From an uncultured Alphaproteobacteria bacterium (lineage in GTDB: Bacteria; Pseudomonadota; Alphaproteobacteria; Sphingomonadales; Sphingomonadaceae): a DNA stretch of 64,000 nt. Both the position numbers and the translations under genes were made by a program. How positions within the stretch are numbered: the stretch's first letter is position 1; each line of letters opens with the position of its first letter. Below the pieces are notes generated by a model that was given only the letters and a program-made list of their open reading frames with translations, did no database searches and was not told the DNA's origin. This document shows positions 1 through 64,000 of this stretch, piece by piece. Location: contig CAWHQE010000001.1 of assembly GCA_963831485.1 (NCBI GenBank), forward strand, positions 85,288-149,287, given 5' to 3'.

Positions 1-346
1 AGGGCGCGTACAACGTAGCGAGAAGGCGGCGTTCCCCCCGGGCGATGCGCGCGCGGACTGGACGATCCTGCGGGCCGTGTCCGAACTTGCGGGCAAGACG
101 CTGCCGTTCGACAGCTTCGCCCAGCTTCGGCAGCAGATGGTTGCCGAATATCCGCAGCTAGGGCGCGATGGGCTGATCGACCTGCCATGGTCGCCGCCGA
201 AGCTCGATACCAAGGTCGAGGGACCGGTCAGCTATCCGATAGGTGATTTCTTCCTGACCAACGCAATCTGCCGCAACAGCCCGACGATGCGTCAATGCTC
301 CGAGGAGCTGGTGCAGAAGCTGCATTACGAGGTGGCGGCCGAATGA
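1..346 (+). CDS. nuoG: NADH-quinone oxidoreductase subunit G, C-terminal part (5' truncated by window)
   Basis: Open frame from position 2 ([25 protein letters not shown]...[14 protein letters not shown]); stop overlaps nuoH ATG. Confidence 0.93.
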
Positions 347-1386
347 CCGAAACCTTCGTCAACTGGGGCATGCAATACGGCTGGGCGTGGTTCCTGGCGA
401 CGGTCATCGGTATCCTGGTTATCGCGCTTCCGCTGATGCTTGCGGTCGCAATGATCATCTATGCCGAGCGCAAGATCTGGGCGGCGATGGCGCTTCGGCG
501 CGGGCCGAATGTGGTCGGGCCGTGGGGCCTTCTTCAGAGCTTTGCCGATGGGCTGAAGGTCTTCCTGAAGGAGACCATTATCCCGACCAGCGCGAGCAAG
601 GGGCTGTTCCTGATCGCGCCGATCATCACCTTCACCATCGCGTTGATCGTCTGGGCTGTGATCCCGTTCGCGCCGGGCGTGGTGCTTGCCGACGTCAATG
701 TGGGGCTGCTCTACATTCTCGCCGCGAGCTCGCTTGGCGTTTACGGCGTGATCGTTGCCGGCTGGGCGTCCAATTCCAAATATCCCTTCTTCTCGGCCCT
801 TCGGGCGGCCGCGCAGATGGTGAGCTACGAAGTTTCGATCGGCTTCGTGCTGATCACCGTCGTGCTCTATGCGGGCACGTTCAACGTCAGCGGAATCGTG
901 CTGCAGCAGAAGGGATTCGGGCTGGGCATCTTCAACGGGTTCGGGTTCAACCTGCTGCTTTTCCCGATGTGGGTGGTCTTCTTCATCAGCTCGATGGCCG
1001 AGACTTTCCGCACGCCGTTCGACCTCGTCGAGGCGGAAAGCGAGCTCGTCGCCGGGCACCAGACCGAATATTCGTCGATGGCCTTCGCGCTCTTCTGGCT
1101 CGGCGAATATGCCAACGTCATCCTGATGTGCGCGCTCAACGCGATCATCTTCTGGGGTGGGTGGTTGCCTCCGGTCGACTGGGCGCCGCTCTACGTTATT
1201 CCCGGCATCGTCTGGCTGCTGGCGAAGATGTGCTTCTTCTTTTTCTGCTTCGGCTGGGTGAAGGCAACGGTCCCGCGCTACCGCTACGACCAGCTGATGC
1301 GTCTCGGCTGGAAGATTTTCCTTCCGCTATCGATTGTCTTCGTCGTCCTCGTATCGGGATGGTTGATGCTCACGAGGTTCGCATGA
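343..1386 (+). CDS. nuoH: NADH-quinone oxidoreductase subunit H
   Basis: [27 protein letters not shown] and [14 protein letters not shown] motifs; ATGA overlap with nuoG stop. Confidence 0.97.
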
Positions 1387-1862
1387 AGCACTGGGTCAAA
1401 TCCTTCACCCTCTGGGAATTCCTGAAGGCACATGCACTGACGCTGAAGTATTTCTTCAAGCCCAAGGCGACGATCAACTATCCGTACGAGAAGATCCCAA
1501 CCTCTCCGCGCTTCCGGGGCGAGCATGTGCTGCGCCGTTATCCGAACGGAGAAGAGCGCTGCATCGCGTGCAAGCTGTGCGAGGCGATCTGTCCGGCACT
1601 CGCGATCACCATCGAGGCCGAGCCCCGCGAGGACGGCAGCCGCCGGACCACGCGCTACGACATCGACATGGTGAAGTGCATTTATTGCGGACTGTGCCAG
1701 GAAGCCTGCCCGGTCGATGCGATCGTCGAAGGGCCGAACCTCGAATTCGCGACAGAAACGCGCGAGGAGCTTCTGTACGACAAGGCAAAATTGCTCGCGA
1801 ACGGCGACAAGTGGGAGCAGGCGATTGCCGCGAACCTTGCCGCCGATGCCCCCTACCGATAA
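1383..1862 (+). CDS. nuoI: NADH-quinone oxidoreductase subunit I
   Basis: Two 4Fe-4S motifs [12 protein letters not shown] and [12 protein letters not shown]; ATG at 1383 overlaps nuoH stop. Confidence 0.97.
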
Positions 1863-1886
1863 GCGCGCCGCAACAGGGTCCCCCGT

Positions 1887-2492
1887 TTGATCGCCATACT
1901 CGCCTTTTACCTCTTTGCGACGCTCACCATCTCCAGTGCGCTGGCGGTGATCTTCGCGCGCAATCCGGTCCACAGCGTGCTGTGGTTGATCGTCTCCTTC
2001 TTCAATGCGGCGGGGCTGATGCTGCTGGTCGGTGCAGAGTTCATCGCGATGCTGCTGGTGATCGTCTATGTCGGCGCGGTCGCGGTTCTGTTCCTGTTCG
2101 TCGTCATGATGCTCGACATCGACTTCGCGCAGTTGCGGAGCGGATTCACGCGCAACCTTCCGTTCGGGATCATCATCGCGCTGGTGCTACTCGGTGAGGT
2201 CATCGTCGCCGAGATCGCGCACAAGTCGGGACCGTCGCTTGCTGGACAGCAAATCCCGGCGGCCCGCGTCCCCAACATCGTCGCGCTCGGGCAGTTGCTC
2301 TACAGCCGCTATCTGTTCGCGTTCGAACTTGCGGGGCTCATTTTGCTGGTCGCAATGATCGGCGCGATCGTCCTCACTCACCGCAGCCGCGGCGACACGC
2401 GCACGCCCAAGGCCGAGCGCCAGTTGCGCCGCCGACCCGACGACGCCGTGAAGCTCACCCAGCCTGGGATCGGGGAGGGGATGAAGCTATGA
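1887..2492 (+). CDS. nuoJ: NADH-quinone oxidoreductase subunit J
   Basis: [10 protein letters not shown] and [16 protein letters not shown] motifs; TTG start. Confidence 0.96.
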
Positions 2493-2794
2493 TCGGCCTC
2501 AACGCCTATCTCATCGTCGCCGCCGTCCTGTTCACGATCGGCGTGCTCGGAATCTTCCTCAATCGCCGCAACGTCATCCTGATGCTGATGGCGATCGAAC
2601 TGATCCTGCTCGCCGTGAACATCAACCTGGTCGCTTTCTCGGCCTATCTCGGGGATCTCACCGGCCAGGTGCTGGCGATGTTCGTGCTGACCGTCGCTGC
2701 TGCAGAAGCCGCGATCGGGCTCGCCATTCTCGTCACCTTCTTCCGCCGCCGCGGCACGATTGCGGTCGATGCCGCCGACAGGATGAGGGGCTGA
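2489..2794 (+). CDS. nuoK: NADH-quinone oxidoreductase subunit K
   Basis: 101 aa; [11 protein letters not shown] and [11 protein letters not shown] motifs. Confidence 0.97.
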
Positions 2795-4845
2795 TGCATC
2801 CCGTTCTTTTCATCGTTTTCCTGCCGCTTCTTGCTGCGATCCTCGCCGGGCTGGGTGGCCGTTGGATCGGCGCGACCGCGGCGAAGTCGGTAACGACCGG
2901 CGCCCTGTTCATCGGCGCGTTGCTCAGCTGGCCGATCTTCTTCCAATATATCTCTGGTAGCGCGCAGCCGGCCGTCGTCCCTGTTCTCGACTGGATCCAT
3001 TCGGGGACGCTTACCGTCGACTGGGCGCTTCGGGTCGACAGTCTGACGGCGGTGATGCTGGTCGTCGTCACGACCGTGTCGAGCCTCGTCCACCTCTACA
3101 GCTGGGGATATATGGAGGAGGACCCGAGCCAGTCCCGGTTCTTCGCCTATCTGTCGCTGTTCAGCTTCGCGATGCTGATGCTGGTGACAGCGGACAACCT
3201 CATCCAGATGTTCTTTGGATGGGAAGGGGTCGGCCTCGCTTCCTACCTGCTGATCGGTTTCTGGTATTACAAACCGAGCGCCAATGCGGCGGCGCTCAAG
3301 GCGTTCGTTGTCAACCGTGTCGGCGACTTCGGCTTCTCGCTCGGCATTTTCGGCACCTTCCTCGTGTTCGGCACGGTGTCGATACCGGCGATCCTGCACG
3401 CCGCGCCGGGCATGGCCGGTTCCACAATCGGCTTCGCGGGGATGCGCGTCGATACGATGACCTTGCTCTGCCTGCTGCTGTTCGTCGGCGCGATGGGCAA
3501 GTCGGCGCAGCTTCCGCTCCACACCTGGCTACCGGACGCGATGGAAGGCCCGACTCCGGTCAGCGCCCTCATCCACGCCGCGACGATGGTTACCGCCGGC
3601 GTTTTCATGGTCTGCCGCCTGTCACCGATGTTCGAGACATCGCCGACCGCCATGCATGTCGTTACCTGGGTCGGGGCGATTACCTGCTTTTTCGCGGCGA
3701 CCGTCGGCTGCGCCCAGAACGACATCAAGCGGGTCATCGCTTATTCGACCTGTTCGCAGCTCGGCTATATGTTCTTCGCTGCCGGCGTCGGCGCCTATGG
3801 CACGGCGATGTTCCACCTGTTCACGCACGCCTTCTTCAAGGCGCTGCTGTTCCTCGGCGCGGGCAGCGTGATCCACGCCATGCACCACGAGCAGGACATG
3901 CGTTATTACGGGGCGCTCCGGAAGGAGATCCCGATCACCTTCTGGGTGATGGTGATCGGCACGCTGGCGATCACCGGTGTCGGATTGGATATCGGACCGG
4001 GTATCGGCTTCGCCGGCTTCTGGTCGAAGGACGCAATCATCGAGGATTCGTGGGCGAGCGGCTCCGTTTCGGGTGAGGTCGCTTTCTGGCTGGGCGTCAT
4101 CGTTGCGCTGATGACCAGCTTCTACAGCTGGCGCCTGGTGTTCATGACCTTCTTCGGCCAGCCGCGCTGGGCTGCCTCCGAGCATATCCAGCACGCGATT
4201 CACGGCGAGCATGAGGATCCGTCGCAGGAGCATGGCGACAGCGCCCACGACACGCACGCGGTGGCGACCGGCAGCGGCGGATATCATCCCCACGAAAGCC
4301 CGCTCACCATGCTGGTTCCTATCTGCCTTCTGGCTGTCGGCGCGCTGCTGGCTGGTCAGATCTTCCACGGCATCTTCGTGGATCCGGACCGCGGGCCTGC
4401 GTTCTGGCGCGGAAGCGTTGTCTTTGTTCGTGAGCTTATGGAGGTCGCCGAGCACGCTCCGCTGCTGGTCAAATTCGCGCCGAGCATCGCGATGCTGATC
4501 GGCCTGTGGATTGCCTGGAATAATTATGTGCGCAATCCGCGTGCAGCCGGCGCCTTCGTCGCGACTTTCCCGGGCATCTACAAGTTCGTTGCGAACAAAT
4601 GGTATTTTGACGAGCTCTACGATTGCATTTTCGTGCGCCCGGCGCTGTGGCTCGGGAAATTGTTCTGGCACGGCGGTGACGAGAAGACGATCGACCGCTT
4701 CGGGCCTCACGGGGCCGCTTATGCGGTAGGCGTCGGCAACCGCATCACCTACCGCTTCCAGTCCGGATATCTCTATTCCTATGCGCTGGTGATGCTGCTC
4801 GGCCTCATCGGCGCCGCAAGCTGGGCGATCTGGTGGGCCAAGTGA
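2794..4845 (+). CDS. nuoL: NADH-quinone oxidoreductase subunit L
   Basis: [32 protein letters not shown] motif; operon position. Confidence 0.97.
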
Positions 4846-6365
4846 CGGGACTGCCTTTGCTCTCCATCCTGATTGCCGTCCCGATCCTCGCCGGCGTGCT
4901 TTGCCTGTTCATGAAGGCGGAGGCTGCGCGCTGGACGGCGCTGATCGGCACGCTGATCGACCTCGCGCTCAGCGCATATCTCTGGGTCAGTTACGACCCC
5001 AACGGCGCACAGTGGCAGTTCGTCGAGAAGTTCTCGCTGGGCGGCGGGATCAACTGGGCGCTAGGGATCGACGGGATCGCGCTCGTCCTCATCGCGCTGA
5101 CCGCTTTCCTGATGCCGATCTGCATCGGCGCGAGCTGGCGCGCGATCGAGAAGCGCGTCCCTGAATACATGGCCTATTTCCTGCTGATGGAGGCCCTGAT
5201 CATGGGCTCCTTCAGCGCGCAGGACCTGTTCCTCTTCTACGTTTTCTTCGAAGGTGGCCTGATCCCGATGTACCTGATCATCGGCATCTGGGGCGGCGCC
5301 GATCGCATCAAAGCGAGCTACAAGTTCTTCCTCTACACGCTCTTCGGCTCGGTGCTGATGCTGATCGCCATGCTCTACATGCGGTCGGTTGCCGCCACGA
5401 CCGACATCCCAACGCTGATGGCGTTCAATTTCTCGAAGGAAGCGCAGACCTTCCTGTTCCTCGCCTTCCTCGCGAGCTTTGCAGTCAAGCTGCCGATGTG
5501 GCCAGTCCACACCTGGTTGCCCGATGCGCACGTCCAGGCGCCGACGGCAGGCTCGGTCATCCTCGCCGGCGTTCTCCTGAAACTCGGCGGCTATGGTTTC
5601 ATCCGCTTCTCGCTTCCGATGTTCCCTGAAGGGTCGGCGCAGTTCGTGCCGCTCATGTTTGTGCTGTCGGGGATAGCCGTCGTCTACACGAGCCTGGTCG
5701 CGCTCGTGCAGAAGGACATGAAGAAGCTCATCGCTTATTCGTCCGTCGCGCACATGGCGTTCGTCACGTTCGGACTGTTCGCCATGAACCGGCAGGGGAT
5801 CGAAGGCGCAATGCTGGTGATGCTCGGCCACGGGCTCGTGTCGGGCGCGCTCTTCCTTTGCGTGGGCGTCGTCTACGACCGCCTGCACACCCGCGAAATC
5901 GCGGCCTACGGCGGGCTTTCGAATAACATGCCTGGATACGCCCTGCTGTTCATGGTCTTCACCATGGCCAGCGTCGGCTTGCCGGGTCTCAGCAACTTCC
6001 CCGGTGAGTTCCTGAGCTCGATCGGGACCTATCGCGCTTCGAGCTGGGCCGCGATCGTCGCGACGACGGGCATCATCCTTGGCGCTGCCTATATGCTGTG
6101 GCTGTACTGGCGCATCTGCTTCGGCGAGGCGCGAACCGCGGAAGCGTCGGCGATGAAGGACCTCGATGTGCGCGAGTGGTGGCTGCTTGCGCCGATCGCG
6201 CTAGCCGTGGTGTGGATGGGCGTTTATCCGGAAAGCTTCCTGAGGCCGATGCGCAATGACGTGGGCCGCCTTCTGACGAGGATGGAGGCTGTGGCTCCCG
6301 TCGGCGATTCCCACCTGACGCTCGGCAAGGGCGCGTCGCACATGGACATGGGAGCAATGCATTGA
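4842..6365 (+). CDS. nuoM: NADH-quinone oxidoreductase subunit M
   Basis: [23 protein letters not shown] motif; GTG start at 4842 overlapping nuoL stop is more likely than 4833. Confidence 0.96.
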
Positions 6366-7801
6366 TCCCGCGCTTCACTGCTCCGCTGCTCCCCGAGCTG
6401 ATTCTGTCGATCGGCGGTACGATCCTGATGACGGTCGCGGCCTTCTCTGGACGCCGCGGATCGACGGCCGTCAGCTGGCTCGCGGTCTTGCTGCTGCTCG
6501 GGGCGACTGTCGCCCTGATCGGTGCGCCATCTCACACGGGCCCGGTCTTCGAGGGTCTTGTCACTGCCGACCTGTTCGCGAGTTTCGGCAAGGCGATCAT
6601 GTTCCCCGCCGCAGCGGTGGCAATTATCGCGGCGAACGGCTGGTTCGACCGCGGCAGCGAGCATGCTTCCGAATATTCGGTGCTGATCGTCTTTGCCGCC
6701 GTGGGCATGAGCGTGATGGTCTCGGCGACCAGCCTCATCGCGCTTTATGTCGGGCTAGAGCTCAACAGCCTCGCCGGCTACGTGCTCGCTTCCTACCGCC
6801 GCACCGATGAGCGCTCGGCCGAAGCAGGTCTGAAGTATTTCGTCCTGGGAGCGCTCGCGAGCGGGATCCTGCTCTACGGAATCTCGCTTCTCTACGGCTT
6901 CACGGGCACGACCAATTTCGCTGGCTTGGCCGCGGCGTTTGGACGCGGAGCGCCTTCCCTCGGGCTCCTGTTCGGCCTCGTCTTCCTGCTCTCCGGGCTC
7001 GCGTTCAAAGCTAGCGTGGTGCCGTTCCACATGTGGACGCCTGACGTGTACGAGGGCGCACCGACGCCGGTAACGGCCTTCTTCGCTTCGGCGCCCAAGG
7101 TTGCGGCCGTGCTGCTCGCAGTTCGCGTCTGTGTCGAAGCCCTCGGCCCAGCGACTGATGCATGGCGCCAGATCGTGATCTTCGCGGCACTCGCCTCGAT
7201 CTTCCTCGGCGCCGTGGCCGCCTACGGGCAGACGAATATCAAGCGGCTGCTCGCTTATTCGTCGATCAACAACGTTGGCTTCGCGTTAGTCGGACTTGCT
7301 GCTGGCGATCGCGCTGGAACATCATCGGTCCTGTTCTACATGGCCGTTTATGTGGTGATGACGCTCGGCGCGTTCCTCTGCGTGCTCTGGATGCGCGATG
7401 CCGAGGGGCGGCCGATCGAAAGCATCGACAGCCTTTCGGGGCTGGCGCAGACGAGGCCGGCTTTCGCCGCGGCTTTCGCGATCTTCATGTTCAGCCTCGC
7501 CGGCATTCCGCCGCTCTTCGGCTTTTGGCCCAAGCTGCTCGTCTTCACAGCCGCCGTTCAGGCCGGTTATGTGGCGCTCGCCGTCGCGGCGATCCTCGGG
7601 ACGGTGATCGGCGCCTACTATTACCTTCGTATCGTGAAGGTCATGTACATGGACGAGCCGACTGAGCCTTATGGCCGCCCTCACGAGCCGATCCAGGGCC
7701 TCCTGATTCTGGTCGCCGCGCTGGTCGTTTCGCCGCTCGGCTATTTGCTGATCGGTCCCATCGGAACGCTGACGGACCGCGCGGCGGGGACGCTCTTCTG
7801 A
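6362..7801 (+). CDS. nuoN: NADH-quinone oxidoreductase subunit N
   Basis: EAGLKYFVLG and FHMWTPDVYEGAPTPVT motifs. Confidence 0.96.
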   Translation: MIPRFTAPLLPELILSIGGTILMTVAAFSGRRGSTAVSWLAVLLLLGATVALIGAPSHTGPVFEGLVTADLFASFGKAIMFPAAAVAIIAANGWFDRGSEHASEYSVLIVFAAVGMSVMVSATSLIALYVGLELNSLAGYVLASYRRTDERSAEAGLKYFVLGALASGILLYGISLLYGFTGTTNFAGLAAAFGRGAPSLGLLFGLVFLLSGLAFKASVVPFHMWTPDVYEGAPTPVTAFFASAPKVAAVLLAVRVCVEALGPATDAWRQIVIFAALASIFLGAVAAYGQTNIKRLLAYSSINNVGFALVGLAAGDRAGTSSVLFYMAVYVVMTLGAFLCVLWMRDAEGRPIESIDSLSGLAQTRPAFAAAFAIFMFSLAGIPPLFGFWPKLLVFTAAVQAGYVALAVAAILGTVIGAYYYLRIVKVMYMDEPTEPYGRPHEPIQGLLILVAALVVSPLGYLLIGPIGTLTDRAAGTLF

Positions 7802-8490
7802 CCCGCATCCGTTTCGTCGAGCGCACCAGCTCGACCAACGCTGACCTTATCGCCGATCAAGCAGCCGGTGAGGGCGACTGGCTCATCGCGCTCGAGCAGG
7901 AGGCGGGAAGGGGGCGGCAGGGACGCGAATGGCTTTCACCGCTCGGCAATTTCTACGGAAGCACGATCGTCGAGCTCCGACCACGCGACCCGCAGCCACA
8001 AACGCTGTCGTTGGCGGCCGGCCTGTCTCTGATCGAAGCCATCGACGTCGCGGTCCCCGGGCAGTCTCTGATGCTCAAATGGCCGAACGACTTGCTTCTT
8101 CACGGCAGGAAGCTTGCCGGGATCCTGCTCGAACGGAGCGGCGACCGCGTCGTGATCGGCTTCGGCGTGAACCTCGCTTCGGCGCCCGACTTGCCCGACC
8201 GACCATGCGCGTCGCTGGGCGGCCGCGTAACGCCACAAGCCTTTGCTTCGGTGCTTGCCGGAAGCGTGGCGCGGCTCGTTCAACTCTGGCGCCAGAGCGA
8301 ACCATCATCGCTTGCACAAGCCTGGCTCGCGCGCGCGCACGCCGTCGGCACCAGCCTCTCGGTCCATGCAAGCGCCGTCGAGACGATCAGCGGCCGTTTC
8401 GATGGCATCGAAGCCGACGGCGCTCTTCGGCTTCGGCTTGACGATGGTCATTTGGAGGTCGTTCGGGCAGGAGACATTTCACTCGGCTGA
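7798..8490 (+). CDS. birA: Biotin--[acetyl-CoA-carboxylase] ligase, probable CTG start
   Basis: The frame of ORF 8011..8490 stays open upstream to 7798, giving TSSTN and GRGRQGREWLSP motifs; KWPNDL and KLAGIL downstream. Confidence 0.9.
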   Translation: MTRIRFVERTSSTNADLIADQAAGEGDWLIALEQEAGRGRQGREWLSPLGNFYGSTIVELRPRDPQPQTLSLAAGLSLIEAIDVAVPGQSLMLKWPNDLLLHGRKLAGILLERSGDRVVIGFGVNLASAPDLPDRPCASLGGRVTPQAFASVLAGSVARLVQLWRQSEPSSLAQAWLARAHAVGTSLSVHASAVETISGRFDGIEADGALRLRLDDGHLEVVRAGDISLG

Positions 8491-8648
8491 GTCGCTCACT
8501 CGCGGCGCGCGCGGCTTGCTGATACGGGAGCCTTCGTTTCGCGATCGAGTCGATGCGTTCGACGCGCCCTTGCCTCGCGCGTCCTTGCTCCCCACGAAAC
8601 CCAGCGCCGGTCCTGTCGGCCGGCACTTTCGAGGCGAGGGTCTCCCCC

Positions 8649-9539
8649 ATGCCATTCATTACCACCACCGACGGCACCGAGATCTTCTACAAGGACTGGG
8701 GTCCTAAGAACGTTCAAGCGCTCTTTTTCCATCACGGCTGGCCGCTGAGCGCGGACGATTGGGACAACCAGCTGATGCACTTCCTGAACCTCGGCTTCCG
8801 GGTCGTCGCTCACGACCGCCGCGGTCACGGACGGTCGAGCCAGACCGACACAGGCAACGACATGGACACCTATGTTGCCGACGTGAAGCAGTTGGTGGCT
8901 GCGCTGGACCTCAAGCAGGCGACCCACATCGGCCATTCGACTGGTGGCGGCGAAGTCGCTCACTATGTCGCGCGCGCCGATGCTGGCCGGGTCGCGAAGG
9001 CAGTCCTGATCTCAGCCGTCCCGCCGCTAATGCTCAAGACCGAAGCCAATCCCGGCGGGATGCCGCTTGAAGCTTTCGATGCCTATCGGGCGGGCGTGGC
9101 CTGCAATCGGGCGCAAATCTATCTCGATATCGCCTCGGGGCCCTTCTACGGTTTCAACCGCACGGGCGTGCTCCCGATCGAAGGAGTGATCCGCAATTGG
9201 TGGCGCCAGGGGATGATGGGCGGCATCAAGGCGCATTACGATTGCATCAAGGCTTTCTCGGAGACAGACTTCACGGAGGACCTGAAGGCGATTGGGGTTC
9301 CGGTGTTGATCATCCACAGTGAGGATGATCAGATCGTTCCTTACGCCGACAGCGCGCCGCTTGCGGTGAAACTGCTGAAGAACGGACAGCTGAAGACCTA
9401 CACCACGTTCCCGCACGGATGCATGACGACGCACCCGGACGAGATCAATGCGGACATTCTCGCCTTCATCCGCGGCGAGCAGGTCGGCGTGCCGGGCTAC
9501 GAATCACCGGCGATCGTCGCGGTACCGCTGCCGGCCTGA
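8649..9539 (+). CDS. Non-heme chloroperoxidase/perhydrolase-type alpha/beta hydrolase
   Basis: FYKDWG, HHGWPLSADDWD, nucleophile elbow GHSTGGG, acid DDQIVP, base PHG; SD-like GAGGG before ATG 8649. Confidence 0.88.
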   Translation: MPFITTTDGTEIFYKDWGPKNVQALFFHHGWPLSADDWDNQLMHFLNLGFRVVAHDRRGHGRSSQTDTGNDMDTYVADVKQLVAALDLKQATHIGHSTGGGEVAHYVARADAGRVAKAVLISAVPPLMLKTEANPGGMPLEAFDAYRAGVACNRAQIYLDIASGPFYGFNRTGVLPIEGVIRNWWRQGMMGGIKAHYDCIKAFSETDFTEDLKAIGVPVLIIHSEDDQIVPYADSAPLAVKLLKNGQLKTYTTFPHGCMTTHPDEINADILAFIRGEQVGVPGYESPAIVAVPLPA

Positions 9540-11221
9540 TGATCGACGATCTCGGCCCGACCTTCGCCACCCGAGGAGCGCAGATGTTCCTGCGTTTCAC
9601 GGACGATGAGCTTGCACGGCTTGCCCGGTTCGGTGAGCCGCGAAGCTACAAGTCTGGTGACATGCTAGCGCGGAGGGGTGAGGCGGGCCCCGGATTGATG
9701 CTGATCCTGTCCGGTCGGGTCGATGCTATTCGACCGGACGGAGGTGCGGGTTCCCACATCGTCACCCACGAGCGTGGCAATTTCATGGGAGAGCTCGCTC
9801 AGCTTTCCGGGCGGCCGTATTTGGTCGATGAAAAGGCGCTCACGGACGTGGAAGCCGTCGCGATCCCGCCGGATCGGTTGCGGGCGCTGCTCATCGCCGA
9901 AGCAGACCTCGGCGAGCGACTGATGCGTGCACTGATCCTCCGGCGCGTCGGGTTGATCGAAGCACGCGCCGGACCGATCGTCATTGGCGATGAGCACGAC
10001 GCAGACGTACTGAGGCTGACAAACTTCCTGCGCCGCAACGGGCATCCGTATGAAAGTCTCGATCCCGGAAGCGATAGCTGTGCGCGAACATTGGTCGAGC
10101 GCTTCAACGTCGCTGCCGAGGAGCTTCCGATCGTTCTCTGCCCGGGCGGCCAGCTACTTCGCAACCCGACCGAGTCCCAGCTCGCGCGATGCGTCGGTTT
10201 GCTCGGTCCGATCGACAGTGACCGGCTTTACGATGTCGTGGTGATTGGCGCAGGACCGTCGGGTCTAGCAACATCGGTGTACGCAGGATCCGAAGGCCTT
10301 TCGGTCTTGACGATCGACTGCCGCTCCTTCGGCGGACAGGCGGGCGCATCGGCTCGCATCGAAAACTATCTCGGCTTTCCCACCGGTATCTCGGGCATGG
10401 CGTTGATGGGCCGCGCGTTCAGCCAGGCGCAGAAGTTTGGTGTGGACGTCGCAATCCCGGATGAAGCGGTGAACCTGGAGTGCGGCAATGACCCTTGTCA
10501 CATCCAGCTCGCTACCGGCGAACGCGTCCAGGCCCTCGCTGTCGTGATTGCGACCGGGGCACGCTACCGGCGGCTCGGTGTCGAACGGCTCGACGAGTTC
10601 GAAGGCGCGTCGGTCCATTACTGGGCCTCGCCGCTCGAAGCGGACCTTTGCGCAAACAGTGACGTGGCATTGGTCGGCGGCGGCAATTCCGCGGGACAGG
10701 CGACCGTTTACCTTGCAGGCAAGGCGCGACGAGTAACGATGATGGCTCGGCGTCCCCTCAGCGAAACCATGTCGCAATATCTGATCGAACGCATTGAGGC
10801 GCTTCCAAATGTCGATGTCGTGATCGGCTGCGAGGTGTCGGCGCTCGAGGGCTCGGACGGACAGCTGCAGGCGATCAACTGCCGCAATCGCCAAACGGGT
10901 AACGTGACCCGCCGAGAGGTGCGCTACCTATTCTCCTTTATCGGCGCGGAGCCGAACACCGACTGGCTTCGAACCTCGGGCATCAGCCTGGACAAGCGCG
11001 GGTTCGTGCTCGTGGGCGAAGAAGCGTGCGATGACCGCCTGCCGCTCGAAACCAGCCGCAAGGGTGTGTTCGCCGTGGGCGACGTACGCTCGACCTCGGT
11101 TAAGCGCGTGGCGGCGTCGGTTGGCGATGGTGCTCAGGTGGTGGCCTCCATCCATGCCTATCTGGCGCGGGAGCGCGAGGAACCTGCTCTCGTCGCCCAT
11201 CCGATCCCGGCGACGGCCTGA
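9539..11221 (+). CDS. Cyclic-nucleotide-binding domain fused to a thioredoxin-reductase-like FAD oxidoreductase
   Basis: N-terminal cNMP fold (GNFMGELAQL), GAGPSG FAD motif, GGGNSAG NAD(P) motif, AVGDVR; ATG overlaps the upstream stop. Confidence 0.85.
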   Translation: MIDDLGPTFATRGAQMFLRFTDDELARLARFGEPRSYKSGDMLARRGEAGPGLMLILSGRVDAIRPDGGAGSHIVTHERGNFMGELAQLSGRPYLVDEKALTDVEAVAIPPDRLRALLIAEADLGERLMRALILRRVGLIEARAGPIVIGDEHDADVLRLTNFLRRNGHPYESLDPGSDSCARTLVERFNVAAEELPIVLCPGGQLLRNPTESQLARCVGLLGPIDSDRLYDVVVIGAGPSGLATSVYAGSEGLSVLTIDCRSFGGQAGASARIENYLGFPTGISGMALMGRAFSQAQKFGVDVAIPDEAVNLECGNDPCHIQLATGERVQALAVVIATGARYRRLGVERLDEFEGASVHYWASPLEADLCANSDVALVGGGNSAGQATVYLAGKARRVTMMARRPLSETMSQYLIERIEALPNVDVVIGCEVSALEGSDGQLQAINCRNRQTGNVTRREVRYLFSFIGAEPNTDWLRTSGISLDKRGFVLVGEEACDDRLPLETSRKGVFAVGDVRSTSVKRVAASVGDGAQVVASIHAYLAREREEPALVAHPIPATA

Positions 11222-11262
11222 CGCTCTTTGCCGGTTGCTGATGTTGTCGCTAAGGCCCCCGC

Positions 11263-12045
11263 ATGCTTCTCGCCATTGACGCCGGCAACACGAACGTCGT
11301 CTTCGCGCTCGTCGATAGCGGGGAGATCAAGGCACGGTGGCGGATCGCTACGGACCCGCGGCACACCGCCGACCAATATGCCGTGTGGCTTCACCAACTG
11401 CTCGATCTAGAGGGCTTTCCGAAGGATGTTGTCACCGGCGTGGTGATCGGGACGGTTGTCCCTCGTGCGCTCCACAATCTCGAAGTGCTCGCGAGGAAAT
11501 ATTTTCGGGCTGAGCCCTTGGTAGCAGGGCAGGGAACGCTGACCTGGCCGATCGACCTCGATGTCGATGAGCCGCAGAATGTCGGCGCAGACCGAGCGCT
11601 GAACGCGATCGCTGCTCACGCCAAATATCCCGCCGACCTGATCGTCATCGACTTCGGCACGGCAACGACCTTCGACGTCGTGGATTCGTCCGGTGCCTAC
11701 AAAGGCGGGATCATCGCGCCCGGCATCAACCTGTCGCTCGACGCGCTGGTGAACGCCGCCGCGAAGCTCCCGCGCATCGCGATCGAAGCGCCAGCGAACA
11801 ATCTCTCGGTTATCGGTCGCACTACGCAGGACCAGATGCTGATCGGGATCTACTGGGGTTATGTCGCAATGATGGAAGGACTGGTCGAACGGATGAAGCG
11901 GGAGTTGGGACGACCCGTCACGGTCATCGCAACGGGCGGCCTCGCCGACCTGTTCGACAAGCACACTAACCTGTTCGACGCGATTGAGCCCGACCTCACC
12001 ATACAGGGGTTAAGCCTGCTGCACGGCATGGCGGCCACGAAATGA
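11263..12045 (+). CDS. coaX: Type III pantothenate kinase
   Basis: [22 protein letters not shown] and ATGG motifs. Confidence 0.95.
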
Positions 12046-13682
12046 TCCCCGGCGAAGAGCTTCTGTTCGTCGCCCTCGGCGGCTCCGGCGAGATCGGCAT
12101 GAACGTCAATCTCTATGGCTGCCGCGGCCAGTGGATCATGGTCGATCTCGGCCTCAACTTCGCCGGCCCCGACTATCCCGGGATCGAGCTGATCCTTCCC
12201 GATCTCGACTTTATCGAGAACCAGCAGGAACGGCTTGCGGGAATCATCCTCACCCACGGCCACGAGGACCATATCGGCGCTCTTCCATACCTCGCCGACG
12301 AGCTTAAATCGCCGCTCTATGCGACTCCGTTCACCGCCGGCTTGATCGCCGGCAAGCTCGAGGAGGAAGGGCTTACCGGTCAGGTACAACTCAATGTCGT
12401 GGAGCGCGGCGGGACGATCGAGCTCGGGCCGTTCAAGGTGAGCTTCGTCGCTCTTTCGCACTCTATTCCCGAAGGCAACGGCCTGCTCATCGAAACGCCC
12501 TTCGGCAACGTGTTTCACACGGGCGACTGGAAGATCGACGAAACTCCGGTGCTCGGTTCTGCGCCGGATACGGACGTCCTGACCGAGATCGGCGACCGCG
12601 GTGTGCTCGCGCTGGTGTGCGATTCGACAAACGTCTTCCAGGACAAGCCTTCAGGATCGGAAGAGAGCGTCCATGAGGGGCTTCTCGCCCAGGTGATGAT
12701 GGCGAACGGCCGCGTCGCAGTCACGACCTTCGCGTCCAACGCCGCGCGCCTTCAAACGATCGGACGCGTCGCTCGCGAGTTTGGGCGGCGGGTTTGCATC
12801 GCAGGCCGGTCGCTGGAACGAATCCTGCGCGTGGCTCAGACCACTGGTTATCTCCAGGACTTTCCGCCGCCGATCAGTTTCGATGAAGCGATGCGCCTGC
12901 CGAAGCAGGACGCGCTGATCATCGCCACGGGCGGGCAGGGAGAGCCCCGTGCAGCGCTCGGACGCATTGCCTCCGGAACGCACGAGCTGAAGATTGGCGA
13001 GGGCGACACGGTGATCTTCTCGTCCCGGATCATCCCGGGGAACGAAGTCGCGATCGGCCGTATCATGAATCAGCTGTCGGACCTCGGAGTGCAGATCGTC
13101 ACCGAGAAGCAGGCGCACGTCCACGTATCCGGGCATCCCGGGCGCCCCGAGCTGATCCAAATGTACAAATGGGTGCGGCCCGAGATCGTCGTGCCTGTGC
13201 ACGGCGAGCCGCGGCATCTCGCGGAGCACGCCCGCGTGGCGCTCGATCACGGCGTCGCGCACGCGATCGTGCAGAAGAATGGTGACGTCATTCGCCTTGC
13301 GCCCGGCGAACCGAAAAAGGTCGATGAGGTGCGCGTCGGCCGGCTCGTCCTCGACGGCGATGTAATCCTTCCGGCCGATGGGACGACGGTGAACGAGCGG
13401 CGCAGGATCGGGTACGGCGGGCTGATCACCGTCGCCGTTCCGGTTGGCGACGACGGCGCGCTGGCCGGCAAGCCCGTCATCCGGCCGTTCGGCGTCCCCG
13501 TCGAAGAGGACCGCGACGATTTCATCGCCGACGCAACCGATGCGGCGACGCGTGCCTACAGCCCCGGCGTGGACGAAGATCGCGTTCGCGAATCGGTCAG
13601 GCTTGCGGTCCGCCGCTGCGCGACCTTGTGGACGGGCAAGAAGCCGCTAGTGGAGGTGATGCTGCTTCAAGTCGCCGCATGA
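12042..13682 (+). CDS. rnj: Ribonuclease J
   Basis: [24 protein letters not shown] and PVHGE motifs. Confidence 0.94.
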
Positions 13683-13966
13683 ACTTCACGTCGATCATCG
13701 CCATCTATTTCCTGTTCTTCTGCTTCAGCGCCTTCGTGCTGTTGCCGTTCGGCGTGCGGACGACCGAGGAGATCGGCGAGAAGAAAATACCCGGCCAGGC
13801 GGAAAGCGCGCCGCACCGCTTCGATCTCAAACGCCATCTATCGAGCGCAGCGATCGTCGCTGCCATCCTGTTCGGACTCTACTACCTGAATTACGTCAAC
13901 GGCTGGATCACAGCCAACGATCTCGACTTCTACAACCCGCCGCTCAACCAGCAGTCGAACAGCTAA
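13679..13966 (+). CDS. DUF1467-like small membrane protein
   Basis: LLPFGVRT...PGQAESAP signature; ATG 13679 overlaps rnj stop. Confidence 0.8.
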   Translation: MNFTSIIAIYFLFFCFSAFVLLPFGVRTTEEIGEKKIPGQAESAPHRFDLKRHLSSAAIVAAILFGLYYLNYVNGWITANDLDFYNPPLNQQSNS

Positions 13967-16271
13967 CGGCGCTTTTCGACCACCTGCGCGAGCGCGGCGT
14001 AAAGCTTGCCCATATCCGACGACATCAATGTGACCGCGATCATCCCGCCGTCGCGTTCGGCGAGGACACGGCGCAGCATGGCTTCGAAATCATGGACGTA
14101 GCGGTTCACCGAGGACTGGAACTCAGGCTCGCTTTCGTAATGTGATTTGATCGACCGCGTTTCGCTGGCGTCCATCAGACGTACGGCGCGCCTGGTGAAG
14201 ACGCCGCGGTTGCCCTTCAGATAGGCGCCCCACGCTTTGTCGTCGATTTCGTCGGACAGGATCTTGCCAACGTCGATCGACGCGGAATGCATCGAGTTCG
14301 ATCAGCAGCGAAACACGGCGGGCGAAAGCCTCGCTGTCCTTCTCGCGCTGCTCGTCGCGGGTCGCTTCGATATGCTGTTCGAGCGCCGACGCGCTCTGGC
14401 CGAGCGACAGCACCTGCTGAGTCAGACGGTCCGATGCGGCACGCGCCGATTCGACCGCGCGGGCCGCGACCGTTTCCACCTCCCGCAGTCGCTCTTCGAT
14501 CTCCTCACGGATCACGCGCTCCAAAGCTGAGCGAGTCTCGTCGGACAACTTCACGACGCTCGATGGGATGACTGCCTCAATCGCTTCGCGGGCGCGCTCG
14601 GCGGCGTGGGCGGCCGCGTCCTTCACATGGACCAGCGCGGTGACGAGCGCCGGCGCCGTTTCGGCGCTGAGACTGGCCGCTTCGCGTTCGACCTCCGAGA
14701 GCATCGACGAAAGTTCGGTGAGCTTGCTCTGCGCGTTGCCGACGCCCTCATCGACGGTGGCGAGGAGGGCGGTGAAGCGATTCTGTTGCTCGCCGATGGT
14801 CTCTTCTGTCTCCGACAGGCGCTGACCCGCCTCGACGGTCGCTTCGCGAATGCGCTCGATTTCGGGGCGCACCGAAGTCGCCGCTTCGGACAACCGGTCA
14901 GCGCCGCCCTGGGCCTCGCCGATGGCCGTCCCGAGGTTTTCGCGGATTTCGTTGGTCAGCCGGTCGATGCTCTCGCTGAGGGTCGCGGTCCGTTCCACAA
15001 TCGAGCCAATCGCCGATTCCTGCGAGATCGCCTGAGAAGCGAGCGTGTCGAGTTCGCTGCGCGCGCGGCTGAGCAATTCGATGAACTTGTTCGCACGCTG
15101 GTCGCCATTTGAAGCGAGCTCCGTGAACCTCTGGTCGATCGCTGCCAGGCCGCGATCGATTTCCGCGATCATCAGGTGCGAAGCGCGGTCCTGCTCAGCG
15201 ACTCGTGCCGACAGGTTTTCGAGCGAACTGCTCGCGTGAGCGACATTGGCGGCCAGCGATTCCGCGGCGTCCATTCCTGCTCGGCCAAGACCGGCAGACG
15301 CCTGTTCGACGAGCGCAGCGACCGCCGCGGACTGAACGTCGATTCCGCCGCGGATCTCCTCGAGCGTCGCTGAGGTCCGCTCAAGCAGCGTCTCAAGAGT
15401 GGAGGACATCCCCGCATGCGCTTCACCGAGCCGAGCCGTGGCGGTGGTTCCGGCAATATCGATTTCAGCAAGTCGAGTGGCGAGCCGGTCCGTCGCCTCG
15501 GCAATCAGCTGGTCCGCTTCGCGGGTCCGTTCGGTGAGGTGACCGACATAATTGCCGAACACCTCGGCCTTCTCGACGGATTCGCTACCGAGCGCGCGGA
15601 TTTGCTCAGCCAGCGCGCGCGTTGTCTCTTCGGCGCTCGGCAAATCCTCGAGTAGGACGGCGACATCATTTCGTGCCGATTTCGGCCGCGCGGTCAAGCG
15701 CTTCGCCGTGCCGCTTCAGCCTCTCGCTGCTGTTGTCGAACTGCTGGGTGATCCCGCCAAGCTTTCCGGTCGCATCATCGCCGAGCTGCATCAGATTCTG
15801 CGCCATCATCGTCAGCTCGGAGCGACTCTCGCTGATCCGCTGAGACAGGACTTCGAGCAAAGCCTCGAGCGACTGAGCTTCGCCACGCATAGCGATGACG
15901 GAGCGAGTGAAGCGCTCTGCCTCCTTACGGCGGGTGCGACCGAAGATCAGCCAGAGAAGTGCGAAAAGCGCGAGCGGCCCCGCCGCGATCGCCAGCCATT
16001 GGGCGACGATCGGCGAGGTAAGCGGTTGCCCGGAGAGGGTGCGTCCGGCAGACCAGGCCGAATAACCAAGCCACACCGCCGACAGAGCGATCAACGCGAT
16101 CGCAAGAACCTGCCGCCCACCTGCTCCGAGATCGGCGGACAATTCCTCAGTAGGCTGGAGCCACTGCTCTTCTTCCATCGAACCGTCGGGAAGGACGTCC
16201 GCGCTCGTCAATTCGAGGGGCTCGAGGGAATCGGTCAACGCATGCTCAGCACGCTTGGGGATCGGTGTCAT
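13963..16271 (-). CDS. About 768-aa membrane-anchored coiled-coil protein (TipN/GPR-like), split by two +1 indels near 15681 and 14296
   Basis: Three consecutive ORFs join into one frame after removing one base at each site (DRAAE-SARNDV; LLIE-SMHSASIDV). Two N-terminal TM helices, long helical repeats, C-terminal VNRYVHDFEAML...SSDMGKLY domain. Confidence 0.75.
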
Positions 16272-16354
16272 CGCAATACAGACATTACCACCTTTGAAGC
16301 CTCGCGAAAGCGGTTAGAGAAGGGCTTCGAGGCGGGGAGGGAACGGATAAGCGA

Positions 16355-17536
16355 ATGACGGTCGGCGCGCTGATCGGGGCCTATCAGGAAGATGACAGTG
16401 GCGGTCTTCGGGCACTGCTTCCGCTGGCTGGAAGGACCCTGCTCGAATATCAGGTCCGCTGCGCCGCCGCTGCAGGAACCGCGCCGGTCGTGATCGTCGT
16501 CGAGCGAGTACCTCAGGCGCTCCAGGATGCGTTCGAACGGCTTCGCCAGGATGGCGTTGCGGTCTTTGCGGCGAGCGACGTCAGCGAAGCCCTGAGCCGC
16601 TTCGAAGCAGGCTCGATGATCCTGCTTGTAGGTGACGGCATTGCGCCGCCGGCGGACTTAGTGGCCGCATTGGCGAACGAACCGGAACCAGCCGTCGCGA
16701 CCGTACCAGACGATGCCGCGCACCAATCGTTCGAACGCATCGACGCCGAATCGAGGTGGGCCGGGGTGGCGCTGGTCGATTCGCATTTGCTCGGCTCAAC
16801 GGCCGCCATGCTTGGAGATTGGGACCTTCAATCCACCCTTTTGCGGCGGACACTTCAGGAAGGAGCGCTTCGTCTCCCGGCGAACGACGTCGGCGGCGAA
16901 CCCCTCATCGCCGAGACAGGCGAAGACCTGTACGACTTCCAGCGCAAGCTCGTCGTCAGCTCGCGCGGCGCCCGTCCGGACTGGGTCAGCCGCTATCTTC
17001 TTCCACCAATCGAAGAGCTTGCGACCGAGCGGCTAATGGAGAGCGGAGTCAGGCCGCCGTGGCTGATGTGGGCAGCGCTCGGCCTTACGCTTGGCGGAGC
17101 GCTCTGCTTCACCCGCGGATGGCTCGGCGCCGGGCTCGGCTTGCTTATCGCATCAATGCCGCTCGATCTCATTGCCAACCGGCTTGCTGGCCTGCGCCTG
17201 AAACCTCTGCCGGTCCGAATGCTCAGCCGGCTGGCCCTGTGGCCCGCCGCGGGAATCGCCCTCCTCGCACTCGGCTGGTGGGAAATGGGCCATGTCAGCG
17301 GCTGGGGTGCACTCGTCGGCGCGATCGGGGCGGGCGCGTTCGCCGAAGCGGCGCGAATCGAGCGATCGTCGATGCAGGACAGCGAGCCTTGGTTGATCTC
17401 ACGCCGAAGCGCGATCGTTCTTGCCGTTCCCTTTGCTCTCGCGGGCGCCTGGACAAGCTATCTTGTGGTGCTTTCGGTTTACGCGCTGGTTTCCTTCTTC
17501 ATTGTCCAGCATGTGCGCCATCAGTCATCAAGTTGA
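16355..17536 (+). CDS. Nucleotidyltransferase-like N-terminal domain plus multi-TM C-terminal domain, function unknown
   Basis: RALLPLAGRTLLEYQV resembles sugar-nucleotidyltransferase N-termini; several hydrophobic segments in the C-terminal half. Confidence 0.6.
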   Translation: MTVGALIGAYQEDDSGGLRALLPLAGRTLLEYQVRCAAAAGTAPVVIVVERVPQALQDAFERLRQDGVAVFAASDVSEALSRFEAGSMILLVGDGIAPPADLVAALANEPEPAVATVPDDAAHQSFERIDAESRWAGVALVDSHLLGSTAAMLGDWDLQSTLLRRTLQEGALRLPANDVGGEPLIAETGEDLYDFQRKLVVSSRGARPDWVSRYLLPPIEELATERLMESGVRPPWLMWAALGLTLGGALCFTRGWLGAGLGLLIASMPLDLIANRLAGLRLKPLPVRMLSRLALWPAAGIALLALGWWEMGHVSGWGALVGAIGAGAFAEAARIERSSMQDSEPWLISRRSAIVLAVPFALAGAWTSYLVVLSVYALVSFFIVQHVRHQSSS

Positions 17537-17548
17537 CGCGAAGTTAAC
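17533..17548 (+). promoter_or_regulatory. Near-consensus CtrA box TTGA-N7-TTAAC
   Basis: TTGA cgcgaag TTAAC, one mismatch to TTAA-N7-TTAAC, 25 nt upstream of the DUF2336-like gene; the first half overlaps a stop codon. Confidence 0.45.
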
Positions 17549-17573
17549 GGAAATCGGATAACGCAGTCGCGTA

Positions 17574-18614
17574 ATGATGCCTGAAGAGTGGCCGATTATC
17601 GCTTCGGCAGAGCCGAATGCGCCCGCGCGCGTCGCGGGCCGTGGGCGCCTGTCCACGGTCCGGGCCGATTTTTTCCTCAATCCCGCCGAGCGCCTGACGG
17701 AACAGGAACGGGCGCTGATGACTGCCATGCTGCACTGCCTTGTGGGGGATATCAGCGGCGAGATCCGTGCTGCGCTGCCGGCCGGTTGGGCGGGCGCTAA
17801 TGACGATGAGGCAGCAACCGTCAATTCCTTGACCAGGGCGGGCCTGCTCGATGACGCTGAGCTGATGGCGCTACTCCTGCGCCGCGCCGACGAAGAGCGG
17901 ATTGGGAGCGCTGCCCGAGCACGGAGTGGTCGCCGCGAGGCGCGCGCTGTCCAGGGACTCGTCAGCTACCACGACTCGACGGTGTCTGCCGCGGCAATGG
18001 CGCTGATCCTTGCGCGCGGCAGGCGCCGCGACCGCTTCGGTCAATGCCTGATCGCTTTCGACGATCTCTCGACCGTGTCATCGCAGAGGCTAGTCCACGC
18101 CGTCGCTGCAGCTTCGCGCCGCGATGTCGCCTCCGGATATGGCGCCGCTGCGGCCGATGCCGAGCTTTCAGCCGCGGCTTCACGGCTCCTCGACAAGCAT
18201 GATCAGGGGCGTGGCGTCGAAGCGCTTACTGCTGCGCTTGTTGCGGTTCTCGACGAAGCCGGCGGACTATCTGACGAACTACTTCTCGCCTGCGCTCAGG
18301 AGGGCGAAGTTGGATTCCTCGCTCAGGTGCTCGCCCGAAGGGCCGGCATCAGGGGCACCGTTGCGATGGACGAGCTTCTCGCCGGCGAGCCGGGTCGCTT
18401 GATGGCGCTGCTTCGCCTCGCCGGCTTTTCGCGCGAGCTCTGCGCTGGCCTGCTGGCAAGCCTCGGCGACCTTTTGGGAATCGATGATCCGGGATCTGCG
18501 ATCGGGCATTTCGATGCCATGACCGCCGAGGAGATTGGCGCAACGGCCAGCTGGCTCTCGGCGACCGCTTACTACCGCGCTGCGCTCGAAGCGTTGGGAA
18601 GCCGCAATGGCTAG
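17574..18614 (+). CDS. DUF2336-like all-helical protein
   Basis: 346-aa Ala/Leu-rich helical ORF with DFFLNPAERLTEQERAL and LLLRRADEER segments, which I recall from the sphingomonad DUF2336 family. Confidence 0.55.
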   Translation: MMPEEWPIIASAEPNAPARVAGRGRLSTVRADFFLNPAERLTEQERALMTAMLHCLVGDISGEIRAALPAGWAGANDDEAATVNSLTRAGLLDDAELMALLLRRADEERIGSAARARSGRREARAVQGLVSYHDSTVSAAAMALILARGRRRDRFGQCLIAFDDLSTVSSQRLVHAVAAASRRDVASGYGAAAADAELSAAASRLLDKHDQGRGVEALTAALVAVLDEAGGLSDELLLACAQEGEVGFLAQVLARRAGIRGTVAMDELLAGEPGRLMALLRLAGFSRELCAGLLASLGDLLGIDDPGSAIGHFDAMTAEEIGATASWLSATAYYRAALEALGSRNG

Positions 18615-19935
18615 TGCTCCATCCGAACCCCGCGCGGTCGCCGGACGGCTCGACAGCTTCGGGCGGCTCATCGCGGCCGACCCCGAGCTTGAATCGCTCC
18701 AGCGGGAAGCTGGTTCGGAAGTCGGCCAGATGCTTGCTTTGCCGCAGGTCGCCGCAGTGGCCCAGCTGGCTCGTAAGCTTGGCACTTCTGTCGGGCGCCC
18801 AGCTGTCGCTGCCTCGGCTGACAACGACATCGAAATTTGGGTCAATGCAACGCCTGAAGGCGACGAGATCGTCTTGTCGCTTGAGGGCTGGACGGTACGT
18901 CCTGCGGCCGGTCCCCGTCTTGCAACGATCCTCGGCGGCGGCAGTGAAGCCGCCAGCGCAGCCGCGCAGAACGAATGGGCGACCGACGAGGAGCTGCGGA
19001 TCATCTCCATCTCATCGGAATTTGCTGAGGTGCTCGGAATCGATGTCGCAGAGGCTGCCGGTGCACCGCTCACGCGCATCGTCCGCCTCGAAGAGGATGC
19101 AAGCGGCGAAATGCCGCTGATCAACGCGCTGGCGGGCAGGCGCAACTTTTCGGGCCAACGCGGACGCAGCCGATCGAACGAAGCCAGCATCGTGCTCAGC
19201 GGCGAAGTCGTGACGGCGGCCGATGGCTCCTTTGCCGGCTTCCGCGGGACAGCCGCAAGCGAGACGGACGCTAGCGCGCAGGCAATCACCCGTTCGCCGG
19301 GCTTCGACCAGGCGTTGGACGAATTGCTGCGCTCCCCGATCGATCGGATCATCGAGAGCGCTGAAAAGATCGTCGCCCGCTCGGACGGGCCGCTGCGCGG
19401 CGATTATGCAAATTACGGCAATGACATCGCGTCTGCTGCCCGGCATCTGCTCTCCGTACTCCGCGCGATGAGCGAAGACCCCACCCAGGTTCACGGCCTC
19501 GTCGATCTTGCGGCGCTCGCGTCCGAAGCCGTCATCATGCTCGAATCCTCGGCTGAAGATCGCGGCGTGCATATCCAGATCGATCGTTCCGAACCGCTTC
19601 GTGCTCGCGGACAGGAACGCGCGGTCATCCAGATCCTCGTGAACCTGATCGTGAACGCGATCCGCTATTCGCCCGAAGGCGCCACGGTCCGGATCAGCTT
19701 CGACAGGGTCGCGGGGGCAGCGTCGGTTATCGTTGGCGACGAAGGTCCGGGTATCGCCGCTGGTGACGAGCAGCGCATTTTCGAGCGTTTCGAGCGAGCC
19801 CAGGCCAAGGAAGCCGGCACCGGCCTCGGCCTCGCGATCTCGCGGCGGCTCGCCCGTTCGATGGGTGGCGATGTGACGCTCGACAGCGCGCCGGGCGAAG
19901 GCGCGCGCTTCACGCTCACTCTTCCGGCTGCCTAG
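18607..19935 (+). CDS. Sensor histidine kinase-like protein lacking the phospho-accepting His
   Basis: Intact N, G1, F and G2 boxes ([30 protein letters not shown]); H box reads DELLRSPI. Confidence 0.88.
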
Positions 19936-21221
19936 CCTCTCTTGTCGACCGGCACGTAGTCGCGCTGAGTAGCGCCGACATAGAGCTGGCGCGGGCGGCC
20001 TATCTTCTGATCCGGATCGGCGATCATCTCGTTCCACTGCGCGACCCACCCGACGGTGCGCGCAACAGCGAAGAGCGCGGTGAACATGTCTGTCGGGAAG
20101 CCGATCGCGTTCAGGATGACGCCCGAATAGAAATCGACATTCGGATAAAGCTTCTTATCGATGAAATAGTCGTCGTTGAGCGCGATGTGCTCGAGCTCTT
20201 TGGCCACATCGAGCACCGGGTCGGAAATGTTAAGCTCCTTGAGGACCTCGTCCGCGGTCGCCTTCATCACCTTCGCCCGCGGGTCGAAATTCTTGTAGAC
20301 GCGGTGTCCGAACCCCATCAGCCGGAACGGATCGTTCTTGTCCTTCGCCCGAGCGATATATTCGGGGATGCGTTTGGTCGTGCCGATCTCTCGCAGCATG
20401 TTGAGTGCCGCCTCGTTCGCTCCACCATGCGCGGGACCCCACAGGCAGGCGATGCCCGCTGCAATGCACGCGAATGGGTTCGCGCCCGACGATCCGGCCA
20501 GGCGGACCGTCGACGTCGACGCGTTCTGCTCATGGTCGGCATGGAGGATGAAGATCCGCCGCATCGCATTCTCGATGATGGGGTTCACCACATATGGCTC
20601 CGCCGGCACGCCGAAGGTCATCCTCAGGAAGTTGCCGGTGTAGCTGAGGTCGTTCTGCGGATAGAGGAACGGTTGCCCGATCGAATATTTGAAGGCCATC
20701 GCCGCGATCGTCGGCATCTTCGCAATCAGCCGGTGTGAAGCGATCATCCGCTGCTCGGGATCGGTGATGTCGGTGCTGTCGTGGTAGAATGACGAGAGCG
20801 CGCCGACGACTCCGCACATGACCGCCATCGGGTGCGCGTCACGCCGGAACCCGCGATAGAAGGTCGCGAGCTGCTCGTGCACCATCGTGTGGCGGCTGAT
20901 CGTGTAGACCCACTCGTCCAGCTCCTTGCCGGTCGGAAGCTCGCCGTGGACCAGTAGATAGGCGACCTCCATGAAGCTCGAATTCTCAGCGAGCTGGTCG
21001 ATGGGATAGCCGCGATGGAGCAGGATTCCCTTTTCGCCGTCGATGTAAGTGATCTTGCTTTCGCAGCTCGCCGTCGAGGTGAAGCCCGGATCGTAGGTGA
21101 ACATTCCGGTCTGGCCGTAGAGCTTGCGGATATCCACGACCTCGGGACCAACCGTCCCGTCAAGGAGCGGGTAGTCGAAATCGCCTCCCGGCGTTTTCAT
21201 CGAGACGGCTTTGTCGGTCAT
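19932..21221 (-). CDS. gltA: Citrate synthase (type II)
   Basis: [31 protein letters not shown] and YPNVDFYSG motifs. Confidence 0.98.
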
Positions 21222-22615
21222 TCGGTCGGCTCCATCTGGTCGGCGATGCGGGCGAGGCTTTCGTCCCGTCCGAGCAACGCAAGAACATCAAAAATCCCCG
21301 GTGAGGTCGTGCGCCCGGTGAGGGCGGCCCGGAGGGGCTGCGCAAGCTTGCCGAGCTTTGCGCCGCTGGCCTCGGCGACTTCGCGGATGGCTGCCTCTAA
21401 GGACGCTGCATCCCAGTTCGCAAGTGCAACTAATTTTTCGTGCGCCGCAGCGAGGGTGGAACGGGCATCAGCCGTGAGCAGCGAGGCCGATGCATCGTCG
21501 ATCACAAGCGGCCGGCTGGCGAAAAGGAACCGGGCGCCCTCCGCCAATTGAAGAACCGTGTTCGCGCGCGCCTTGAGTTCCGGCATGGCCCTGACAAGAA
21601 GCGGCTTCTGATCGGCCGAAAGGCCGAGCCTCGCTGCGACAAGCTCCGCAAGGCGTTCGTCGTCGGCCTCGTGGATGTAATGGCCGTTCAAATTCTCGAG
21701 CTTCTTGAGGTCGAAGCGCGACGGCGACTTGCCGACATGGGCGAGGTCGAACCATTCGACTGCCTGCTCGCGGCTGATGATCTCGTCGTCACCATGGCCC
21801 CAGCCGAGCCGAAGCAGGTAATTGTCGACCGCCTCCGGAAGCATGCCCAGCTCGTCACGGTAGGCGTCGACGCCCAGAGCACCATGCCGCTTGCTGAGCT
21901 TGGCGCCGTCCGGACCGTGGATTAGCGGCACATGGGCGTAAGTTGGTTCGGGCCAGCCCATCGCGCGAATGATCGCCAGCTGGCGGAAAGCGTTGTTGAG
22001 ATGGTCGTCGCCGCGGATCACGTTAGTGACGCCCATGTCGTGATCGTCGACCACGACGGCAAGCATATAGGTCGGGCTTCCGTCGGAGCGCAGCAACACG
22101 AAATCGTCAATTTCGCTATTCTGGACGACGACCCGGCCCTGAACCTGGTCTTCGACCACCGTCTCGCCGTCGCGCGGCGCCTTGAGGCGGATGACGAACG
22201 GCTTGTCACCCTGTTCCTCGGTCACCTCGCGCCACGGGCTCTCAATCCGGAAGGGCCGCCGCTCGCGCTGCGCCGCCTCGCGCTGGTCCGAGAGTTCCTC
22301 CTGCGTCATGTAGCAGCGATAGGCCTGGCCGCGGTCAAGCATCCGATGTGCGATCTCGGCGTGACGGGACCAGAACTGCGATTGGTAATATTCGTGGCCG
22401 TCCCAATCGAGGCCGAGCCAATGCATTCCGTCGAGGATCGCGTCGATCGCCTCCTTGGTGGAGCGGGCCTTGTCGGTATCCTCGATCCTCAGGAGGAACT
22501 TGCCGCCGTGGTGGCGCGCATAGAGCCAGTTGAACAGCGCAGTCCGCGCCCCCCCGATATGAAGAAAGCCGGTGGGGGAGGGAGCGAAGCGGGTGACGAC
22601 GGGACGTGAACTCAT
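21218..22615 (-). CDS. gltX: Glutamate--tRNA ligase
   Basis: [14 protein letters not shown] (HIGH) and KLSKR (KMSKS) motifs; ATG 22615 preferred as start. Confidence 0.96.
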
Positions 22616-22718
22616 GCTTGCGCTAAGGCGCGCTTTCCTCTTCTTTGTATGCTGCAATGCAATGAACGAGCGCCCCTAACATAGGGGAAGCGCCTCTTCC
22701 ACAGCGCGCTCGGAGCTA

Positions 22719-23048
22719 TTGGAAGGCGCGGATTTTCGCGGCTCCGGGGGGTTGGAAAAGCTCCTCAAGGCGGAGCATGCCCAGCTTCCGCCATGGGTGG
22801 CATCGGCGGGATTGCTGCCTGGTTCGGGCTCGATGAGCCGGCGCTGGGGAAGGCGTTCCTCTGCCTTGCCGGCAGGCCGGCGTCGGTTGCCGAACTTCTT
22901 GCAAATTCCCCTCGCAGACGGTTCCGATCTTCTTGCTTTTCGCGCTCATGGAATGGTCGAGGAACATGCGTGTGAAGCTCTTCGGGGTCGTCGCCAGCCT
23001 CATCCTCGTGAACAGCTCGATGATCGACCGAGGTCTCGAGGTCGCTAA
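22719..23048 (+). pseudogene. comEC: Degenerate N-terminal remnant of a ComEC/Rec2 competence protein gene
   Basis: Fragments LEKLLKAEHAQLPPW and GIAAWFGLDEPALGKAFLCLA in different frames resemble the ComEC N-terminus; from recall, comEC lies between gltX and lexA in related genomes. Confidence 0.55.
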
Positions 23049-23064
23049 GGCGGGCTAAGCGAGT

Positions 23065-23715
23065 CTAGTATCGCCGGATGAGCCCGGCGAGGCGGCCCTG
23101 GATGCGGACTCGATCCTCTTCGTAGCGCTGAGGCTCGTAGCGACTGTTCGCGGGGTCCAGCCTGACCATCCGGCCCTCACGGCGATAAGTCTTCAGCGTG
23201 GCTTCCTCGTCGTCGATCAGCGCGACCACAATCTCGCCGTCGCGGGCCGAATCCACTTTCCGGATCAGCGCGAAATCGCCGTCGAGAATGCCTTCATCGA
23301 CCATCGAATCGCCTGAAACCTCGAGTGCGTAATGCTCACCGGGGCCGAGCAGGGCGGCAGGAACGGCGAAGCTTTCGGTGCCCTGCAGCGCCTCGATCGG
23401 CGTGCCGGCGGCGATTCTTCCGTGGAGCGGAATCTCCATCGTATCGTTGGCGACGACAGCAGGCCGGATAGGGGTCAGGATCGCCGGCCTCGGACCATTC
23501 GTCTCTGGCAGCCTCAGGATCTCAAGCGCCCGGGCGCGATTGGGGAGGCGGCGGATGAAACCGCGCTCTTCCAAGGCGGAAATCAGGCGATGGACGCCCG
23601 ACTTGGACTTGAGGTCCAGCGCCTCGCGCATCTCGTCGAAGCTGGGGCTGACCCCATCCTCCCTCAGCCGGCCGTCGATGAAAAGCAGTAGTTCGCGTTG
23701 CTTGGCGGTGAGCAT
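23065..23715 (-). CDS. lexA: SOS repressor LexA
   Basis: PSFDEM...[11 protein letters not shown], cleavage site IAAG, catalytic GDSM and ATLK. Confidence 0.97.
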
Positions 23716-23742
23716 TCGTATGTCCCCGTCATCCCCTGTGTG

Positions 23743-23785
23743 GAACGAACGGAGAACGTGTAGGCAACAAACGCGCTCAGGTCAA
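23743..23785 (-). promoter_or_regulatory. lexA promoter with alphaproteobacterial SOS box
   Basis: GAAC-gaacgga-GAAC at 23743-23757 abuts a minus-strand TTGACC-N17-TACACG promoter. Confidence 0.85.
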
Positions 23786-23795
23786 GCCGTGCGAA

Positions 23796-25730
23796 TCAGC
23801 CCCCGCTGTTGACCATGCGGGACCTGAAGGACTGAATCGCCGCATCGTTGCGCTTGACGCCGAGCTCCTTTCGAATCGCGGCAAGGAACTCCTGTCCGTA
23901 ATCCTGTGAGATGGACTGCTGGAGCTCGTTCTGCATCTGACCGATCAGCGCGGGCTGCGCCATTGCATTGCCCGCCATGATCTTGTCGACCCTGATGATG
24001 AAAAAGCCGCGTCCCTGCGGATCCGGGAACATGCGGCTTTTGCCTTCGCCGAGCGTGAAAAGCATTTTCAGCGGCGGAGGTACGGGGCCCTGCGCCATTG
24101 CGAGCTGAATCCTGCGCGCCGCCAGCGGATGAACCGGCGGAAGCGCTGAGCCGGCTTCCTTCATCGCCTGGGCGAAGGGCGTTCCGTGCTCGACCTTTGC
24201 TTCAATCTGGGCCGCCGCCTGCTTGGCACGGTCGAGCGCCCTCTGGTCGATCCAGTCCTTCGCAACCTGGTCATGCACGCTCGCGAACGGAGCGGGTGCC
24301 GCCGGTACAACCTGTCCTGGCGACACCAGCGCGTAACCCTGATCGTTCGGAAGGGAGACGATCTCGGGTGGATCGTTCGCCTCGAGGTCGAAACCGGTCT
24401 TTAGCGCCGGCGCAAGCTCCGGCGGCAATTTGAAATTGGAATCGGCGCGCGACGTGCCATTTGCGACGATGAGCGGCGTCGTCGTGACCGATAGTTTCGT
24501 CTGAGCGATCGCCTCAGCGAAATTGTTGCCGTTGTCGATCGCGTCCTGGACCTTGTCCACGATGTCCTCGATCGCACCCTTGCGCTTGTCGGCATTTATC
24601 TTTGTGGCAATTTCAGCCTTCGCCTGGTCGAGCGTCTTGCCGCCGATCGTCTTGACCGCGTCGACCTTTGCCACGGCCCAGCCGAAGGTCGACTTCACGG
24701 GGCCGACGACCGCTCCCGATGGTGCTGCGAAGACGGCCCCCGCCGCGTCCTTGCCGACGACGGACGCATAAGCGTCGGTCGATTGATCCTTCAGAGAGGA
24801 GACCGCCGCACTGGCGCCCGCGGCTGCCGCGATCGTAGCGCCGGCCTTTGCCTTGGCGACGATCGCGTATGCAGTCGCCTGGTCCTGGACCAGAGCCTGG
24901 GTGACGTCGCGCGTCTCCTTCGATGCGTAGTCAGCCTTGTGCGTGTTGTAATAGTTGGTGATTTCCTGGTCGGAGGCGGTCACGCCCGCGACCTGTTCCG
25001 GCCCGATGCGGGCAATTCGCAATGCGCGCTGCTCCGGAACCATGTAGCGGCCGCGATTGGCCGAATAATATTGCTGCAGCTCGGCATCGGTCGGGTTCAG
25101 ACCAGCGCGGAACGCCTCGAGCGGTATGGCCGCAACCTGTCCCTCCCGCGATTCGAGCATCATCGCTGCGAAGGGCGTCGCCATGCCAGCCGAGATGCGG
25201 GCATTCGCCGCCACTGGGGTCAGCAAGTAACGTTCAAGAAGGCCACTGGTGAGGACCTCGCGGATCTGGTCGTCGGTCAGGCGTTGCTGAGCGAGAAACG
25301 CCTGGTACGCCTGCTGGCTGAATTGCCCGCCAGGACCCTTGGTTTGCGGCAACTGCGCGATCTCCGCGTCGACGAGGCGCTTCGAAAGCGGGAAGTGGAA
25401 CTTTTGCGAGAAGGCAAGGATCGCCTTTTCGTTGATCAGCTCGTCGAGCAGGGTATCGAGATCGCCGATGATACTGGAGTAATCCGCTTCTGGCTTTTGC
25501 AGCCGAATCTGCTGGAGCCGGCGCTGCATCGCATCGCTCGTCTCCTGCTCGGTTACCTCTTCGCTTCCGACCTTCGCCAGCGTCGAGCGGGTCATGCCGA
25601 AACCGAGATTACCCGAGCCGAAATTGGTGACGCCCGTCGAGGCGAAGCCAATCAGGATGAGAATGAAGAAGATTGCGACGATCGCGGTGCCGACCTTGGT
25701 CTTTTGCAACGCGCGGAGTGAGGAGAGCAT
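23796..25730 (-). CDS. ppiD: PpiD-like periplasmic folding chaperone (SurA N-terminal and rotamase domains)
   Basis: N-terminal TM helix, 644 aa, SGPVKSTFGWAV-like rotamase segment (VGPVKSTFGWAV); divergent from tpiA. Confidence 0.8.
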   Translation of the reverse strand: MLSSLRALQKTKVGTAIVAIFFILILIGFASTGVTNFGSGNLGFGMTRSTLAKVGSEEVTEQETSDAMQRRLQQIRLQKPEADYSSIIGDLDTLLDELINEKAILAFSQKFHFPLSKRLVDAEIAQLPQTKGPGGQFSQQAYQAFLAQQRLTDDQIREVLTSGLLERYLLTPVAANARISAGMATPFAAMMLESREGQVAAIPLEAFRAGLNPTDAELQQYYSANRGRYMVPEQRALRIARIGPEQVAGVTASDQEITNYYNTHKADYASKETRDVTQALVQDQATAYAIVAKAKAGATIAAAAGASAAVSSLKDQSTDAYASVVGKDAAGAVFAAPSGAVVGPVKSTFGWAVAKVDAVKTIGGKTLDQAKAEIATKINADKRKGAIEDIVDKVQDAIDNGNNFAEAIAQTKLSVTTTPLIVANGTSRADSNFKLPPELAPALKTGFDLEANDPPEIVSLPNDQGYALVSPGQVVPAAPAPFASVHDQVAKDWIDQRALDRAKQAAAQIEAKVEHGTPFAQAMKEAGSALPPVHPLAARRIQLAMAQGPVPPPLKMLFTLGEGKSRMFPDPQGRGFFIIRVDKIMAGNAMAQPALIGQMQNELQQSISQDYGQEFLAAIRKELGVKRNDAAIQSFRSRMVNSGG

Positions 25731-25840
25731 GAGGTTCCTAAGGCGAGAAAGGCCAGTTAGGTCGCCGCTTTAGGGGCGAGCCTTGCAGGCATCAAGGCGC
25801 GGCAGCTAGGGGCGCTTCAACTGGGGAGTAACAACCGCAC

Positions 25841-26578
25841 ATGAGAAAACTCGTCGCCGGCAACTGGAAGATGCATGGTCTGTCATCGGACATCGGCGAA
25901 ATCGAAGCGATCGCCGAGGCATCCCTCCACTTCCCCGCGGTAGACGTCGCCTTGTGCGTCCCTGCGATCCTAATCGAGCGCGCAGCGCGGGCCGTTCCGG
26001 GCTTCGCGATCGGGGGGCAGGATGTCCACCAAGCGGACAAGGGAGCACACACAGGCTGTACCTCGGCGCAAATGCTGGTCGATGCCGGCGCGGTTCTGAC
26101 CATCGTCGGTCATTCCGAACGCCGCGAGGCACAGCGCGAGAGCGACGCGGAGATCAAGGCAAAGGCCGAGGCTGCGCTCGGCTGCTGCCTCGGCGTCATT
26201 CTCTGCGTCGGCGAAATCCTCGAAGTGCGAGAGGAGGGCGGGGCCGTGGAAACAGTCGTTTCTCAGCTCGACGGATCACTGCCTGATTCTACGGAAGCAA
26301 GGCTGGCGATTGCCTACGAGCCGGTCTGGGCGATCGGCACCGGCAAGATCCCGACCACTGCGGATATTGGCGAAATGCATGCGGCGATCCGTCGGCGCCT
26401 CGTCGAGCGCTATGGCGAGGAAGGTTCCGACATCCGTATCCTCTATGGCGGCTCCGTGAAAGCATCCAATGCGGCCGAGATATTTGCCGTTGTAGATGTC
26501 GACGGTGCGCTCGTCGGCGGTGCGAGCCTCAAGGCTGCGGATTTCATGCCGATTGTCGCAGCGGCCGCTGCGATCTGA
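25841..26578 (+). CDS. tpiA: Triosephosphate isomerase
   Basis: AGNWKM, GHSERR, AYEPVWAIGTG and LVGGASL motifs. Confidence 0.98.
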   Translation: MRKLVAGNWKMHGLSSDIGEIEAIAEASLHFPAVDVALCVPAILIERAARAVPGFAIGGQDVHQADKGAHTGCTSAQMLVDAGAVLTIVGHSERREAQRESDAEIKAKAEAALGCCLGVILCVGEILEVREEGGAVETVVSQLDGSLPDSTEARLAIAYEPVWAIGTGKIPTTADIGEMHAAIRRRLVERYGEEGSDIRILYGGSVKASNAAEIFAVVDVDGALVGGASLKAADFMPIVAAAAAI

Positions 26579-26644
26579 GCGGCCATTCAGTTCACAATCA
26601 GGCGCGTTGTGATTATGCAAATCCCATCAAAAGATAAGGAAGGG

Positions 26645-27199
26645 ATGAGAAGCAACTCTTTGTAGGGACGCTTACCGCGGTCGGGCTATTCGTTGCAGCA
26701 CCGGCTGTCGCGCAGGCACAGGCGGAGATCACCGTTGGCATGCAGGCGACGGACGCAATCGGCGGGGCGGTGGGTACCGTCAGCGCCATCAAGGGCGACA
26801 ATCTCGTCAAGGCCGACAAGCACGAAGCGCAAATTCCTCGGGCCAGCTTCCCCGTGTCCAGCGGCAAGTTGCTGTTCGGAATGACGCAGGCACAGCTCGA
26901 CGCCCAGATCGAGGAGGCTTCTGCGGCAGGGAATGCAGCGATCGTCGCCGGAGCGAAAGTGAAAGGCACTGCCGGGGCGGCGGTCGGAACAATCAAGTCA
27001 GTCGCCCATCGCAAGGTCACGATTGCTCTCGAGGACGGCACGAAGATGCCGTTCCGCAGATGGGGCTGCGCGGCAATGCCGACGGGACCGTCACCATTGG
27101 CTACACGGCGGCTCAGCTCGAAGGCAAGTTCAGGGCCCCGGAGCTTACACGGATCCGCAAGCGACGGAAGCAGCCACGACGAACACCTCGGGCAAGTAA
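26645..27199 (+). pseudogene. Secreted protein with two internal repeats, broken by about three indels
   Basis: ATG 26645 is out of frame with the signal peptide QLFVGTLTAVGLFVAAPAVA; further shifts near 27047 and 27123; repeats end GMTQAQLDA and GYTAAQLE. Confidence 0.6.
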
Positions 27200-27266
27200 C
27201 TCCGGTTGAAAGGCGGCGCGGCGCCGACTAAGTGCCGCGGCGCCCGTCCATTCCTGAAAGTCCGAA

Positions 27267-27656
27267 ATGTTTGCATTCCTTCTGATCGTCCAAACGCTGA
27301 TTGCGGTGTCGCTTATCGCTGTCATCCTGATGCAGCGCTCCGAAGGAGGCGGCCTTGGCGTTGGTGGAAGCTCGTCGGGCTTCATGACCGCGCGCGGCGC
27401 GGCGGACTTTCTCACCCGCTCGACGGCGGTCCTGGGCGGGCTCTTCATCGTACTTTCGATCGTCATGGCGGCAATTGCGGGCGCGAGCCGGCAGCCGAGC
27501 AAGATCGACACCTCGCTTGCCAATGCCGCGGCGCCGCTCTCGCAACCGACGTCGGCACCTCCAGCGGCGCAGCAGCAGCAGCAACAAACGCCGGGCAACG
27601 CTGCGAGCAATTCCGCGCAAAACCAGCAGGCGCCGACCGTTCCACTCGCCCAATAA
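27267..27656 (+). CDS. secG: Preprotein translocase subunit SecG
   Basis: ILMQRSEGGGLG...RGAADFLTRST motif; lies between tpiA and pyrG. Confidence 0.95.
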   Translation: MFAFLLIVQTLIAVSLIAVILMQRSEGGGLGVGGSSSGFMTARGAADFLTRSTAVLGGLFIVLSIVMAAIAGASRQPSKIDTSLANAAAPLSQPTSAPPAAQQQQQQTPGNAASNSAQNQQAPTVPLAQ

Positions 27657-27714
27657 GCTTCATCCCCGAAAAAATTTCGATCGGCGCTTGCGTCGGCGGC
27701 GCTTGTCCCCCTAA

Positions 27715-29361
<1,647 letters not shown>

Positions 29362-29376
29362 TCGGCATTTGATCGC

Positions 29377-29401
29377 GGAACAGGGTCCCGTGTGGACCGT
29401 T
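29377..29401 (+). promoter_or_regulatory. EcfG/sigmaT-type promoter GGAAC-N16-CGTT
   Basis: Exact match to the general stress response consensus, 41 nt before the ATG at 29443. Confidence 0.7.
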
Positions 29402-29442
29402 ACGCGTCCGTTCCGCGATTCTATTAAAGAGGAAAGCCGCTC

Positions 29443-29592
29443 ATGCTCCTGACCATCGCCATCATCCTGCTCATTCTTTGGGCACTGGGCTTTTTCGCCT
29501 TCCATGTGGCCGGAAGCCTCATTCACCTCCTGCTGATCATCGGCATCATCGTTCTCATCTGGAATTTTGTCGCCGGCCGCCGGACCGTCTAG
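29443..29592 (+). CDS. 49-aa lmo0937-family (DUF5670-like) two-helix membrane protein; not in the ORF track
   Basis: MLLTIAIILLILWALGFFAFHVAGSLIHLLLIIGIIVLIWNFVAGRRTV*; SD AGAGGA upstream. Confidence 0.85.
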   Translation: MLLTIAIILLILWALGFFAFHVAGSLIHLLLIIGIIVLIWNFVAGRRTV

Positions 29593-29645
29593 GCGCGAAA
29601 TCTTCGCCGTTGCCGGGCGGGTGAGGGCACCCTAAATCCCGCCCG

Positions 29646-30611
29646 ATGACTAACAGCATTTCGACGCGCGTGGCCGTGCTTGGCTCGGGCCCGGCGGGCC
29701 TTACCGCCGCCATCTACGCCGCGCGCGCCGGCCTCTCTCCGATCGTCATCCAGGGCATCCAGCCCGGTGGACAGCTCACCACGACGACGGACGTCGAGAA
29801 TTATCCCGGTTTCCGCGAGGTCATCCAGGGCCCTTGGCTCGTCGAGGAGATGCAGGCCCAGGCGGAGCATGTCGGCACCAAGGTCGTTTGGGACCACATT
29901 ACCGACGTCGACCTCTCCCGCCGCCCGTTCCGACTCAACGGCGACGGTGGAGCCCAATATTTCGCAGACGCGCTCGTGATCGCGACTGGAGCGCAAGCGA
30001 AATGGCTCAACATGCCTTCTGAGGAACATATGAAGGGCAGGGGCGCATCGGCCTGCGCGACGTGCGACGGCTTCTTCTATCGCGGCAAGAAGGTGGCGGT
30101 GATCGGCGGCGGCAATACCGCGGTCGAGGAAGCGTTGTACATGACGAACCACAGCCACGACGTCACGCTGATCCACCGCCGCGACACGCTGCGCGCGGAG
30201 AAGATCCTGCAGGACCGGCTCTTCGCCAACCCGCACATCAACGTGATCTGGGACAGCGAGGTCGTCGAGTTCGTCGGCGGCGGCGACCCCGAGGCTCTTG
30301 TCGGCCTCGACATCCGCAACAAGCGCACCGGCGAGACCAGCCGGGTCGAGGTCGAAGGAGCGTTCGTCGCGATTGGCCACCTGCCCGCGACGGAGCTCTT
30401 CGCGGGCAAGCTGGAGCTCGACAGCGACGGCTACATCATCGTCGAGCAGGGAACGACCAAGACCAGCGTGCCCGGCGTGTTTGCCTGCGGCGACGTGATG
30501 GACAAGATCTACCGCCAGGCGGTCACCGCTGCCGGCACCGGCTGCATGGCCGCGCTCGATGCCGAGAAATATCTAGCGGCGCAGGAATTCGAAGCGCTCG
30601 CTGCCGAGTAA
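29646..30611 (+). CDS. trxB: Thioredoxin-disulfide reductase
   Basis: GSGPAG, redox motif CATCDG, GGGNTA and FACGDV. Confidence 0.97.
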   Translation: MTNSISTRVAVLGSGPAGLTAAIYAARAGLSPIVIQGIQPGGQLTTTTDVENYPGFREVIQGPWLVEEMQAQAEHVGTKVVWDHITDVDLSRRPFRLNGDGGAQYFADALVIATGAQAKWLNMPSEEHMKGRGASACATCDGFFYRGKKVAVIGGGNTAVEEALYMTNHSHDVTLIHRRDTLRAEKILQDRLFANPHINVIWDSEVVEFVGGGDPEALVGLDIRNKRTGETSRVEVEGAFVAIGHLPATELFAGKLELDSDGYIIVEQGTTKTSVPGVFACGDVMDKIYRQAVTAAGTGCMAALDAEKYLAAQEFEALAAE

Positions 30612-30614
30612 GTC

Positions 30615-31355
30615 CTAAGGGTAAATTGCCTCGACGAAGTAGAGGCCATGCGGAGGCGCATTGAATCCGAGCGCTGCCCGATCCCGAGCCTCCAATGCTT
30701 TCGCCATATCGCCCGGCTGCCACTGACCGCGCCCGACCACGGTCAGGCAACCGACCATGGAGCGCACCTGGTGATGAAGGAAGCTTCTCGCCGCGGCTCT
30801 AACGTGGATTTCTTCGCCCGCGCGCCTGACGTCGAGCGCATCGAGAGTCTTCACCGGGCTGTCTGATTGGCACTGGGCTGAGCGGAAAGTCGTAAAATCG
30901 TGGCGGCCGACGAGGTGCTTCGCGCCTTCGACCATCGAGTCGGCGTCGAGGGGGACGGCAATATGCCAGACCCGACCCCCATCCAGGGCAGTCGGCGCCC
31001 TGCGATTCAGGATGCGGTAGAGATATCGCCGACCAACGCACGAGAAGCGCGCATGCCAATCCTCAGCCACCTCGGCGGCCTCAAGCACGGACACCGGTTG
31101 CGGCCGCACCAACGCGTTCAATCCCTCTCGCAAACGGTGCGGCGTGAGTGACTTCATGACGTCAACATGCGCGGCCATCGCGAGGGCGTGAACGCCCGCG
31201 TCCGTGCGACCCGCAGCGGTGAACTGCGCCTGCTCTCCAGTCATCCGCTCTAGCGCTTCCTCGAGCGTCTGCTGGACCGACGGCCCATGATCCTGGCGTT
31301 GCCAGCCCATAAACGGCCCACCGTCATATTCGATCGTCAACCGCCAGCGGGTCAT
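30615..31355 (-). CDS. truA: tRNA pseudouridine(38-40) synthase
   Basis: [21 protein letters not shown] and FLHHQVR motifs. Confidence 0.96.
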
Positions 31356-32317
31356 CAAGCCAAGCGACCATTAGGATTGAGCTGCGCGCCCTCCGGTATC
31401 GGAAACCCGCGAAGCAATTCATCGACCTGCATGCGCGATTTGCCGGGGCGCTGGACAACAATGGCACGAATAGCTCGCTCCCCGCAGGCAATTTTAAGGC
31501 GATTGTCAGCGACCATGCCGGCCGGACCGCTTCCAGGGAGCACCTCGGCTTCCCACACCTTAATTCGCTCGCCCATGAACTCGAACCAGGCGCCGGGCAC
31601 GGGGTTGAAGGCCCGAACCTGACGTTCGACCTCATACGCGTCCCGGATGAAGTCTAGTTGAGCCTCGGCTTTGTCGACTTTTTGCGCGTAGGTCACGCCT
31701 TCCGAGGGCTGAGAAATCGGAGGAAAATTCTGGGGCTCTGCAAGGTAATGCCAAAGCGCCTGTGCGCCACGTTCAGCAAGCTCTTCAGTGAGCTGGCCGG
31801 CAGTCTTTCCATCGATTTCCACTTGCCATTCGAGCAGCGTTGGTCCGGTATCCAGACCCTCATCCATTTGCATCAGCGTGATACCGGTGTCCTTGTCGCC
31901 TCCAAGAATGGCCCGCTGGATCGGTGCCGCTCCACGCCAGCGGGGAAGTAGAGAAGCATGAACATTGATGCAGCCTAGGCGCGGTGCTTCAAGAATGGGC
32001 TTGGGTAGGATCAGTCCGTAGGCAGCGACAACAGCCAGATCAGCGTCGAGCTCACGAAAGCGAGCCTGCTCCTCGTCATTCCTAAGTGACCTTGGCGTTC
32101 GCACCTCGATCCCGAGTTCTCCGGCCCGTCGATGAACCGCGGTCTTCTGATCCCCCTTTCCGCGTCCAGCCGGCCGTGGTGGTTGAGTATAGACGGCCAA
32201 GATTTGATGCTTGGCCTCAATTAGCGAGTTTAGGGCTGGCACGGCAAAGTCTGGCGAGCCCATGAAAATGATCCTGATTGGCTTGGGCGGCGGAATATGC
32301 CGGATCGTAACTGCCAT
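31355..32317 (-). CDS. fmt: Methionyl-tRNA formyltransferase
   Basis: [29 protein letters not shown] and GLDTGP motifs. Confidence 0.96.
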
Positions 32318-32391
32318 CGAATTCGCTTCGCCTCGAAATTGCTATTTGCCACTGACTTGCTCCGCCTCACGAAGCAATCCATTGCATCGCT

Positions 32392-32988
32392 ATGGCATCC
32401 CAGGAGATAGAAGCGCTCAGCCAAGCGCTCGCGCGGCTGCCGGGGCTGGGCCCTCGGTCGGCGCGCCGGGCCGTGCTTCACCTCATGAAGAAGCGCGAGA
32501 CCGCGCTGCAGCCGCTTCTCGCAGCTCTTCAGAATGTCGTCGACAAGCTCTCGACCTGCTCGGTCTGCGGCAATGTCGACACGTCGGACCCATGTTCGAT
32601 CTGCCGCGACCCGCGCCGCGACGAGAAGATGCTCTGCGTGGTCGAGGAGGTCGCCGACTTGTGGGCGCTTGACCGTTCGCGGCTCTTTCCGGGACGATAC
32701 CACGTGCTCGGCGGTCGCCTCTCGGCACTTGAGGGAGTCGGGCCAGAAGATTTGACTATCGATCAGCTCGTCAGGCGTGTCTCAGAAGGCGGCATCGACG
32801 AGGTGGTCCTTGCGATGAACGCGACCTTGGAAGGCCAGACCACGGCGCATTATGTCGCCGAGCGCCTGGAGAGTTTTCCAATCCGTCTCAGCCAGTTGGC
32901 ACACGGACTTCCTGTAGGCGGTGAACTCGACTATCTCGACGAAGGCACGCTCGCGCAGGCACTCCGCGCCCGCCGTCCGATTTCTTGA
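32392..32988 (+). CDS. recR: Recombination mediator RecR
   Basis: [12 protein letters not shown]4 zinc finger, LAMNATLEG toprim segment. Confidence 0.97.
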
Positions 32989-33019
32989 ACCGCTTCAGTT
33001 GAAAGACTAAATTCACTCC

Positions 33020-33568
33020 ATGGCCATTCGCCGCATCTATGAAACGCCCGATCCGGTCCTCCGGCAGATTTCCAAGCCGGTGGAGACGTTCGACGACGAT
33101 CTGAAGACGCTCGTCTCCGACATGTTCGAGACGATGTACGACGCGCCCGGCATCGGCCTGGCCGCGGTCCAGGTCGGCGAGCCGATCCGCCTCCTCGTCA
33201 TCGACCTCCAGGAACCCGAGAATCCAGAGGATCCCGAGAGCCAGAACGTCAAGGACCCGAGGGTCTTCATCAACCCCGAGATCCTGTGGCACTCCGATCA
33301 CGCCGTGCCCTACACCGAAGGCTGCCTCTCGGTGCCCGAGCAATATGCCGAGGTGATGCGCCCCGATAAGATCCGCGCCCGCTGGCAGGACGTGGGCGGC
33401 AAGACCTATGAGGAAGAGATCGAAGGACTTCTAGCGGTCTGCCTCCAGCACGAGATGGACCATTTGAACGGCGTGCTGTTCATCGACCACCTCTCCCGCC
33501 TCAAGCGCGACATGGTACTAAAGAAGCTCTCCAAGTGGCGGAAAGAGCAACAGAAAAAAGCTGCTTGA
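33020..33568 (+). CDS. def: Peptide deformylase
   Basis: [13 protein letters not shown] and QHEMDH motifs. Confidence 0.97.
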
Positions 33569-33613
33569 TCGCAGTCCTCATCTGAACCTTCGCGAGTGCA
33601 GGCGGACGGACTC

Positions 33614-34012
33614 TCAAGCCAGCTCCATCACCGATTCCGCTGCGACCCGGCAATCAGCAGCGCATTCCCGGCACATCTGTGCGCAGAGTTTGCAATGTGC
33701 GTGGTCGTGCTTCTCGCATTCCGCCGCGCACTCGTCACAGACCCTCGCGCACAGCTCGAGCATTTCCCTGAGCACCTGCTCGTTCGATCCGGTCCGGCGG
33801 ACCGCCAGCTTGCCGGTCGCCTCGCACACGTCCGAGCAGTCGAGGCAAATTCGGATGCACTGGCTCATGTCCATCTTCTCCGCCGCGCAGGCATCGGCGC
33901 AGCTGAGGCACATCCTCGCGCAATACATCAGGTGGTGGGCCGCATCGCCGAGCGGCTGGTTGACGTGGCCGCCGACGTCCGGATGGAGCGAGATCATCTT
34001 GCGGATGGACAT
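33614..34012 (-). CDS. Cys-rich four-helix-bundle copper storage protein (Csp3/DUF326-like)
   Basis: 132 aa from ATG 34012 (SD GAGGAG); 17 Cys in CxxC/CxxxC arrays; no signal peptide. Confidence 0.85.
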   Translation of the reverse strand: MSIRKMISLHPDVGGHVNQPLGDAAHHLMYCARMCLSCADACAAEKMDMSQCIRICLDCSDVCEATGKLAVRRTGSNEQVLREMLELCARVCDECAAECEKHDHAHCKLCAQMCRECAADCRVAAESVMELA

Positions 34013-34061
34013 GTCATTCTCCTCATCAGAGCAAAGTTGTGGATAGCCCATGACGTTCCCC

Positions 34062-34103
34062 TTGAGCAGGAGCAACAAGGACTTTATTGTTCCCATTCTG
34101 TTC
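34062..34103 (+). promoter_or_regulatory. rmuC promoter with perfect SOS box
   Basis: TTGAGC-N17-TATTGT with GTTC-ccattct-GTTC (34089-34103) overlapping the -10. Confidence 0.8.
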
Positions 34104-34119
34104 CGGGGGAGTCACGGTC

Positions 34120-35466
34120 ATGGACGCGACCGTCATTGCGATCACTCTTGTAGCGCTGCTGATCGGTGCTGCGCTCGGCTGGCTGTGGGCCGGTCGTGAG
34201 TTTGCCGGAGCGAAGCAAACGGCCGAGAACCTTCGGCTTCAACTCGACGAGGTGGTGAAGGAGCGCGACGCGAACCGCGAGGCCGCAACGAAGCTCGCCG
34301 CGCTGGAGGCCTCGCAGCTGGAGCGTGAACGCGGCTTTGAGGGCCGGATCAAGGAGCTAGTGGAGGCCAAGGAGGCGCTCTCGGCGCAATTCTCGGAAAT
34401 CAGCAACAAGCTGCTCGCCGAGGCGCAGGAAACGTTTCTCAAGCGCGCGGACCAGCGCTTCCGGCAATCTGAGGAGCATGCCGGTCAGAACCTGAAAGCG
34501 CTGCTCCAGCCCGTTCACGAGCGCCTGGAGCGTTATGAAACGACCGTTCAGAAGGTCGAGGCTGAGCGCCGCGACGCGTTCGGAATGCTTTCTGGCCAGA
34601 TCGAGGCGATGCGCACGGGGACCGAACGTGTGTCCGCAGAGGCCGCCAAGTTGGTGAATGCGCTTCGCAACGCGCCTAAGGCGAGGGGGCGCTGGGGCGA
34701 GCAGCAATTGCGCAACGTCCTCGAGAGTTGCGGCCTGTCCGAGCACTGCGATTTCGCGACCGAGGTCAGCGTAATGGACGGTGAGGGCGCCCGGCTTCGT
34801 CCGGATGTGGTCGTGCGCGTCCCTGGCGGACAGTCACTCGTGATCGACGCCAAGGTCTCGCTCAACGAATATCAGGACGCGTTCGGCGCCGTCGATGAAA
34901 CGGCGCGTGAGGCTCATCTGATAGCCCATGCGAACGCGATCCGCGCCCACGTGAACATGCTCGGCGCCAAGGCCTACTGGACCCAGTTCGACGATGCACC
35001 CGACTATGTCGTGATGTTCATTCCCGGCGAGCATTTCCTCACCGCCGCCCTCGAGCAGGATCCTACGCTTTGGGATTACGCGTTCGACAAGCGCGTGCTC
35101 CTGGCGACACCGACGAACCTCATCGCGATCGCTCGGACCGTTGCCGCGGTTTGGAGGCAGGAGCGCCTCGCCAAGGAGGCACGGCAGATCGGCGAACTCG
35201 GCAAGGAGCTTTACGAGCGGCTCGCCAAGGCTGCCGACGATCTGCGCAAGGTCGGCAGCGGACTGTCGACTGCTGTAAACAATTACAATAGCTTCGTCGC
35301 GAGTTTTGAGACACGTTCACTGGTTACCGCGCGCAAGTTCCGCGAGCTCAATATCGAGCCGGGCCGGCGCGATATCGATGTCCTCGCTCCGGTCGAAGCG
35401 CTTCCGCGTTACGCGGAGGAAGAGCTCCACCTCAGCGAAGATGACACCACCGCAGATCGCGGCTGA
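34120..35466 (+). CDS. rmuC: DNA recombination protein RmuC
   Basis: RGRWGEQQL, RPDVVV, IDAKVSL and LLATPTNL motifs; N-terminal TM helix plus coiled coil. Confidence 0.94.
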   Translation: MDATVIAITLVALLIGAALGWLWAGREFAGAKQTAENLRLQLDEVVKERDANREAATKLAALEASQLERERGFEGRIKELVEAKEALSAQFSEISNKLLAEAQETFLKRADQRFRQSEEHAGQNLKALLQPVHERLERYETTVQKVEAERRDAFGMLSGQIEAMRTGTERVSAEAAKLVNALRNAPKARGRWGEQQLRNVLESCGLSEHCDFATEVSVMDGEGARLRPDVVVRVPGGQSLVIDAKVSLNEYQDAFGAVDETAREAHLIAHANAIRAHVNMLGAKAYWTQFDDAPDYVVMFIPGEHFLTAALEQDPTLWDYAFDKRVLLATPTNLIAIARTVAAVWRQERLAKEARQIGELGKELYERLAKAADDLRKVGSGLSTAVNNYNSFVASFETRSLVTARKFRELNIEPGRRDIDVLAPVEALPRYAEEELHLSEDDTTADRG

Positions 35467-35473
35467 ATAGGAC

Positions 35474-35815
35474 TTAGAGCCCGCCGCATCCGTTGAAGCG
35501 CTGTCCGTCGACCGTCACCTGCACCTTGTCGGGATAGGCCCGGTCGCTCATGCCGTCGCTGCATGGCCCATGGACGATGTTCACGTTGATCCGCTGCGTC
35601 TGGTAGATCTCGCCGGCGAAACCGTGGATCACGGCGGGTGTGGGCTGCTCGATCGGCCGCTGGTCGGGCCGAACGAATGTCACGTCATGCTCGTCGATCA
35701 GCAGGTTCCAGAACGGTTCGGTCCCCAGCGCGTGGTAAGGCGCCGGCGGCGGCCCGGGCAAAGGCGCACACGCAGCCGTGGCGGCAATCAGCGAGACTGG
35801 AAATACTCTCTTCAT
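35474..35815 (-). CDS. Small lipoprotein of the ALGTEPFW (COG3650-like) type
   Basis: Signal ending TAAC, then ALGTEPFW and CSDGMSDRAYP...GCGG. Confidence 0.75.
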   Translation of the reverse strand: MKRVFPVSLIAATAACAPLPGPPPAPYHALGTEPFWNLLIDEHDVTFVRPDQRPIEQPTPAVIHGFAGEIYQTQRINVNIVHGPCSDGMSDRAYPDKVQVTVDGQRFNGCGGL

Positions 35816-35824
35816 GCACCGAAC

Positions 35825-35849
35825 AACCGTGGACGAGTAGTGCTGTTCC
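35825..35849 (-). promoter_or_regulatory. ECF-type promoter GGAAC-N16-GGTT
   Basis: Minus-strand match whose -10 ends 9 nt before ATG 35815. Confidence 0.55.
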
Positions 35850-35850
35850 G

Positions 35851-36648
35851 TCACCGCCAGCTTGCCTTGATTGCGAACGCCATCACCGCAGCGGCCATTG
35901 CCGCGTTCAGGCTGTCCGCCTTTCCCGCCATAGGGATCTTCACCAACAGGTCGCACTCCGCCTCATAATCCGCGGGCAGCCCTTGCTGCTCATTGCCGAT
36001 GAGAAGGAAGCACGGCTTGCGATACTCGGCGTCCAGGTAATTATGCGTCGCCTTGAGGCTGGTTCCAGCGAGCTGGCTTTCTCTGGACCGGAGCCAGGCC
36101 AGGAACTCACTCCAGCGTGCCGTGGCGATGTCCTGGGTAAAGATTGCTCCCATCGACGCCCGCACAGCCTCGACCGAAAAGGGATCCGCGCAATCGTCGA
36201 TCAGGATCAGTCCGCCAGCGCCAACCGCATCTCCTGTCCTCAGGATCGTGCCGATGTTCCCGGGATCGCGAAGTGCCTGGGCGACGATCCACAGCGGCGC
36301 CTTGGTCCGGTCGATCTGGGCGAGGGAGCTCTCGGGCTGCCGGTAGGCGCCGAGCAGCATCTGCGGATTGTCCTTGCCGCTCATCTTGGAAAGGATGTCG
36401 GGCGTCGTCTCGACCGCATCTCCGCCCGCCGCTTCAGTCGCCGCGATGATCTCCGCCGCAAGCGGGTGCGTGGCGCCCTCGGGCGAGTAGACGACGATCT
36501 CGGGCAGGCGTCCGCTGTCGCGCGCTTCGGTCAGGATCCGAAGCCCCTCGGCGAGGAAAAGGCCTTCTTCGCGCCGCGCCTTCTTGTCGCGGAGCGAGCG
36601 CAGCAGCTTCACCGTGGAGTTGGAAAAGGCGGTGACTTGGCGGGGCAT
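35851..36648 (-). CDS. TrmH/SpoU family RNA methyltransferase
   Basis: DPGNIGTILRT, IGNEQQG and SLNAAMA SPOUT motifs; own ATG at 36648 (the ORF track fuses it to ptsH). Confidence 0.92.
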   Translation of the reverse strand: MPRQVTAFSNSTVKLLRSLRDKKARREEGLFLAEGLRILTEARDSGRLPEIVVYSPEGATHPLAAEIIAATEAAGGDAVETTPDILSKMSGKDNPQMLLGAYRQPESSLAQIDRTKAPLWIVAQALRDPGNIGTILRTGDAVGAGGLILIDDCADPFSVEAVRASMGAIFTQDIATARWSEFLAWLRSRESQLAGTSLKATHNYLDAEYRKPCFLLIGNEQQGLPADYEAECDLLVKIPMAGKADSLNAAMAAAVMAFAIKASWR

Positions 36649-36921
36649 TATTCTTCCCCGAACCGCTCCTCGACGAGCGCCACCAACTTGTCCAGCGCCT
36701 CTTCGGCATTCTCGCCATCGACGTGGATGATGATCGCGTCGCCCATTGCCGCACCGAGCATCATCAGCCCCATGATGGAGGTTCCGCACACCTTGTTCGA
36801 AATCCTTCTCGACCTCGATCGGAATCCCGATCTCGCTCGCTAGATTGACGAACTTGGCGCTCGCCCGTGCGTGAAGCCCGCGTTGGTTGGTGATCCGAAC
36901 CTCGCGGCTGACCACCGTCAA
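36648..36921 (-). CDS. ptsH: Phosphocarrier protein HPr, with a +1 indel near 36801
   Basis: GLHARASAKFV; removing one base gives EKDSNKVCGTSIMGLMMLGA and a 90-aa protein. Confidence 0.9.
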
Positions 36922-37325
36922 GCGGCGGCCTCGCCCAGGATTTCCGAAGCGACGGAGATATATTTGCGCCCGGCCTCGCGAGCAGCGGCTACAGCGGCAT
37001 GAACCGGCATGACCTTGCGCGCGCCTTCGAGGCGGATGAGCATCGGGAGGTTCACTCCGGCGATGACCTCGACATTCTCGCCCTTCATCAGGCTGATGGC
37101 GAGGTTGGAGGGCGTGCCGCCGAACAGGTCGGTGAGGATGATCACGCCCTTGCCGAGGTCGACCCGGGCGATCGCGGCCGCGATATCCTTGCGCCGGCTT
37201 TCCATGTCGTCGTCAGGGCCGATGCAGATCGCCTCGATCGCTTCCTGGGGGCCGACTACATGCTCCATCGCGGTGACGAATTCGGCCGCCAGCCGGCCGT
37301 GGGTCACCAGCACCAATCCAATCAT
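36918..37325 (-). CDS. PTS EIIA component, mannose/fructose type
   Basis: LVTHGRLA, TDLFGGTPSN and GVNLPML motifs. Confidence 0.93.
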   Translation of the reverse strand: MIGLVLVTHGRLAAEFVTAMEHVVGPQEAIEAICIGPDDDMESRRKDIAAAIARVDLGKGVIILTDLFGGTPSNLAISLMKGENVEVIAGVNLPMLIRLEGARKVMPVHAAVAAAREAGRKYISVASEILGEAAA

Positions 37326-38250
37326 CGATTCAACTCGTCCTCGCCCTCGCTTGCCGAAGCGCGCCCGGGATGCCGTTCGATCGTGTCCCTCGGAGGTGAG
37401 GCGAGATCACGGTGACGTACATTCGGAGCAAATCCGGCACCGCCAACCGTTCCGCCATTTCGACTGCTGCTGCCACCGAGCGGTGGCGCCCCCCTGTACA
37501 TCCGAATGCAACGGTCACGTAACTTTTGCCCGCGGCCCAGTAGCGGGGAATCCAGTCGATGAGAAGCGATTCGATGCGGTCGATTGTCTCACTCCAGGCC
37601 GGTTCGGCTTCGAGATAGGCGCGAACCTCCAAATCGGCGCCCGTCAGCGGCCGAAGCTCGTCGACCCAATGGGGGTTTGGAAGGAAGCGCAGGTCGAAGA
37701 CCAGGTCGGCGGTTCGCGAAATGCCACGGGCGAAACCGAAGGATGCGATCGTCAACACCGGCTGGTCGGAGTCGCCGCCGTAACGCCGCTGAAGCTCATC
37801 GCGGAGTTCGGCGGGGCTGAGGTCGGTGGTGTCGAGGACGCTGTCGGCCCCGTTCCTCAGCGCCAGCGTCAATTGCCGCTCGCGAGCGATTCCGTCCTCT
37901 GCGGGCCGGTCCGGAGCAAGCGGATGTCTGCGGCGGGTCTCGTCGTAGCGCCGCATGAGCTCGGTTCCGGAGCAATCGAGATAGAGGATTTCGGGTTCGA
38001 CGCCCTCGATCGAGCGGATAAGGTCGGGGAGGCGTTGCGGGTCGAACCCGCGGCTCCGAGCGTCCATCGCGACCGCGACGGAAGCCGTTCGACATTGGTC
38101 GCCGCCGTTAACGAAGGCACTGAGAAGGTCCGTCGGAAGATTGTCCACGACGTCCCAGCCCATGTCCTCGAGGGTGTCTAGGACTGTCGATTTGCCCGCG
38201 CCCGACATCCCCGTGACGAGGAGAAGGCGCGGCTGGTGGCGTTTCGCCAT
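37322..38250 (-). CDS. rapZ: RNase adapter RapZ, with a probable -1 indel near 37440
   Basis: TGMSGAGKS, VDNLP, DLRFLPNPHW and GCTGGRHRSV motifs; the corrected tail stops over the EIIA ATG. Confidence 0.9.
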
Positions 38251-38706
38251 CAGAACTTCAGGCCCAAGCGGTCGAGGGCGATCGCGATTTTCGACGGCGC
38301 AGAAGCGGTCGTTGCGTCAATTGAGATCAAAGGAAGCGCTACTCCGAGGATCGTCCGCTCGCGGCTGTCGTCCGGCATGCGCTCGATGTCGCTCGTCAGC
38401 TCGACGACCATTGCGACGGGCACGTCGCTGATGTGGTCGATTTCGACGATGCCAATGCCGCGCACTTCGAGCTTGCCGGCGATGTTGGGCGCAGCTGCGG
38501 CGATCAGGCGGTCTCCCTCGCGCTTGACGACAGTCTGGTCGTCGCTGACGAGGCGTGAACCCGCGATCGAGCAAACGCAGCGCGAGGTCCGACTTGCCCG
38601 ATCCGGAAGCGCCGGTGATGAGGACAGCGCGACGGCCGAGGGCGACGGTGCTCGCATGGATGGATTCTGCCGACAGCCGGGGCGCCGCTCCCCCGATCTG
38701 GCTCAT
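38250..38706 (-). CDS. hprK: HPr kinase/phosphorylase, with a +1 indel near 38552
   Basis: IHASTV and GASGSGKSDLALRL in one frame; LVSDD and LEVRGIGI in the next. Confidence 0.88.
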
Positions 38707-40274
38707 GAGCGATCTGCCGCCGGGAGGCGGATCGTGAAGCGGGCGCCCGATGGCGCATCATCGCGATCGTGCACGTCAATCTCCCCGTCGTGGCCTTTGA
38801 CGATAGCCTGGGCGATAGCAAGGCCGAGCCCCGAGTGACGGCCGAAACTCTCGCCCTCCGGTCTCACCGAATGGAAGCGGTTGAAGATCGCTTCGCGGGC
38901 TTCGGGCGGGACGCCCGGGCCCTCATCGTCGACGCGGATTCGGATCTCGTCGCCAACATGCGCCGCAGCGATCTCGACGAGGCCCCCAGGCGGCGAAAAG
39001 CTGACGGCATTGTCGATGATCGCGTTGATCGCCCGAGCGAGCCGGTCCGGCTTGCCCATGACCACCGCAGTATCCTTGCGCGGACGGGCGAAGGCGAGGC
39101 GCGCATCGCCAGTCTCCCGGCGACTCTCCCAGCCCGTGACGATCTGTTCGATGAGGGGCCCGAGGTCGACCCGCTCGAAGGCGGCGCGATGAAGCTCGGC
39201 ATCGGTCCGCGCTGCTTCCCCGATATCGTTGATGAGGCGGTCCAGCCGAGCGACATCCTCGCGCGCGATGGTCATCAGCCGCTGCCGGAGCTCAGGATCG
39301 TCGACACGGTCGAGGCCGTCGACTGCCGAGCGTAGCGACGCGAGCGGGTTCTTCAGTTCGTGGCTGACGTCCGCAGCGAAGGCATCGATATTGTCGATTC
39401 GCTGGCGCAGCGATTGGCTCATGTCGGAGACCGCGCGGGCGAGCAGACCGATCTCGTCATTCCGCTTTGGGAGTCGAGGCACGTTGACTTCGCGCGCGCG
39501 GCCCAGGCGCACCCGATGCGCGGCAACGGCGAGGCGCCGCAGCGGCCTCGCGATCGTACGCGCCAGGAACATCGAAAGCAGCACGGAGATGGCGATGAGA
39601 ACACCCATCGCGCCGACGATGAGCGCCCGCTCGTGACGAACCGCCTTGGTGAAGGTGCGGTCATTGTCGGTCGCGAGGAGGACTCCGCCTTCGAACGGCA
39701 CCGCCGATGAAATGACTGGTGACAGATCCGGCGCATTGCGGACTTCAGTATTGGGTCGTCCCAGCTGGCGAGCCTTGACCGCCTCGGGCCACGCCTCGAG
39801 CCGATCGATCTTCGGTTCGACATAATCGTCCAGCGATTTCGCGCCGACGATAAAGTTAAAGCCCTTGTCGAACGCCAACGCGACATCCTGCGTCCATTTT
39901 TGGGTGGTCGGGTCGCGCAGCTCCCAAGTTGGGCCGGTCAGCTTCCAGCTGTCGATCAGCAGGGAACCGTTGTGGTCGTACAGGCGGAAGCGATCGTCCG
40001 TAACCTTCGAAGCGGTCGCCAGCAGTGCCGGCCATTGCGAGGCCGGCACGCTTGTCATCGCCGCGACCGCGGTCGCCGTTTCGAGCCGGGTCTGCTGTGT
40101 ACGTTCCTTGCTAAGCCGATGACGAAACGCGTCCAGGTAGAGCGTGCTCAGGATGACCAGGAGCGCGGTAATGACGTTAAGCGCAAGAATTCGGTGCGTG
40201 AGCGTCCAGCGACCCTCCCAGCGGAGCTGGGGATCGGGCAGCTCACTGCTCGTCGAATCGGTAACCGACGCCAT
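38703..40274 (-). CDS. chvG: Sensor histidine kinase ChvG/ExoS
   Basis: Two TM helices, [17 protein letters not shown] and HSGLGLAI; upstream of hprK; ATG 40274 preferred as start. Confidence 0.92.
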
Positions 40275-40953
40275 AGAGGGTCTCGATCGCGTCGAATTCC
40301 AAATCGACGCTGCGGAACTTGCGGCGGATGCGCTTGATGTGGCTGTCGATGGTTCGGTCGTCGACATAGACGTCGTCGCTGTAGGCGACGTCGAGAAGCT
40401 GGTTGCGGGTCTTCACGACGCCCGGCCGCTGGGCGAGCGCCTCCAGAATCAGGAATTCGGTGACGGTGAGACTGACATCCTTTCCGCTCCACCTGACCTT
40501 GTGTCGGGCCGGGTCCATCATCAGGCGTCCGCGCTCCAGCGGGGGCGGATCGTCCTCGGCCATCGCCTCTTCGGCACCGCCGCGCTCGAGTTCCTGCCGG
40601 CGAAGGATCGCGCGGATGCGAGCAATCAGCAGACGCTGCGAGAAGGGCTTCGAGATATAATCGTCGGCACCCATTGCGAGGCCTAGGGCCTCGTCGAGCT
40701 CGTCATCCTTCGACGTAAGAAAGATCACCGGCATCGGGCTGAACTCACGCACCCGGCGCAGCAACTCCATCCCGTCGAGATTGGGCATCTTGATGTCGAA
40801 TACGCCCAGATCCGGTGGATTGTCGTTAATCGCCTTCAGCGCAGCTACGGAATCCGAATAGACGCGCGTCACGAAACCCTCTTGCTGGAGGGCGATCGAG
40901 ACCGAAGTCAGGATATTGCGGTCATCATCGACCAGCGCGATCACATGGTTCAT
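40243..40953 (-). CDS. chvI: Response regulator ChvI
   Basis: [16 protein letters not shown] and [12 protein letters not shown]; divergent from pckA. Confidence 0.94.
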
Positions 40954-41084
40954 TGGCCGCTCTGTCGATGCCTTTGCCGAATGGGTGAGGGGATTAGCCC
41001 ACCAGGCGTGCCGCGCACAAGCGCGGCGGCGCCGGACCGCACGTTAATGTTAGCGTTACCGTAGGATGTCAGGTGCTTAACGGC

Positions 41085-41148
41085 GGTCAATCCGTTTTGA
41101 CCACGCAACCTTTTCGTGCCTATAGGCGCTCGGTTTGCATACGTATGC
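41085..41148 (+). promoter_or_regulatory. Probable pckA sigma70 promoter with flanking palindromes
   Basis: TTGACC-N18-TATAGG; GGTCAA-N6-TTGACC over the -35; GCATACGTATGC at 41137-41148. Confidence 0.55.
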
Positions 41149-41209
41149 GGCGGCAGGCCTGACACCGGCCGTCGCCGCTTTCGACATGTTTTGAAAGGAA
41201 AATTTTTCC

Positions 41210-42856
41210 GTGAACGAACGAGTTCCGCGCCGCGGGCTTGATGTGCAGGGTATCGCGACCAAGGCCGAAATCTTCTGGAATCTGACCACTGCGCCGCTGG
41301 TGGAACATTCCGTGCGGCGTGGGGAAGGTTTGCTCGCAAAGGACGGGCCGCTCGTGGTCCGTACGGGAAAGCACACGGGCCGGAGCGCGAAGGACAAGTT
41401 CACGGTCAGGGATGACCTCACAGCGGACGTGGTCTGGTGGAACGACGGCAACAAGCCGATGGACCCTGAGGCGTTCGATCGCCTTAAGGAGGATTTCCTG
41501 CTGGCGCTCGCCGACCAGGAGCAGCTCTACGTTGCTGATCTCTACGGCGGCTCGCAGCCCGAGCACCGGGTCAAGGTCCGGGTGATCAACGAGCTCGCCT
41601 GGCACAACCTCTTCATCCGAACGCTGCTTGTTCGTCCCGAAGCCGGCGAGCTGGCCGACTTCGATCCGGAATTCACGATCATCGACCTGCCGAGCTTTCG
41701 CGCCGATCCTGAGCGCCACGGCAGCCGCACCGAGACCGTCGTTGCGGTCAACTTCTCGAAGAAGCTGATCCTGATCGGCGGCACCTCTTATGCCGGCGAG
41801 ATGAAAAAGTCGGTGTTTGGGCTCCTGAACTTCCTTCTTCCGCCGCAGGGCATCATGCCAATGCACTGCTCAGCGAACATCGGCCCGAAGGGCGATACTG
41901 CGATCTTCTTCGGTCTTTCGGGTACCGGAAAGACGACCCTGTCGGCCGACCCGAACCGCACCCTCATCGGCGACGACGAGCATGGCTGGTCGGATACCGC
42001 GGTCTTCAACTTCGAGGGCGGTTGCTATGCCAAGATGATCCGGCTCTCGGCCGAGTCCGAGCCAGAGATCTACGCCACGACCAAGCGTTTCGGCACGGTG
42101 CTCGAGAATGTGGTGATCGACCCCGTCACGCGCGAGCTCAACCTCGACGACCCGACGCTCGCCGAGAACAGCCGCGGTGCCTATCCGATCGATTTCATCC
42201 CGAACTCGTCGGACGAGAATATGGGGCCGGTACCTAAGAACGTCGTCATGCTGACCGCCGATGCGTTCGGCGTGCTTCCTCCGATCGCCAAGCTGACGCC
42301 CGAGCAGGCGATGTATCACTTCCTGTCCGGCTACACCGCCAAGGTTGCGGGGACCGAGATTGGCGTGACCGAGCCGCAGGCGACTTTCTCGACCTGCTTC
42401 GGCGCGCCGTTCATGCCGCGGCATCCGTCAGTCTACGGTAACCTGCTCAAGAAGCGGATCGCCGAAGGAAGCGTCGACTGCTGGCTGGTCAATACCGGAT
42501 GGACCGGCGGCAAGTACGGCGTGGGCAAGCGCATGCCGATCAAGGCGACCCGAGCGCTGCTCAATGCAGCGCTCGACGGAAGCCTCAAGAAGGGCAAGTT
42601 TCGAAAGGACCCGAATTTCGGGTTCGACGTGCCGGTCGAGCTTCCGGGCTGCACGGAGCTGCTCGATCCCAAGAGCACGTGGGGCAAGCCGGCGGAATAT
42701 GATGCGATGGCTGCGAAGCTCGTCGATCTCTTCGTGGAGAACTTCAAGCAGTTCGCCGACTCGGTCGACGAGGGCGTGCGCCAAGCGGCGCCCAAGGTGA
42801 CCGGGCAAGCGCGACAACAAGCGCAAGCTCAGCCCGCCCAAACCACGTCAGCTTAG
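41210..42856 (+). CDS. pckA: Phosphoenolpyruvate carboxykinase (ATP)
   Basis: [34 protein letters not shown] and EGGCYAK motifs. Confidence 0.98.
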
Positions 42857-42860
42857 GCCT

Positions 42861-42901
42861 GGTCATCGATCGGGCCCTCCATCAGGACCCGATCGATGAC
42901 C
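42861..42901 (+). other. Strong inverted repeat covering the next gene's SD and ATG
   Basis: GGTCATCGATCGGG and CCCGATCGATGACC form a perfect 14-bp stem; no U tract follows. Confidence 0.85.
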
Positions 42902-43342
42902 GAATTCCATCCGCGAACTTTTCACTCCGACGCCGAGATTGAACATATCGGCGAGGGCCTTCTCGCGCGCTCTCTGCAGCGATCCGAATGGTCGCATGAG
43001 GCGCATCTCGCCGCGACCATTTACTTGCTGCTGAGGCGGCCCGACGTCGACATCGATAGGGAGCTGCCCGGCATCATCCGCAGCTACAACGAGAGCGTCG
43101 GCGGGGTGAATAGCGACACCGAAGGCTATCACGAGACTATCACAAGGGTGTTCCTTCACGGCGTTCGGCTATTTCTCGAGGAAGCCGATGAGATCGAGCC
43201 GATCCACGAGCTGGTGAACCAGCTGCTGCTGTCGCCGATGGGAAGACGTGATTGGCCGCTGCGCTTCTATTCGCCGGCGCTGCTCTTCACCGTCGAGGCC
43301 CGGCGGAATTTCGTCGATCCGGACCTCGCGGCGCTTCCCTGA
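42896..43342 (+). CDS. Conserved-looking hypothetical protein
   Basis: 148 aa with host-like codon use; WSHEAHL and GYHETIT segments. Confidence 0.75.
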   Translation: MTEFHPRTFHSDAEIEHIGEGLLARSLQRSEWSHEAHLAATIYLLLRRPDVDIDRELPGIIRSYNESVGGVNSDTEGYHETITRVFLHGVRLFLEEADEIEPIHELVNQLLLSPMGRRDWPLRFYSPALLFTVEARRNFVDPDLAALP

Positions 43343-43369
43343 AACAGTTGTTATGGGGCAGGGGGGAGC

Positions 43370-44689
43370 ATGATCCGTCGTACTTCTCTAATCCTGGCCG
43401 CGCTGCTCCTGACTGGGGCCGCGGTCCCGGACTCACCGCCAATTCCGCCGAGCGCCGTCTATCGCCATGCGTCCCTCATCGATGGGACTGGGCGCGCAAT
43501 TCAGCGCGACATGGCCGTGCTGACAGATGGCGATCAGATCTCCGCCGTTCTTCCCGACGGGGCGCTCACTCCTAAGGAACTCCAGGACCGACAGCAGGTC
43601 GATCTCACCGGCAGATATCTCCTCCCTGGCTACATCAACTCGCACCAGCATTTGGCGACGCCGCCAAACCGGCCTGAAGCCGAAGCGCGGTTGAAGCGTG
43701 ACGCATACAGCGGCATTACCGCGACCCGCGACATGGCCGATGACTTGCGCCAAGTCGCCGACCTCGCTCGTGCTGCCCGCGTCGGCGAGATTCCTTCGCC
43801 CGACATCTATTACGCCGCGCTGATGGCGGGACCGAGCTTTTTCGAGGACCCGCGCACGCAGGCGATTGCGCAAGGGGCGACGGCCGGCGAGGTGCCGTGG
43901 GAACAGGCGATCGACGACAATGCCGACCTCAATATCGCAGTCGCCAAAGCCGCCGGTACCTATGCGACAGCGGTTAAGATCTACGCGAACCTTTCCGGCC
44001 ACCTCGTCGCAGGGATCACGAGGGCGGCGCATGGACTTGGCATGCGTGTGTGGGCGCACGGGATGGTGTTCCCGGCGACACCGCAGGAGGTCGTGGACGC
44101 AGGCGTCGATACGGTCTCGCACACTTGCTACCTGGCTTATCAGGCGATGCCGAAGCGGCCGGATTCATACCAGCGCCGCTTTCCCATCGATGCTTCGCTC
44201 TTCGCGCACGACAATCCTGCGATGAAAAAGCTCTACGGCGATATGAAGCGCCGCGGCACGATCCTCGACGCGACGCTGCACGTCTATCGTGAGGTCGAGG
44301 CTGCCGCGAAGGAGGCGCACAAGCCGCCGCTTTGCACGGTGGCGCTGGCCGGCAAGCTGACGAACCAGGCCTTTCGCTCCGGAGTGACGATCTCGACCGG
44401 AACCGATGGTGACACGGAACTCACAGATCCCTGGCCTTCACTGTTCGACGAGTTTGAGCTGCTGCACGATGCCGCAGGCCTACCGCCGATGGCGGTCATT
44501 CAGGCAGCCACGCTCAACGGAGCAAAGTCGATCGGCAAGCCGAACGAAATGGGCACTATCGCTCCGCGCAAGCTCGCGAATATGGTCGTCCTCTCCGCCA
44601 ACCCCCTCGAGGACGTGCGCAACATGCGGTCCGTCGTCATGACGGTGAAACGGGGGCGGCAATTCCCGAGGTCGGACTACAAGCGTTAA
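43370..44689 (+). CDS. Secreted metal-dependent amidohydrolase
   Basis: Signal peptide; LLPGYINSHQH (HxH), VKIY, WAHG, GTDG and ATLNGA motifs. Confidence 0.85.
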   Translation: MIRRTSLILAALLLTGAAVPDSPPIPPSAVYRHASLIDGTGRAIQRDMAVLTDGDQISAVLPDGALTPKELQDRQQVDLTGRYLLPGYINSHQHLATPPNRPEAEARLKRDAYSGITATRDMADDLRQVADLARAARVGEIPSPDIYYAALMAGPSFFEDPRTQAIAQGATAGEVPWEQAIDDNADLNIAVAKAAGTYATAVKIYANLSGHLVAGITRAAHGLGMRVWAHGMVFPATPQEVVDAGVDTVSHTCYLAYQAMPKRPDSYQRRFPIDASLFAHDNPAMKKLYGDMKRRGTILDATLHVYREVEAAAKEAHKPPLCTVALAGKLTNQAFRSGVTISTGTDGDTELTDPWPSLFDEFELLHDAAGLPPMAVIQAATLNGAKSIGKPNEMGTIAPRKLANMVVLSANPLEDVRNMRSVVMTVKRGRQFPRSDYKR

Positions 44690-46532
44690 GCGGACCTGGT
44701 TCGAGCGATGTAATCGTCGACGTTCCTGGCAAGCACGTCCATCGGAACATTGCCGCCCAGCACGACCGCGTCATCGAATGCCTTCAGGCTGTAATTCGAC
44801 CCGAGCTCACGCTTTGCTTTGTCGCGGAGCTGATTGATCGTCATATGCCCGATCTTGTAGCCGCAGGCCTGGCCTGGCCATGCACAATATCTGTCGACCT
44901 CGTTCGCCACTTCGAGCGGATTGGAGCCGTTGACGTTGACGAAATAGTCGACCGCCTGTCGGCGCGTCCATTTCATCGCGTGGATGCCGGTGTCGACGAC
45001 CAGGCGCACGGCGCGGAATGAAATCGACTGGAGGTAGCCGAGCCTCGCCGCCGGGTTGCCGTCATAGGCGCCGAGCTCGTCGCCTAGTTGCTCCGCGTAC
45101 AGCGCCCAACCTTCCGAGTAGGCGTTGAACGCCAGCAGCTGCCGAATCAGCGGCTCCTTGTGCGTATATTCGCCTTGCCAGATGTGGCCAGGAATCGAAC
45201 TCGTGGAAGGTGAGATCCGCAAGGCTGTACTTGCGGTGCAGGTCGGTATTGCGAAGGTTGATCCAGAACCGCCCAGGTATCTTGCCGTCGATCGAACCGG
45301 CGCCGCCGTAAGCGGTCGGAGCGCCGGGCTCTTCTTCTGGCGACATCCGCTTCACCTCCACGTTCGGATGGACGAGTGTGTTGAAGGCGCGAGGGAGCTG
45401 CGCGTCGATCCACTTTAAGCGGTCCTGGATGAAGGCCATGATCTCGGCGCGCCCCTGGTCGCCATCCGAGAATTGATACTTCGGGTCTTTGGCGAGCGCT
45501 TTCATGCGATCGCCGACGCTGCCGGTCGTGTAGCCGATCTGCTTGAGGATCGAATCCATCTGCCGGTGCAGCTTTTGAAGCTGGTTCAGGCCCATCTGAT
45601 GGATCTGTTCAGGCGATAGCCTCGTCGTGGTGCCGGCCTTCAGCGCCCAACGATAATAAGCGTCGCCGTTCGGCCGGGCCCACATGCCAGCATCATCGGT
45701 CGACTTCTCACGCTCGGCCTGTAGCTCGGCGATCTGTCGCTGGATGGCAGGCGTCACCTGCTTCTCCAGGATGTCGCGCGCGGGCGTTTCCCAATCGCCC
45801 GAGATGCCCTTCGCCTTGGTCTTCTTGAGCAGCGTATCGACCATGGCTCCGCCGGACGCGGCGTCCTTGGCGGCCATTGTCAGCGCGGGAATGGTCTTGT
45901 CGATCAGGAAGCTCGGAGGAACGAGGCCTTTGCCGCGGGCTGTCTGGAGCCGCCCAAGCTCTCCGTCGAGAACCTTCGAAAGCTCTGACAAGCGCGAAAG
46001 ATAGGCGTCTGCGTCGGCCTTGGTTTCGAGCGGCTGGTCGTTGTTCAGCAACTGCGGAATGTCGAGCCACGCGCCGACATTCTGGATCACCACGTAAGGC
46101 GCGTTGCGCCAGCCGCCGACGGCCACGTCGCCATAGGGTTGGCCAAAACCTTCGACCGCGGTCTCGTACGCGCTTCGGACCACCTCGAAATTGGTGCGCA
46201 TCTGGAAGTTGAGACTGCTCGCATCGAACGCTTTCGCCCGGTCGAGGTCATCTCGAAGGACGCTCGCAATCCGATTTCTGGCCTGCGGCCGATCGATCCT
46301 CGAGCATTCCACGCAGCGCCGCTCGCGCACCGCTATCGACGCCAAGGCCCGTCGCGGCTTCCGGATAGAGGTTGAGGAAATGGTCGGCGAAGCTGTTGAG
46401 CAGCGGGAGTGGGTCTCCCGACGCTTCTCTGCCGGCTCCTATTTCCTTCTTGCAGGCCGAAAGCAGCGGCATGGCGGCGGTAGATGCGAGGGCGGCGACC
46501 GCTTGGCGACGAGTGAAGTCCGGCAATGGCAA
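44686..46532 (-). CDS. DUF885 family Tat lipoprotein, with two +1 indels near 46276 and 45198
   Basis: TRRQ...LSAC signal; corrected HESIPGH and EGWALYAE motifs, YCAWPGQACGYKIG; about 614 aa when joined. Confidence 0.85.
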
Positions 46533-46671
46533 TTCCTTGGGTCAGATGCAGCAGCTTGGCCCTTGACGAGGGCCGCTCCATTCCTTGTGAAGGAAGCGAC
46601 GCACGGAACGCAATTCCGACGAAGCGGCGGTCCGGTTCGCTGCGCGGTTGCGCCTGCCGAGGGGAGGGAAC

Positions 46672-48456
46672 ATGAGTGTGAAGTTGTTGGCATCGGCCGG
46701 GGCATTTCTGCTCGGGACGGCCGCCGTCTGTTCGCCGGTTTACGCGGCGCCCTCTGCCAAGCACACAGCGACGTCGGCCGACTTTCGGCTGAGAGCGCTC
46801 TACAACGGATATTCCGCGTGGGAGGACAAGGAGTTTGGCTTCTTCCAGGACAGCCGTGGTGAGCAGCAGAAGGCGGGATATCTTCCGCATGTCGATGAAG
46901 CGTCGCAACTCCGCCGGGCAACGCACGTCAAGGATCTTCTAGCCCAGCTAAACGCCATCAAGACGGCGCAGCTGTCGCCCGACGAGAAGCTGAACGCGGA
47001 GATTTTCCGCACCGTGATCGAGAACGAGATCTCCGATTACCAATTCCGGACCTGGGAGATGCCGTTCAATAGTGACAGCTCTTTTTGGACCTATCTCGAT
47101 GCATCGCAGCCGTTCGACGACGTGGACGGCTATCGCCGCTACATCGCCCGGCTGCGCGACGTTCCGCGCTATTTCGACGAGCAGATCCTCAACATGCGCG
47201 CAGGCCTTGCGCGCGGCTTCAGCGTTCCGCGCGCGACCCTCGAGGGCCGTGACAAATCGGTCGCGGCCTTCATCGTCGACGATCCAGAGAAGAGCAGCTT
47301 TTACAAACCGTTTGAGAAGTTTCCTTCGAATGTTCCTGCGCCCGACCAAGTGACCCTGAGAGCGGAAGCGAAAGCGGTGATCGGCCAGACTGTCATGCCC
47401 GCTTACGACAAGCTGCTTGGTTTCATTCGCGACGACTACATTTCGCACACACGGACCACGATCGCAGCGCACGACCTTCCGGACGGCGATGCCTTCTATC
47501 GCGCGCAGGTGCGCGAATATACGACGACCGACATGACGCCCCAGCAGATCCATGAGCTTGGACTGCAGGAAGTCGCGCGAATCCAGGCCGAGATGGAAAA
47601 GACAATGCGCGACAGCGGCTTCAAGGGCACATTGCCCGAGTTCCTGAAGTTTTTGAAAGGCGACCCGCAATTCTACGCGAAGACGCCTGACGAGCTGCTT
47701 GGCGTATCGGCCTATGTCACGAAGCGCGTCGACGGCGTCATCGGCCAGCACTTCGGCCTCCTCCCGCGCAAGCGGTTCGGCGTCATCCCAGTGCCCGATG
47801 CCCTCGCGCCTTTCTACACGTCCGGACGCGGCGGCCTCGAGAATTGCATGATGAACACCTACGATCTGCCGGTGCGACCGCTGTACAACATCCCCGTGCT
47901 CACGCTCCATGAATGCGAGCCCGGGCACAGCTTCCAGCTCGCACTGTCCTCGGAGCAGAAGGATCTGCCGTCCTTCCGCCGAAACCTCTATTTCTCGGGC
48001 ATGGGCGAGGGCTGGGGTCTTTACAGCGAGTGGCTGGGCGACGAGCTCGGCATCTACCGCACGCCCTATGAGAAATTCGGCCAGCTCAGCTACGACATGT
48101 GGCGCGCGGCGCGGCTCGTGATCGATACGGGCATCCACCAGGACGGCTGGTCGCGTCAGGAGGCGATCGATTATCTCGCTAGTCACACCGCACTGACCCA
48201 GCACGAGGTCGAGACCGAGGTCGACCGCTACATCAGCTGGCCGGGCCAGGCGCTTGCGTACAAGCTAGGCGAACTGACGATCCTACGGCTTCGCAAGGAC
48301 GCCGAAACGATGCTTGGACCGAAGTTCGACGAGCGCCGCTTCCATGACGCGATCCTGGCGCTGGGCTCGGTTCCGCTCAACGTCCTCGATGACCAGATTT
48401 ACGCCTTCATCAAGAAAGAGGCGGCAAGACCCCCCGCCACGTCCGCGTCAAACTAG
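46672..48456 (+). CDS. DUF885 family secreted protein
   Basis: Sec-type signal; HECEPGH, EGWGLYSE and YISWPGQALAYKLG motifs. Confidence 0.88.
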   Translation: MSVKLLASAGAFLLGTAAVCSPVYAAPSAKHTATSADFRLRALYNGYSAWEDKEFGFFQDSRGEQQKAGYLPHVDEASQLRRATHVKDLLAQLNAIKTAQLSPDEKLNAEIFRTVIENEISDYQFRTWEMPFNSDSSFWTYLDASQPFDDVDGYRRYIARLRDVPRYFDEQILNMRAGLARGFSVPRATLEGRDKSVAAFIVDDPEKSSFYKPFEKFPSNVPAPDQVTLRAEAKAVIGQTVMPAYDKLLGFIRDDYISHTRTTIAAHDLPDGDAFYRAQVREYTTTDMTPQQIHELGLQEVARIQAEMEKTMRDSGFKGTLPEFLKFLKGDPQFYAKTPDELLGVSAYVTKRVDGVIGQHFGLLPRKRFGVIPVPDALAPFYTSGRGGLENCMMNTYDLPVRPLYNIPVLTLHECEPGHSFQLALSSEQKDLPSFRRNLYFSGMGEGWGLYSEWLGDELGIYRTPYEKFGQLSYDMWRAARLVIDTGIHQDGWSRQEAIDYLASHTALTQHEVETEVDRYISWPGQALAYKLGELTILRLRKDAETMLGPKFDERRFHDAILALGSVPLNVLDDQIYAFIKKEAARPPATSASN

Positions 48457-48917
48457 GCCGGAGGCGGAAGTACGTGCTCGGGCTCGACCTTCAGGCAATT
48501 GCCGTCGATGTCGACGATTCGAACCCGTTCACCGGGCTGTGCGGGGCCGCCGCGCGCTGACCATTCGCTGTCGCCGACGCGAACCCGACCGCCATTGGCG
48601 TCAACCGGCTGGCTAACGACGACAACCTTGCCAAGCAGGCGCTTTGCCCGATCGTTGAGCAAGGGATCCGACGAATAGTCGAAGCGCATCGAATAGGCGC
48701 GCCGGCCGCCGATCCGTGCCGCAAGAAAGGCGAGGACCGCGAAGATTGCGAACTGAAGCGGCAGGCTGAGCGGCAGCAGCAGCGCGGCCAGGCCGGTAGC
48801 GATGGCAGCTCCGCCGATAAACACCAGGAAGAATCCCGGCGCGATCAGCTCGGCAATCAGCAGGACGACGCCGCCGATCAGCCACATCCATTCGGGGTCG
48901 AGGTGCACGCCGCTCAC
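48453..48917 (-). CDS. NfeD-like membrane protein
   Basis: Three TM helices plus C-terminal OB-like GRVRVGDSEWSA; downstream of the SPFH gene. Confidence 0.88.
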   Translation of the reverse strand: MSGVHLDPEWMWLIGGVVLLIAELIAPGFFLVFIGGAAIATGLAALLLPLSLPLQFAIFAVLAFLAARIGGRRAYSMRFDYSSDPLLNDRAKRLLGKVVVVSQPVDANGGRVRVGDSEWSARGGPAQPGERVRIVDIDGNCLKVEPEHVLPPPA

Positions 48918-49882
48918 TCGCCTGCTTTAGGAACGCTCGCGGGTGGCTTTGGCTTGGGCGGCAGCGGCTGGGCACCGCGCCCGATGGCTTCCTTCGCAAG
49001 CTCGCCGATTCCACCCAAGGTTCCAATGAGTTGGGTCGCTTCGACCGGGAACAAGATCGTCTTGGCATTGGGGGAACGAGCAAACTCCGCAACGGCTTCG
49101 ACATACTTCTGGGCAATGAAATAATTGATCGCCTGCGCACTGCCTTGCTCGATCGCATCACTAACTGCCTTCGTGGCCGTCGCTTCGGCTTGAGCCGCGC
49201 GCTCGCGCGCCTCGGCCTCGCGGAACGCTGCTTCACGGCCGCCCTCCGCCTGGAGGATCGCGGACTGCTTCTCGCCTTCGGCTTTCAGGATCGCGGACTG
49301 GCGCATGCCCTCCGCTTCGAGGATGACCGCCCGCTTCTCGCGCTCCGCCTTCATCTGACGGGTCATCGCGTTGACGATGTCCTGCGGCGGACGGATGTCG
49401 CGAAGCTCGACGCGGGTGATTTTCACGCCCCAAGATTCCGTCGCCTGATCGACCACCGACAAGAGCTTGACGTTGATCTCGTCGCGCCTCGAGAGGGTCT
49501 CGTCGAGGTCCATCGAGCCCATCACCGTCCTCAGGTTCGTCGTCGAGAGGGCGGTGATTGCACTATAGAGGTCGTACACCTCGTAAGCCGCCTTGGCCGC
49601 GTCGAGCACCTGGAAGAAGACCACGCCGTCGACCGCGACCATGGCGTTGTCCTTGGTGATGATCTCCTGCCCGGGGATCTCGAGGACCTGCTCCATCATG
49701 TTGATGCGGCGGCCGACCCGGTAAAAGAATGGCGTCACGTAATTGAATCCGGGTTCGGCGACGCGCACGAAGCGGCCGAAATGTTCGATCGTATAACGAT
49801 AACCCTGGCGGACGATCTTGACGCCCATCATCACGTAGAGAAGCACTAGAACCGCAACGGCGGCCGCGAACGTCGTAAGCAT
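48914..49882 (-). CDS. SPFH/Band 7/stomatin family protein
   Basis: QEIITKDNAMVAVDG, MDLDETLSRRDEIN and QMKAER motifs. Confidence 0.93.
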   Translation of the reverse strand: MLTTFAAAVAVLVLLYVMMGVKIVRQGYRYTIEHFGRFVRVAEPGFNYVTPFFYRVGRRINMMEQVLEIPGQEIITKDNAMVAVDGVVFFQVLDAAKAAYEVYDLYSAITALSTTNLRTVMGSMDLDETLSRRDEINVKLLSVVDQATESWGVKITRVELRDIRPPQDIVNAMTRQMKAEREKRAVILEAEGMRQSAILKAEGEKQSAILQAEGGREAAFREAEARERAAQAEATATKAVSDAIEQGSAQAINYFIAQKYVEAVAEFARSPNAKTILFPVEATQLIGTLGGIGELAKEAIGRGAQPLPPKPKPPASVPKAGE

Positions 49883-49926
49883 TTTTCTTCCCCGCTATCC
49901 CCGGATCAGGGCATGATGGGACGGTG

Positions 49927-50757
49927 ATGGTCCAATCGGAAGCGAAAAACGACAAGAACATCGACCTGTTCGCCGTGCGGTCGCTGCTTTTCCTGCCCGC
50001 GTCGAACCCACGCGCGATTGCCAGGGCGAAGGAAGCGGGTGCTGATCTCGTTGTCCTCGACCTTGAAGATGCGGTTAGGCCGGGCGACAAGGATGCGGCG
50101 CGCGATGCGGCGGTCGAGGCGGTTTCAAACGCTTGGGCGATGCCAGTCGCGATCCGAGTGAATGGCGTCGGCACCGAATGGCACTCGCTCGATATCGACG
50201 CCGTGGCGCGGTCAAAGGCTGACTTGGCTGTCCTGCCCCGTGCAACTTCAGGGCAGCTGGCCCACGACTTCGCTGAGGCGGTGGACAAGCCCGTGCTGGC
50301 GATGGTTGAGACCGCCGCGGGCGTGCTCGCCGCGGCCGAGATTGCGCCACAAACAGCCGGCCTGATCGCTGGGACGAACGATCTTCGCGCAGATCTCCGC
50401 CTGCCTCTCGATGCGATGCGAGAGCCGATTTCGACTGCTCTCCAGCTGATCGTCTTGGCAGCGCGCGCCGCGGGGGTCGCTGCGTTCGACGGCGTCTTCA
50501 ACAAGCTCGAGGACTCCGACGGCTTCCTCAAGGAAGCAGCGGAAGGGCGGCAGCTCGGATTCGATGGCAAGAGCCTCATCCATCCCAATCAGATCGAGCC
50601 CTGCCACTACGCCTTCGCTCCGAGCGAGGCGGAGGTCGAGCGGGCAAAGGCACTCGTCGAGGCTTTCCACGGCGGCGCTGAGCGCTTCGGCAACGAAATG
50701 ATCGAGCGAATGCACATCGATGCCGCTGAGCGTTTGCTGGCGAGGGCTAACGCCTAG
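49927..50757 (+). CDS. HpcH/HpaI aldolase / citrate lyase beta (CitE) family protein
   Basis: RSLLFLPA, DLEDAV, IRVN and GKSLIHPNQI motifs. Confidence 0.88.
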   Translation: MVQSEAKNDKNIDLFAVRSLLFLPASNPRAIARAKEAGADLVVLDLEDAVRPGDKDAARDAAVEAVSNAWAMPVAIRVNGVGTEWHSLDIDAVARSKADLAVLPRATSGQLAHDFAEAVDKPVLAMVETAAGVLAAAEIAPQTAGLIAGTNDLRADLRLPLDAMREPISTALQLIVLAARAAGVAAFDGVFNKLEDSDGFLKEAAEGRQLGFDGKSLIHPNQIEPCHYAFAPSEAEVERAKALVEAFHGGAERFGNEMIERMHIDAAERLLARANA

Positions 50758-50797
50758 CGAGGCTTGGCGAATTGCACCGGGCCTGTCATGGGCCGAT

Positions 50798-52271
<1,474 letters not shown>

Positions 52272-52274
52272 CCG

Positions 52275-53449
52275 ATGACCCCCGCCGCTCGCCTGCAGGC
52301 GGTCATTGAAGTGCTGGACGAGGTCATTGTGTCGGCGCGCGAAGACGGCCCGCCGGCGGATGCGATTGTTACCCGCTATTTCAGGCATCGCCGCTATGCC
52401 GGTTCGAAGGACCGGCGAGCGGTGCGCGAACTCGTGTTCCGAGCCATCAGACGCTCGGCGGAGCGACCTGAGAGTGGTCGATCCGCAGTGTTGGGTTTGA
52501 CGAAAGACGAACCCGCCCTATCGGACCTCTTCGGTCAGCCGCGGGGACCGGATCCGCTGGAAGAAAATGAGGCCGCCGCCGAGGCGAGCCTGATTCCCGC
52601 TTGGCTCAGTCCCGAGCTCTCGCCACGCGTTTCGCGAGACGAGTGGCGGCAACTGTTGGAACGCGCACCGCTCGACCTCAGAGTGAATGGAGCGAGGGCA
52701 TCGCGCGACGACCTCCTCGGTGCGTTCCCGGGAGGGGCGCCGACACCGATCAGCCCATTCGGCATTCGCCTTCCTTCCGACAGTCGCATCGATGACCATC
52801 CGGCCTTCGAGGGCGGCCTTGTCGAGGTGCAAGATGAGGGCAGCCAGTTGATCGCGATCGCTTGCGAACCTGCGGCCGGCGAGCGGATCATCGACCTTTG
52901 CGCCGGCGCCGGTGGCAAGTCGCTGGCGCTTGCAGGCCTTGCTCCTGATGCGACAATCCTCGCCACCGATAGCAACCGCCTACGGCTTTCGAAGCTCGCT
53001 CCGCGTGCCAAGCGCGCCGGCGCAGCTGTCGATACCCAATTGCTGAGCCAGCCCAATGAGCTGTTAGAGCTCGAAGATTGGCGCGGTAACAGCCATCTCG
53101 TCCTCGTCGATGCACCATGTTCCGGAAGCGGTACTTGGCGCCGCAATCCAGAGGGGCGGTGGCGCCTGACACCCGAGGACTCGACCGTCTGACCCAGGCT
53201 CAGGAGCGGCTGCTCGATATCGCCGCCGAACTCGTCCGGCCTGGAGGACGGCTTGTCTACGCGGTCTGCTCCCTGCTGTCCCGTGAAGGGGCAGTGCAGA
53301 TCGAGCGCTTCTTCCAGCGCCATTCATCGTGGATTAGTGAGGAAACGCCCATTCGTACGGGGCGTGCGGATGGAGCAGGGCGACTGTTGACGCCAGGCCA
53401 CGACCGTACCGACGGCTTTTTCGTCGCGCGGCTTCGCCGTCCATGCTAG
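52275..53449 (+). CDS. RsmB/NOP family RNA m5C methyltransferase, with a -1 indel near 53177
   Basis: VQDEGSQL, DLCAGAGGKSL and LVDAPCSGSGTWRRNP; YAVCSLL continues in the next frame. Confidence 0.9.
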
Positions 53450-53472
53450 GCGGCGAGCGAGAATTGGAGAGA

Positions 53473-53973
53473 ATGATGAAGTCCTATCCGCGTCTTCTGT
53501 TCGCCGGCTTCGCCGCGATTGCGCTTGCGGCGCCGGTTGCCGGCCAGCGGTCCGACGACCAGATCCAGCCGAAGTCGGTCCAGCTGATGCATCAGGGCCA
53601 GACAGCGCTTGCATCTGGCAAGCTGGAGGATGCGGAGAACGCGCTCGAAACGGCACTCGTCGTCGATCCGCGCAACCGTTGGGCCTATGTCGATCTCGCC
53701 CGAGTGGCGGAGAAGCAGCATCTCTACGGCAAGGCGATCCGTATGACGAACAAGGCGCTTCTGATTGAACCGAACGACCCGGACGCGATCGCAGTTCAGG
53801 GCGAGGCGATGGTCGAGATGGGTGCGACTGCCCGTGCGCAGGAAAATCTTCAGAAGCTTCAGCAGATCTGCGGCTCGAAGGGATGTGCCCAAGCGTCGCA
53901 GCTGTCTTCTGCGATTAGCCGCGGGCCGACTGTCGCTGCAGCGAAGACTCCGGACACGCCCAAGAAGGACTGA
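53473..53973 (+). CDS. Secreted tetratricopeptide repeat protein
   Basis: Signal peptide followed by TPR-like helical pairs (ALVVDPRN, ALLIEPND). Confidence 0.8.
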   Translation: MMKSYPRLLFAGFAAIALAAPVAGQRSDDQIQPKSVQLMHQGQTALASGKLEDAENALETALVVDPRNRWAYVDLARVAEKQHLYGKAIRMTNKALLIEPNDPDAIAVQGEAMVEMGATARAQENLQKLQQICGSKGCAQASQLSSAISRGPTVAAAKTPDTPKKD

Positions 53974-53977
53974 TGCG

Positions 53978-54790
53978 TTAGCTGAGAGCCTTCGCCAGCT
54001 CCATCCATTCCGCGACTCTGATTGTCTCCGCGCGGCGCTGCGTATCAATTCCCAGCGTCTCCGCCGCTTCCAAGGCTCCAGGCATCTGCTTGAGACTTGA
54101 GCGCAACATCTTGCGCCGCTGACCGAATGCCGCCTGCGTAAGCTTTTCGAGGACAGTAGGACAAACTCCTTCGGGCTGCTCCCCAGGAACAATGTGAACC
54201 ATTGAGGAGGTGACTTTGGGCGGCGGCACGAAAGCCGAACGATTGACCGTCATCGCAATTCGCGGACGGGACCTCCACTGCGCCGCAACCGAGAGCCGTC
54301 CGTAGGTGTCGCTTCCGGGGCTCGCCACGATCCGCTCGGCGACCTCCTTCTGGAACATGAGCGTGAGCGATCGCCACCACGGCGGCCAATCGACCGAAAG
54401 CCATTTGAGAAGCAGTGCTGTCCCAACATTGTAGGGGAGGTTGGCCACGACGTGGACGCCCGTGCCGACCGCTTGCGGTTCATCGACTTCGAGCGCGTCA
54501 GCCTCGAGCAACTCGAGCCGGTCACCGAATTGGTGACGAAGCTCGTCGAGTGCCGGGATGCAGCGACGGTCTCGTTCCACCGCCGTGACCTGTGCTCCTG
54601 CGTCGAGGAGCGCCCGGGTGAGTCCGCCCGGACCTGGTCCGACCTCATAGACGCGCTCGTCCTCCAAGTTCCCAGGAATTGCAGCAATACGTCCGAGCAA
54701 TTGCCGGTCCAGGATAAAGTTTTGGCCAAGCGCCTTGCTCGCGCTCAATCCGTGCCGTGCAATGACGTCGCGAAGCGGTTCGGGGGTCAA
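53978..54790 (-). CDS. rsmA: 16S rRNA dimethyladenosine transferase
   Basis: LGQNFI, EVGPGPGGLT and ANLPYNV motifs. Confidence 0.96.
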   Translation of the reverse strand: MTPEPLRDVIARHGLSASKALGQNFILDRQLLGRIAAIPGNLEDERVYEVGPGPGGLTRALLDAGAQVTAVERDRRCIPALDELRHQFGDRLELLEADALEVDEPQAVGTGVHVVANLPYNVGTALLLKWLSVDWPPWWRSLTLMFQKEVAERIVASPGSDTYGRLSVAAQWRSRPRIAMTVNRSAFVPPPKVTSSMVHIVPGEQPEGVCPTVLEKLTQAAFGQRRKMLRSSLKQMPGALEAAETLGIDTQRRAETIRVAEWMELAKALS

Positions 54791-55791
54791 GGAGCCTCGG
54801 CGCGGAACATGGCATTATGTCCAGCCATGCGGATTGCCGCCGCCATCGGCCGCGGGTCCGCCCGATCCAGCCCGGCAATGTCGAACGCGGTGCCATGGTC
54901 GGGCGCCGTTCGGACGATCGGAAGGCCCAGCGTCACGTTGACCGCGTCCTGGAAGTGCAGCGCCTTGATCGGGATCAGCGCCTGGTCGTGGTACATGCAG
55001 AGCGCCGCATCGTAGTTGGCGCGCGCACTTTCGTGAAACATGGTGTCCGCGGGGTGGGGACCGCTCACCCGCCAACCTTCCGCCGCAAGCGCGGCGATCG
55101 CCGGTTGGATGATTTCGACCTCCTCGATGCCGAGCTGGCCGCCTTCACCGGCGTGGGGATTGAGTCCTGATATGGCAAGCCGCGGCTCGGGTATTCCAAA
55201 GTTTCGTTGAAGGCCTCTGAGCGCCGCACGTCCGCGCAATTCGATCAACGCAGCGGTAAGCTGGCCGGGTACGGCCGCAAGCGGCAGATGGGTCGTGACC
55301 GGCACCGTCCGAAGCGTGGGACCAGCCAGCATCATGACGACGTTCGCGGCGGCAATTCCGCATCGCTCCGCGACAAACTCGGTCTGACCTGGATGCTGGA
55401 AGCCGATGGAATAGAGTTGCTCCTTTGCCACGGGACCCGTCACGACTGCCGAGGCCGAGCCCGATCGCGCGAGCCCGACCGCGATTTCGAGCGAATCGAG
55501 TGAGCAGTGGGCGCCGGCGACACTCGGATGCCCTGGCGTGTCGGCATCCGCCGCGTTGAGCTGGATCAGCGGAAGGCCGACGTCGAACGCCGAATCGGCC
55601 TGACGGGGGTCGTCGATGATTTCGATCGGGCCATCCCACACCGCTGCGATTGACCGCGGGTCACCGATCGCAACGAATGGCAGCAACTGGAACTCATCGC
55701 GCGAATCCCAGCATTTTGCGATGACTTCAGGTCCGATCCCCGCTGGATCGCCAAGCGAAACTGCAAGGGGGCTGGGCGGCGCGGCCGACAT
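54787..55791 (-). CDS. pdxA: 4-hydroxythreonine-4-phosphate dehydrogenase
   Basis: GDPAGIGPE, GLNPHAGE, MYHDQAL and RTAPDHGTA motifs. Confidence 0.96.
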   Translation of the reverse strand: MSAAPPSPLAVSLGDPAGIGPEVIAKCWDSRDEFQLLPFVAIGDPRSIAAVWDGPIEIIDDPRQADSAFDVGLPLIQLNAADADTPGHPSVAGAHCSLDSLEIAVGLARSGSASAVVTGPVAKEQLYSIGFQHPGQTEFVAERCGIAAANVVMMLAGPTLRTVPVTTHLPLAAVPGQLTAALIELRGRAALRGLQRNFGIPEPRLAISGLNPHAGEGGQLGIEEVEIIQPAIAALAAEGWRVSGPHPADTMFHESARANYDAALCMYHDQALIPIKALHFQDAVNVTLGLPIVRTAPDHGTAFDIAGLDRADPRPMAAAIRMAGHNAMFRAEAP

Positions 55792-55819
55792 GGAAGCCGC
55801 CCTTATCGGAAATGATCGA

Positions 55820-57196
55820 TTAGCGGAATTCGATCACCGCGTCGCGGCGAAGATCGGCAAGATACCGCCGCGCGCGGGTGTTCACCCGCTCTTCGTTGAG
55901 CTGGCTGTAAATGTCGTCGTAGGTCGGAGCCGACGAATCCGCCTGGTCACGGCCGCAGATCACGAGCGTGCGAACGCCTTCCTCGATCGTTCCGAACGGC
56001 GGGGTCGCCTGACCGACCTGCATCGGGACCATCATCTGCTGAAGAGCCGTTGGGAGATCGCGCATCTTGACCTGGTCGCTCGACACGACCTCGCCGTGGA
56101 ATTCAGCAGCAATCTTGTCAGTGCCGCCACAGCCGCCAATGCTCTTCGCCGCGTTGGCAAACTTCTCCAGCGTCGGCTCTGCTTGATCACGCGTCGTGCC
56201 CTTGGGGAAGGTGATCGAAACCTGCTTGAGGCTGAGGATCGCATCGCGCGGATCCGCCGTCAGGATCTTGCGCGTATCCTGCACCGCAATGATGGAAACG
56301 CCGCCCGGCACAGGGATCGGATTGCTGATCGTCCCCGGCGTCATATTACGGAGCGCCGCAGCGAGTGGGGCGGGCAGCTGCTCCGGGCGGACCCAGCCGA
56401 GGTCGCCGCCTACCGCCGCTGTCGATGCTTCCGAATATTGACGAGCGTATCCGGCGAATGAGGCGCCGTTTTTCAGCTGATCCAGGATTTTGCTCGCATT
56501 CTGGAGCGTCTGGTCCTGCGTGTAGGGCGTTGCGGACAGGAAAATCTCGCCGACGCGATACTCCTCTGTGCCCTTCGATGCGTTGAGGCGATCGAGAACG
56601 GCCTTCACTTCATCGTCGCCGACGCTGACGCCGCTTTCGATCTTGTCGTGCTGCAGGCGGGTCCAGGCGATCTCACCTTGGATCTGCCGCCGCATTGAAG
56701 CGATCGAGGATCCGTGGAGGAGCAGATAGTCCTTCAGCTGATCCGGGGTCTGCTTCACGCCCGCGGCGACACGGGCGACAGTGCGGTCGATCTCAGCAGG
56801 CTTGATCTCGATCTTGTCGTCCTTTGCCGCCTGGATCTGAAGCGTTTCGTCGATCAGGTTGCGAAGGACCTGCTGACGGAGCGCGTCCACCTGGTCAGCG
56901 GGGATTTCGTTGCCGTTCGCAATGGCAAGCAGCGCAAGGCGCTCGTCGACGTCTGTCTGCGTGATGACGTCGCCGTTGACCAGTGCCGTCGCCTTGATGA
57001 CCGAGGGCATGGCAGTGCCGAAAACTTCCGGATTCTCGGGAAGGTGAAGTGACTGGGTGCTGTTGATTGGCGGGGAGTTCTGCTGATCGTCAGCCTGCTG
57101 GGCGGTGGCCCCGCTTGCAGCGCCGAGCAGGATGGCGCCGCTCGCAATCATGGTGCGCGTGGAATTCAGTCGGAAAGCTCGTGCCACGATTTTCAA
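55820..57196 (-). CDS. surA: SurA periplasmic chaperone / PPIase
   Basis: Between lptD and pdxA; NGDVITQTD and GGDLGWV motifs; the start could be 57151. Confidence 0.88.
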   Translation of the reverse strand: MKIVARAFRLNSTRTMIASGAILLGAASGATAQQADDQQNSPPINSTQSLHLPENPEVFGTAMPSVIKATALVNGDVITQTDVDERLALLAIANGNEIPADQVDALRQQVLRNLIDETLQIQAAKDDKIEIKPAEIDRTVARVAAGVKQTPDQLKDYLLLHGSSIASMRRQIQGEIAWTRLQHDKIESGVSVGDDEVKAVLDRLNASKGTEEYRVGEIFLSATPYTQDQTLQNASKILDQLKNGASFAGYARQYSEASTAAVGGDLGWVRPEQLPAPLAAALRNMTPGTISNPIPVPGGVSIIAVQDTRKILTADPRDAILSLKQVSITFPKGTTRDQAEPTLEKFANAAKSIGGCGGTDKIAAEFHGEVVSSDQVKMRDLPTALQQMMVPMQVGQATPPFGTIEEGVRTLVICGRDQADSSAPTYDDIYSQLNEERVNTRARRYLADLRRDAVIEFR

Positions 57197-57259
57197 AATT
57201 CCCTTGATTTGCAGCCTGCTGCGGTCATCGCCGTTTATTCAAGCCCGCTGAACGCAGCC

Positions 57260-59482
57260 TTAGCGGCCAATGCCCTTCAATGCCAAGTGAACTCCGATGC
57301 TGTTGCCAGCGCGGAAGGTGCCGATGCGCTCATAGTCGCGCTTCCACGTAAGTCCAATCTGCAAGCAATCGTCTTCGTACTGGATCCCGAGACGGTCGCG
57401 GACCGGCTCCCAGCCGTCGGCGGTCGACAGTGGATCCTCACTCGCATCAGTAAGATCGACGACCGCCGCCCCGAAGATCGACCAATAGCGGGTTAGGAGG
57501 ATTCGGCCTGCTACGCGAAGTTCCTCCACGTCTCTGAGGTCTTCGATGCTTGGGTCGACGTCGCGGTTCAACTTGAGATAGCCGATCTGCGCATAGGTCT
57601 GGGTCGTGCCGATGGTCAGATCGATCTCGTTGCGCCGAACCGCGAAATTGTCCTTGTCGATGCGGTATCTATGCGTGAGCTCGAGGAGCCGTCCGTAGCG
57701 AATGCTGGTTCTTCCCACGATGTCAGAGAGTCGATCGGTCAGGCCCGTTCCCTCGGGGAAGATGTCCGCGCGGTCTACCAGTCGGTAGCTCTGACCAATC
57801 GTGCTTTCGATCGAGAGGTTTGGCCGGTCGAGCGACCAATCGAACCCGTAGGTGATGCGGGAAGCATCTTCCCAGCGATCGTAGCCTGCGAAGCGGTTGA
57901 GCGCGAAAAGGTTGCCGTCCTCGAGATCGATGGACCTCGCGTCCTCGTTGGGGATGTCGAGGTTTTCAGTATGCGGCGTCAGCACCAGCTGCACCCGCGG
58001 AACCAGGCGTTGCACGCCGCCGAATAACGGGCCAATGAACGGCCATTGGACATCGGCCGCGAGTGCCCCGATGGCCCTCGTGTGCCAGCCGTCCGTGCCG
58101 CTGTAGATCGCGACCGTGGTGCTTTCCGCGTCGTCGGTATGATAGACGTCGCCCCGCCCGTAGGCGGTCAGCGTGATCTGCTGACCCCATGGAGTGATCC
58201 GCCTGAGATCCCATTCCGCGGCCGCGAAGGCCCGCTGCGTGTCCTGGCCCTCGATCCTCAATATCGACAGGCTGTTACCTTGCAATTGAAGCGTGCCGCC
58301 GAGCACATCCTCCATTCGGAACCGCGCGTCGATCGCCGGAAGGGCGATCGGGATCTGCTTCTGGCGGTCTTCTTCCTGGAGACCCTCGAACGCCCAACCG
58401 GCGATGGTGATGTAAGAATCCGTGTCGATCCGCTCGACATTGATGACGTTGCGCAGGCGGTCGTCGTTCGTGATGTCATACCGCCGCGTCATCGTCTTGT
58501 CCGAAGCGACTCGGAGCGACGTGGTGATGCTCCAGTAGGGATCGAGCTGGGCCTTGCCGTTGGCTTCGAAATAAGCGCGGAAGCCCTTCTTCGTGGACGT
58601 GACGTCGGGATCGATGCTCTCGATCGTTCCGTAGGTGAGGAACCCACCGATCTGAAACGCTCCCCATTTGTCGAGTTGCCGGTACTTCGCCTCGATTGCC
58701 GGCAAGACGCCTGTGTAGATATGTGGAGTCAGCGTGAAGTCGCGGTTGGGCCCGATCTGCCAGTGATAGGGCTCCGCGATTTCGAACCCCTTCTTGCTCG
58801 AAATGCTGAAGTCCGGAGCGAGCCAGCCAGTTGCGCCCTCGTTTCCCGTGCTCACTTTGAAGATTGGAAGCAGGGGCAGGGTGATTCCGAACAGCTGGAA
58901 CCGGCCGCCGATGAACCGCACCTGCTCGTGGTCCGGATCGTCGATGACCTTCGCCGCCGTGATCGCCCAGCTCGGCCGCTTTGGACAGCCTGTCGACGTC
59001 GTGACGGGGCAGGGCGAATAAATCGCATTGTCCAGCGTGGTGAGGTTGCCCGTGCGGGTCCCGCGCGCGGCTGCGATCCTCGCCCCGTTCTCCATGACGA
59101 CCATCAGGTCGTTGACGGTTCCGTCCTTCAGCGTGTCGGTGAGCTGCACGGTATCGCCGACGAGCTTATCGCCTTGCGGGGTAAGCAGCACGACATTGCC
59201 CTGCGCGTAGACCTGGCCGGTCTTGCGGTTCCAGATCACCTTGTCCGCGGCGAGATAGTTCCCCTCGCGGTCCATGCGCACCGCGCCCGCGGCGGTCACT
59301 ACATCGGCGTCGCTGTCATAAGTGACGGATTCGGCACTGAACTCGACGATTTGATCCTGAGAATTCGTAGGGGAGGCCGGAGTAGTGGACGCCGGTGCCC
59401 GCGGCGCGGCCTGCGCTGACGCCGCTGCCGGTATCGTCATCAGCATCGGAAGCGCTGACCACCAGACAAATCTCGCCGCCAA
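57260..59482 (-). CDS. lptD: LPS assembly protein LptD
   Basis: OstA-like N-terminus, CPVTT...PSWAITA, beta-barrel C-terminus with YEDDC; heads the surA-pdxA-rsmA operon. Confidence 0.92.
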   Translation of the reverse strand: MAARFVWWSALPMLMTIPAAASAQAAPRAPASTTPASPTNSQDQIVEFSAESVTYDSDADVVTAAGAVRMDREGNYLAADKVIWNRKTGQVYAQGNVVLLTPQGDKLVGDTVQLTDTLKDGTVNDLMVVMENGARIAAARGTRTGNLTTLDNAIYSPCPVTTSTGCPKRPSWAITAAKVIDDPDHEQVRFIGGRFQLFGITLPLLPIFKVSTGNEGATGWLAPDFSISSKKGFEIAEPYHWQIGPNRDFTLTPHIYTGVLPAIEAKYRQLDKWGAFQIGGFLTYGTIESIDPDVTSTKKGFRAYFEANGKAQLDPYWSITTSLRVASDKTMTRRYDITNDDRLRNVINVERIDTDSYITIAGWAFEGLQEEDRQKQIPIALPAIDARFRMEDVLGGTLQLQGNSLSILRIEGQDTQRAFAAAEWDLRRITPWGQQITLTAYGRGDVYHTDDAESTTVAIYSGTDGWHTRAIGALAADVQWPFIGPLFGGVQRLVPRVQLVLTPHTENLDIPNEDARSIDLEDGNLFALNRFAGYDRWEDASRITYGFDWSLDRPNLSIESTIGQSYRLVDRADIFPEGTGLTDRLSDIVGRTSIRYGRLLELTHRYRIDKDNFAVRRNEIDLTIGTTQTYAQIGYLKLNRDVDPSIEDLRDVEELRVAGRILLTRYWSIFGAAVVDLTDASEDPLSTADGWEPVRDRLGIQYEDDCLQIGLTWKRDYERIGTFRAGNSIGVHLALKGIGR

Positions 59483-59647
59483 CGCTGTCTCGCCCGCCCA
59501 CTCGTAATGATGTGCCTTGGCAAGCGCCTATCGCACCTCTCCTTCGGGACGACAATCGCCCAGAGCAGCCTGTCGCCGCTCCTTTGCCAAGGTTGGACTT
59601 GCATCCTAAAGGCAGCGCGAACGTTCGCCTTCAGGGAATAGGGACAA

Positions 59648-61117
59648 ATGGAAATTCGCTTCGCCGATAGCCGGCCTACGGGAGAATTCGCTCTAGTTCT
59701 GCCGATTGCGGGCAAGGACCGGAAGAGCCTGGGGTCGCTCGGAACAGCGCAGCAGGCGGTCGGCGCCGCGCTGGACCGCCAACGCTTCGAAGGTGAGGCA
59801 TCGGCAGTATCGGAGCAGTTCGTCGAGGAAGGCGGCACGTCGCGGCGTGTCCTAATTGTTGGCGTCGGCGTCGGAACGAGCCCCGACAAAGCGGCCGAGC
59901 AGCTCGGCGGCACCGCCGCTGCCAGGCTATTGACCTCCGGTGAGAAGCGGGCCGTCATCGACCTCAGCGGACTCGGCTACGACGTCGACGCCGCAGCCCG
60001 TGCCGGCCTTGCGGCAGCGCTCCGCTCGTGGCGGCACGACCGTTATCGCACGAAGCTCAAGGACAATCAGAAGCCGACGCTTGAAGAAGTCGTCGTGGTT
60101 GGTGGCGCTGACGGTGCGCAGCAGCGCTACGACAGCCGCTGGGCGGCCGTGGCTCAAGGCGTATCGCTCACCCGTGAGCTCGTCACCGAGCCGGCGAACA
60201 TCATGTATCCGGAGAGCTTTGTCGAACGCGTCCGCGCATCGCTCGAAGGGTCGGGGGTCGAGATCGAGGTCCTCAACAGAGCGCAGATGGAGAAGCTCGG
60301 AATGGGCGCGCTGCTCGGCGTGGCTCAGGGTTCGGCGCGGGAAGCTCGTCTGCTCATTCTGAAATGGAACGGCGGCAGTGCGGGCGAACCAACCGCGTTC
60401 GTCGGCAAGGGCGTCACGTTCGACACGGGCGGCATCTCGATCAAGCCGGCCGCCGGCATGGAAGCGATGAAGTGGGACATGGGTGGAGCCGGCGCGGTTG
60501 CCGGCGTGTTCAAGGCGATTTCGCTCCGCAAGGCAAAGGCGAACGTCGTCGGGATCTGCGGCCTCGTCGAGAACATGCCGGGAGGCAATGCCCAGCGTCC
60601 GGGCGACGTCGTTACAACGCTGTCCGGGCAGACGGTCGAGGTGATTAACACCGACGCGGAGGGCAGGCTCGTGCTCGCCGACGCGGTCGCCTATGTGCAG
60701 CACAACTACAAGCCGAAGACCGTTATTGACCTAGCGACACTCACCGGCGCGATCCTCATCAGCCTCGGCCATGAATGGGCCGGACTATTTTCGAACAATG
60801 AGGAGCTGGCGAGGGAGTTGCTGAAGGCGGCCGACGAATCGGGTGACAAGCTATGGCGCATGCCGCTCGCGGAGCCATTCGACCGCCTGATCAATTCGCC
60901 GATTGCCGACATGAAGAACGTCGGTCCACGCGAGGGCGGGTCGATTACCGCCGCGCAGTTCATCCAGCGTTTCATCGAGAACGGAACGCGCTGGGCGCAC
61001 ATCGACATGGCCGGTAAGGCTTGGTCCGACAAGGCGAGCTCGACCTATGACAAGGGTGCGACGGGCTATGGCGTCCGTTTGCTCGACCAATATGTCGAGG
61101 ACGTGCTGGAAGCCTGA
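59648..61117 (+). CDS. pepA: Leucyl aminopeptidase (M17)
   Basis: VGKGVTFDTGGISIK, MKWDMGG and NTDAEGRL motifs. Confidence 0.96.
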   Translation: MEIRFADSRPTGEFALVLPIAGKDRKSLGSLGTAQQAVGAALDRQRFEGEASAVSEQFVEEGGTSRRVLIVGVGVGTSPDKAAEQLGGTAAARLLTSGEKRAVIDLSGLGYDVDAAARAGLAAALRSWRHDRYRTKLKDNQKPTLEEVVVVGGADGAQQRYDSRWAAVAQGVSLTRELVTEPANIMYPESFVERVRASLEGSGVEIEVLNRAQMEKLGMGALLGVAQGSAREARLLILKWNGGSAGEPTAFVGKGVTFDTGGISIKPAAGMEAMKWDMGGAGAVAGVFKAISLRKAKANVVGICGLVENMPGGNAQRPGDVVTTLSGQTVEVINTDAEGRLVLADAVAYVQHNYKPKTVIDLATLTGAILISLGHEWAGLFSNNEELARELLKAADESGDKLWRMPLAEPFDRLINSPIADMKNVGPREGGSITAAQFIQRFIENGTRWAHIDMAGKAWSDKASSTYDKGATGYGVRLLDQYVEDVLEA

Positions 61118-61129
61118 ACTGGAGCGGCC

Positions 61130-61567
61130 GTGCAGGTCGATTTCTACCAACTCGCCGGCACGGCTCCTGAAGGGGTCATCGCCAGTCTGGCGGAGAAGGT
61201 GCTCGCCGCCGACGGACGACTCTTGATCGTTGCAGAGGATGAGAATTATCTAGCCCGACTAGAAAGGATGCTGTGGGATCAGGGAGCCGTCACCTTCCTT
61301 CCCCACGCGGTGGCCGGCGGCGCCGAAGATGCGCGCCAGCCCATTCTCCTTTCGACCAGCCCCGATGCACCAAACCTCGCTCGCAACATGCTGATAGCAG
61401 ACGGGGTCTGGAGGGATGCCGCGCTGTCCTATGACCGCAGCTTCTTCCTCTTCGACAATGCGACGCTGGAGGATGCGCGGCTCGCGTGGAAGTTGCTGGC
61501 GGGTAGGGAAGGGCTCGAGCGACGCTACTGGGCGCTGGAAAGCGGCAAATGGGCCAGAAAGGCGTGA
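61130..61567 (+). CDS. holC: DNA polymerase III chi subunit
   Basis: VDFYQL and [12 protein letters not shown] motifs; follows pepA. Confidence 0.88.
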
Positions 61568-61643
61568 GGCTTGCCGCGCGGCGACTGCACCGCTAGGCGG
61601 CCCAGCAAATCCCAACCAACCCAATACAGGAGACCGCCCGGTC

Positions 61644-62066
61644 ATGGCCGTGACGCGCACCTTTTCGATCATCAAGCCCGATGCGACCCGCCGAAACCTC
61701 ACGGGCGCAGTGACCAAGATGCTGGAGGAAGCCGGCCTTCGAGTCGTTGCTTCCAAGCGCATTCACATGACCCGCGACCAGGCCGAAGGCTTTTACGCCG
61801 TCCACAAGGAGCGGCCATTCTACAACGACCTCTGCACCTTCATGACGTCAGGTCCGGTCGTGGTTCAGATCCTCGAGGGTGAGGATGCGGTGAAGCGCAA
61901 CCGCGATGTCATGGGCGCAACCAATCCCGCCGACGCCGCGGAAGGAACGATCCGCAAGAGCTACGCAGAATCGATCGAGGCGAATTCAGTCCACGGTTCC
62001 GACAGCGACGAGAACTCGAAGATCGAGATCGACTTCTTCTTCAAGCCCGAAGAGATCGTCGGCTAA
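61644..62066 (+). CDS. ndk: Nucleoside diphosphate kinase
   Basis: TFSIIKPDA and NSVHGSDS motifs; ATG 61644. Confidence 0.97.
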
Positions 62067-62076
62067 CGCCCTCACG

Positions 62077-62097
62077 CGATGCTCGATCAGAGCATCG
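62077..62097. terminator. Hairpin between convergent ndk and cls
   Basis: CGATGCTC-gatca-GAGCATCG 8-bp stem; no U tract. Confidence 0.4.
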
Positions 62098-63519
62098 GGC
62101 TGAAGTCGCTAGAAGATTCTGCCAGAGCCGCAAGATGATGCTGTAACTGGCCACATCCGCGGCCGTCACGCGATCGCACTGGGAGAGATATTCGTCCTGT
62201 CGGTCGCGGACGGCCATGGCGAAAGCCGGATCCTCGAACAGAATATTGTTCTCGAAATTGAGCTCGAAGCTGCGGCGGTCGAGGTTCGCGCTTCCGATTA
62301 GTCCGACGGCGCAGTCGACAACCATCGTCTTGGCGTGGAGGAGGCCCGGGCGGAATTCGTAGATCTCGGCGCCCGCGTCGATCAGGTCCTTGTAATAGCT
62401 GCGGCTCGACGCGGCGACGATCCGGCTGTCGTTCCGCTTCGGGAAGAGGATCACCGTTCGGACGCAGCGTCGTGCCGCTGACGTGAGGGCGAACAGCAAC
62501 TGCTCATCGGGAATGAAATAGGGCGTCGTCACCACCAGCTCGTCTCGCGCCGAGTGGATGAGCTCGGAGAAGCAGGCCGGCATCGCGTCGAATTCGGCCG
62601 TCGGCCCGGTGCCGAGCACCTGAGCGACGACGGCACCTTGACCTTCAGGCGTCGGTGCGGTCAGCAAGTCGCCGATCTCGTCGCCGCCTTCTGCGATCCA
62701 GTCCGAGACGAACAGATACTGGCACTGCTGTGCCACGGCACCTTCCCACCGGCTCATGATGTCGACCCACGGGGCGTATTTGGCCTTGATCCGGAACTCG
62801 GGGTCGGCGGCGTTCTGGCTGCCGCACCAGGCGATTCGATTGTCGACGATCATCGATTTGCGGTGATTGCGGAGGTCGACGCGGCCGCGGATCGCAGTCC
62901 ACAGCGGGTTGCCGACGGGGAGGGCGACCCTAACCTCGCATCCGGCGTCGCGCATCTCGCGCCAGTGATCCGACCTGATGAGGCGGCGCGAGCCAAGCGC
63001 GTCCGCCAGGAGCCGCACGTGAACGCGGCGCCCTGCGGCCCTGATGAAGGCATCCTTCAGCTTCAGCCCGTTGTTGTCGGCGAGCCAAATGTAGAAGCAC
63101 CCGTGGACGGTCTCCCGCGCCGTATCGATGTCCGCGATCATCTCATCGATGGCGGCGTTGCTGTCGTGCGCGAGGCGGGCGCTGTTGTTGCAGGTTGGGT
63201 CGAGGTGATTGACCGTGCGGGCGAGGGCGAAGGCGGCCCAATGGGCCCCCCCCACTTTTTCATGAGGACAGTCGTAGTTTCCCGCCGGACGCGGGAGCCG
63301 AGCGTTGATCTCGCGTCCTCGTCTTCTTCGTCCTGAACTGATGCGTGCCTCGCCGAGCAGCAGGTACAGAAAGACACCGACGACCGGCAGCAACAGCACG
63401 GCTATGATCCAAGCGAGGCGCGCGGCCGGTTCACGGTGAGGTCGCAACAAGGCGCGGATGATCGTCGCGGCATCCGCGAGGAAGATCGCCGCAGAGCTGA
63501 TGAACTCCCAGTTGAACAT
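62087..63519 (-). CDS. cls: Cardiolipin synthase, with a probable -1 indel near 62104
   Basis: Two HKD motifs (HRKSMIVD, HAKTMVVD), two N-terminal TM helices; the corrected end reads LLAT(L/F)SPML*. Confidence 0.92.
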
Positions 63520-63558
63520 TGCGCCTAATGCCGCACATCGCGGCGCGGCTGTCCAGCC

Positions 63559-64000
63559 TTAGCGACTGAGGCCCAAGAAATGCAGCGATCGCCCGCCGAA
63601 CAGACCACCGCCTCTCCACACATAGCGCAACGTGTAGGTGGCAGAGGCGGTCTTCTCTTTGCCGGCTTCGACGTAATGAGCTGTCACGCGCGTCTGGACG
63701 CTGAGCGGACGATCCTTCGGCTCAGTTTCGTGGCCCTTGAGCGCCGCCGCCACATCATTTGAATCGACAACACCGTCGCTTCCGACTTCGATCGCAGATG
63801 CGCCGGGCAGTGTGATCGTGAGCGATTCGAGGGCGTGAGTCGGTTCGACAGGGCTGATCTCCAGCCTTTCGCCGTCGTCCTCCCTCTTGCCGCGCAAGGT
63901 GAGCGGAACGTTTTGGCGTTGTTCGACCACGACCTTGGTCGGCTTCTCGTTGCCGTTGCTCTTCCAGCTAATCCAGACCCCCACTGCGGAGACGATCAGC
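63559..64000 (-). CDS. Hypothetical membrane-anchored protein (5' end outside the window)
   Basis: Frame open to the window edge (LIVSAVGVWISWK TM segment), then a beta-rich domain. Confidence 0.6.
   Translation of the reverse strand, partial: LIVSAVGVWISWKSNGNEKPTKVVVEQRQNVPLTLRGKREDDGERLEISPVEPTHALESLTITLPGASAIEVGSDGVVDSNDVAAALKGHETEPKDRPLSVQTRVTAHYVEAGKEKTASATYTLRYVWRGGGLFGGRSLHFLGLSR

Follow-up and report, generated by a model that had tools for sequence, protein, structure and literature searches.

The locus considered here raises the question of whether four neighbouring genes in a soil Sphingomicrobium genome form a single module, as the initial annotation had proposed, and how such a module might signal. 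Within the window, i.e., the whole stretch of 64,000 nucleotides that was analyzed, all four genes are real, and their order and strands are those first assigned: a minus-strand scaffold gene, followed by three plus-strand genes that code for a nucleotidyltransferase (NTP-transferase) fusion, a DUF2336 protein and a kinase (Table 1). The divergent region between the first two genes includes a genus-conserved block (CAGTTTACCATCTTTGA...GCGAAAGCGrTTAGAGAGG; 60 loci aligned) and the ribosome-binding site of the NTP-transferase gene, GGGGAGGG.

Table 1. Features of the four-gene locus, in window coordinates.
Feature	Position	Strand	Basis
GPR/RgsE-like scaffold gene	13963..16271	-	Single ORF in relatives, C-terminal domain, two-TM N-terminus
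Assembly artefact, scaffold frameshift 2	14293..14298		GAGTTC; relatives GAGTC (GANTC)
Assembly artefact, scaffold frameshift 1	15677..15682		GATTTC; relatives GATTC (GANTC)
Divergent intergenic region, 83 bp	16272..16354		60 loci aligned
Degenerate IPCT/DIPPS-like fusion, NTP_transf_3 + TM	16355..17536	+	Pfam PF12804, 33.5 bits
CtrA-type box TTGA-N7-TTAAC	17533..17548	+	Motif match and conservation
-10-like element GGATAAC	17556..17562	+	Conservation profile
DUF2336 gene, 346 aa	17574..18614	+	PF10098, 45.6 bits (cutoff 34.6)
Pseudo-histidine kinase gene, 442 aa	18607..19935	+	HATPase_c, 94.4 bits
Glu239 codon, aligned with phospho-acceptor His	19321..19323	+	Alignment with canonical neighbours; genus and family tallies

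The scaffold gene appears in the window as three ORFs (201, 524 and 109 aa), because two +1 insertions, at ∼14297 and ∼15680, split its reading frame. Both insertions fall within GANTC sites, and in all of the relatives examined the scaffold is encoded by a single ORF of 780-820 aa. The two insertions are long-read assembly artefacts; the three-ORF appearance is thus false, and the gene is to be read as intact, with a true product of ∼768 aa. This product is built of two N-terminal transmembrane (TM) helices (hydrophobic stretches at ∼aa 54-73 and 88-111, a two-TM N-terminus that is kept in homologues), a coiled coil of ∼600 aa and a conserved C-terminal domain of ∼200 aa. With this topology, most of the protein would lie in the cytoplasm. 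The C-terminal domain occurs in one copy per genome in 51 of 121 alphaproteobacterial genomes, in which it ends ORFs of 750-2418 aa. The PF01442 profile was passed by a scaffold homologue of 1903 aa (95.2 bits; cutoff 90), while the orthologue in genome G027 scored 62.5 bits against the same cutoff, and the protein of the window and its genus gave no match to this profile. Membership of the window protein in the GPR/RgsE-like family is supported by the shared termini.

The neighbouring gene had been described as a degenerate enzyme fusion, and it is one. A MobA-like NTP-transferase domain is joined to a multi-TM domain derived from CDP-alcohol phosphotransferases, and the catalytic signatures of both are gone: GxGxR is absent from the NTP-transferase domain, which reads GAYQEDDSGG, and in place of DxxDGxxAR the fusion has DLIANRLAG. 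Moreover, the PF01066 profile found no match in the window protein. Despite the lost motifs, the protein shows sequence conservation throughout the genus, and a homologue in genome G026, 28% identical, has kept DxxDGxxAR and matches both PF01066 and NF041135. Judged by its domain order and missing motifs, the fusion is a degenerate IPCT/DIPPS-like pseudoenzyme.

The third gene product had been likened to SpbR on account of a DUF2336-like domain. The domain itself is present (Table 1), but the likeness to SpbR extends only to the family: against the SpbR equivalog profile (NF052659) the window protein scored 25.4 bits, compared with a curated cutoff of 400 bits, and this assignment was ruled out. 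Two subfamilies are separated by such profiles, a kinase-linked type (146-199 bits with NF052659; 95-114 bits with a profile made from the genus) and an SpbR type (360-400 bits, from partial sequences, and 17-30 bits, respectively). No SpbR-type copy was found in the genome of the window. By these scores, the window protein is orthologous to the kinase-linked SpbR paralogue. It is all-alpha in an AF2 model (pTM 0.83), for which no match was found among PDB folds.

The link between this gene and the kinase proved to be old. A DUF2336 gene lies directly 5' of a PAS-containing histidine kinase gene, on the same strand, in all 12 of the other Sphingomonadales genomes as well as in genomes G088 and G117, an adjacency that reaches two further alphaproteobacterial families. 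In each such genome, the best match of the window kinase is the kinase next to DUF2336; in pairs outside the window's family, the kinase keeps its His. In one genome, a single ORF of 805 aa combines DUF2336, PAS, HisKA and HATPase; a look-up of this fused ORF in the protein database returned no record. The 8-nt overlap first reported for the two window genes was confirmed (TAG stop at 18612-18614, kinase ATG at 18607). Together, these arrangements support a deeply conserved operon that is, to judge from the overlap, translationally coupled. The kinase is retained without DUF2336 in one Sphingomicrobium species (G011), as it is in several of the family's genera, and DUF2336 is therefore dispensable for the kinase.

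The conserved neighbourhood that had been anticipated among sphingomonads thus holds for the operon; for the scaffold it holds in part. In 19 of the 23 genera of the window's family the scaffold gene lies ∼3-5.5 kb from the kinase gene and divergent from it, while the two are separated in the other four, and in other families 60 kb to 1 Mb lie between the scaffold and the DUF2336-kinase pair. Within the genus, synteny of the flanking genes (rnj-like, gltA and gltX) holds in 80 of 80 loci and so equals that of the four genes themselves; synteny at the genus level therefore proves nothing. It is conceivable, although doubtful, that there is no four-gene module at all, and that DUF2336 and the pseudokinase are a stand-alone pair, with the scaffold and the dead fusion as no more than persistent neighbours in an undisturbed run of housekeeping genes (rnj-like ... 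gltA-gltX). Such a reading accommodates the equal synteny of the flanking genes, the position of gltA, which stays convergent with the kinase throughout the family, and the separations just described, together with the fact that the NTP-transferase fusion has almost no homologues elsewhere. It does not account well for a linkage that persists in 19 genera although kinase identity drops to 33-49%. Moreover, at least six genomes of other families have an SpbR-type paralogue at a distance of 23 bp to 5 kb from the orthologue of the scaffold, and the independent recurrence of this arrangement in several unrelated families points to a real connection between the DUF2336 family and the scaffold. Of the module first proposed, what remains is the DUF2336-kinase operon with the scaffold adjoining it in most genera of the family; no independent link of the fusion to the scaffold, DUF2336 or the kinase was found. 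The genome also encodes a PopZ homologue.

The CtrA-like box that had been noted upstream of the DUF2336 gene reads TTGACGCGAAGTTAAC. It is the sole match in the window (0.07 expected from shuffles) and has one mismatch to TTAA-N7-TTAAC; the first half of the box also serves as a TTGAC -35 element, and the box includes the stop codon of the NTP-transferase gene. The exact form TTGAC-N6-TTAAC is found in 73 of 78 Sphingomicrobium loci, and conservation of the box extends well beyond the genus: TTAA-N7-TTAAC with at most one mismatch occurs in 29 of 29 genera of the family, ∼38-40 nt before the start codon of the operon. This family sample contains 30 plus-strand matches with the N7 spacing, in 29 of 29 loci, versus 0, 0, 7, 1, 0 and 0 for N4, N5, N6, N8, N9 and N10. 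Several of the family boxes read TTAACCAT, the known Caulobacter CtrA 8-mer, and are followed by GCTA. In genera without DUF2336, the box directly precedes the kinase gene. Outside the family it was found in 9 of 12 loci, with the N7 spacing only, a number equalled by none of 500 shuffles; within one of these families it is retained by only 10 of 30 close relatives. The -10-like GGATAAC, in a position where other genera have GCTA, lies 11 nt before the DUF2336 ATG, and the mRNA would thus be leaderless or nearly so.

These observations support a strong phylogenetic footprint of CtrA type. The genome carries ctrA, and because the -35 region coincides with a CtrA-type direct repeat, the operon probably belongs to the CtrA regulon, with CtrA as the presumed ligand of the box. 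That the element is instead a sigma-70-type promoter core (TTGAC ... GATAA / GCTA) combined with the operator of another regulator seems improbable. TTGAC is indeed also the canonical -35 hexamer of plain sigma-70 promoters, the 5' half-site varies in the family (TTAG, CTAA, ATAA, TTGA), the full motif shows no genome-wide enrichment (four TTAA-N7-TTAAC sites versus one at N6 and five at N8), and the region upstream of ctrA itself contains TTAA-N6-TTAAC, not the N7 form. However, an invariant TTAAC stands exactly 11 bp after the TTAA-like half-site, within the -35/-10 spacer, which would be unconstrained in a plain promoter, and the N7-specific enrichment recurs in further families, in which the promoters are unrelated in sequence.

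The last gene had been singled out as a kinase that lacks its His, and the analysis bears this out. The predicted fold is that of a PAS-PAS-DHp-CA kinase (PAS at aa 10-100 and 121-218, DHp at 232-289, CA at 297-441). The Pfam HisKA profile found no match in the window kinase, and in the alignment of the H-box the canonical MSHELRTP corresponds to LDELLRSP, such that Glu239 aligns with the phospho-His and the Asp before it with the His-1 position. The residue that follows Glu239 is Leu, where canonical kinases have Glu or Asp; in the alignment and the genus tally this position is Leu, Val or Ala, with no acid. At the acceptor position, the genus has E, D, Q or G, and the 29 genera of the family have K, N, E, A, R, Q, T, G or P, with H in two; one family genus (G204) retains the canonical His pair. 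Across 63 Sphingomicrobium species, there is no variation in the N, G1, F and G2 boxes (N346, D378/G380/G382, F392/F395, G404-L409). Since the acceptor is free to vary and the ATP-binding boxes are invariant, the protein is considered a conserved pseudokinase. The invariant boxes do indicate that nucleotide binding is selected, but it is very improbable that the protein still acts as an enzyme, either by phosphorylating a non-canonical acceptor (itself, DUF2336 or another protein) or as a dedicated ATPase, given the free variation at the acceptor position, the hydrophobic residue in place of the His+1 acid required for catalysis, the lack of a known alternative residue near the ATP lid, and the conservation of the invariant His280 in canonical relatives as well.

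We consider it fairly likely that the locus arose when two units were joined in the ancestor of the sphingomonad family. The first comprises a membrane-anchored, coiled-coil scaffold of the GPR/RgsE-like type, with the catalytically dead, IPCT/DIPPS-like membrane protein encoded in the divergent direction. The second is an ancient alphaproteobacterial operon of the kinase-linked SpbR paralogue and a soluble dual-PAS kinase; its mRNA would be leaderless and start from the promoter that has the CtrA-type direct repeat as its -35 region. In the window's family, the kinase has lost the phospho-acceptor His and the adjacent catalytic acid, while its DHp surface is conserved and its ATP-binding boxes are invariant, which makes it most likely that it signals by nucleotide-dependent binding of another kinase or a response regulator, in the manner of DivL, and not by phosphotransfer. 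The DUF2336 protein may act as an adaptor or tether of the kinase, possibly to the neighbouring scaffold, and a polar role is conceivable. The operon is an unstudied candidate for cell-cycle or polarity signalling through binding.

A broader reading, which we regard as unlikely, is that, across the Alphaproteobacteria, the DUF2336 family as a whole consists of adaptors, through which signalling enzymes are docked to a membrane scaffold of the GPR-like kind. In the window's family, the SpbR-type/scaffold and DUF2336/PAS-kinase arrangements would then have merged into one CtrA-controlled locus, whose kinase is now a phosphotransfer-dead, ATP-binding switch. If true, the locus would represent an undescribed cell-cycle or polarity module that works by binding alone. 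This docking-adaptor reading has most orders with an SpbR-type paralogue beside the scaffold and another paralogue in a PAS-kinase operon.

The components of the locus can be compared with known systems. The scaffold shares two N-terminal TM helices with GPR (Atu1348) of Agrobacterium tumefaciens and RgsE of Sinorhizobium meliloti, the growth-pole-ring scaffold; sphingomonads are not known to grow from one pole. Besides the two N-terminal TM helices, GPR has a long apolipoprotein-like stretch, alpha-helical and cytoplasmic, and a C-terminus that matters for function (PMC8262873). The N-terminal TM module and the C-terminal domain of the window scaffold are common to alphaproteobacterial proteins of 1900-2400 aa, and its homology to GPR/RgsE would run via these GPR-sized proteins. 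In contrast, its own length is only ∼768 aa, compared with 2115 aa in GPR, and PF01442 remains below threshold in the sphingomonad orthologues.

The NTP-transferase fusion has the domain order of bifunctional IPCT/DIPPS (CTP:inositol-1-phosphate cytidylyltransferase / CDP-inositol phosphotransferase, NF041135), with the nucleotidyltransferase placed first and the membrane domain of the CDP-alcohol phosphotransferase type second, yet it differs in having lost GxGxR, DxxDGxxAR and any detectable PF01066. The DUF2336 protein is of the same helical family as SpbR (CC2323) of Caulobacter crescentus, of which it represents the kinase-linked paralogue. SpbR is described as polar-cue-dependent and as delivered to ClpXP by RcdA (bioRxiv 10.1101/2020.06.12.148478; Wang & Bowman 2019, cited in PMC12700997). 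The promoter resembles the CtrA-dependent promoters of Caulobacter (TTAA-N7-TTAAC or TTAACCAT over the -35, GCTANAWC as the -10) in half-site spacing and in the overlap with the -35; the 8-mer and GCTA appear in the sister genera, and the start codon is near enough for a leaderless mRNA. It departs from them in the TTGA 5' half-site of the window and in a genome that is not enriched in the motif.

Finally, the kinase is comparable to DivL of Caulobacter crescentus, a PAS-containing pseudo-histidine kinase that signals by binding (DivK~P/CckA). Orthology with DivL was ruled out, as the orthologues of the window kinase in other families are His-containing, DUF2336-linked kinases. Both proteins are of the HisKA type, contain PAS domains and lack the phospho-acceptor His, and the DHp-CA model of the window kinase matches the DivL structure (PDB 4Q20; Foldseek E 2.6e-14; phmmer 56 bits). 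The acceptor position is occupied by Tyr in DivL and by Glu or a variable residue in the window kinase, which is distinguished further as a soluble protein of 442 aa with two PAS domains and strictly conserved ATP-binding boxes.

The order of the four genes described in the initial annotation was borne out by ORF listing and domain scans, as was the 8-nt overlap between the DUF2336 and kinase genes (kinase ATG at 18607, DUF2336 stop codon TAG at 18612-18614). The best-supported core of this region is a translationally coupled operon of the DUF2336 gene and a pseudokinase, with a CtrA-type box and a probably leaderless mRNA, the products of which most likely signal by binding. The metagenome-assembled genome (MAG) of the window comprises 20 contigs and is 91% complete. 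Compared with the closest relative, 9.5-22.7 kb of the window form a conserved block, and the stretch at ~22800-26400, 3' of gltX, is variable, with dense indels and substitutions.

Coordinates of the four genes, of the GANTC-associated indels and of SpbR-type genes beside scaffold orthologues (window positions unless a locus, L, is named)
Feature	Position	Strand	Basis
Coiled-coil scaffold gene	13963-16271	-	ORF listing, domain scans
NTP_transf_3 and multi-TM fusion	16355-17536	+	ORF listing, domain scans
DUF2336 gene	17574-18614	+	ORF listing, domain scans
Kinase (HATPase_c present, HisKA match absent)	18607-19935	+	ORF listing, domain scans
Scaffold insertion, GAGTTC within GANTC site	~14297		Alignment with 94%-identical long-read MAG
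Scaffold insertion, GATTTC within GANTC site	~15680		Alignment with 94%-identical long-read MAG
The five GANTC +1 indels	9727, 14297, 14449, 15680, 19544		Comparison with L029
SpbR-type DUF2336 beside scaffold orthologue, often convergent, several alphaproteobacterial families	L133 16075-17199; L134 10750-11865; L135 4229-5329; L137 7598-8704; L140 3539-4633; L141 9156-10226

The kinase, said in the initial annotation to lack its histidine, proved to be a conserved pseudokinase. Its MSHELRTPLNAII segment aligns with the H-box of canonical kinases from other families (DUF2336-adjacent PAS kinases that still carry the phospho-acceptor His), and Glu239 therefore occupies the phospho-His position; in the same alignment the catalytic acid that follows is replaced by Leu. 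Replacement of the acceptor by Asp was rejected, since the alignment columns place this Asp at His-1. Within the genus, the acceptor position is held by Glu in most species and otherwise by Asp, Gln or Gly, followed by Leu, Val, Ala or Met. Across 29 other genera of the family, the residues K, N, E, A, R, Q, T, G and P were found, with H in two, and the position is therefore unconstrained. The ATP-site residues are invariant in the genus: N346, D378/G380/G382, F392/F395 and G404-L409 do not vary among 63 Sphingomicrobium species, and neither do many residues of the DHp domain and the N-terminal region. The AlphaFold prediction comprises two PAS domains (10-100 and 121-218), a DHp domain (232-289) and a CA domain (297-441), and its Foldseek matches were PAS-kinases, among them DivL (4Q20). 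One genus of the family, represented by genome G204, retains a canonical pair with the sequence MSHELRTP. This pair (L202, 3033-6791), the sole such case found in the family, lies beside a flagellin/hook-associated-like gene, away from the scaffold. Assignment of the canonical relatives to PleC, DivJ or PdhS was unsupported, their scores of 150-175 bits against cutoffs of 1000-2000 being no better than those for TorS/BarA.

The DUF2336 gene lies directly 5' of a dual-PAS HisKA kinase gene, on the same strand, in all 12 genomes examined from other Sphingomonadales families, and two genomes of further alphaproteobacterial families share this arrangement; the two genes are an ancient unit. In each of these genomes the DUF2336-adjacent kinase is the best match of the window kinase. 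In the reverse direction the best match is another kinase, a canonical one, which is unsurprising for a pseudokinase that evolves fast. About half of the Alphaproteobacteria carry several DUF2336 paralogues per genome, of which two types are distinguished by NF052659, the model of the polar Caulobacter protein SpbR: the SpbR type scores 360-400 bits and the kinase-linked type 146-199 bits. The window protein reaches only 25 bits on this model. With the profile of its genus, kinase-linked proteins score 95-114 bits and SpbR-type proteins 17-30 bits, and the window protein, though diverged, is thus orthologous to the kinase-linked type. Its AF2 model is all-alpha (pTM 0.83) and had no match among PDB folds (best E 0.5).

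DUF2336 is dispensable in some lineages: G011, a species of the genus, and several genera of the family have kept the kinase without it. In the loci lacking DUF2336 (L129 of G011, L179, L181, L183, L185 and L197), the kinase gene directly follows the NTP-like gene, and in G011 it is shortened; five such family loci carry a CtrA-type box 48-361 nt 5' of the predicted kinase start. A second DUF2336 paralogue, 28-36% identical, lies on the opposite strand 3-5 kb from the kinase-linked copy in G027, G025, G029 and many f8 genomes, so that both paralogues bracket the kinase. In genome G026, a stop-free ORF of 805 aa (L025, 6995-9409, minus strand) contains DUF2336, one PAS, HisKA and HATPase_c, and may be a naturally fused form of the two genes. 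A protein-database homology search with region 30-400 of this ORF yielded four long DUF2336 proteins that lack kinase domains, and the ORF itself was absent from that database; the fusion thus stands as one unconfirmed instance.

The CtrA-like box that had been noted upstream of the DUF2336 gene is conserved within the genus and the family. In the window, TTGACGCGAAGTTAAC at 17533-17548 is the sole match (0.07 expected) and encloses the stop codon of the NTP fusion. The genus consensus is AGTTGACscgAAGTTAACngAAATCgGATAA; an exact TTGAC-N6-TTAAC is found in 73 of 78 genus loci, 39-41 nt before the ATG, and a Shine-Dalgarno sequence is absent. From this arrangement we infer a leaderless DUF2336-kinase mRNA. 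The family was scanned over 1.5 kb 5' of the kinase in 29 genera (42 kb in total, 65% GC). On the plus strand, TTAA-N7-TTAAC with at most one mismatch occurred 30 times, in 29 of 29 loci, against a chance expectation of ~0.02 matches per locus as estimated from base composition; spacings of N4, N5, N6, N8, N9 and N10 gave 0, 0, 7, 1, 0 and 0 occurrences. The box always lies just 5' of the gene in the DUF2336 slot or, where this gene is absent, just 5' of the kinase. Its TTAAC is invariant and its 5' half-site variable (TTAG, CTAA, ATAA, TTTA); several boxes read TTAACCAT, GCTA follows 8-10 nt further on, and the distance to the start codon is usually 38-40 nt. Among loci from other families, 9 of 12 have the box within 300 bp (other spacings, 1-4 loci), a number reached in none of 500 shuffles; in 30 close relatives within one other family, it is kept in only 10. 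A genome-wide census of CtrA motifs in the window's genome revealed no excess, so that the support for the box is that of comparative footprinting only. This genome contains ctrA, the 5' region of which (contig C10, 50242-50641) carries TTAAGGGCGCTTAAC, in which the spacing is N6, as well as isolated TTAAC half-sites. A perfectly palindromic TTAAGAGTTATTTAAC is located in an intergenic region 5' of a LuxR-type gene (contig C19, 512936-512951).

The NTP-transferase fusion begins with a MobA-like nucleotidyltransferase domain, as identified by domain scan. A homologue with 28% identity has retained matches to PF01066 and to the IPCT/DIPPS model, which relates the membrane domain at the C-terminus to CDP-alcohol phosphotransferases. 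In the window and genus proteins, other residues stand in place of the GxGxR and DxxDGxxAR signatures, yet the sequence is well conserved; the fusion is a pseudoenzyme. It has few homologues beyond the family and, its position apart, showed no independent link to the other three genes. The divergent intergenic region between scaffold and NTP genes (16272-16354) contains a genus-conserved block, CAGTTTACCATCTTTGA ... GCGAAAGCGrTTAGAGAGG; in the sister genus (G146) the region contains TTGAAGCAGTTTTAAC.

The scaffold gene reads as three ORFs in the window (201, 524 and 109 aa), and as a single ORF of 780-820 aa in six relatives and subsequently in 80 genus loci, the exceptions being some long-read MAGs. 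Each of the two frameshifts is due to one extra base. Across the conserved 13 kb, all five indels relative to L029, the locus of a 94%-identical long-read MAG, sit in GANTC sites, as GA(N+1)TC in either assembly, and the possibility of a true pseudogene was rejected on these grounds. GANTC is the methylation motif of CcrM, and the window insertions are therefore read as probable systematic long-read basecalling errors in an intact gene, rather than as decay. Other apparently broken genes of this assembly therefore call for equal caution. Scattered frameshifts also occur in the rnj-like, gltA, gltX and kinase genes of other long-read MAGs of the genus.

Pfam and NCBIfam scans of the scaffold yielded generic coiled-coil matches alone, and a 1903-aa homologue passed the PF01442 apolipoprotein model. 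Of 121 alphaproteobacterial genomes, 51 encode the C-terminal domain of ~200 aa, each in a single copy that invariably closes an ORF of 750-2418 aa, and a two-TM N-terminal module is likewise common to the homologues. CtrA-type boxes 5' of the scaffold gene were weak (3 of 10 loci). The architecture of these homologues agrees with the published description of Agrobacterium GPR (Atu1348; PMC8262873).

The proposal that all four genes form one module stood in part. In favor of a wider module with the scaffold, 19 of 23 genera within the family, and also G146, have the scaffold in divergent orientation at 3-5.5 kb from the kinase. Independently, SpbR-type paralogues of other families are associated with the scaffold: the distance to its orthologue is 23 bp to 5 kb in G021, G030, G025, G027, G095 and G067 and, by coordinates, likewise in G019, G026 and G048. 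Against it, the scaffold is far from the DUF2336-kinase pair in all other families, and the housekeeping flanks are equally syntenic. In other families the scaffold is divergent from a cluster of a response regulator and two HPt genes, which has no counterpart in the genome of the window. In other Sphingomonadales, the cluster opposite the scaffold encodes a receiver-domain protein (184 aa) and two HPt-like proteins (169 and 126 aa) (L133 of G021, 6163-7693, minus strand; also L134, L136 and L137).

DUF2336 gains a first functional context from its recurrent linkage to a PAS kinase on the one hand and a GPR-like scaffold on the other. The window's genome encodes PopZ. A literature search revealed almost nothing on DUF2336, or on SpbR with PopZ; to our knowledge, DUF2336/SpbR is the only protein family linked so far to PopZ-dependent pole development. 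The close relatives are recorded as Sphingomicrobium sp. and include cultured isolates (Sphingomonas segetis YJ09, S. hankyongi SE220 and Sphingomonas sp. URHD0057), so the idea is directly testable. The significance of the locus lies in a family-wide conserved pseudokinase behind a CtrA-type box, coupled to a member of the DUF2336/SpbR family and adjoining a relative of a growth-pole-ring scaffold. Pseudo-histidine kinases are rare, and the best known, DivL, has a central part in the control of the alphaproteobacterial cell cycle; the window kinase is a second such case, evolved independently of DivL.

Follow-up and report, generated by a model that had tools for sequence, protein, structure and literature searches.

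Consensus errors at methylation motifs are a recognised feature of bacterial assemblies built from Oxford Nanopore reads, the motifs and enzymes concerned being GATC (Dam), CCWGG (Dcm) and GANTC (CcrM). CcrM is the enzyme that, in the Alphaproteobacteria, places a methyl group on the GANTC adenine of each strand, and this methylation is established as near-universal in the class. Errors at GANTC have been described in nanopore assemblies of agrobacteria, where they were tied to methylation-unaware models (PMC12710330), and in those of Brucella (PMC12392509).

The window considered here, by which is meant the whole 64-kb stretch of DNA that was analysed, contains ten frameshifts, most of them at or next to GANTC. 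These are very probably not mutations but errors in the consensus of a noisy long-read assembly, introduced for the most part by way of CcrM-methylated GANTC sites. In other words, the pattern is real, but it is a known artefact of sequencing and not new biology.

Frameshifts in the window

Intact orthologue proteins, taken from the translated open reading frames of same-genus MAGs (G003 and G014 among them), were compared with the window DNA using a frameshift-aware protein-to-DNA aligner, the precision of which in placing an indel is 1–2 codons at all ten sites. The collinearity of G003 with the window fails past ~ 46 kb, and orthologues in that part were located by DNA searches. The first-pass annotation had counted ten single-base indels in otherwise intact genes, and all ten are confirmed by these alignments (Table 1). 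At none of the ten sites is the indel found in the orthologues, which are uninterrupted, and the remainder of each affected gene matches its intact orthologue at 67–91% identity without other damage. Three overlaps that looked suspect yielded no further frameshift: fmt, citrate synthase and a TPR protein are complete by Pfam.

Table 1. Single-base indels of the window and the CcrM gene of the same contig. Positions are those of the window, except in the last row.
Indel	Interval	Strand	Gene	Gene-strand context	Repair and basis
+1 at 14296, in GAGTTC (gene strand GAACTC)	14294..14299	-	conserved 767-aa protein, 13968-16271	ATC GAA[C]TCG	with one A removed the codons read GAC TCG, the Asp-Ser of the G003/G014 orthologues; leaves GACTC/GAGTC
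+1 at 15680, in GATTTC (gene strand GAAATC)	15678..15683	-	767-aa protein, 13968-16271	GCC GAA[A]TCG	orthologue E/S; with Glu and Ser conserved on either side, the surplus base is an A from the AAA run; repaired GAATC
+1 at 36801, in GAAATC (gene strand GATTTC)	36799..36804	-	ptsH (HPr)	GAT[T]TCG	one-base gap in G003 DNA alignment; protein alignment
-1 at 37440	37439..37441	-	rapZ	TTG GCG <GT> GCC	orthologue alignment; GANTC absent nearby
+1 at 38553	38551..38555	-	hprK-like	ACG[C]CTC	orthologue alignment; CC/short-run context, not GANTC
+1 at 45199, in GAACTC (gene strand GAGTTC)	45197..45202	-	633-aa protein, 44691-46535	GAG[T]TCG	orthologue; repaired GAGTC
+1 at 46274, in GATTTC (gene strand GAAATC)	46273..46278	-	633-aa protein, 44691-46535	CAG AAA[T]CGG	orthologue alignment; insertion narrowed to a 7-nt stretch overlapping the hexamer
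+1 at 51677, in GATTTC	51674..51679	+	guaB (IMP dehydrogenase)	GAT[T]TCA	~ 90% identical to orthologues; repaired GATTC
-1 at 53178	53176..53182	+	391-aa RsmB/Sun-type methyltransferase	GAG <GA> CTC	orthologue alignment; Arg in both orthologues; the lost first base of the Arg codon adjoins the 5′ side of an intact GACTC
-1 at 62103	62100..62107	-	cls (cardiolipin synthase), 4 codons from end	ACT <TC> AGC	orthologue alignment; Leu in orthologue; CTC put back would give GACTC/GAGTC
CcrM orthologue, 378 aa, intact	G000:C1:495643-496779	-	ccrM		same contig as the window, outside it

Six of the indels are insertions lying within a GAANTC or GANTTC hexamer. All six lengthen a run of A or T, and dropping one A or T at each brings back the residues of the orthologue and leaves a GANTC. 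Two deletions, one in the RsmB/Sun-type methyltransferase gene and one in cls, also touch GANTC. The 633-aa product, in which two of the insertions fall, may be DUF885-like. All seven sites at which the first-pass annotation had proposed repair to GANTC are indeed linked to that motif, although the one at 14294 is repaired to GAGTC (gene strand GACTC) and not to GATTC as had been suggested. The GAGTC foreseen for cls is likewise obtained, an assignment that is less certain because the indel lies only four codons from the C terminus. The rapZ and hprK indels, which had been set apart as not fitting, are without any link to the motif.

The window holds 149 GAANTC/GANTTC hexamers, which together with a margin of ± 2 nt amount to 2.3% of its length, and the probability that at least six of the seven insertions in the window would fall at such hexamers by chance is ~ 1e-9. 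Some 4% of GANTC sites are affected in the window and ~ 1% of 7,612 genome-wide, where sites comparable to the six insertions are put at roughly 70–100. The window is richer in GANTC-linked frameshifts than the genome average. That only ~ 1% of sites are hit counts against the explanation, as does the lack of GANTC at two of the ten window indels and at the frameshifts confirmed in rpoC and an E1 dehydrogenase.

It could be argued instead that the indels are real, either as pseudogenes present in the population or as the product of CcrM sites that mutate unusually often. Replication fidelity might conceivably be affected by methylated adenines, but nothing direct speaks for this reading, and it is extremely improbable. 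Essential genes appear broken, with guaB, ptsH and the core gene rapZ all hit within 64 kb, and dnaA and rpoC, outside the window, also out of frame in the assembly, which argues for error and not decay. Moreover, the affected genes are otherwise undamaged, and the assembly itself has defects. It consists of 20 contigs with an estimated completeness of only 91%, and its duplicated contig ends are 79–87% identical with 16–32 gaps per kb, which fits poorly polished long-read sequence. Contig count, completeness and gap-dense ends are together compatible with noisy long reads. The affected genes are most likely intact.

Enrichment across the genome

An ab initio scan for switches of reading frame was made genome-wide, and candidate +1 switches in well-assembled bins (n = 174) were examined for a hexamer within 20 nt, against shifted controls. 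The genome-wide enrichment of frameshifts at GANTC that the first-pass annotation had envisaged is borne out: in these bins GAANTC/GANTTC lies near 39 of the 174 candidates (22.4%), compared with 6.7% of the shifted controls (p = 2e-11), an enrichment of more than threefold. The hexamer count is sharply peaked at the switch point, with 36 in the ± 10 nt bin and ~ 7 in the flanking bins. An unbiased ranking of 6-mers places GAACTC/GAGTTC and GAATTC, with their one-base shifts, on top, and among the stop-free XAANTY hexamers the highest +1 fraction belongs to GAANTC. Deletions are weakly linked to GANTC genome-wide (12.9% vs 6.9%, p = 0.02).

These data bear on the simplest rival, in which short homopolymers are misread in length (AA to AAA, TT to TTT, A to AA) irrespective of methylation, and GANTC appears by way of common codon pairs of Glu, Asp, Phe and Ile. 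The lengthened A/T runs of the six window insertions would suit such a process, as would the short runs in which frameshifts away from GANTC also lie (the C run of hprK; GGG/CC in rpoC). Nonetheless it is very unlikely, given the size and the sharp position of the enrichment, and given that +1 events show no excess of hexamers in which the A/T runs are kept and a single outer base is altered (GAANTG/CANTTC and CAANTC/GANTTG), nor of GAANCC/GGNTTC. These three controls depart from the motif by one or two letters. Two other candidates were rejected. A flanking-base requirement of the form CGANTC was set aside because the flanks match the background; EcoRI-like methylation of GAATTC was set aside since the orthologue-verified sites repair to GANTC, with GAACTC and GAAATC equally involved.

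GANTC accounts for a large minority, and not most, of the frameshifts genome-wide. The ab initio scan finds the window sites, but a large part of its output consists of true gene junctions and of calls in the wrong frame, and its raw motif share of 15% is for this reason not the true share. A broad per-position classification proved too blunt, in that it ranks GAACTC/GAGTTC first yet is dominated by stop- or start-containing hexamers. In a test of low power for Pfam domains running across the junction, two of ten non-motif events were confirmed as real frameshifts; these are in rpoC and an E1 dehydrogenase, both outside the window and both without GANTC. Necessarily, therefore, the GANTC-type share of ~ 20–40% of +1 events in clean regions is a rough estimate. 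Alignment anchored on paralogues covers mostly the noisy duplicated contig ends, and there the hexamer is found at only 3.7% of +1 events; in the class of sparse errors it is found at 11 of 58.

A CcrM orthologue and the probable origin of the errors

The first-pass annotation had looked to a ccrM gene elsewhere in the genome, and an intact, full-length orthologue is found there (Table 1). It matches Caulobacter CcrM (PDB 6PBD) with 524 bits and E = 1.8e-156, its residues 28–372 aligning with residues 15–360 of the structure, such that the C-terminal DNA-binding domain is covered; the catalytic DPPY of this beta-class N6-adenine methyltransferase family is present as FADPPYN. Its score with NCBIfam NF050803 is 619 bits, under the cut-off of 830, the next-best family scoring only 135 bits. 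This shortfall counts against the explanation, although the model, judged by its name, looks to be tuned to Caulobacter. Specificity for GANTC is predicted from orthology.

A different origin of the motif-linked errors would be a methyltransferase other than CcrM, or a k-mer bias of the basecaller on unmodified GANTC. The orientation GAAGTC/GACTTC is barely enriched, unlike GAACTC, and sequence context therefore matters beyond methylation; a second, weaker context, CGAGA/TCTCG, is enriched also, which hints at other systematic contexts. Such an origin is, however, very unlikely: a PF01555 profile search of the genome returns a single methyltransferase, the CcrM orthologue, CcrM is established as methylating GANTC almost throughout the class, and GANTC errors elsewhere have been linked to models unaware of methylation (PMC12710330).

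The modification-induced long-read miscalls originally proposed are thus supported by the motif-specific enrichment together with the presence of CcrM, and we infer GANTC methylation in this organism, methylation as the cause of the errors, and a nanopore-like long-read platform. CcrM would methylate the adenine of GANTC in the source organism, and the modified base would distort the signal read by the sequencer, be it the current through a nanopore or the kinetics of a polymerase. The consensus would then, at a small percentage of sites, hold the methylated A:T pair twice, turning GANTC into GAANTC or GANTTC, and a neighbouring base would be dropped less often. Coverage would not cure systematic errors of this kind. 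In poorly covered contig ends they would be swamped by random indels. Since they survive higher coverage, they may be expected to make up a large share of the indels that persist in well-covered regions.

Implications

The finding is of practical and not of conceptual value. For guaB, ptsH, rapZ, the hprK-like gene, cls and the others of the ten, an intact gene should be assumed, and the apparent pseudogenes of this genome, dnaA and rpoC among them, should be taken for assembly errors. Claims about gene content or pseudogenes first need methylation-aware re-basecalling and polishing, or polishing with short reads. If GAANTC were changed to GANTC wherever this restores the frame, a motif-aware correction of this sort could recover dozens of genes from comparable assemblies. 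The pattern is also indirect, if unsurprising, evidence for CcrM-dependent methylation of GANTC in an uncultured lineage of the Alphaproteobacteria. More speculatively, the indel footprints of unpolished long-read assemblies might be mined, without raw signal, for the active methylation motifs of uncultured bacteria, GANTC in the present case, with CGAGA/TCTCG perhaps marking another modification in the genus.

Comparison with known systems

The likeness of the enzyme to the cell-cycle-regulated GANTC N6-adenine methyltransferase of Caulobacter (PDB 6PBD) lies in the full-length alignment, including the C-terminal domain, and in the DPPY motif. It differs in falling below the NCBIfam cut-off, and its specificity and activity are predicted from sequence. 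The errors resemble the homopolymer indels of long reads in that the length of a run of one base is wrong by a single nucleotide and a frameshift follows, but the true runs are here of only 1–2 bases, and only those standing between G and C in the GANTC register are affected. The published GANTC cases (PMC12710330, PMC12392509) consist mostly of single-base substitutions at a handful of sites, whereas in the present genome it is the presumably methylated A:T pair that is duplicated, at ~ 1% of sites and in a metagenome-type assembly; this contrast between substitutions and A/T duplications counts against the explanation. In their overall character, the errors resemble the published nanopore errors at methylation motifs: they recur at the short palindromic motif of a resident methyltransferase, in an organism that encodes CcrM, they survive coverage and polishing, and they lie mostly in coding sequence, where they break genes.

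Frameshifts in the window

A protein-to-DNA dynamic programme allowing one-base skips was used to align the window with intact orthologs from G003, G014, G009 and G007, same-genus MAGs and the nearest genomes compared (ca 72–80% nucleotide identity). All affected genes align end to end, at 67–91% identity, and the frameshifts found are exactly the ten single-base indels listed in the first-pass annotation, seven being extra bases and three missing bases (see Table); the gaps in ptsH and rapZ are also seen independently in a DNA alignment with G003. Six of the seven insertions are A/T duplications converting GANTC to GAANTC/GANTTC, and GANTC is touched by two of the three deletions. The rapZ and hprK-like indels are, as claimed, unrelated to the motif. 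The repair proposed at 14294 does restore a GANTC, albeit GAGTC, in keeping with the ortholog Asp-Ser, and not the GATTC originally given. In all, 8 of 10 window errors are GANTC-linked, a share above that of the whole genome. GAANTC/GANTTC occurs 149 times in the window, covering 2.3% of it with a ±2 nt margin; on this basis the chance of at least six of seven insertions falling at the hexamer is P ~ 1e-9. The earlier figure of ca 2% for a random indel touching GANTC is fair. The choice of genes struck contradicts real pseudogenisation, as do their conservation, perfect in all other respects, and the plain noisiness of the assembly.

Table. Frameshifts and duplicated segments (window positions, or contigs C of the assembly, G000)
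Feature	Location	Context
+1 insertion	14296	GAA[C]TCG; removing one A gives Asp-Ser, the ortholog residues
+1 insertion	15680	GAA[A]TCG; Glu and Ser conserved on both sides in orthologs
+1 insertion, ptsH	36801	GAT[T]TCG
−1 deletion, rapZ	37440	
+1 insertion, hprK-like gene	38553	ACG[C]CTC
+1 insertion	45199	GAG[T]TCG
+1 insertion	46274	AGAAA[T]CGG
+1 insertion, guaB	51677	GAT[T]TCA
−1 deletion	53178	Arg codon, base 1 lost, directly 5' of GACTC
−1 deletion, cls	62103	Leu codon four residues before end; restoring CTC gives GACTC
rpoC frameshift	C2 ~2263 (+)	GGG/CC run, not GANTC
Dehydrogenase E1 component frameshift	C19 ~403990 (+)	
Duplicated segment	C1:807081-833620 with C19:66882-95968	
Duplicated segment	C10:287814-379852 with C11:15082-104798	
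Duplicated segment	C5:171505-190012 with C20:27540-46229	
Duplicated segment	C10:18284-28492 with C17:38182-48325	
Duplicated segments	C7 and C14, each with itself	C14 97.8% identity

Genome-wide enrichment

The assembly comprises 3.23 Mb in 20 contigs (63% GC, 91% estimated completeness; window C1:85288-149287). Candidate errors were same-strand frame switches with both frames open, under a 3-periodic fifth-order Markov coding model trained on long ORFs; the set is impure, since wrong-frame calls and junctions between genes enter it as well. In low-event 25-kb bins (2.6 Mb), GAANTC/GANTTC lies within 20 nt of 39 of 174 +1 candidates, against 6.7% in windows shifted inside the same genes (p = 2e-11), bearing out the expected enrichment. 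The hexamer count is highest at the switch point, with 36 in the central 20-nt bin against ~7 in other bins. Ranking the hexamers at +1 switches without prior choice of motif places GAATTC, GAACTC/GAGTTC and their one-base shifts on top; the affected cores also include GAAATC/GATTTC, whereas GAAGTC/GACTTC is barely affected. The GAGTTC site at C1 ~29351 (+) lies in a frameshifted gene that we take, by eye, to be dnaA. In the same low-event bins the control hexamers GAANTG/CANTTC, CAANTC/GANTTG and GAANCC/GGNTTC are not enriched at +1 candidates, and this flatness contradicts a generic homopolymer error. The −1 candidates in these bins have no GAANTC/GANTTC excess, and bases flanking affected hexamers at +1 candidates are at background, with no flank preference. 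A site-centred count puts the +1 excess at roughly 70 sites in 3,931 coding GAANTC hexamers, or ~1% of the 7,612 GANTC sites genome-wide; very roughly, 20–40% of +1 errors in clean regions may be of GANTC type, an uncertain estimate.

The GACTC/GAGTC site is not affected alike in its two orientations: GAACTC is enriched and GAAGTC is not. GANTC occurs at ~0.70 of base-composition expectation and GAANTC/GANTTC (7,758 genome-wide) at ~1.9 times, the latter excess probably reflecting codon-pair usage. A second, weaker context at +1 switches in clean bins, CGAGA/TCTCG (29 in the central bin, ~12 in flanking bins), has no obvious extended consensus; it may reflect a further kind of systematic error or a different modification motif.

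Other assembly errors

Error density across the assembly is very uneven. The duplicated segments, several of them contig ends, share 79–87% nucleotide identity (C14 excepted) with 16–32 gaps per kb, and in each pair frameshifts crowd one copy, reaching 16 per 1.5 kb, with GAANTC/GANTTC at only 3.7% of +1 events. These features suggest either contig ends of low coverage that were left unmerged, or a related second strain, binned with the genome or joined to it chimerically. Extra bases outnumber missing ones ~2.2 to 1, both here (437 to 195) and in the window (7 to 3). Real non-GANTC frameshifts also occur in cleaner regions, for example in rpoC domain 3 and the E1 dehydrogenase, both with a Pfam domain running across the junction; like dnaA, these are core genes. 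An IS630-type transposase (C19 ~59392, −) has its helix-turn-helix part and following DDE_3 domain split by a +1 frame change, perhaps through programmed frameshifting, perhaps through one more error of the assembly.

Methylation as the probable cause of the errors

The target of CcrM is GANTC, in which it methylates the adenine of each strand. As anticipated, a ccrM ortholog is present elsewhere in the genome: a 378-aa predicted protein matches Caulobacter CcrM (6PBD) over its full length (E = 1.8e-156), carries FADPPYN and is the only methyltransferase returned by a PF01555 search. Among NCBIfam families it matches CcrM best, scoring 619 bits, which is below the 830-bit cut-off of that model; the next family scores 135 bits. 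Together with the ChvG-type kinase, HprK-like gene, RapZ and PtsH, it makes up what we take to be alphaproteobacterial gene content.

In the GANTC-type insertions of the window, each extra base either copies the A:T pair at the methylation position or cannot be told apart from it. Signal distortion at m6A would be expected to double this pair; SMRT polymerase pausing at m6A could, hypothetically and by our own reasoning, do the same. The sequence evidence supports methylation-linked miscalls; a GANTC motif bias independent of methylation is a less likely alternative. Such GANTC-linked errors are an already known artefact of little conceptual novelty, and the practical value here lies in annotation of this genome. 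Nanopore assemblies of agrobacteria have error motifs at GANTC, fewer with methylation-aware models (PMC12710330), and those of Brucella have GANTC-linked errors alongside ccrM (PMC12392509).

Follow-up and report, generated by a model that had tools for sequence, protein, structure and literature searches.

A conserved, probable pseudo-histidine kinase encoded together with a DUF2336 protein in the Sphingomonadaceae

Described relatives of the kinase and of its neighbor

DivL, found in Caulobacter and other alphaproteobacteria, is a pseudo-histidine kinase that binds DivK~P and controls CckA. To our knowledge, few pseudo-histidine kinases exist, and the only well-understood one in the alphaproteobacterial cell-cycle circuit is DivL. 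Its PAS domains precede a DHp-CA core in which the phospho-His is replaced, a layout shared by the kinase-like protein described here, and by analogy both would be expected to work via binding rather than phosphotransfer. The two proteins differ in other respects: DivL reads 'SYELRTPL', where only the H has changed to Y, and it is membrane-anchored, about 770-800 aa long, and equipped with more PAS domains, whereas the kinase-like protein is cytoplasmic, spans 442 aa, varies at the His position, and has additionally lost the H+1 Glu and the H+4 Thr. Two further proteins of the histidine kinase fold regulate a two-component pathway without autophosphorylation and may serve as precedents for such a role. 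These are RetS of Pseudomonas, which resembles a histidine kinase, retains its His, and works by binding GacS, and CckN of Caulobacter, a kinase-inactive histidine kinase that acts as a phosphatase of DivK and PleD and whose function requires His47.

The DivK kinases and phosphatases of the PleC, DivJ, and PdhS family share the PAS-DHp-CA layout and the DHp signature 'FGP(L/I)...Y..YA.DI..(S/A)G.HLL..(I/V)(N/D)D(I/L)' with the kinase-like protein, which in contrast lacks their phospho-His, catalytic Glu, and conserved phosphatase Thr/Asn.

Directly upstream of the kinase-like gene is a gene of the DUF2336 family. We know of only one studied DUF2336 member, SpbR (CC2323) of Caulobacter, and of no molecular function assigned to it. 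SpbR is a polar protein degraded by RcdA/ClpXP in a cell-cycle dependent manner; when in excess, it blocks both the development of the pole and the translocation of the centromere, and it was co-lost with regulators of dimorphism. It falls into the Pfam family of the upstream gene and, of the known proteins, is the one closest to the partner, not to the kinase. No kinase partner of SpbR was found in the searchable literature, and searches on DUF2336, SpbR, CC2323/CC2324, and pseudo-histidine kinases returned no description of the kinase-like family.

The Sphingomonadaceae include the biotechnologically or ecologically important Sphingomonas, Sphingobium, Novosphingobium, Zymomonas, and Erythrobacter-type bacteria. 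For the DivJ-PleC-DivK system, degeneration or total loss has been reported in the Sphingomonadales (Brilli et al., 2010). For an order with such a "degenerate" system, the family described below provides a concrete candidate for the replacement of the DivK kinase, and it represents a second, independent case of a pseudo-histidine kinase, conserved family-wide in the Sphingomonadaceae.

The locus and its degenerate H box

The window analyzed, a stretch of 64,000 nucleotides, contains the following features of interest.

16355-17536, forward strand: gene with NTP_transf_3 and membrane domains (Pfam), the first of a putative three-gene operon
17574-18614, forward strand: DUF2336 (SpbR-family) gene (Pfam DUF2336, E=8e-12; weak NCBIfam SpbR match)
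17895-17897, forward strand: codon of Glu108 of the DUF2336 protein, in the motif 'R..EH(R/L)', at the site of a His that is invariant beside His-bearing kinases
18607-19935, forward strand: pseudo-histidine kinase gene (ATG 18607 to TAG 19935, 442 aa; PAS-like/PAS/DHp/CA)
18634-18903, forward strand: N-terminal PAS-like domain, residues 10-99 (AF2 secondary structure, pLDDT around 90)
18973-19260, forward strand: second PAS domain, residues 123-218 (AF2; weak Pfam PAS, PAS_9, and PAS_4 matches at 124-199)
19303-19473, forward strand: DHp helical hairpin with degenerate H box, residues 233-289 (AF2 helices 233-257 and 265-289)
19321-19323, forward strand: GAA codon of Glu239 at the phospho-His position, followed by Leu240 at the catalytic H+1 (translation, alignment to solved kinases)
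19444-19446, forward strand: CAT codon of His280 in helix alpha-2, 'RHLL', the sole family-invariant His
19495-19929, forward strand: ATP-binding (CA) domain in which the N, G1, F, and G2 boxes are intact (Pfam, PDB sequence matches, invariant catalytic-site residues)
19932-21221, reverse strand: gltA (citrate synthase), convergent, its stop overlapping the kinase stop by 4 nt; context only, outside the proposed module

The kinase-like protein is a cytoplasmic protein of the PAS-PAS-DHp-CA architecture. While the Pfam HisKA model gave no score on it, a DHp hairpin was present ahead of the CA domain in both the AF2 model (pLDDT 79.7) and the Foldseek matches, which were PAS-DHp-CA kinases and the cores of HK853, ZraS, DivL, and CpxA. 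Among the solved structures listed, DivL (PDB 4q20) was the best match through the DHp and CA domains (residues 230-441). The CA domain matched HATPase_c at residues 336-441 (Pfam, E=7e-27).

To set the register of the phospho-His, the DHp of the family was aligned to RetS 'KISHEIRTPM' and HK853 'IS(H/A)ELRTPL', RetS structures being among the DHp matches to solved kinases. The H box of the kinase-like protein reads 'D-E-L-L-R-S-P'. A preliminary description of this DNA had proposed that Glu, encoded by GAA at 19321, replaces the phospho-His, and both the translation of the reading frame and the alignment to solved kinases bear this out. Its further proposal, that the protein cannot autophosphorylate at the canonical site, is supported by the presence of Glu239 at that position. 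It had also held that the change needs more than one substitution, and two are indeed required from CAY to GAA; since His is moreover missing from all close orthologues, a sequencing or indel artefact is excluded.

A search for His in the phospho-His column, which the preliminary description had named as a check, recovered it in one of the 116 orthologues only. The column otherwise contained Glu (46), Lys (14), Arg (14), Ala (9), Gln (9), Thr (8), and Asp (6), with the rest including Asn, Ser, Gly, Val, and Leu, and a Pro was found in one further orthologue outside the 116. The catalytic residues nearby were lost as well: the H+1 position was Ala, Val, or Leu in 116/116 orthologues and never acidic, and the H+4 position was variable (58 Ser, 18 Ala, nine Gly, eight Thr, six Gln, six Leu, and others). 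Classical phosphorylation and dephosphorylation of DivK is unlikely because these catalytic DHp residues are missing, and a phosphatase role like that of CckN is likewise unlikely, since neither the His nor the phosphatase residues remain.

The preliminary description had also suggested that the Glu mimics the phosphorylated state. Under this explanation, Glu239 would stand in for phospho-His and lock a DivL-style 'phosphorylated-like' state that binds DivK or CckA. While Glu is the commonest residue in the column and reaches 97/121 in the close set (the query and its 120 nearest relatives), it is replaced by Lys, Arg, Ala, Gln, Thr, Gly, Val, Leu, or Pro in otherwise intact orthologues. Because these residues occur while the rest of the protein is kept, the site evolves almost freely, and a charge at this position appears not to be required. 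The mimicry is thus contradicted by the orthologues and is considered very unlikely.

The gene was found in 124 of the 151 Sphingomonadaceae genomes, representing 89 of 105 genera, and its reading frame was unbroken in every orthologue examined, with dozens of invariant residues spread over every domain. The dN/dS ratio of the whole protein was 0.10-0.21, and within it the DHp had the lowest values, at 0.03-0.09 across the three closest comparisons. Invariant residues of the DHp included P244, R247/I248, A252, Y267, Y270, D273, I274, R279, and H280, and the N-terminal PAS-like domain also contained many (G19, L21, A24, P46, R64, and W95). The ATP-binding boxes, described as intact in the preliminary description, were confirmed as such by the HATPase_c match and by box residues that are invariant or nearly so: among N346 and N350 (N box), D378, G380, and G382 (G1), F392 and F395 (F), and G404, G406, and G408 (G2), the residues N346, N350, D378, G380, G382, G406, and G408 were invariant in all 116 orthologues.

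A decaying remnant of PleC or DivJ whose function is gone would agree with the degeneration described by Brilli et al. (2010) and with the absence of the gene from 27/151 genomes. Intact frames, dN/dS values of 0.1-0.2, dozens of invariant residues, and a synteny kept over about 90 genera argue against such a remnant, which is regarded as extremely improbable. Rather, the kinase-like protein is an old and selected pseudo-histidine kinase and not a phosphomimic.

A still-active enzyme would also account for an ATP site that is so strictly conserved. One such possibility is a kinase with a non-canonical acceptor, where His280 would be phosphorylated by the CA domain and the phosphate passed to DivK or another regulator. 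His280 is invariant in 116/116 orthologues, as are residues of the ATP-binding site, and in the helix geometry of the AF2 model it is located roughly one helical turn from the old H box, near the height of residues 239-243; the genome also encodes a phosphorylatable DivK and no obvious DivK kinase. However, the same 'G.HLL' His is kept in nearly all relatives that use the H-box His, so that its conservation predates the H-box loss and no new role is needed to explain it. In addition, the H+1 acid that catalyzes phosphoryl transfer is gone, and no precedent was found for alpha-2 phosphorylation in HisKA kinases. An acceptor role of His280 is therefore judged unlikely.

Alternatively, the protein could be an ATP-dependent enzyme of a different type, either an ATPase or a Ser/Thr/Tyr kinase of the GHKL type, whose target would be the DUF2336 protein or another one. 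The same fold is used for such kinase activity in the anti-sigma kinases and in the mitochondrial BCKDK/PDK. Strict retention of the CA catalytic motifs despite the His loss is in line with this possibility, as is the presence of DUF2336 as a translationally coupled and conserved neighbor. On the other hand, a conserved Ser/Thr/Tyr target was not found, the strongest constraint is on the DHp rather than on the CA domain, pseudokinases often retain nucleotide binding for conformational control, and none of the data specifically require catalysis. Such an enzyme has, in our assessment, a small probability.

Linkage to DUF2336 and descent of the family

The stop of the DUF2336 gene overlaps the start of the kinase-like gene by 8 nt (ATGGCTAG, 18607-18614), and the two genes are translationally coupled. 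This conserved coupling forms the key context of the kinase-like gene, and the preliminary description was made without it. Among sphingomonads, a DUF2336 gene was found directly upstream in 32/50 loci by tblastn and in 9/10 divergent loci by Pfam. The same arrangement extended to relatives that retain the H-box His: these 'MSHELRTPL' kinases were directly preceded by a DUF2336 gene in 9/10 loci from other families and, within the same order, in 4/4 loci of non-sphingomonad families. The linkage of DUF2336 to the kinase-like gene and to its nearest His-bearing relatives is new here. The outer neighbors were more restricted, with the NTP_transf_3 gene upstream in all 50 long sphingomonad loci and absent from the loci of canonical relatives, and gltA synteny in 45 of the 50 sphingomonad loci.

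The DUF2336 protein scored 25 bits with the NCBIfam SpbR model, against a cut-off of 400. Its AF2 model was all-alpha (pLDDT 87.6, pTM 0.83), with no significant fold match (best E=0.7) and no sequence match in the PDB, so that an HPt fold is not confirmed for it. No response regulator was linked to the DUF2336-kinase pair in any lineage examined, and neither a response regulator nor pleD was found beside divK. In addition, no CtrA box (TTAA-N7-TTAA) occurred anywhere in the window, scanning the operon region for sigma-70 sites yielded none, and the 84-nt divergent intergenic region revealed no convincing site by reading.

The DHp of the family has the consensus 'GPLR.DYA.YA.DIA.AGRHLL', and in the form 'GPLR.DY..Y..DIA.A.RHLL' it fits the PleC/DivJ/PdhS-like pattern 'FGP(L/I)..Y.EYA.DI..SG.HLL'. 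With the isolated DHp, the Caulobacter DivJ model was the sole NCBIfam match, and the kinase-like protein scored 68.7 bits with the DivJ model against a cut-off of 1000. One near canonical relative also bears the JGI label 'PleC'. The PleC/DivJ/PdhS pattern noted in the preliminary description is supported by the motif, the DivJ-model match, and this label, although strict membership in the DivJ clade is not, as the trees placed the family with DUF2336-linked kinases and apart from DivJ-like proteins and DivL.

Two quick trees were constructed, which carry SH-aLRT support only and include no securely labeled PleC. The family was monophyletic on a long stem and grouped with His-bearing PAS kinases (SH-aLRT 96 and 95, as a joint clade or bipartition), outside the DivJ-like clade and not as a sister to DivL. 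Three DUF2336-linked kinases took other positions in the tree. Closest to the family in the trees were the DUF2336-linked PAS kinases found in Sneathiella, Oceanibacterium, Iodidimonas, Govanella, Emcibacteraceae, and others. They share with the sphingomonad proteins a PAS2-DHp-CA collinearity and the gene order of DUF2336 followed by the kinase, while they retain 'MSHELRTPLNAIIGF' and their DUF2336 partners retain the invariant His. Neither the NTP-transferase gene nor gltA is present at their loci. By NCBIfam, these canonical relatives gave generic HisKA matches (TorS, BarA, HrmK, and DivJ), each below cut-off. The His-bearing relatives matched the family profile from about 100 to 443 only (E=1e-50 to 1e-73). 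As these matches begin around position 100, the N-terminal PAS-like domain is specific to the family and not common to the canonical relatives, and the second PAS domain is common to both. The family descends from His-bearing, DUF2336-linked kinases.

Putative association with the DivK, DivL, and CckA pathway

The preliminary description had compared the protein to a DivL-like pseudokinase. A pseudokinase role remains the best reading, whereas an identity with the DivL of the cell is ruled out by a separate, Tyr-bearing DivL of 792 aa ('NMSYELRTPL') encoded elsewhere in the genome. Also encoded are CckA, CpdR, and an orthologue of DivK that matches PDB 1m5t (E=3.7e-36) and keeps the phospho-Asp motif, so that the kinase-like protein, as is the case for DivL, is present together with DivK and CckA. 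A His-bearing kinase of the PleC/DivJ type was not found in this genome, which is only about 91% complete, and such a kinase could therefore be absent from the assembly.

Among the 151 family genomes, DivL was found in 135. The kinase-like gene and DivK were both present in 121 and both absent in 18, while three genomes encoded only the kinase and nine only DivK (Fisher p=5.6e-14, phylogeny not corrected for). DivL was also gone from most lineages that lost the kinase and DivK, and the co-occurrence is confounded by whole-pathway loss and shared ancestry. In the nine genomes with DivK and without a detectable kinase gene, the gene is dispensable for DivK function.

The best explanation, to which moderate confidence is given, is a conserved pseudo-histidine kinase that signals by binding and works with the DUF2336 protein in the DivK/DivL/CckA-CtrA network. 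The family derives from a histidine kinase of the PleC/DivJ-like radiation, cytoplasmic and PAS-bearing, whose gene is located directly downstream of DUF2336 in several alphaproteobacterial orders. At the base of the Sphingomonadaceae, its H box decayed: the phospho-His was lost, and so were the Glu at H+1, which serves as acid/base, and the Thr/Asn at H+4. Strong purifying selection persisted on the ATP-binding pocket, on the PAS domains, and on the surfaces of the DHp hairpin. The protein would still dimerize via the DHp and, judging from its intact boxes, probably still binds ATP or ADP. With no phosphoryl group on the canonical site, signaling would proceed via protein-protein binding, in a conformation presumably set by the nucleotide state and the PAS domains. 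Signaling through partners is probable because the phosphorylatable His was lost in the common ancestor of sphingomonads. The co-translated DUF2336 protein is the most likely partner, and a further likely one is either DivK, an orphan response regulator, or the complex of DivL and CckA. The predicted output is that of an accessory regulator of the CtrA pathway, which would affect motility, polarity, and the cell cycle. An uncharacterized two-gene module of alphaproteobacteria is thereby made testable.

The DUF2336 partner also differed among taxa at the 'EH(R/L)' motif. Beside canonical kinases, the His was present in 24/24 sequences (from about 16 genomes), while the column in 95 sphingomonad copies included Glu (38), His (29), Gln (16), Tyr (4), and Asp (3). 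This His has thus been relaxed in sphingomonads in parallel with the loss of the kinase His. A more speculative extension, to which a low but appreciable probability is given, is that DUF2336 and the downstream PAS kinase form an ancient, undescribed alphaproteobacterial signaling pair, in which the invariant DUF2336 His would participate in phosphoryl chemistry with the kinase, as a phospho-acceptor or phosphotransfer partner of a new type. In the Sphingomonadaceae, the whole pair would have been converted, His by His, to a binding module that works independently of phosphorylation and feeds into DivK/DivL/CckA-CtrA. A kinase partner and a His decaying in parallel provide a testable hypothesis for the whole DUF2336 family, beyond the sphingomonads. 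Separately, an apparent DUF2336-kinase fusion in one genome (L187, a frame of 805 aa) was an artefact of a masked run of N between both genes.

Loss of the phospho-acceptor and retention of the ATP site

The protein under study resembles a histidine kinase and has glutamate at the phospho-His position. It was located as follows.

18607 (ATG)-19935 (TAG), + strand, pseudokinase ORF of 442 residues
19321-19323, + strand, GAA codon for Glu239, at the phospho-His position

The replacement, as claimed in the preliminary description, was confirmed by translation of the ORF and by alignment of the family's DHp hairpin to solved kinases, where the Glu239 column coincided with the phospho-His of RetS (KISHEIRTPM) and HK853, and the next residue fell in the catalytic Glu column. 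The change from His to GAA requires two substitutions and all close relatives lack the His; Glu239 is therefore no artefact, as had also been argued. HATPase_c was the only Pfam domain detected (residues 336-441, E=7e-27), and HisKA gave no Pfam score even at lax thresholds.

The pseudokinase had a match in 124 of the 151 high-quality Sphingomonadaceae genomes and in 89 of 105 genera. The 120 nearest homologues, at least 75% identical, were labelled Sphingomicrobium or Sphingomonas, and the nearest cultured relative was Sphingomonas segetis (84% identity). Among 116 full-length orthologues, the His position was occupied by E (46), K (14), R (14), A (9), Q (9), T (8), D (6), N, S, G, and V (2 each), and H and L (1 each), while one more orthologue beyond this set carried Pro. 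Since the site varies almost freely and the remainder of the protein is held, the proposal that Glu mimics the phosphorylated state was not supported. In kinases proper, the residue after the His (H+1) is the catalytic acid and H+4 is the phosphatase Thr or Asn; in the family, H+1 was A, V, or L in all 116 orthologues and H+4 was variable. The DHp lacks the residues with which classical kinases autophosphorylate, transfer phosphate, and act as phosphatases. The ATP pocket is kept: all four of the N, G1, F, and G2 boxes were found, as first described, and N346, N350, D378, G380, G382, F392, G406, and G408 were invariant in the 116 orthologues. The one orthologue with His at the old position (locus L014 of genome G074) reads LDHALRMPL, and because Ala still occupies H+1, this His is probably a chance reversion and not a restored kinase.

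The pseudokinase is under strong selection, with pairwise dN/dS of 0.10-0.21 against five orthologues. Constraint was strongest in the DHp, for which the three closest comparisons gave 0.03-0.09. An AlphaFold2 model based on 42 orthologues, with a mean pLDDT of 79.7, comprised the following parts.

Residues 10-99, family-specific PAS-like domain
Residues 123-218, PAS domain
Residues 233-257 and 265-289, DHp hairpin
Residues 297-441, ATP-binding (CA) domain

Neither a signal peptide nor a membrane segment was found in the protein, and its Foldseek matches included the PAS-DHp-CA kinases WalK, YF1, and VicK, as well as the cores of HK853, ZraS, DivL, and CpxA. On balance, we lean towards a dimeric pseudokinase that would bind nucleotide and signal by means of its PAS domains and the conserved face of its DHp, most probably in complex with the protein of the upstream DUF2336 gene, and plausibly acting on DivK, DivL, or CckA. 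The main alternatives, both less likely, draw on the invariance of the ATP site: the protein may still be a kinase with a non-canonical acceptor, for example His280, or it may act in an ATP-dependent way on a different substrate, such as the DUF2336 protein. His280, in the RHLL motif of helix alpha-2, is the sole family-invariant His, and its equivalent is kept in nearly all His-bearing relatives.

Ancestry and the linked DUF2336 gene

The family profile was searched against 200 alphaproteobacterial genomes. Outside Sphingomonadaceae, it recovered kinases of about 540-570 aa that aligned over the second PAS domain and everything C-terminal to it (E=1e-50 to 1e-73), all of which carry MSHELRTPLNAIIGF...FGP..Y.EY..DI..(S/A)G.HLL. 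In DHp-CA trees, the sphingomonad family was monophyletic on a long stem (SH-aLRT 100 and 94) and grouped with most of these kinases (SH-aLRT 96 and 95). The earlier assignment to the PleC/DivJ type held in part: the NCBIfam Caulobacter DivJ model was the sole match of the isolated DHp (E=4e-4), but the trees set the family apart from three proteins matching that model over the full length of the model, as well as from the genome's DivL and other kinases. A search with one relative placed His-bearing members in Sneathiella, Oceanibacterium, Iodidimonas, Govanella, Emcibacteraceae, Rhodothalassiaceae, and an unclassified Sphingomonadales MAG. All of these contain HisKA and PAS Pfam domains and gave only generic NCBIfam matches below cut-off, and JGI annotates one as "cell cycle sensor histidine kinase PleC". 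Loss of the H box dates to roughly the base of Sphingomonadaceae.

The neighboring genes in the window were as follows.

14123-15697 and 15666-16271, - strand, two overlapping ORFs divergent from the putative operon
16355-17536, + strand, 393-aa protein, MobA-like NTP transferase domain at the N-terminus, C-terminal half hydrophobic
17574-18614, + strand, DUF2336 gene whose stop overlaps the pseudokinase ATG (ATGGCTAG)

Across Sphingomonadaceae, the conserved gene order was rnj, two minus-strand ORFs, the NTP_transf_3/membrane gene, DUF2336, pseudokinase, gltA (convergent), and gltX. In sphingomonad loci where tblastn missed the DUF2336 gene, Pfam recovered it in 9 of 10. Synteny of the minus-strand ORFs held in about 45 of 50 sphingomonad loci. 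In all 50 long loci, the gene immediately before the DUF2336-pseudokinase pair was the NTP transferase gene, which was missing from the loci of His-bearing relatives. In other families, a co-oriented DUF2336 gene was directly upstream of the His-bearing kinase in 9 of 10 extended loci. The same held for all four loci outside Sphingomonadaceae but within its GTDB order, each with SHELRTPL or SHELKTPL intact. Since both lineages share the pairing, the DUF2336-kinase pair is old, and this ancient pairing is a further new element. The ancestry and partner gene of the pseudokinase are defined. No response regulator gene was linked to the pair, and no published description of a DUF2336-pseudokinase module was found. 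At one locus, the DUF2336 and kinase genes seemed to be fused, but this was rejected as an N-run artefact. Several genomes with a His-bearing pair had a second, more divergent DUF2336 gene near the kinase (L177:7233-8348, L178:7436-8542, L179:12152-13318, and L153:68-1252), which directly follows the kinase in three of these loci and in L179 lies a few kb off on the opposite strand.

The His of an R..EH(R/L) motif was present in all 24 DUF2336 sequences beside His-bearing kinases (about 16 genomes). Across 95 copies from sphingomonads, this column contained E (38), H (29), Q (16), Y (4), D (3), and others, with Glu108 in the window's protein. Several more residues invariant in the canonical lineage were also relaxed in sphingomonads, so the His is one of a set and gives no proof of phosphoryl chemistry. 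The AlphaFold2 model of the DUF2336 protein was confident (pLDDT 87.6, pTM 0.83) and all-alpha with 18 helices. No significant PDB match was found by fold (best Foldseek E=0.7) or sequence, and the modelled fold may be structurally undescribed. The only studied DUF2336 protein, Caulobacter SpbR (CC2323), is polar and degraded by ClpXP via RcdA; when present in excess, it blocks both the development of the pole and the translocation of the centromere (bioRxiv 10.1101/2020.06.12.148478). In Caulobacterales, SpbR was co-lost with dimorphism regulators (PMC12700997).

DivL, DivK, and the kinase complement of the genome

All HATPase_c proteins of the genome were inventoried, and single-domain receivers were identified. 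Two genes outside the window were relevant.

G000:C13:164447-166825 (locus L044 of the window's genome), DivL, 792 aa, NMSYELRTPL with Tyr at the His position
G000:C18:28347-28751 (locus L139 of the same genome), DivK orthologue, E=3.7e-36 to PDB 1m5t

With a separate Tyr-bearing DivL encoded elsewhere, the pseudokinase is not the cell's DivL; it represents a DivL-like solution arrived at independently in a different kinase lineage. Of the 151 Sphingomonadaceae genomes, 135 conserve DivL. The DivK call was clear (2e-16 for the next match after Caulobacter DivK), and the protein keeps both its acidic pocket and its phospho-Asp motif. The divK gene is solitary, with neither pleD nor a kinase adjoining it. 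CpdR was also identified among the receivers (190.7 bits, model cut-off 180). The remaining HATPase_c proteins were CckA, ChvG, PhoR, PrsK, one hybrid kinase, and several HisKA_2/HWE-like proteins. No His-bearing kinase with a PleC/DivJ-type DHp signature was found in this inventory of the 91%-complete genome, which leaves DivK with no obvious kinase and its phosphorylation with no evident source. For the DivJ-PleC-DivK system of Sphingomonadales, "degeneration or a complete loss" was described, and some genomes gave best hits to DivK or PleC (Brilli et al. 2010, PMC2877005). The pseudokinase family is plausibly the identity of those PleC-like hits; no account of its His loss was found in the literature.

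Among the 151 genomes, the pseudokinase and DivK were both present in 121 and both absent in 18, while three contained only the pseudokinase and nine only DivK (Fisher's exact p=5.6e-14, odds ratio 81, uncorrected for phylogeny, with double losses in about 12 genera). Of the 18 double-loss genomes, 15 also lacked DivL and two more had only a truncated DivL; the signal therefore reflects membership in a DivL/DivK module and not a specific tie to DivK. A DivK-like gene occurred in all 16 of the checked genomes with canonical DUF2336-kinase pairs, which is weak evidence with no negative control. No TTAA-N7-TTAA box was found anywhere in the window.

One further kinase gene of the window was noted.

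38703-40412, - strand, histidine kinase of the ChvG envelope-stress type (E=1e-102 to the NCBIfam ChvG model, below cut-off)

A response regulator ORF (G000:C1:125530-126330) adjoins this kinase.
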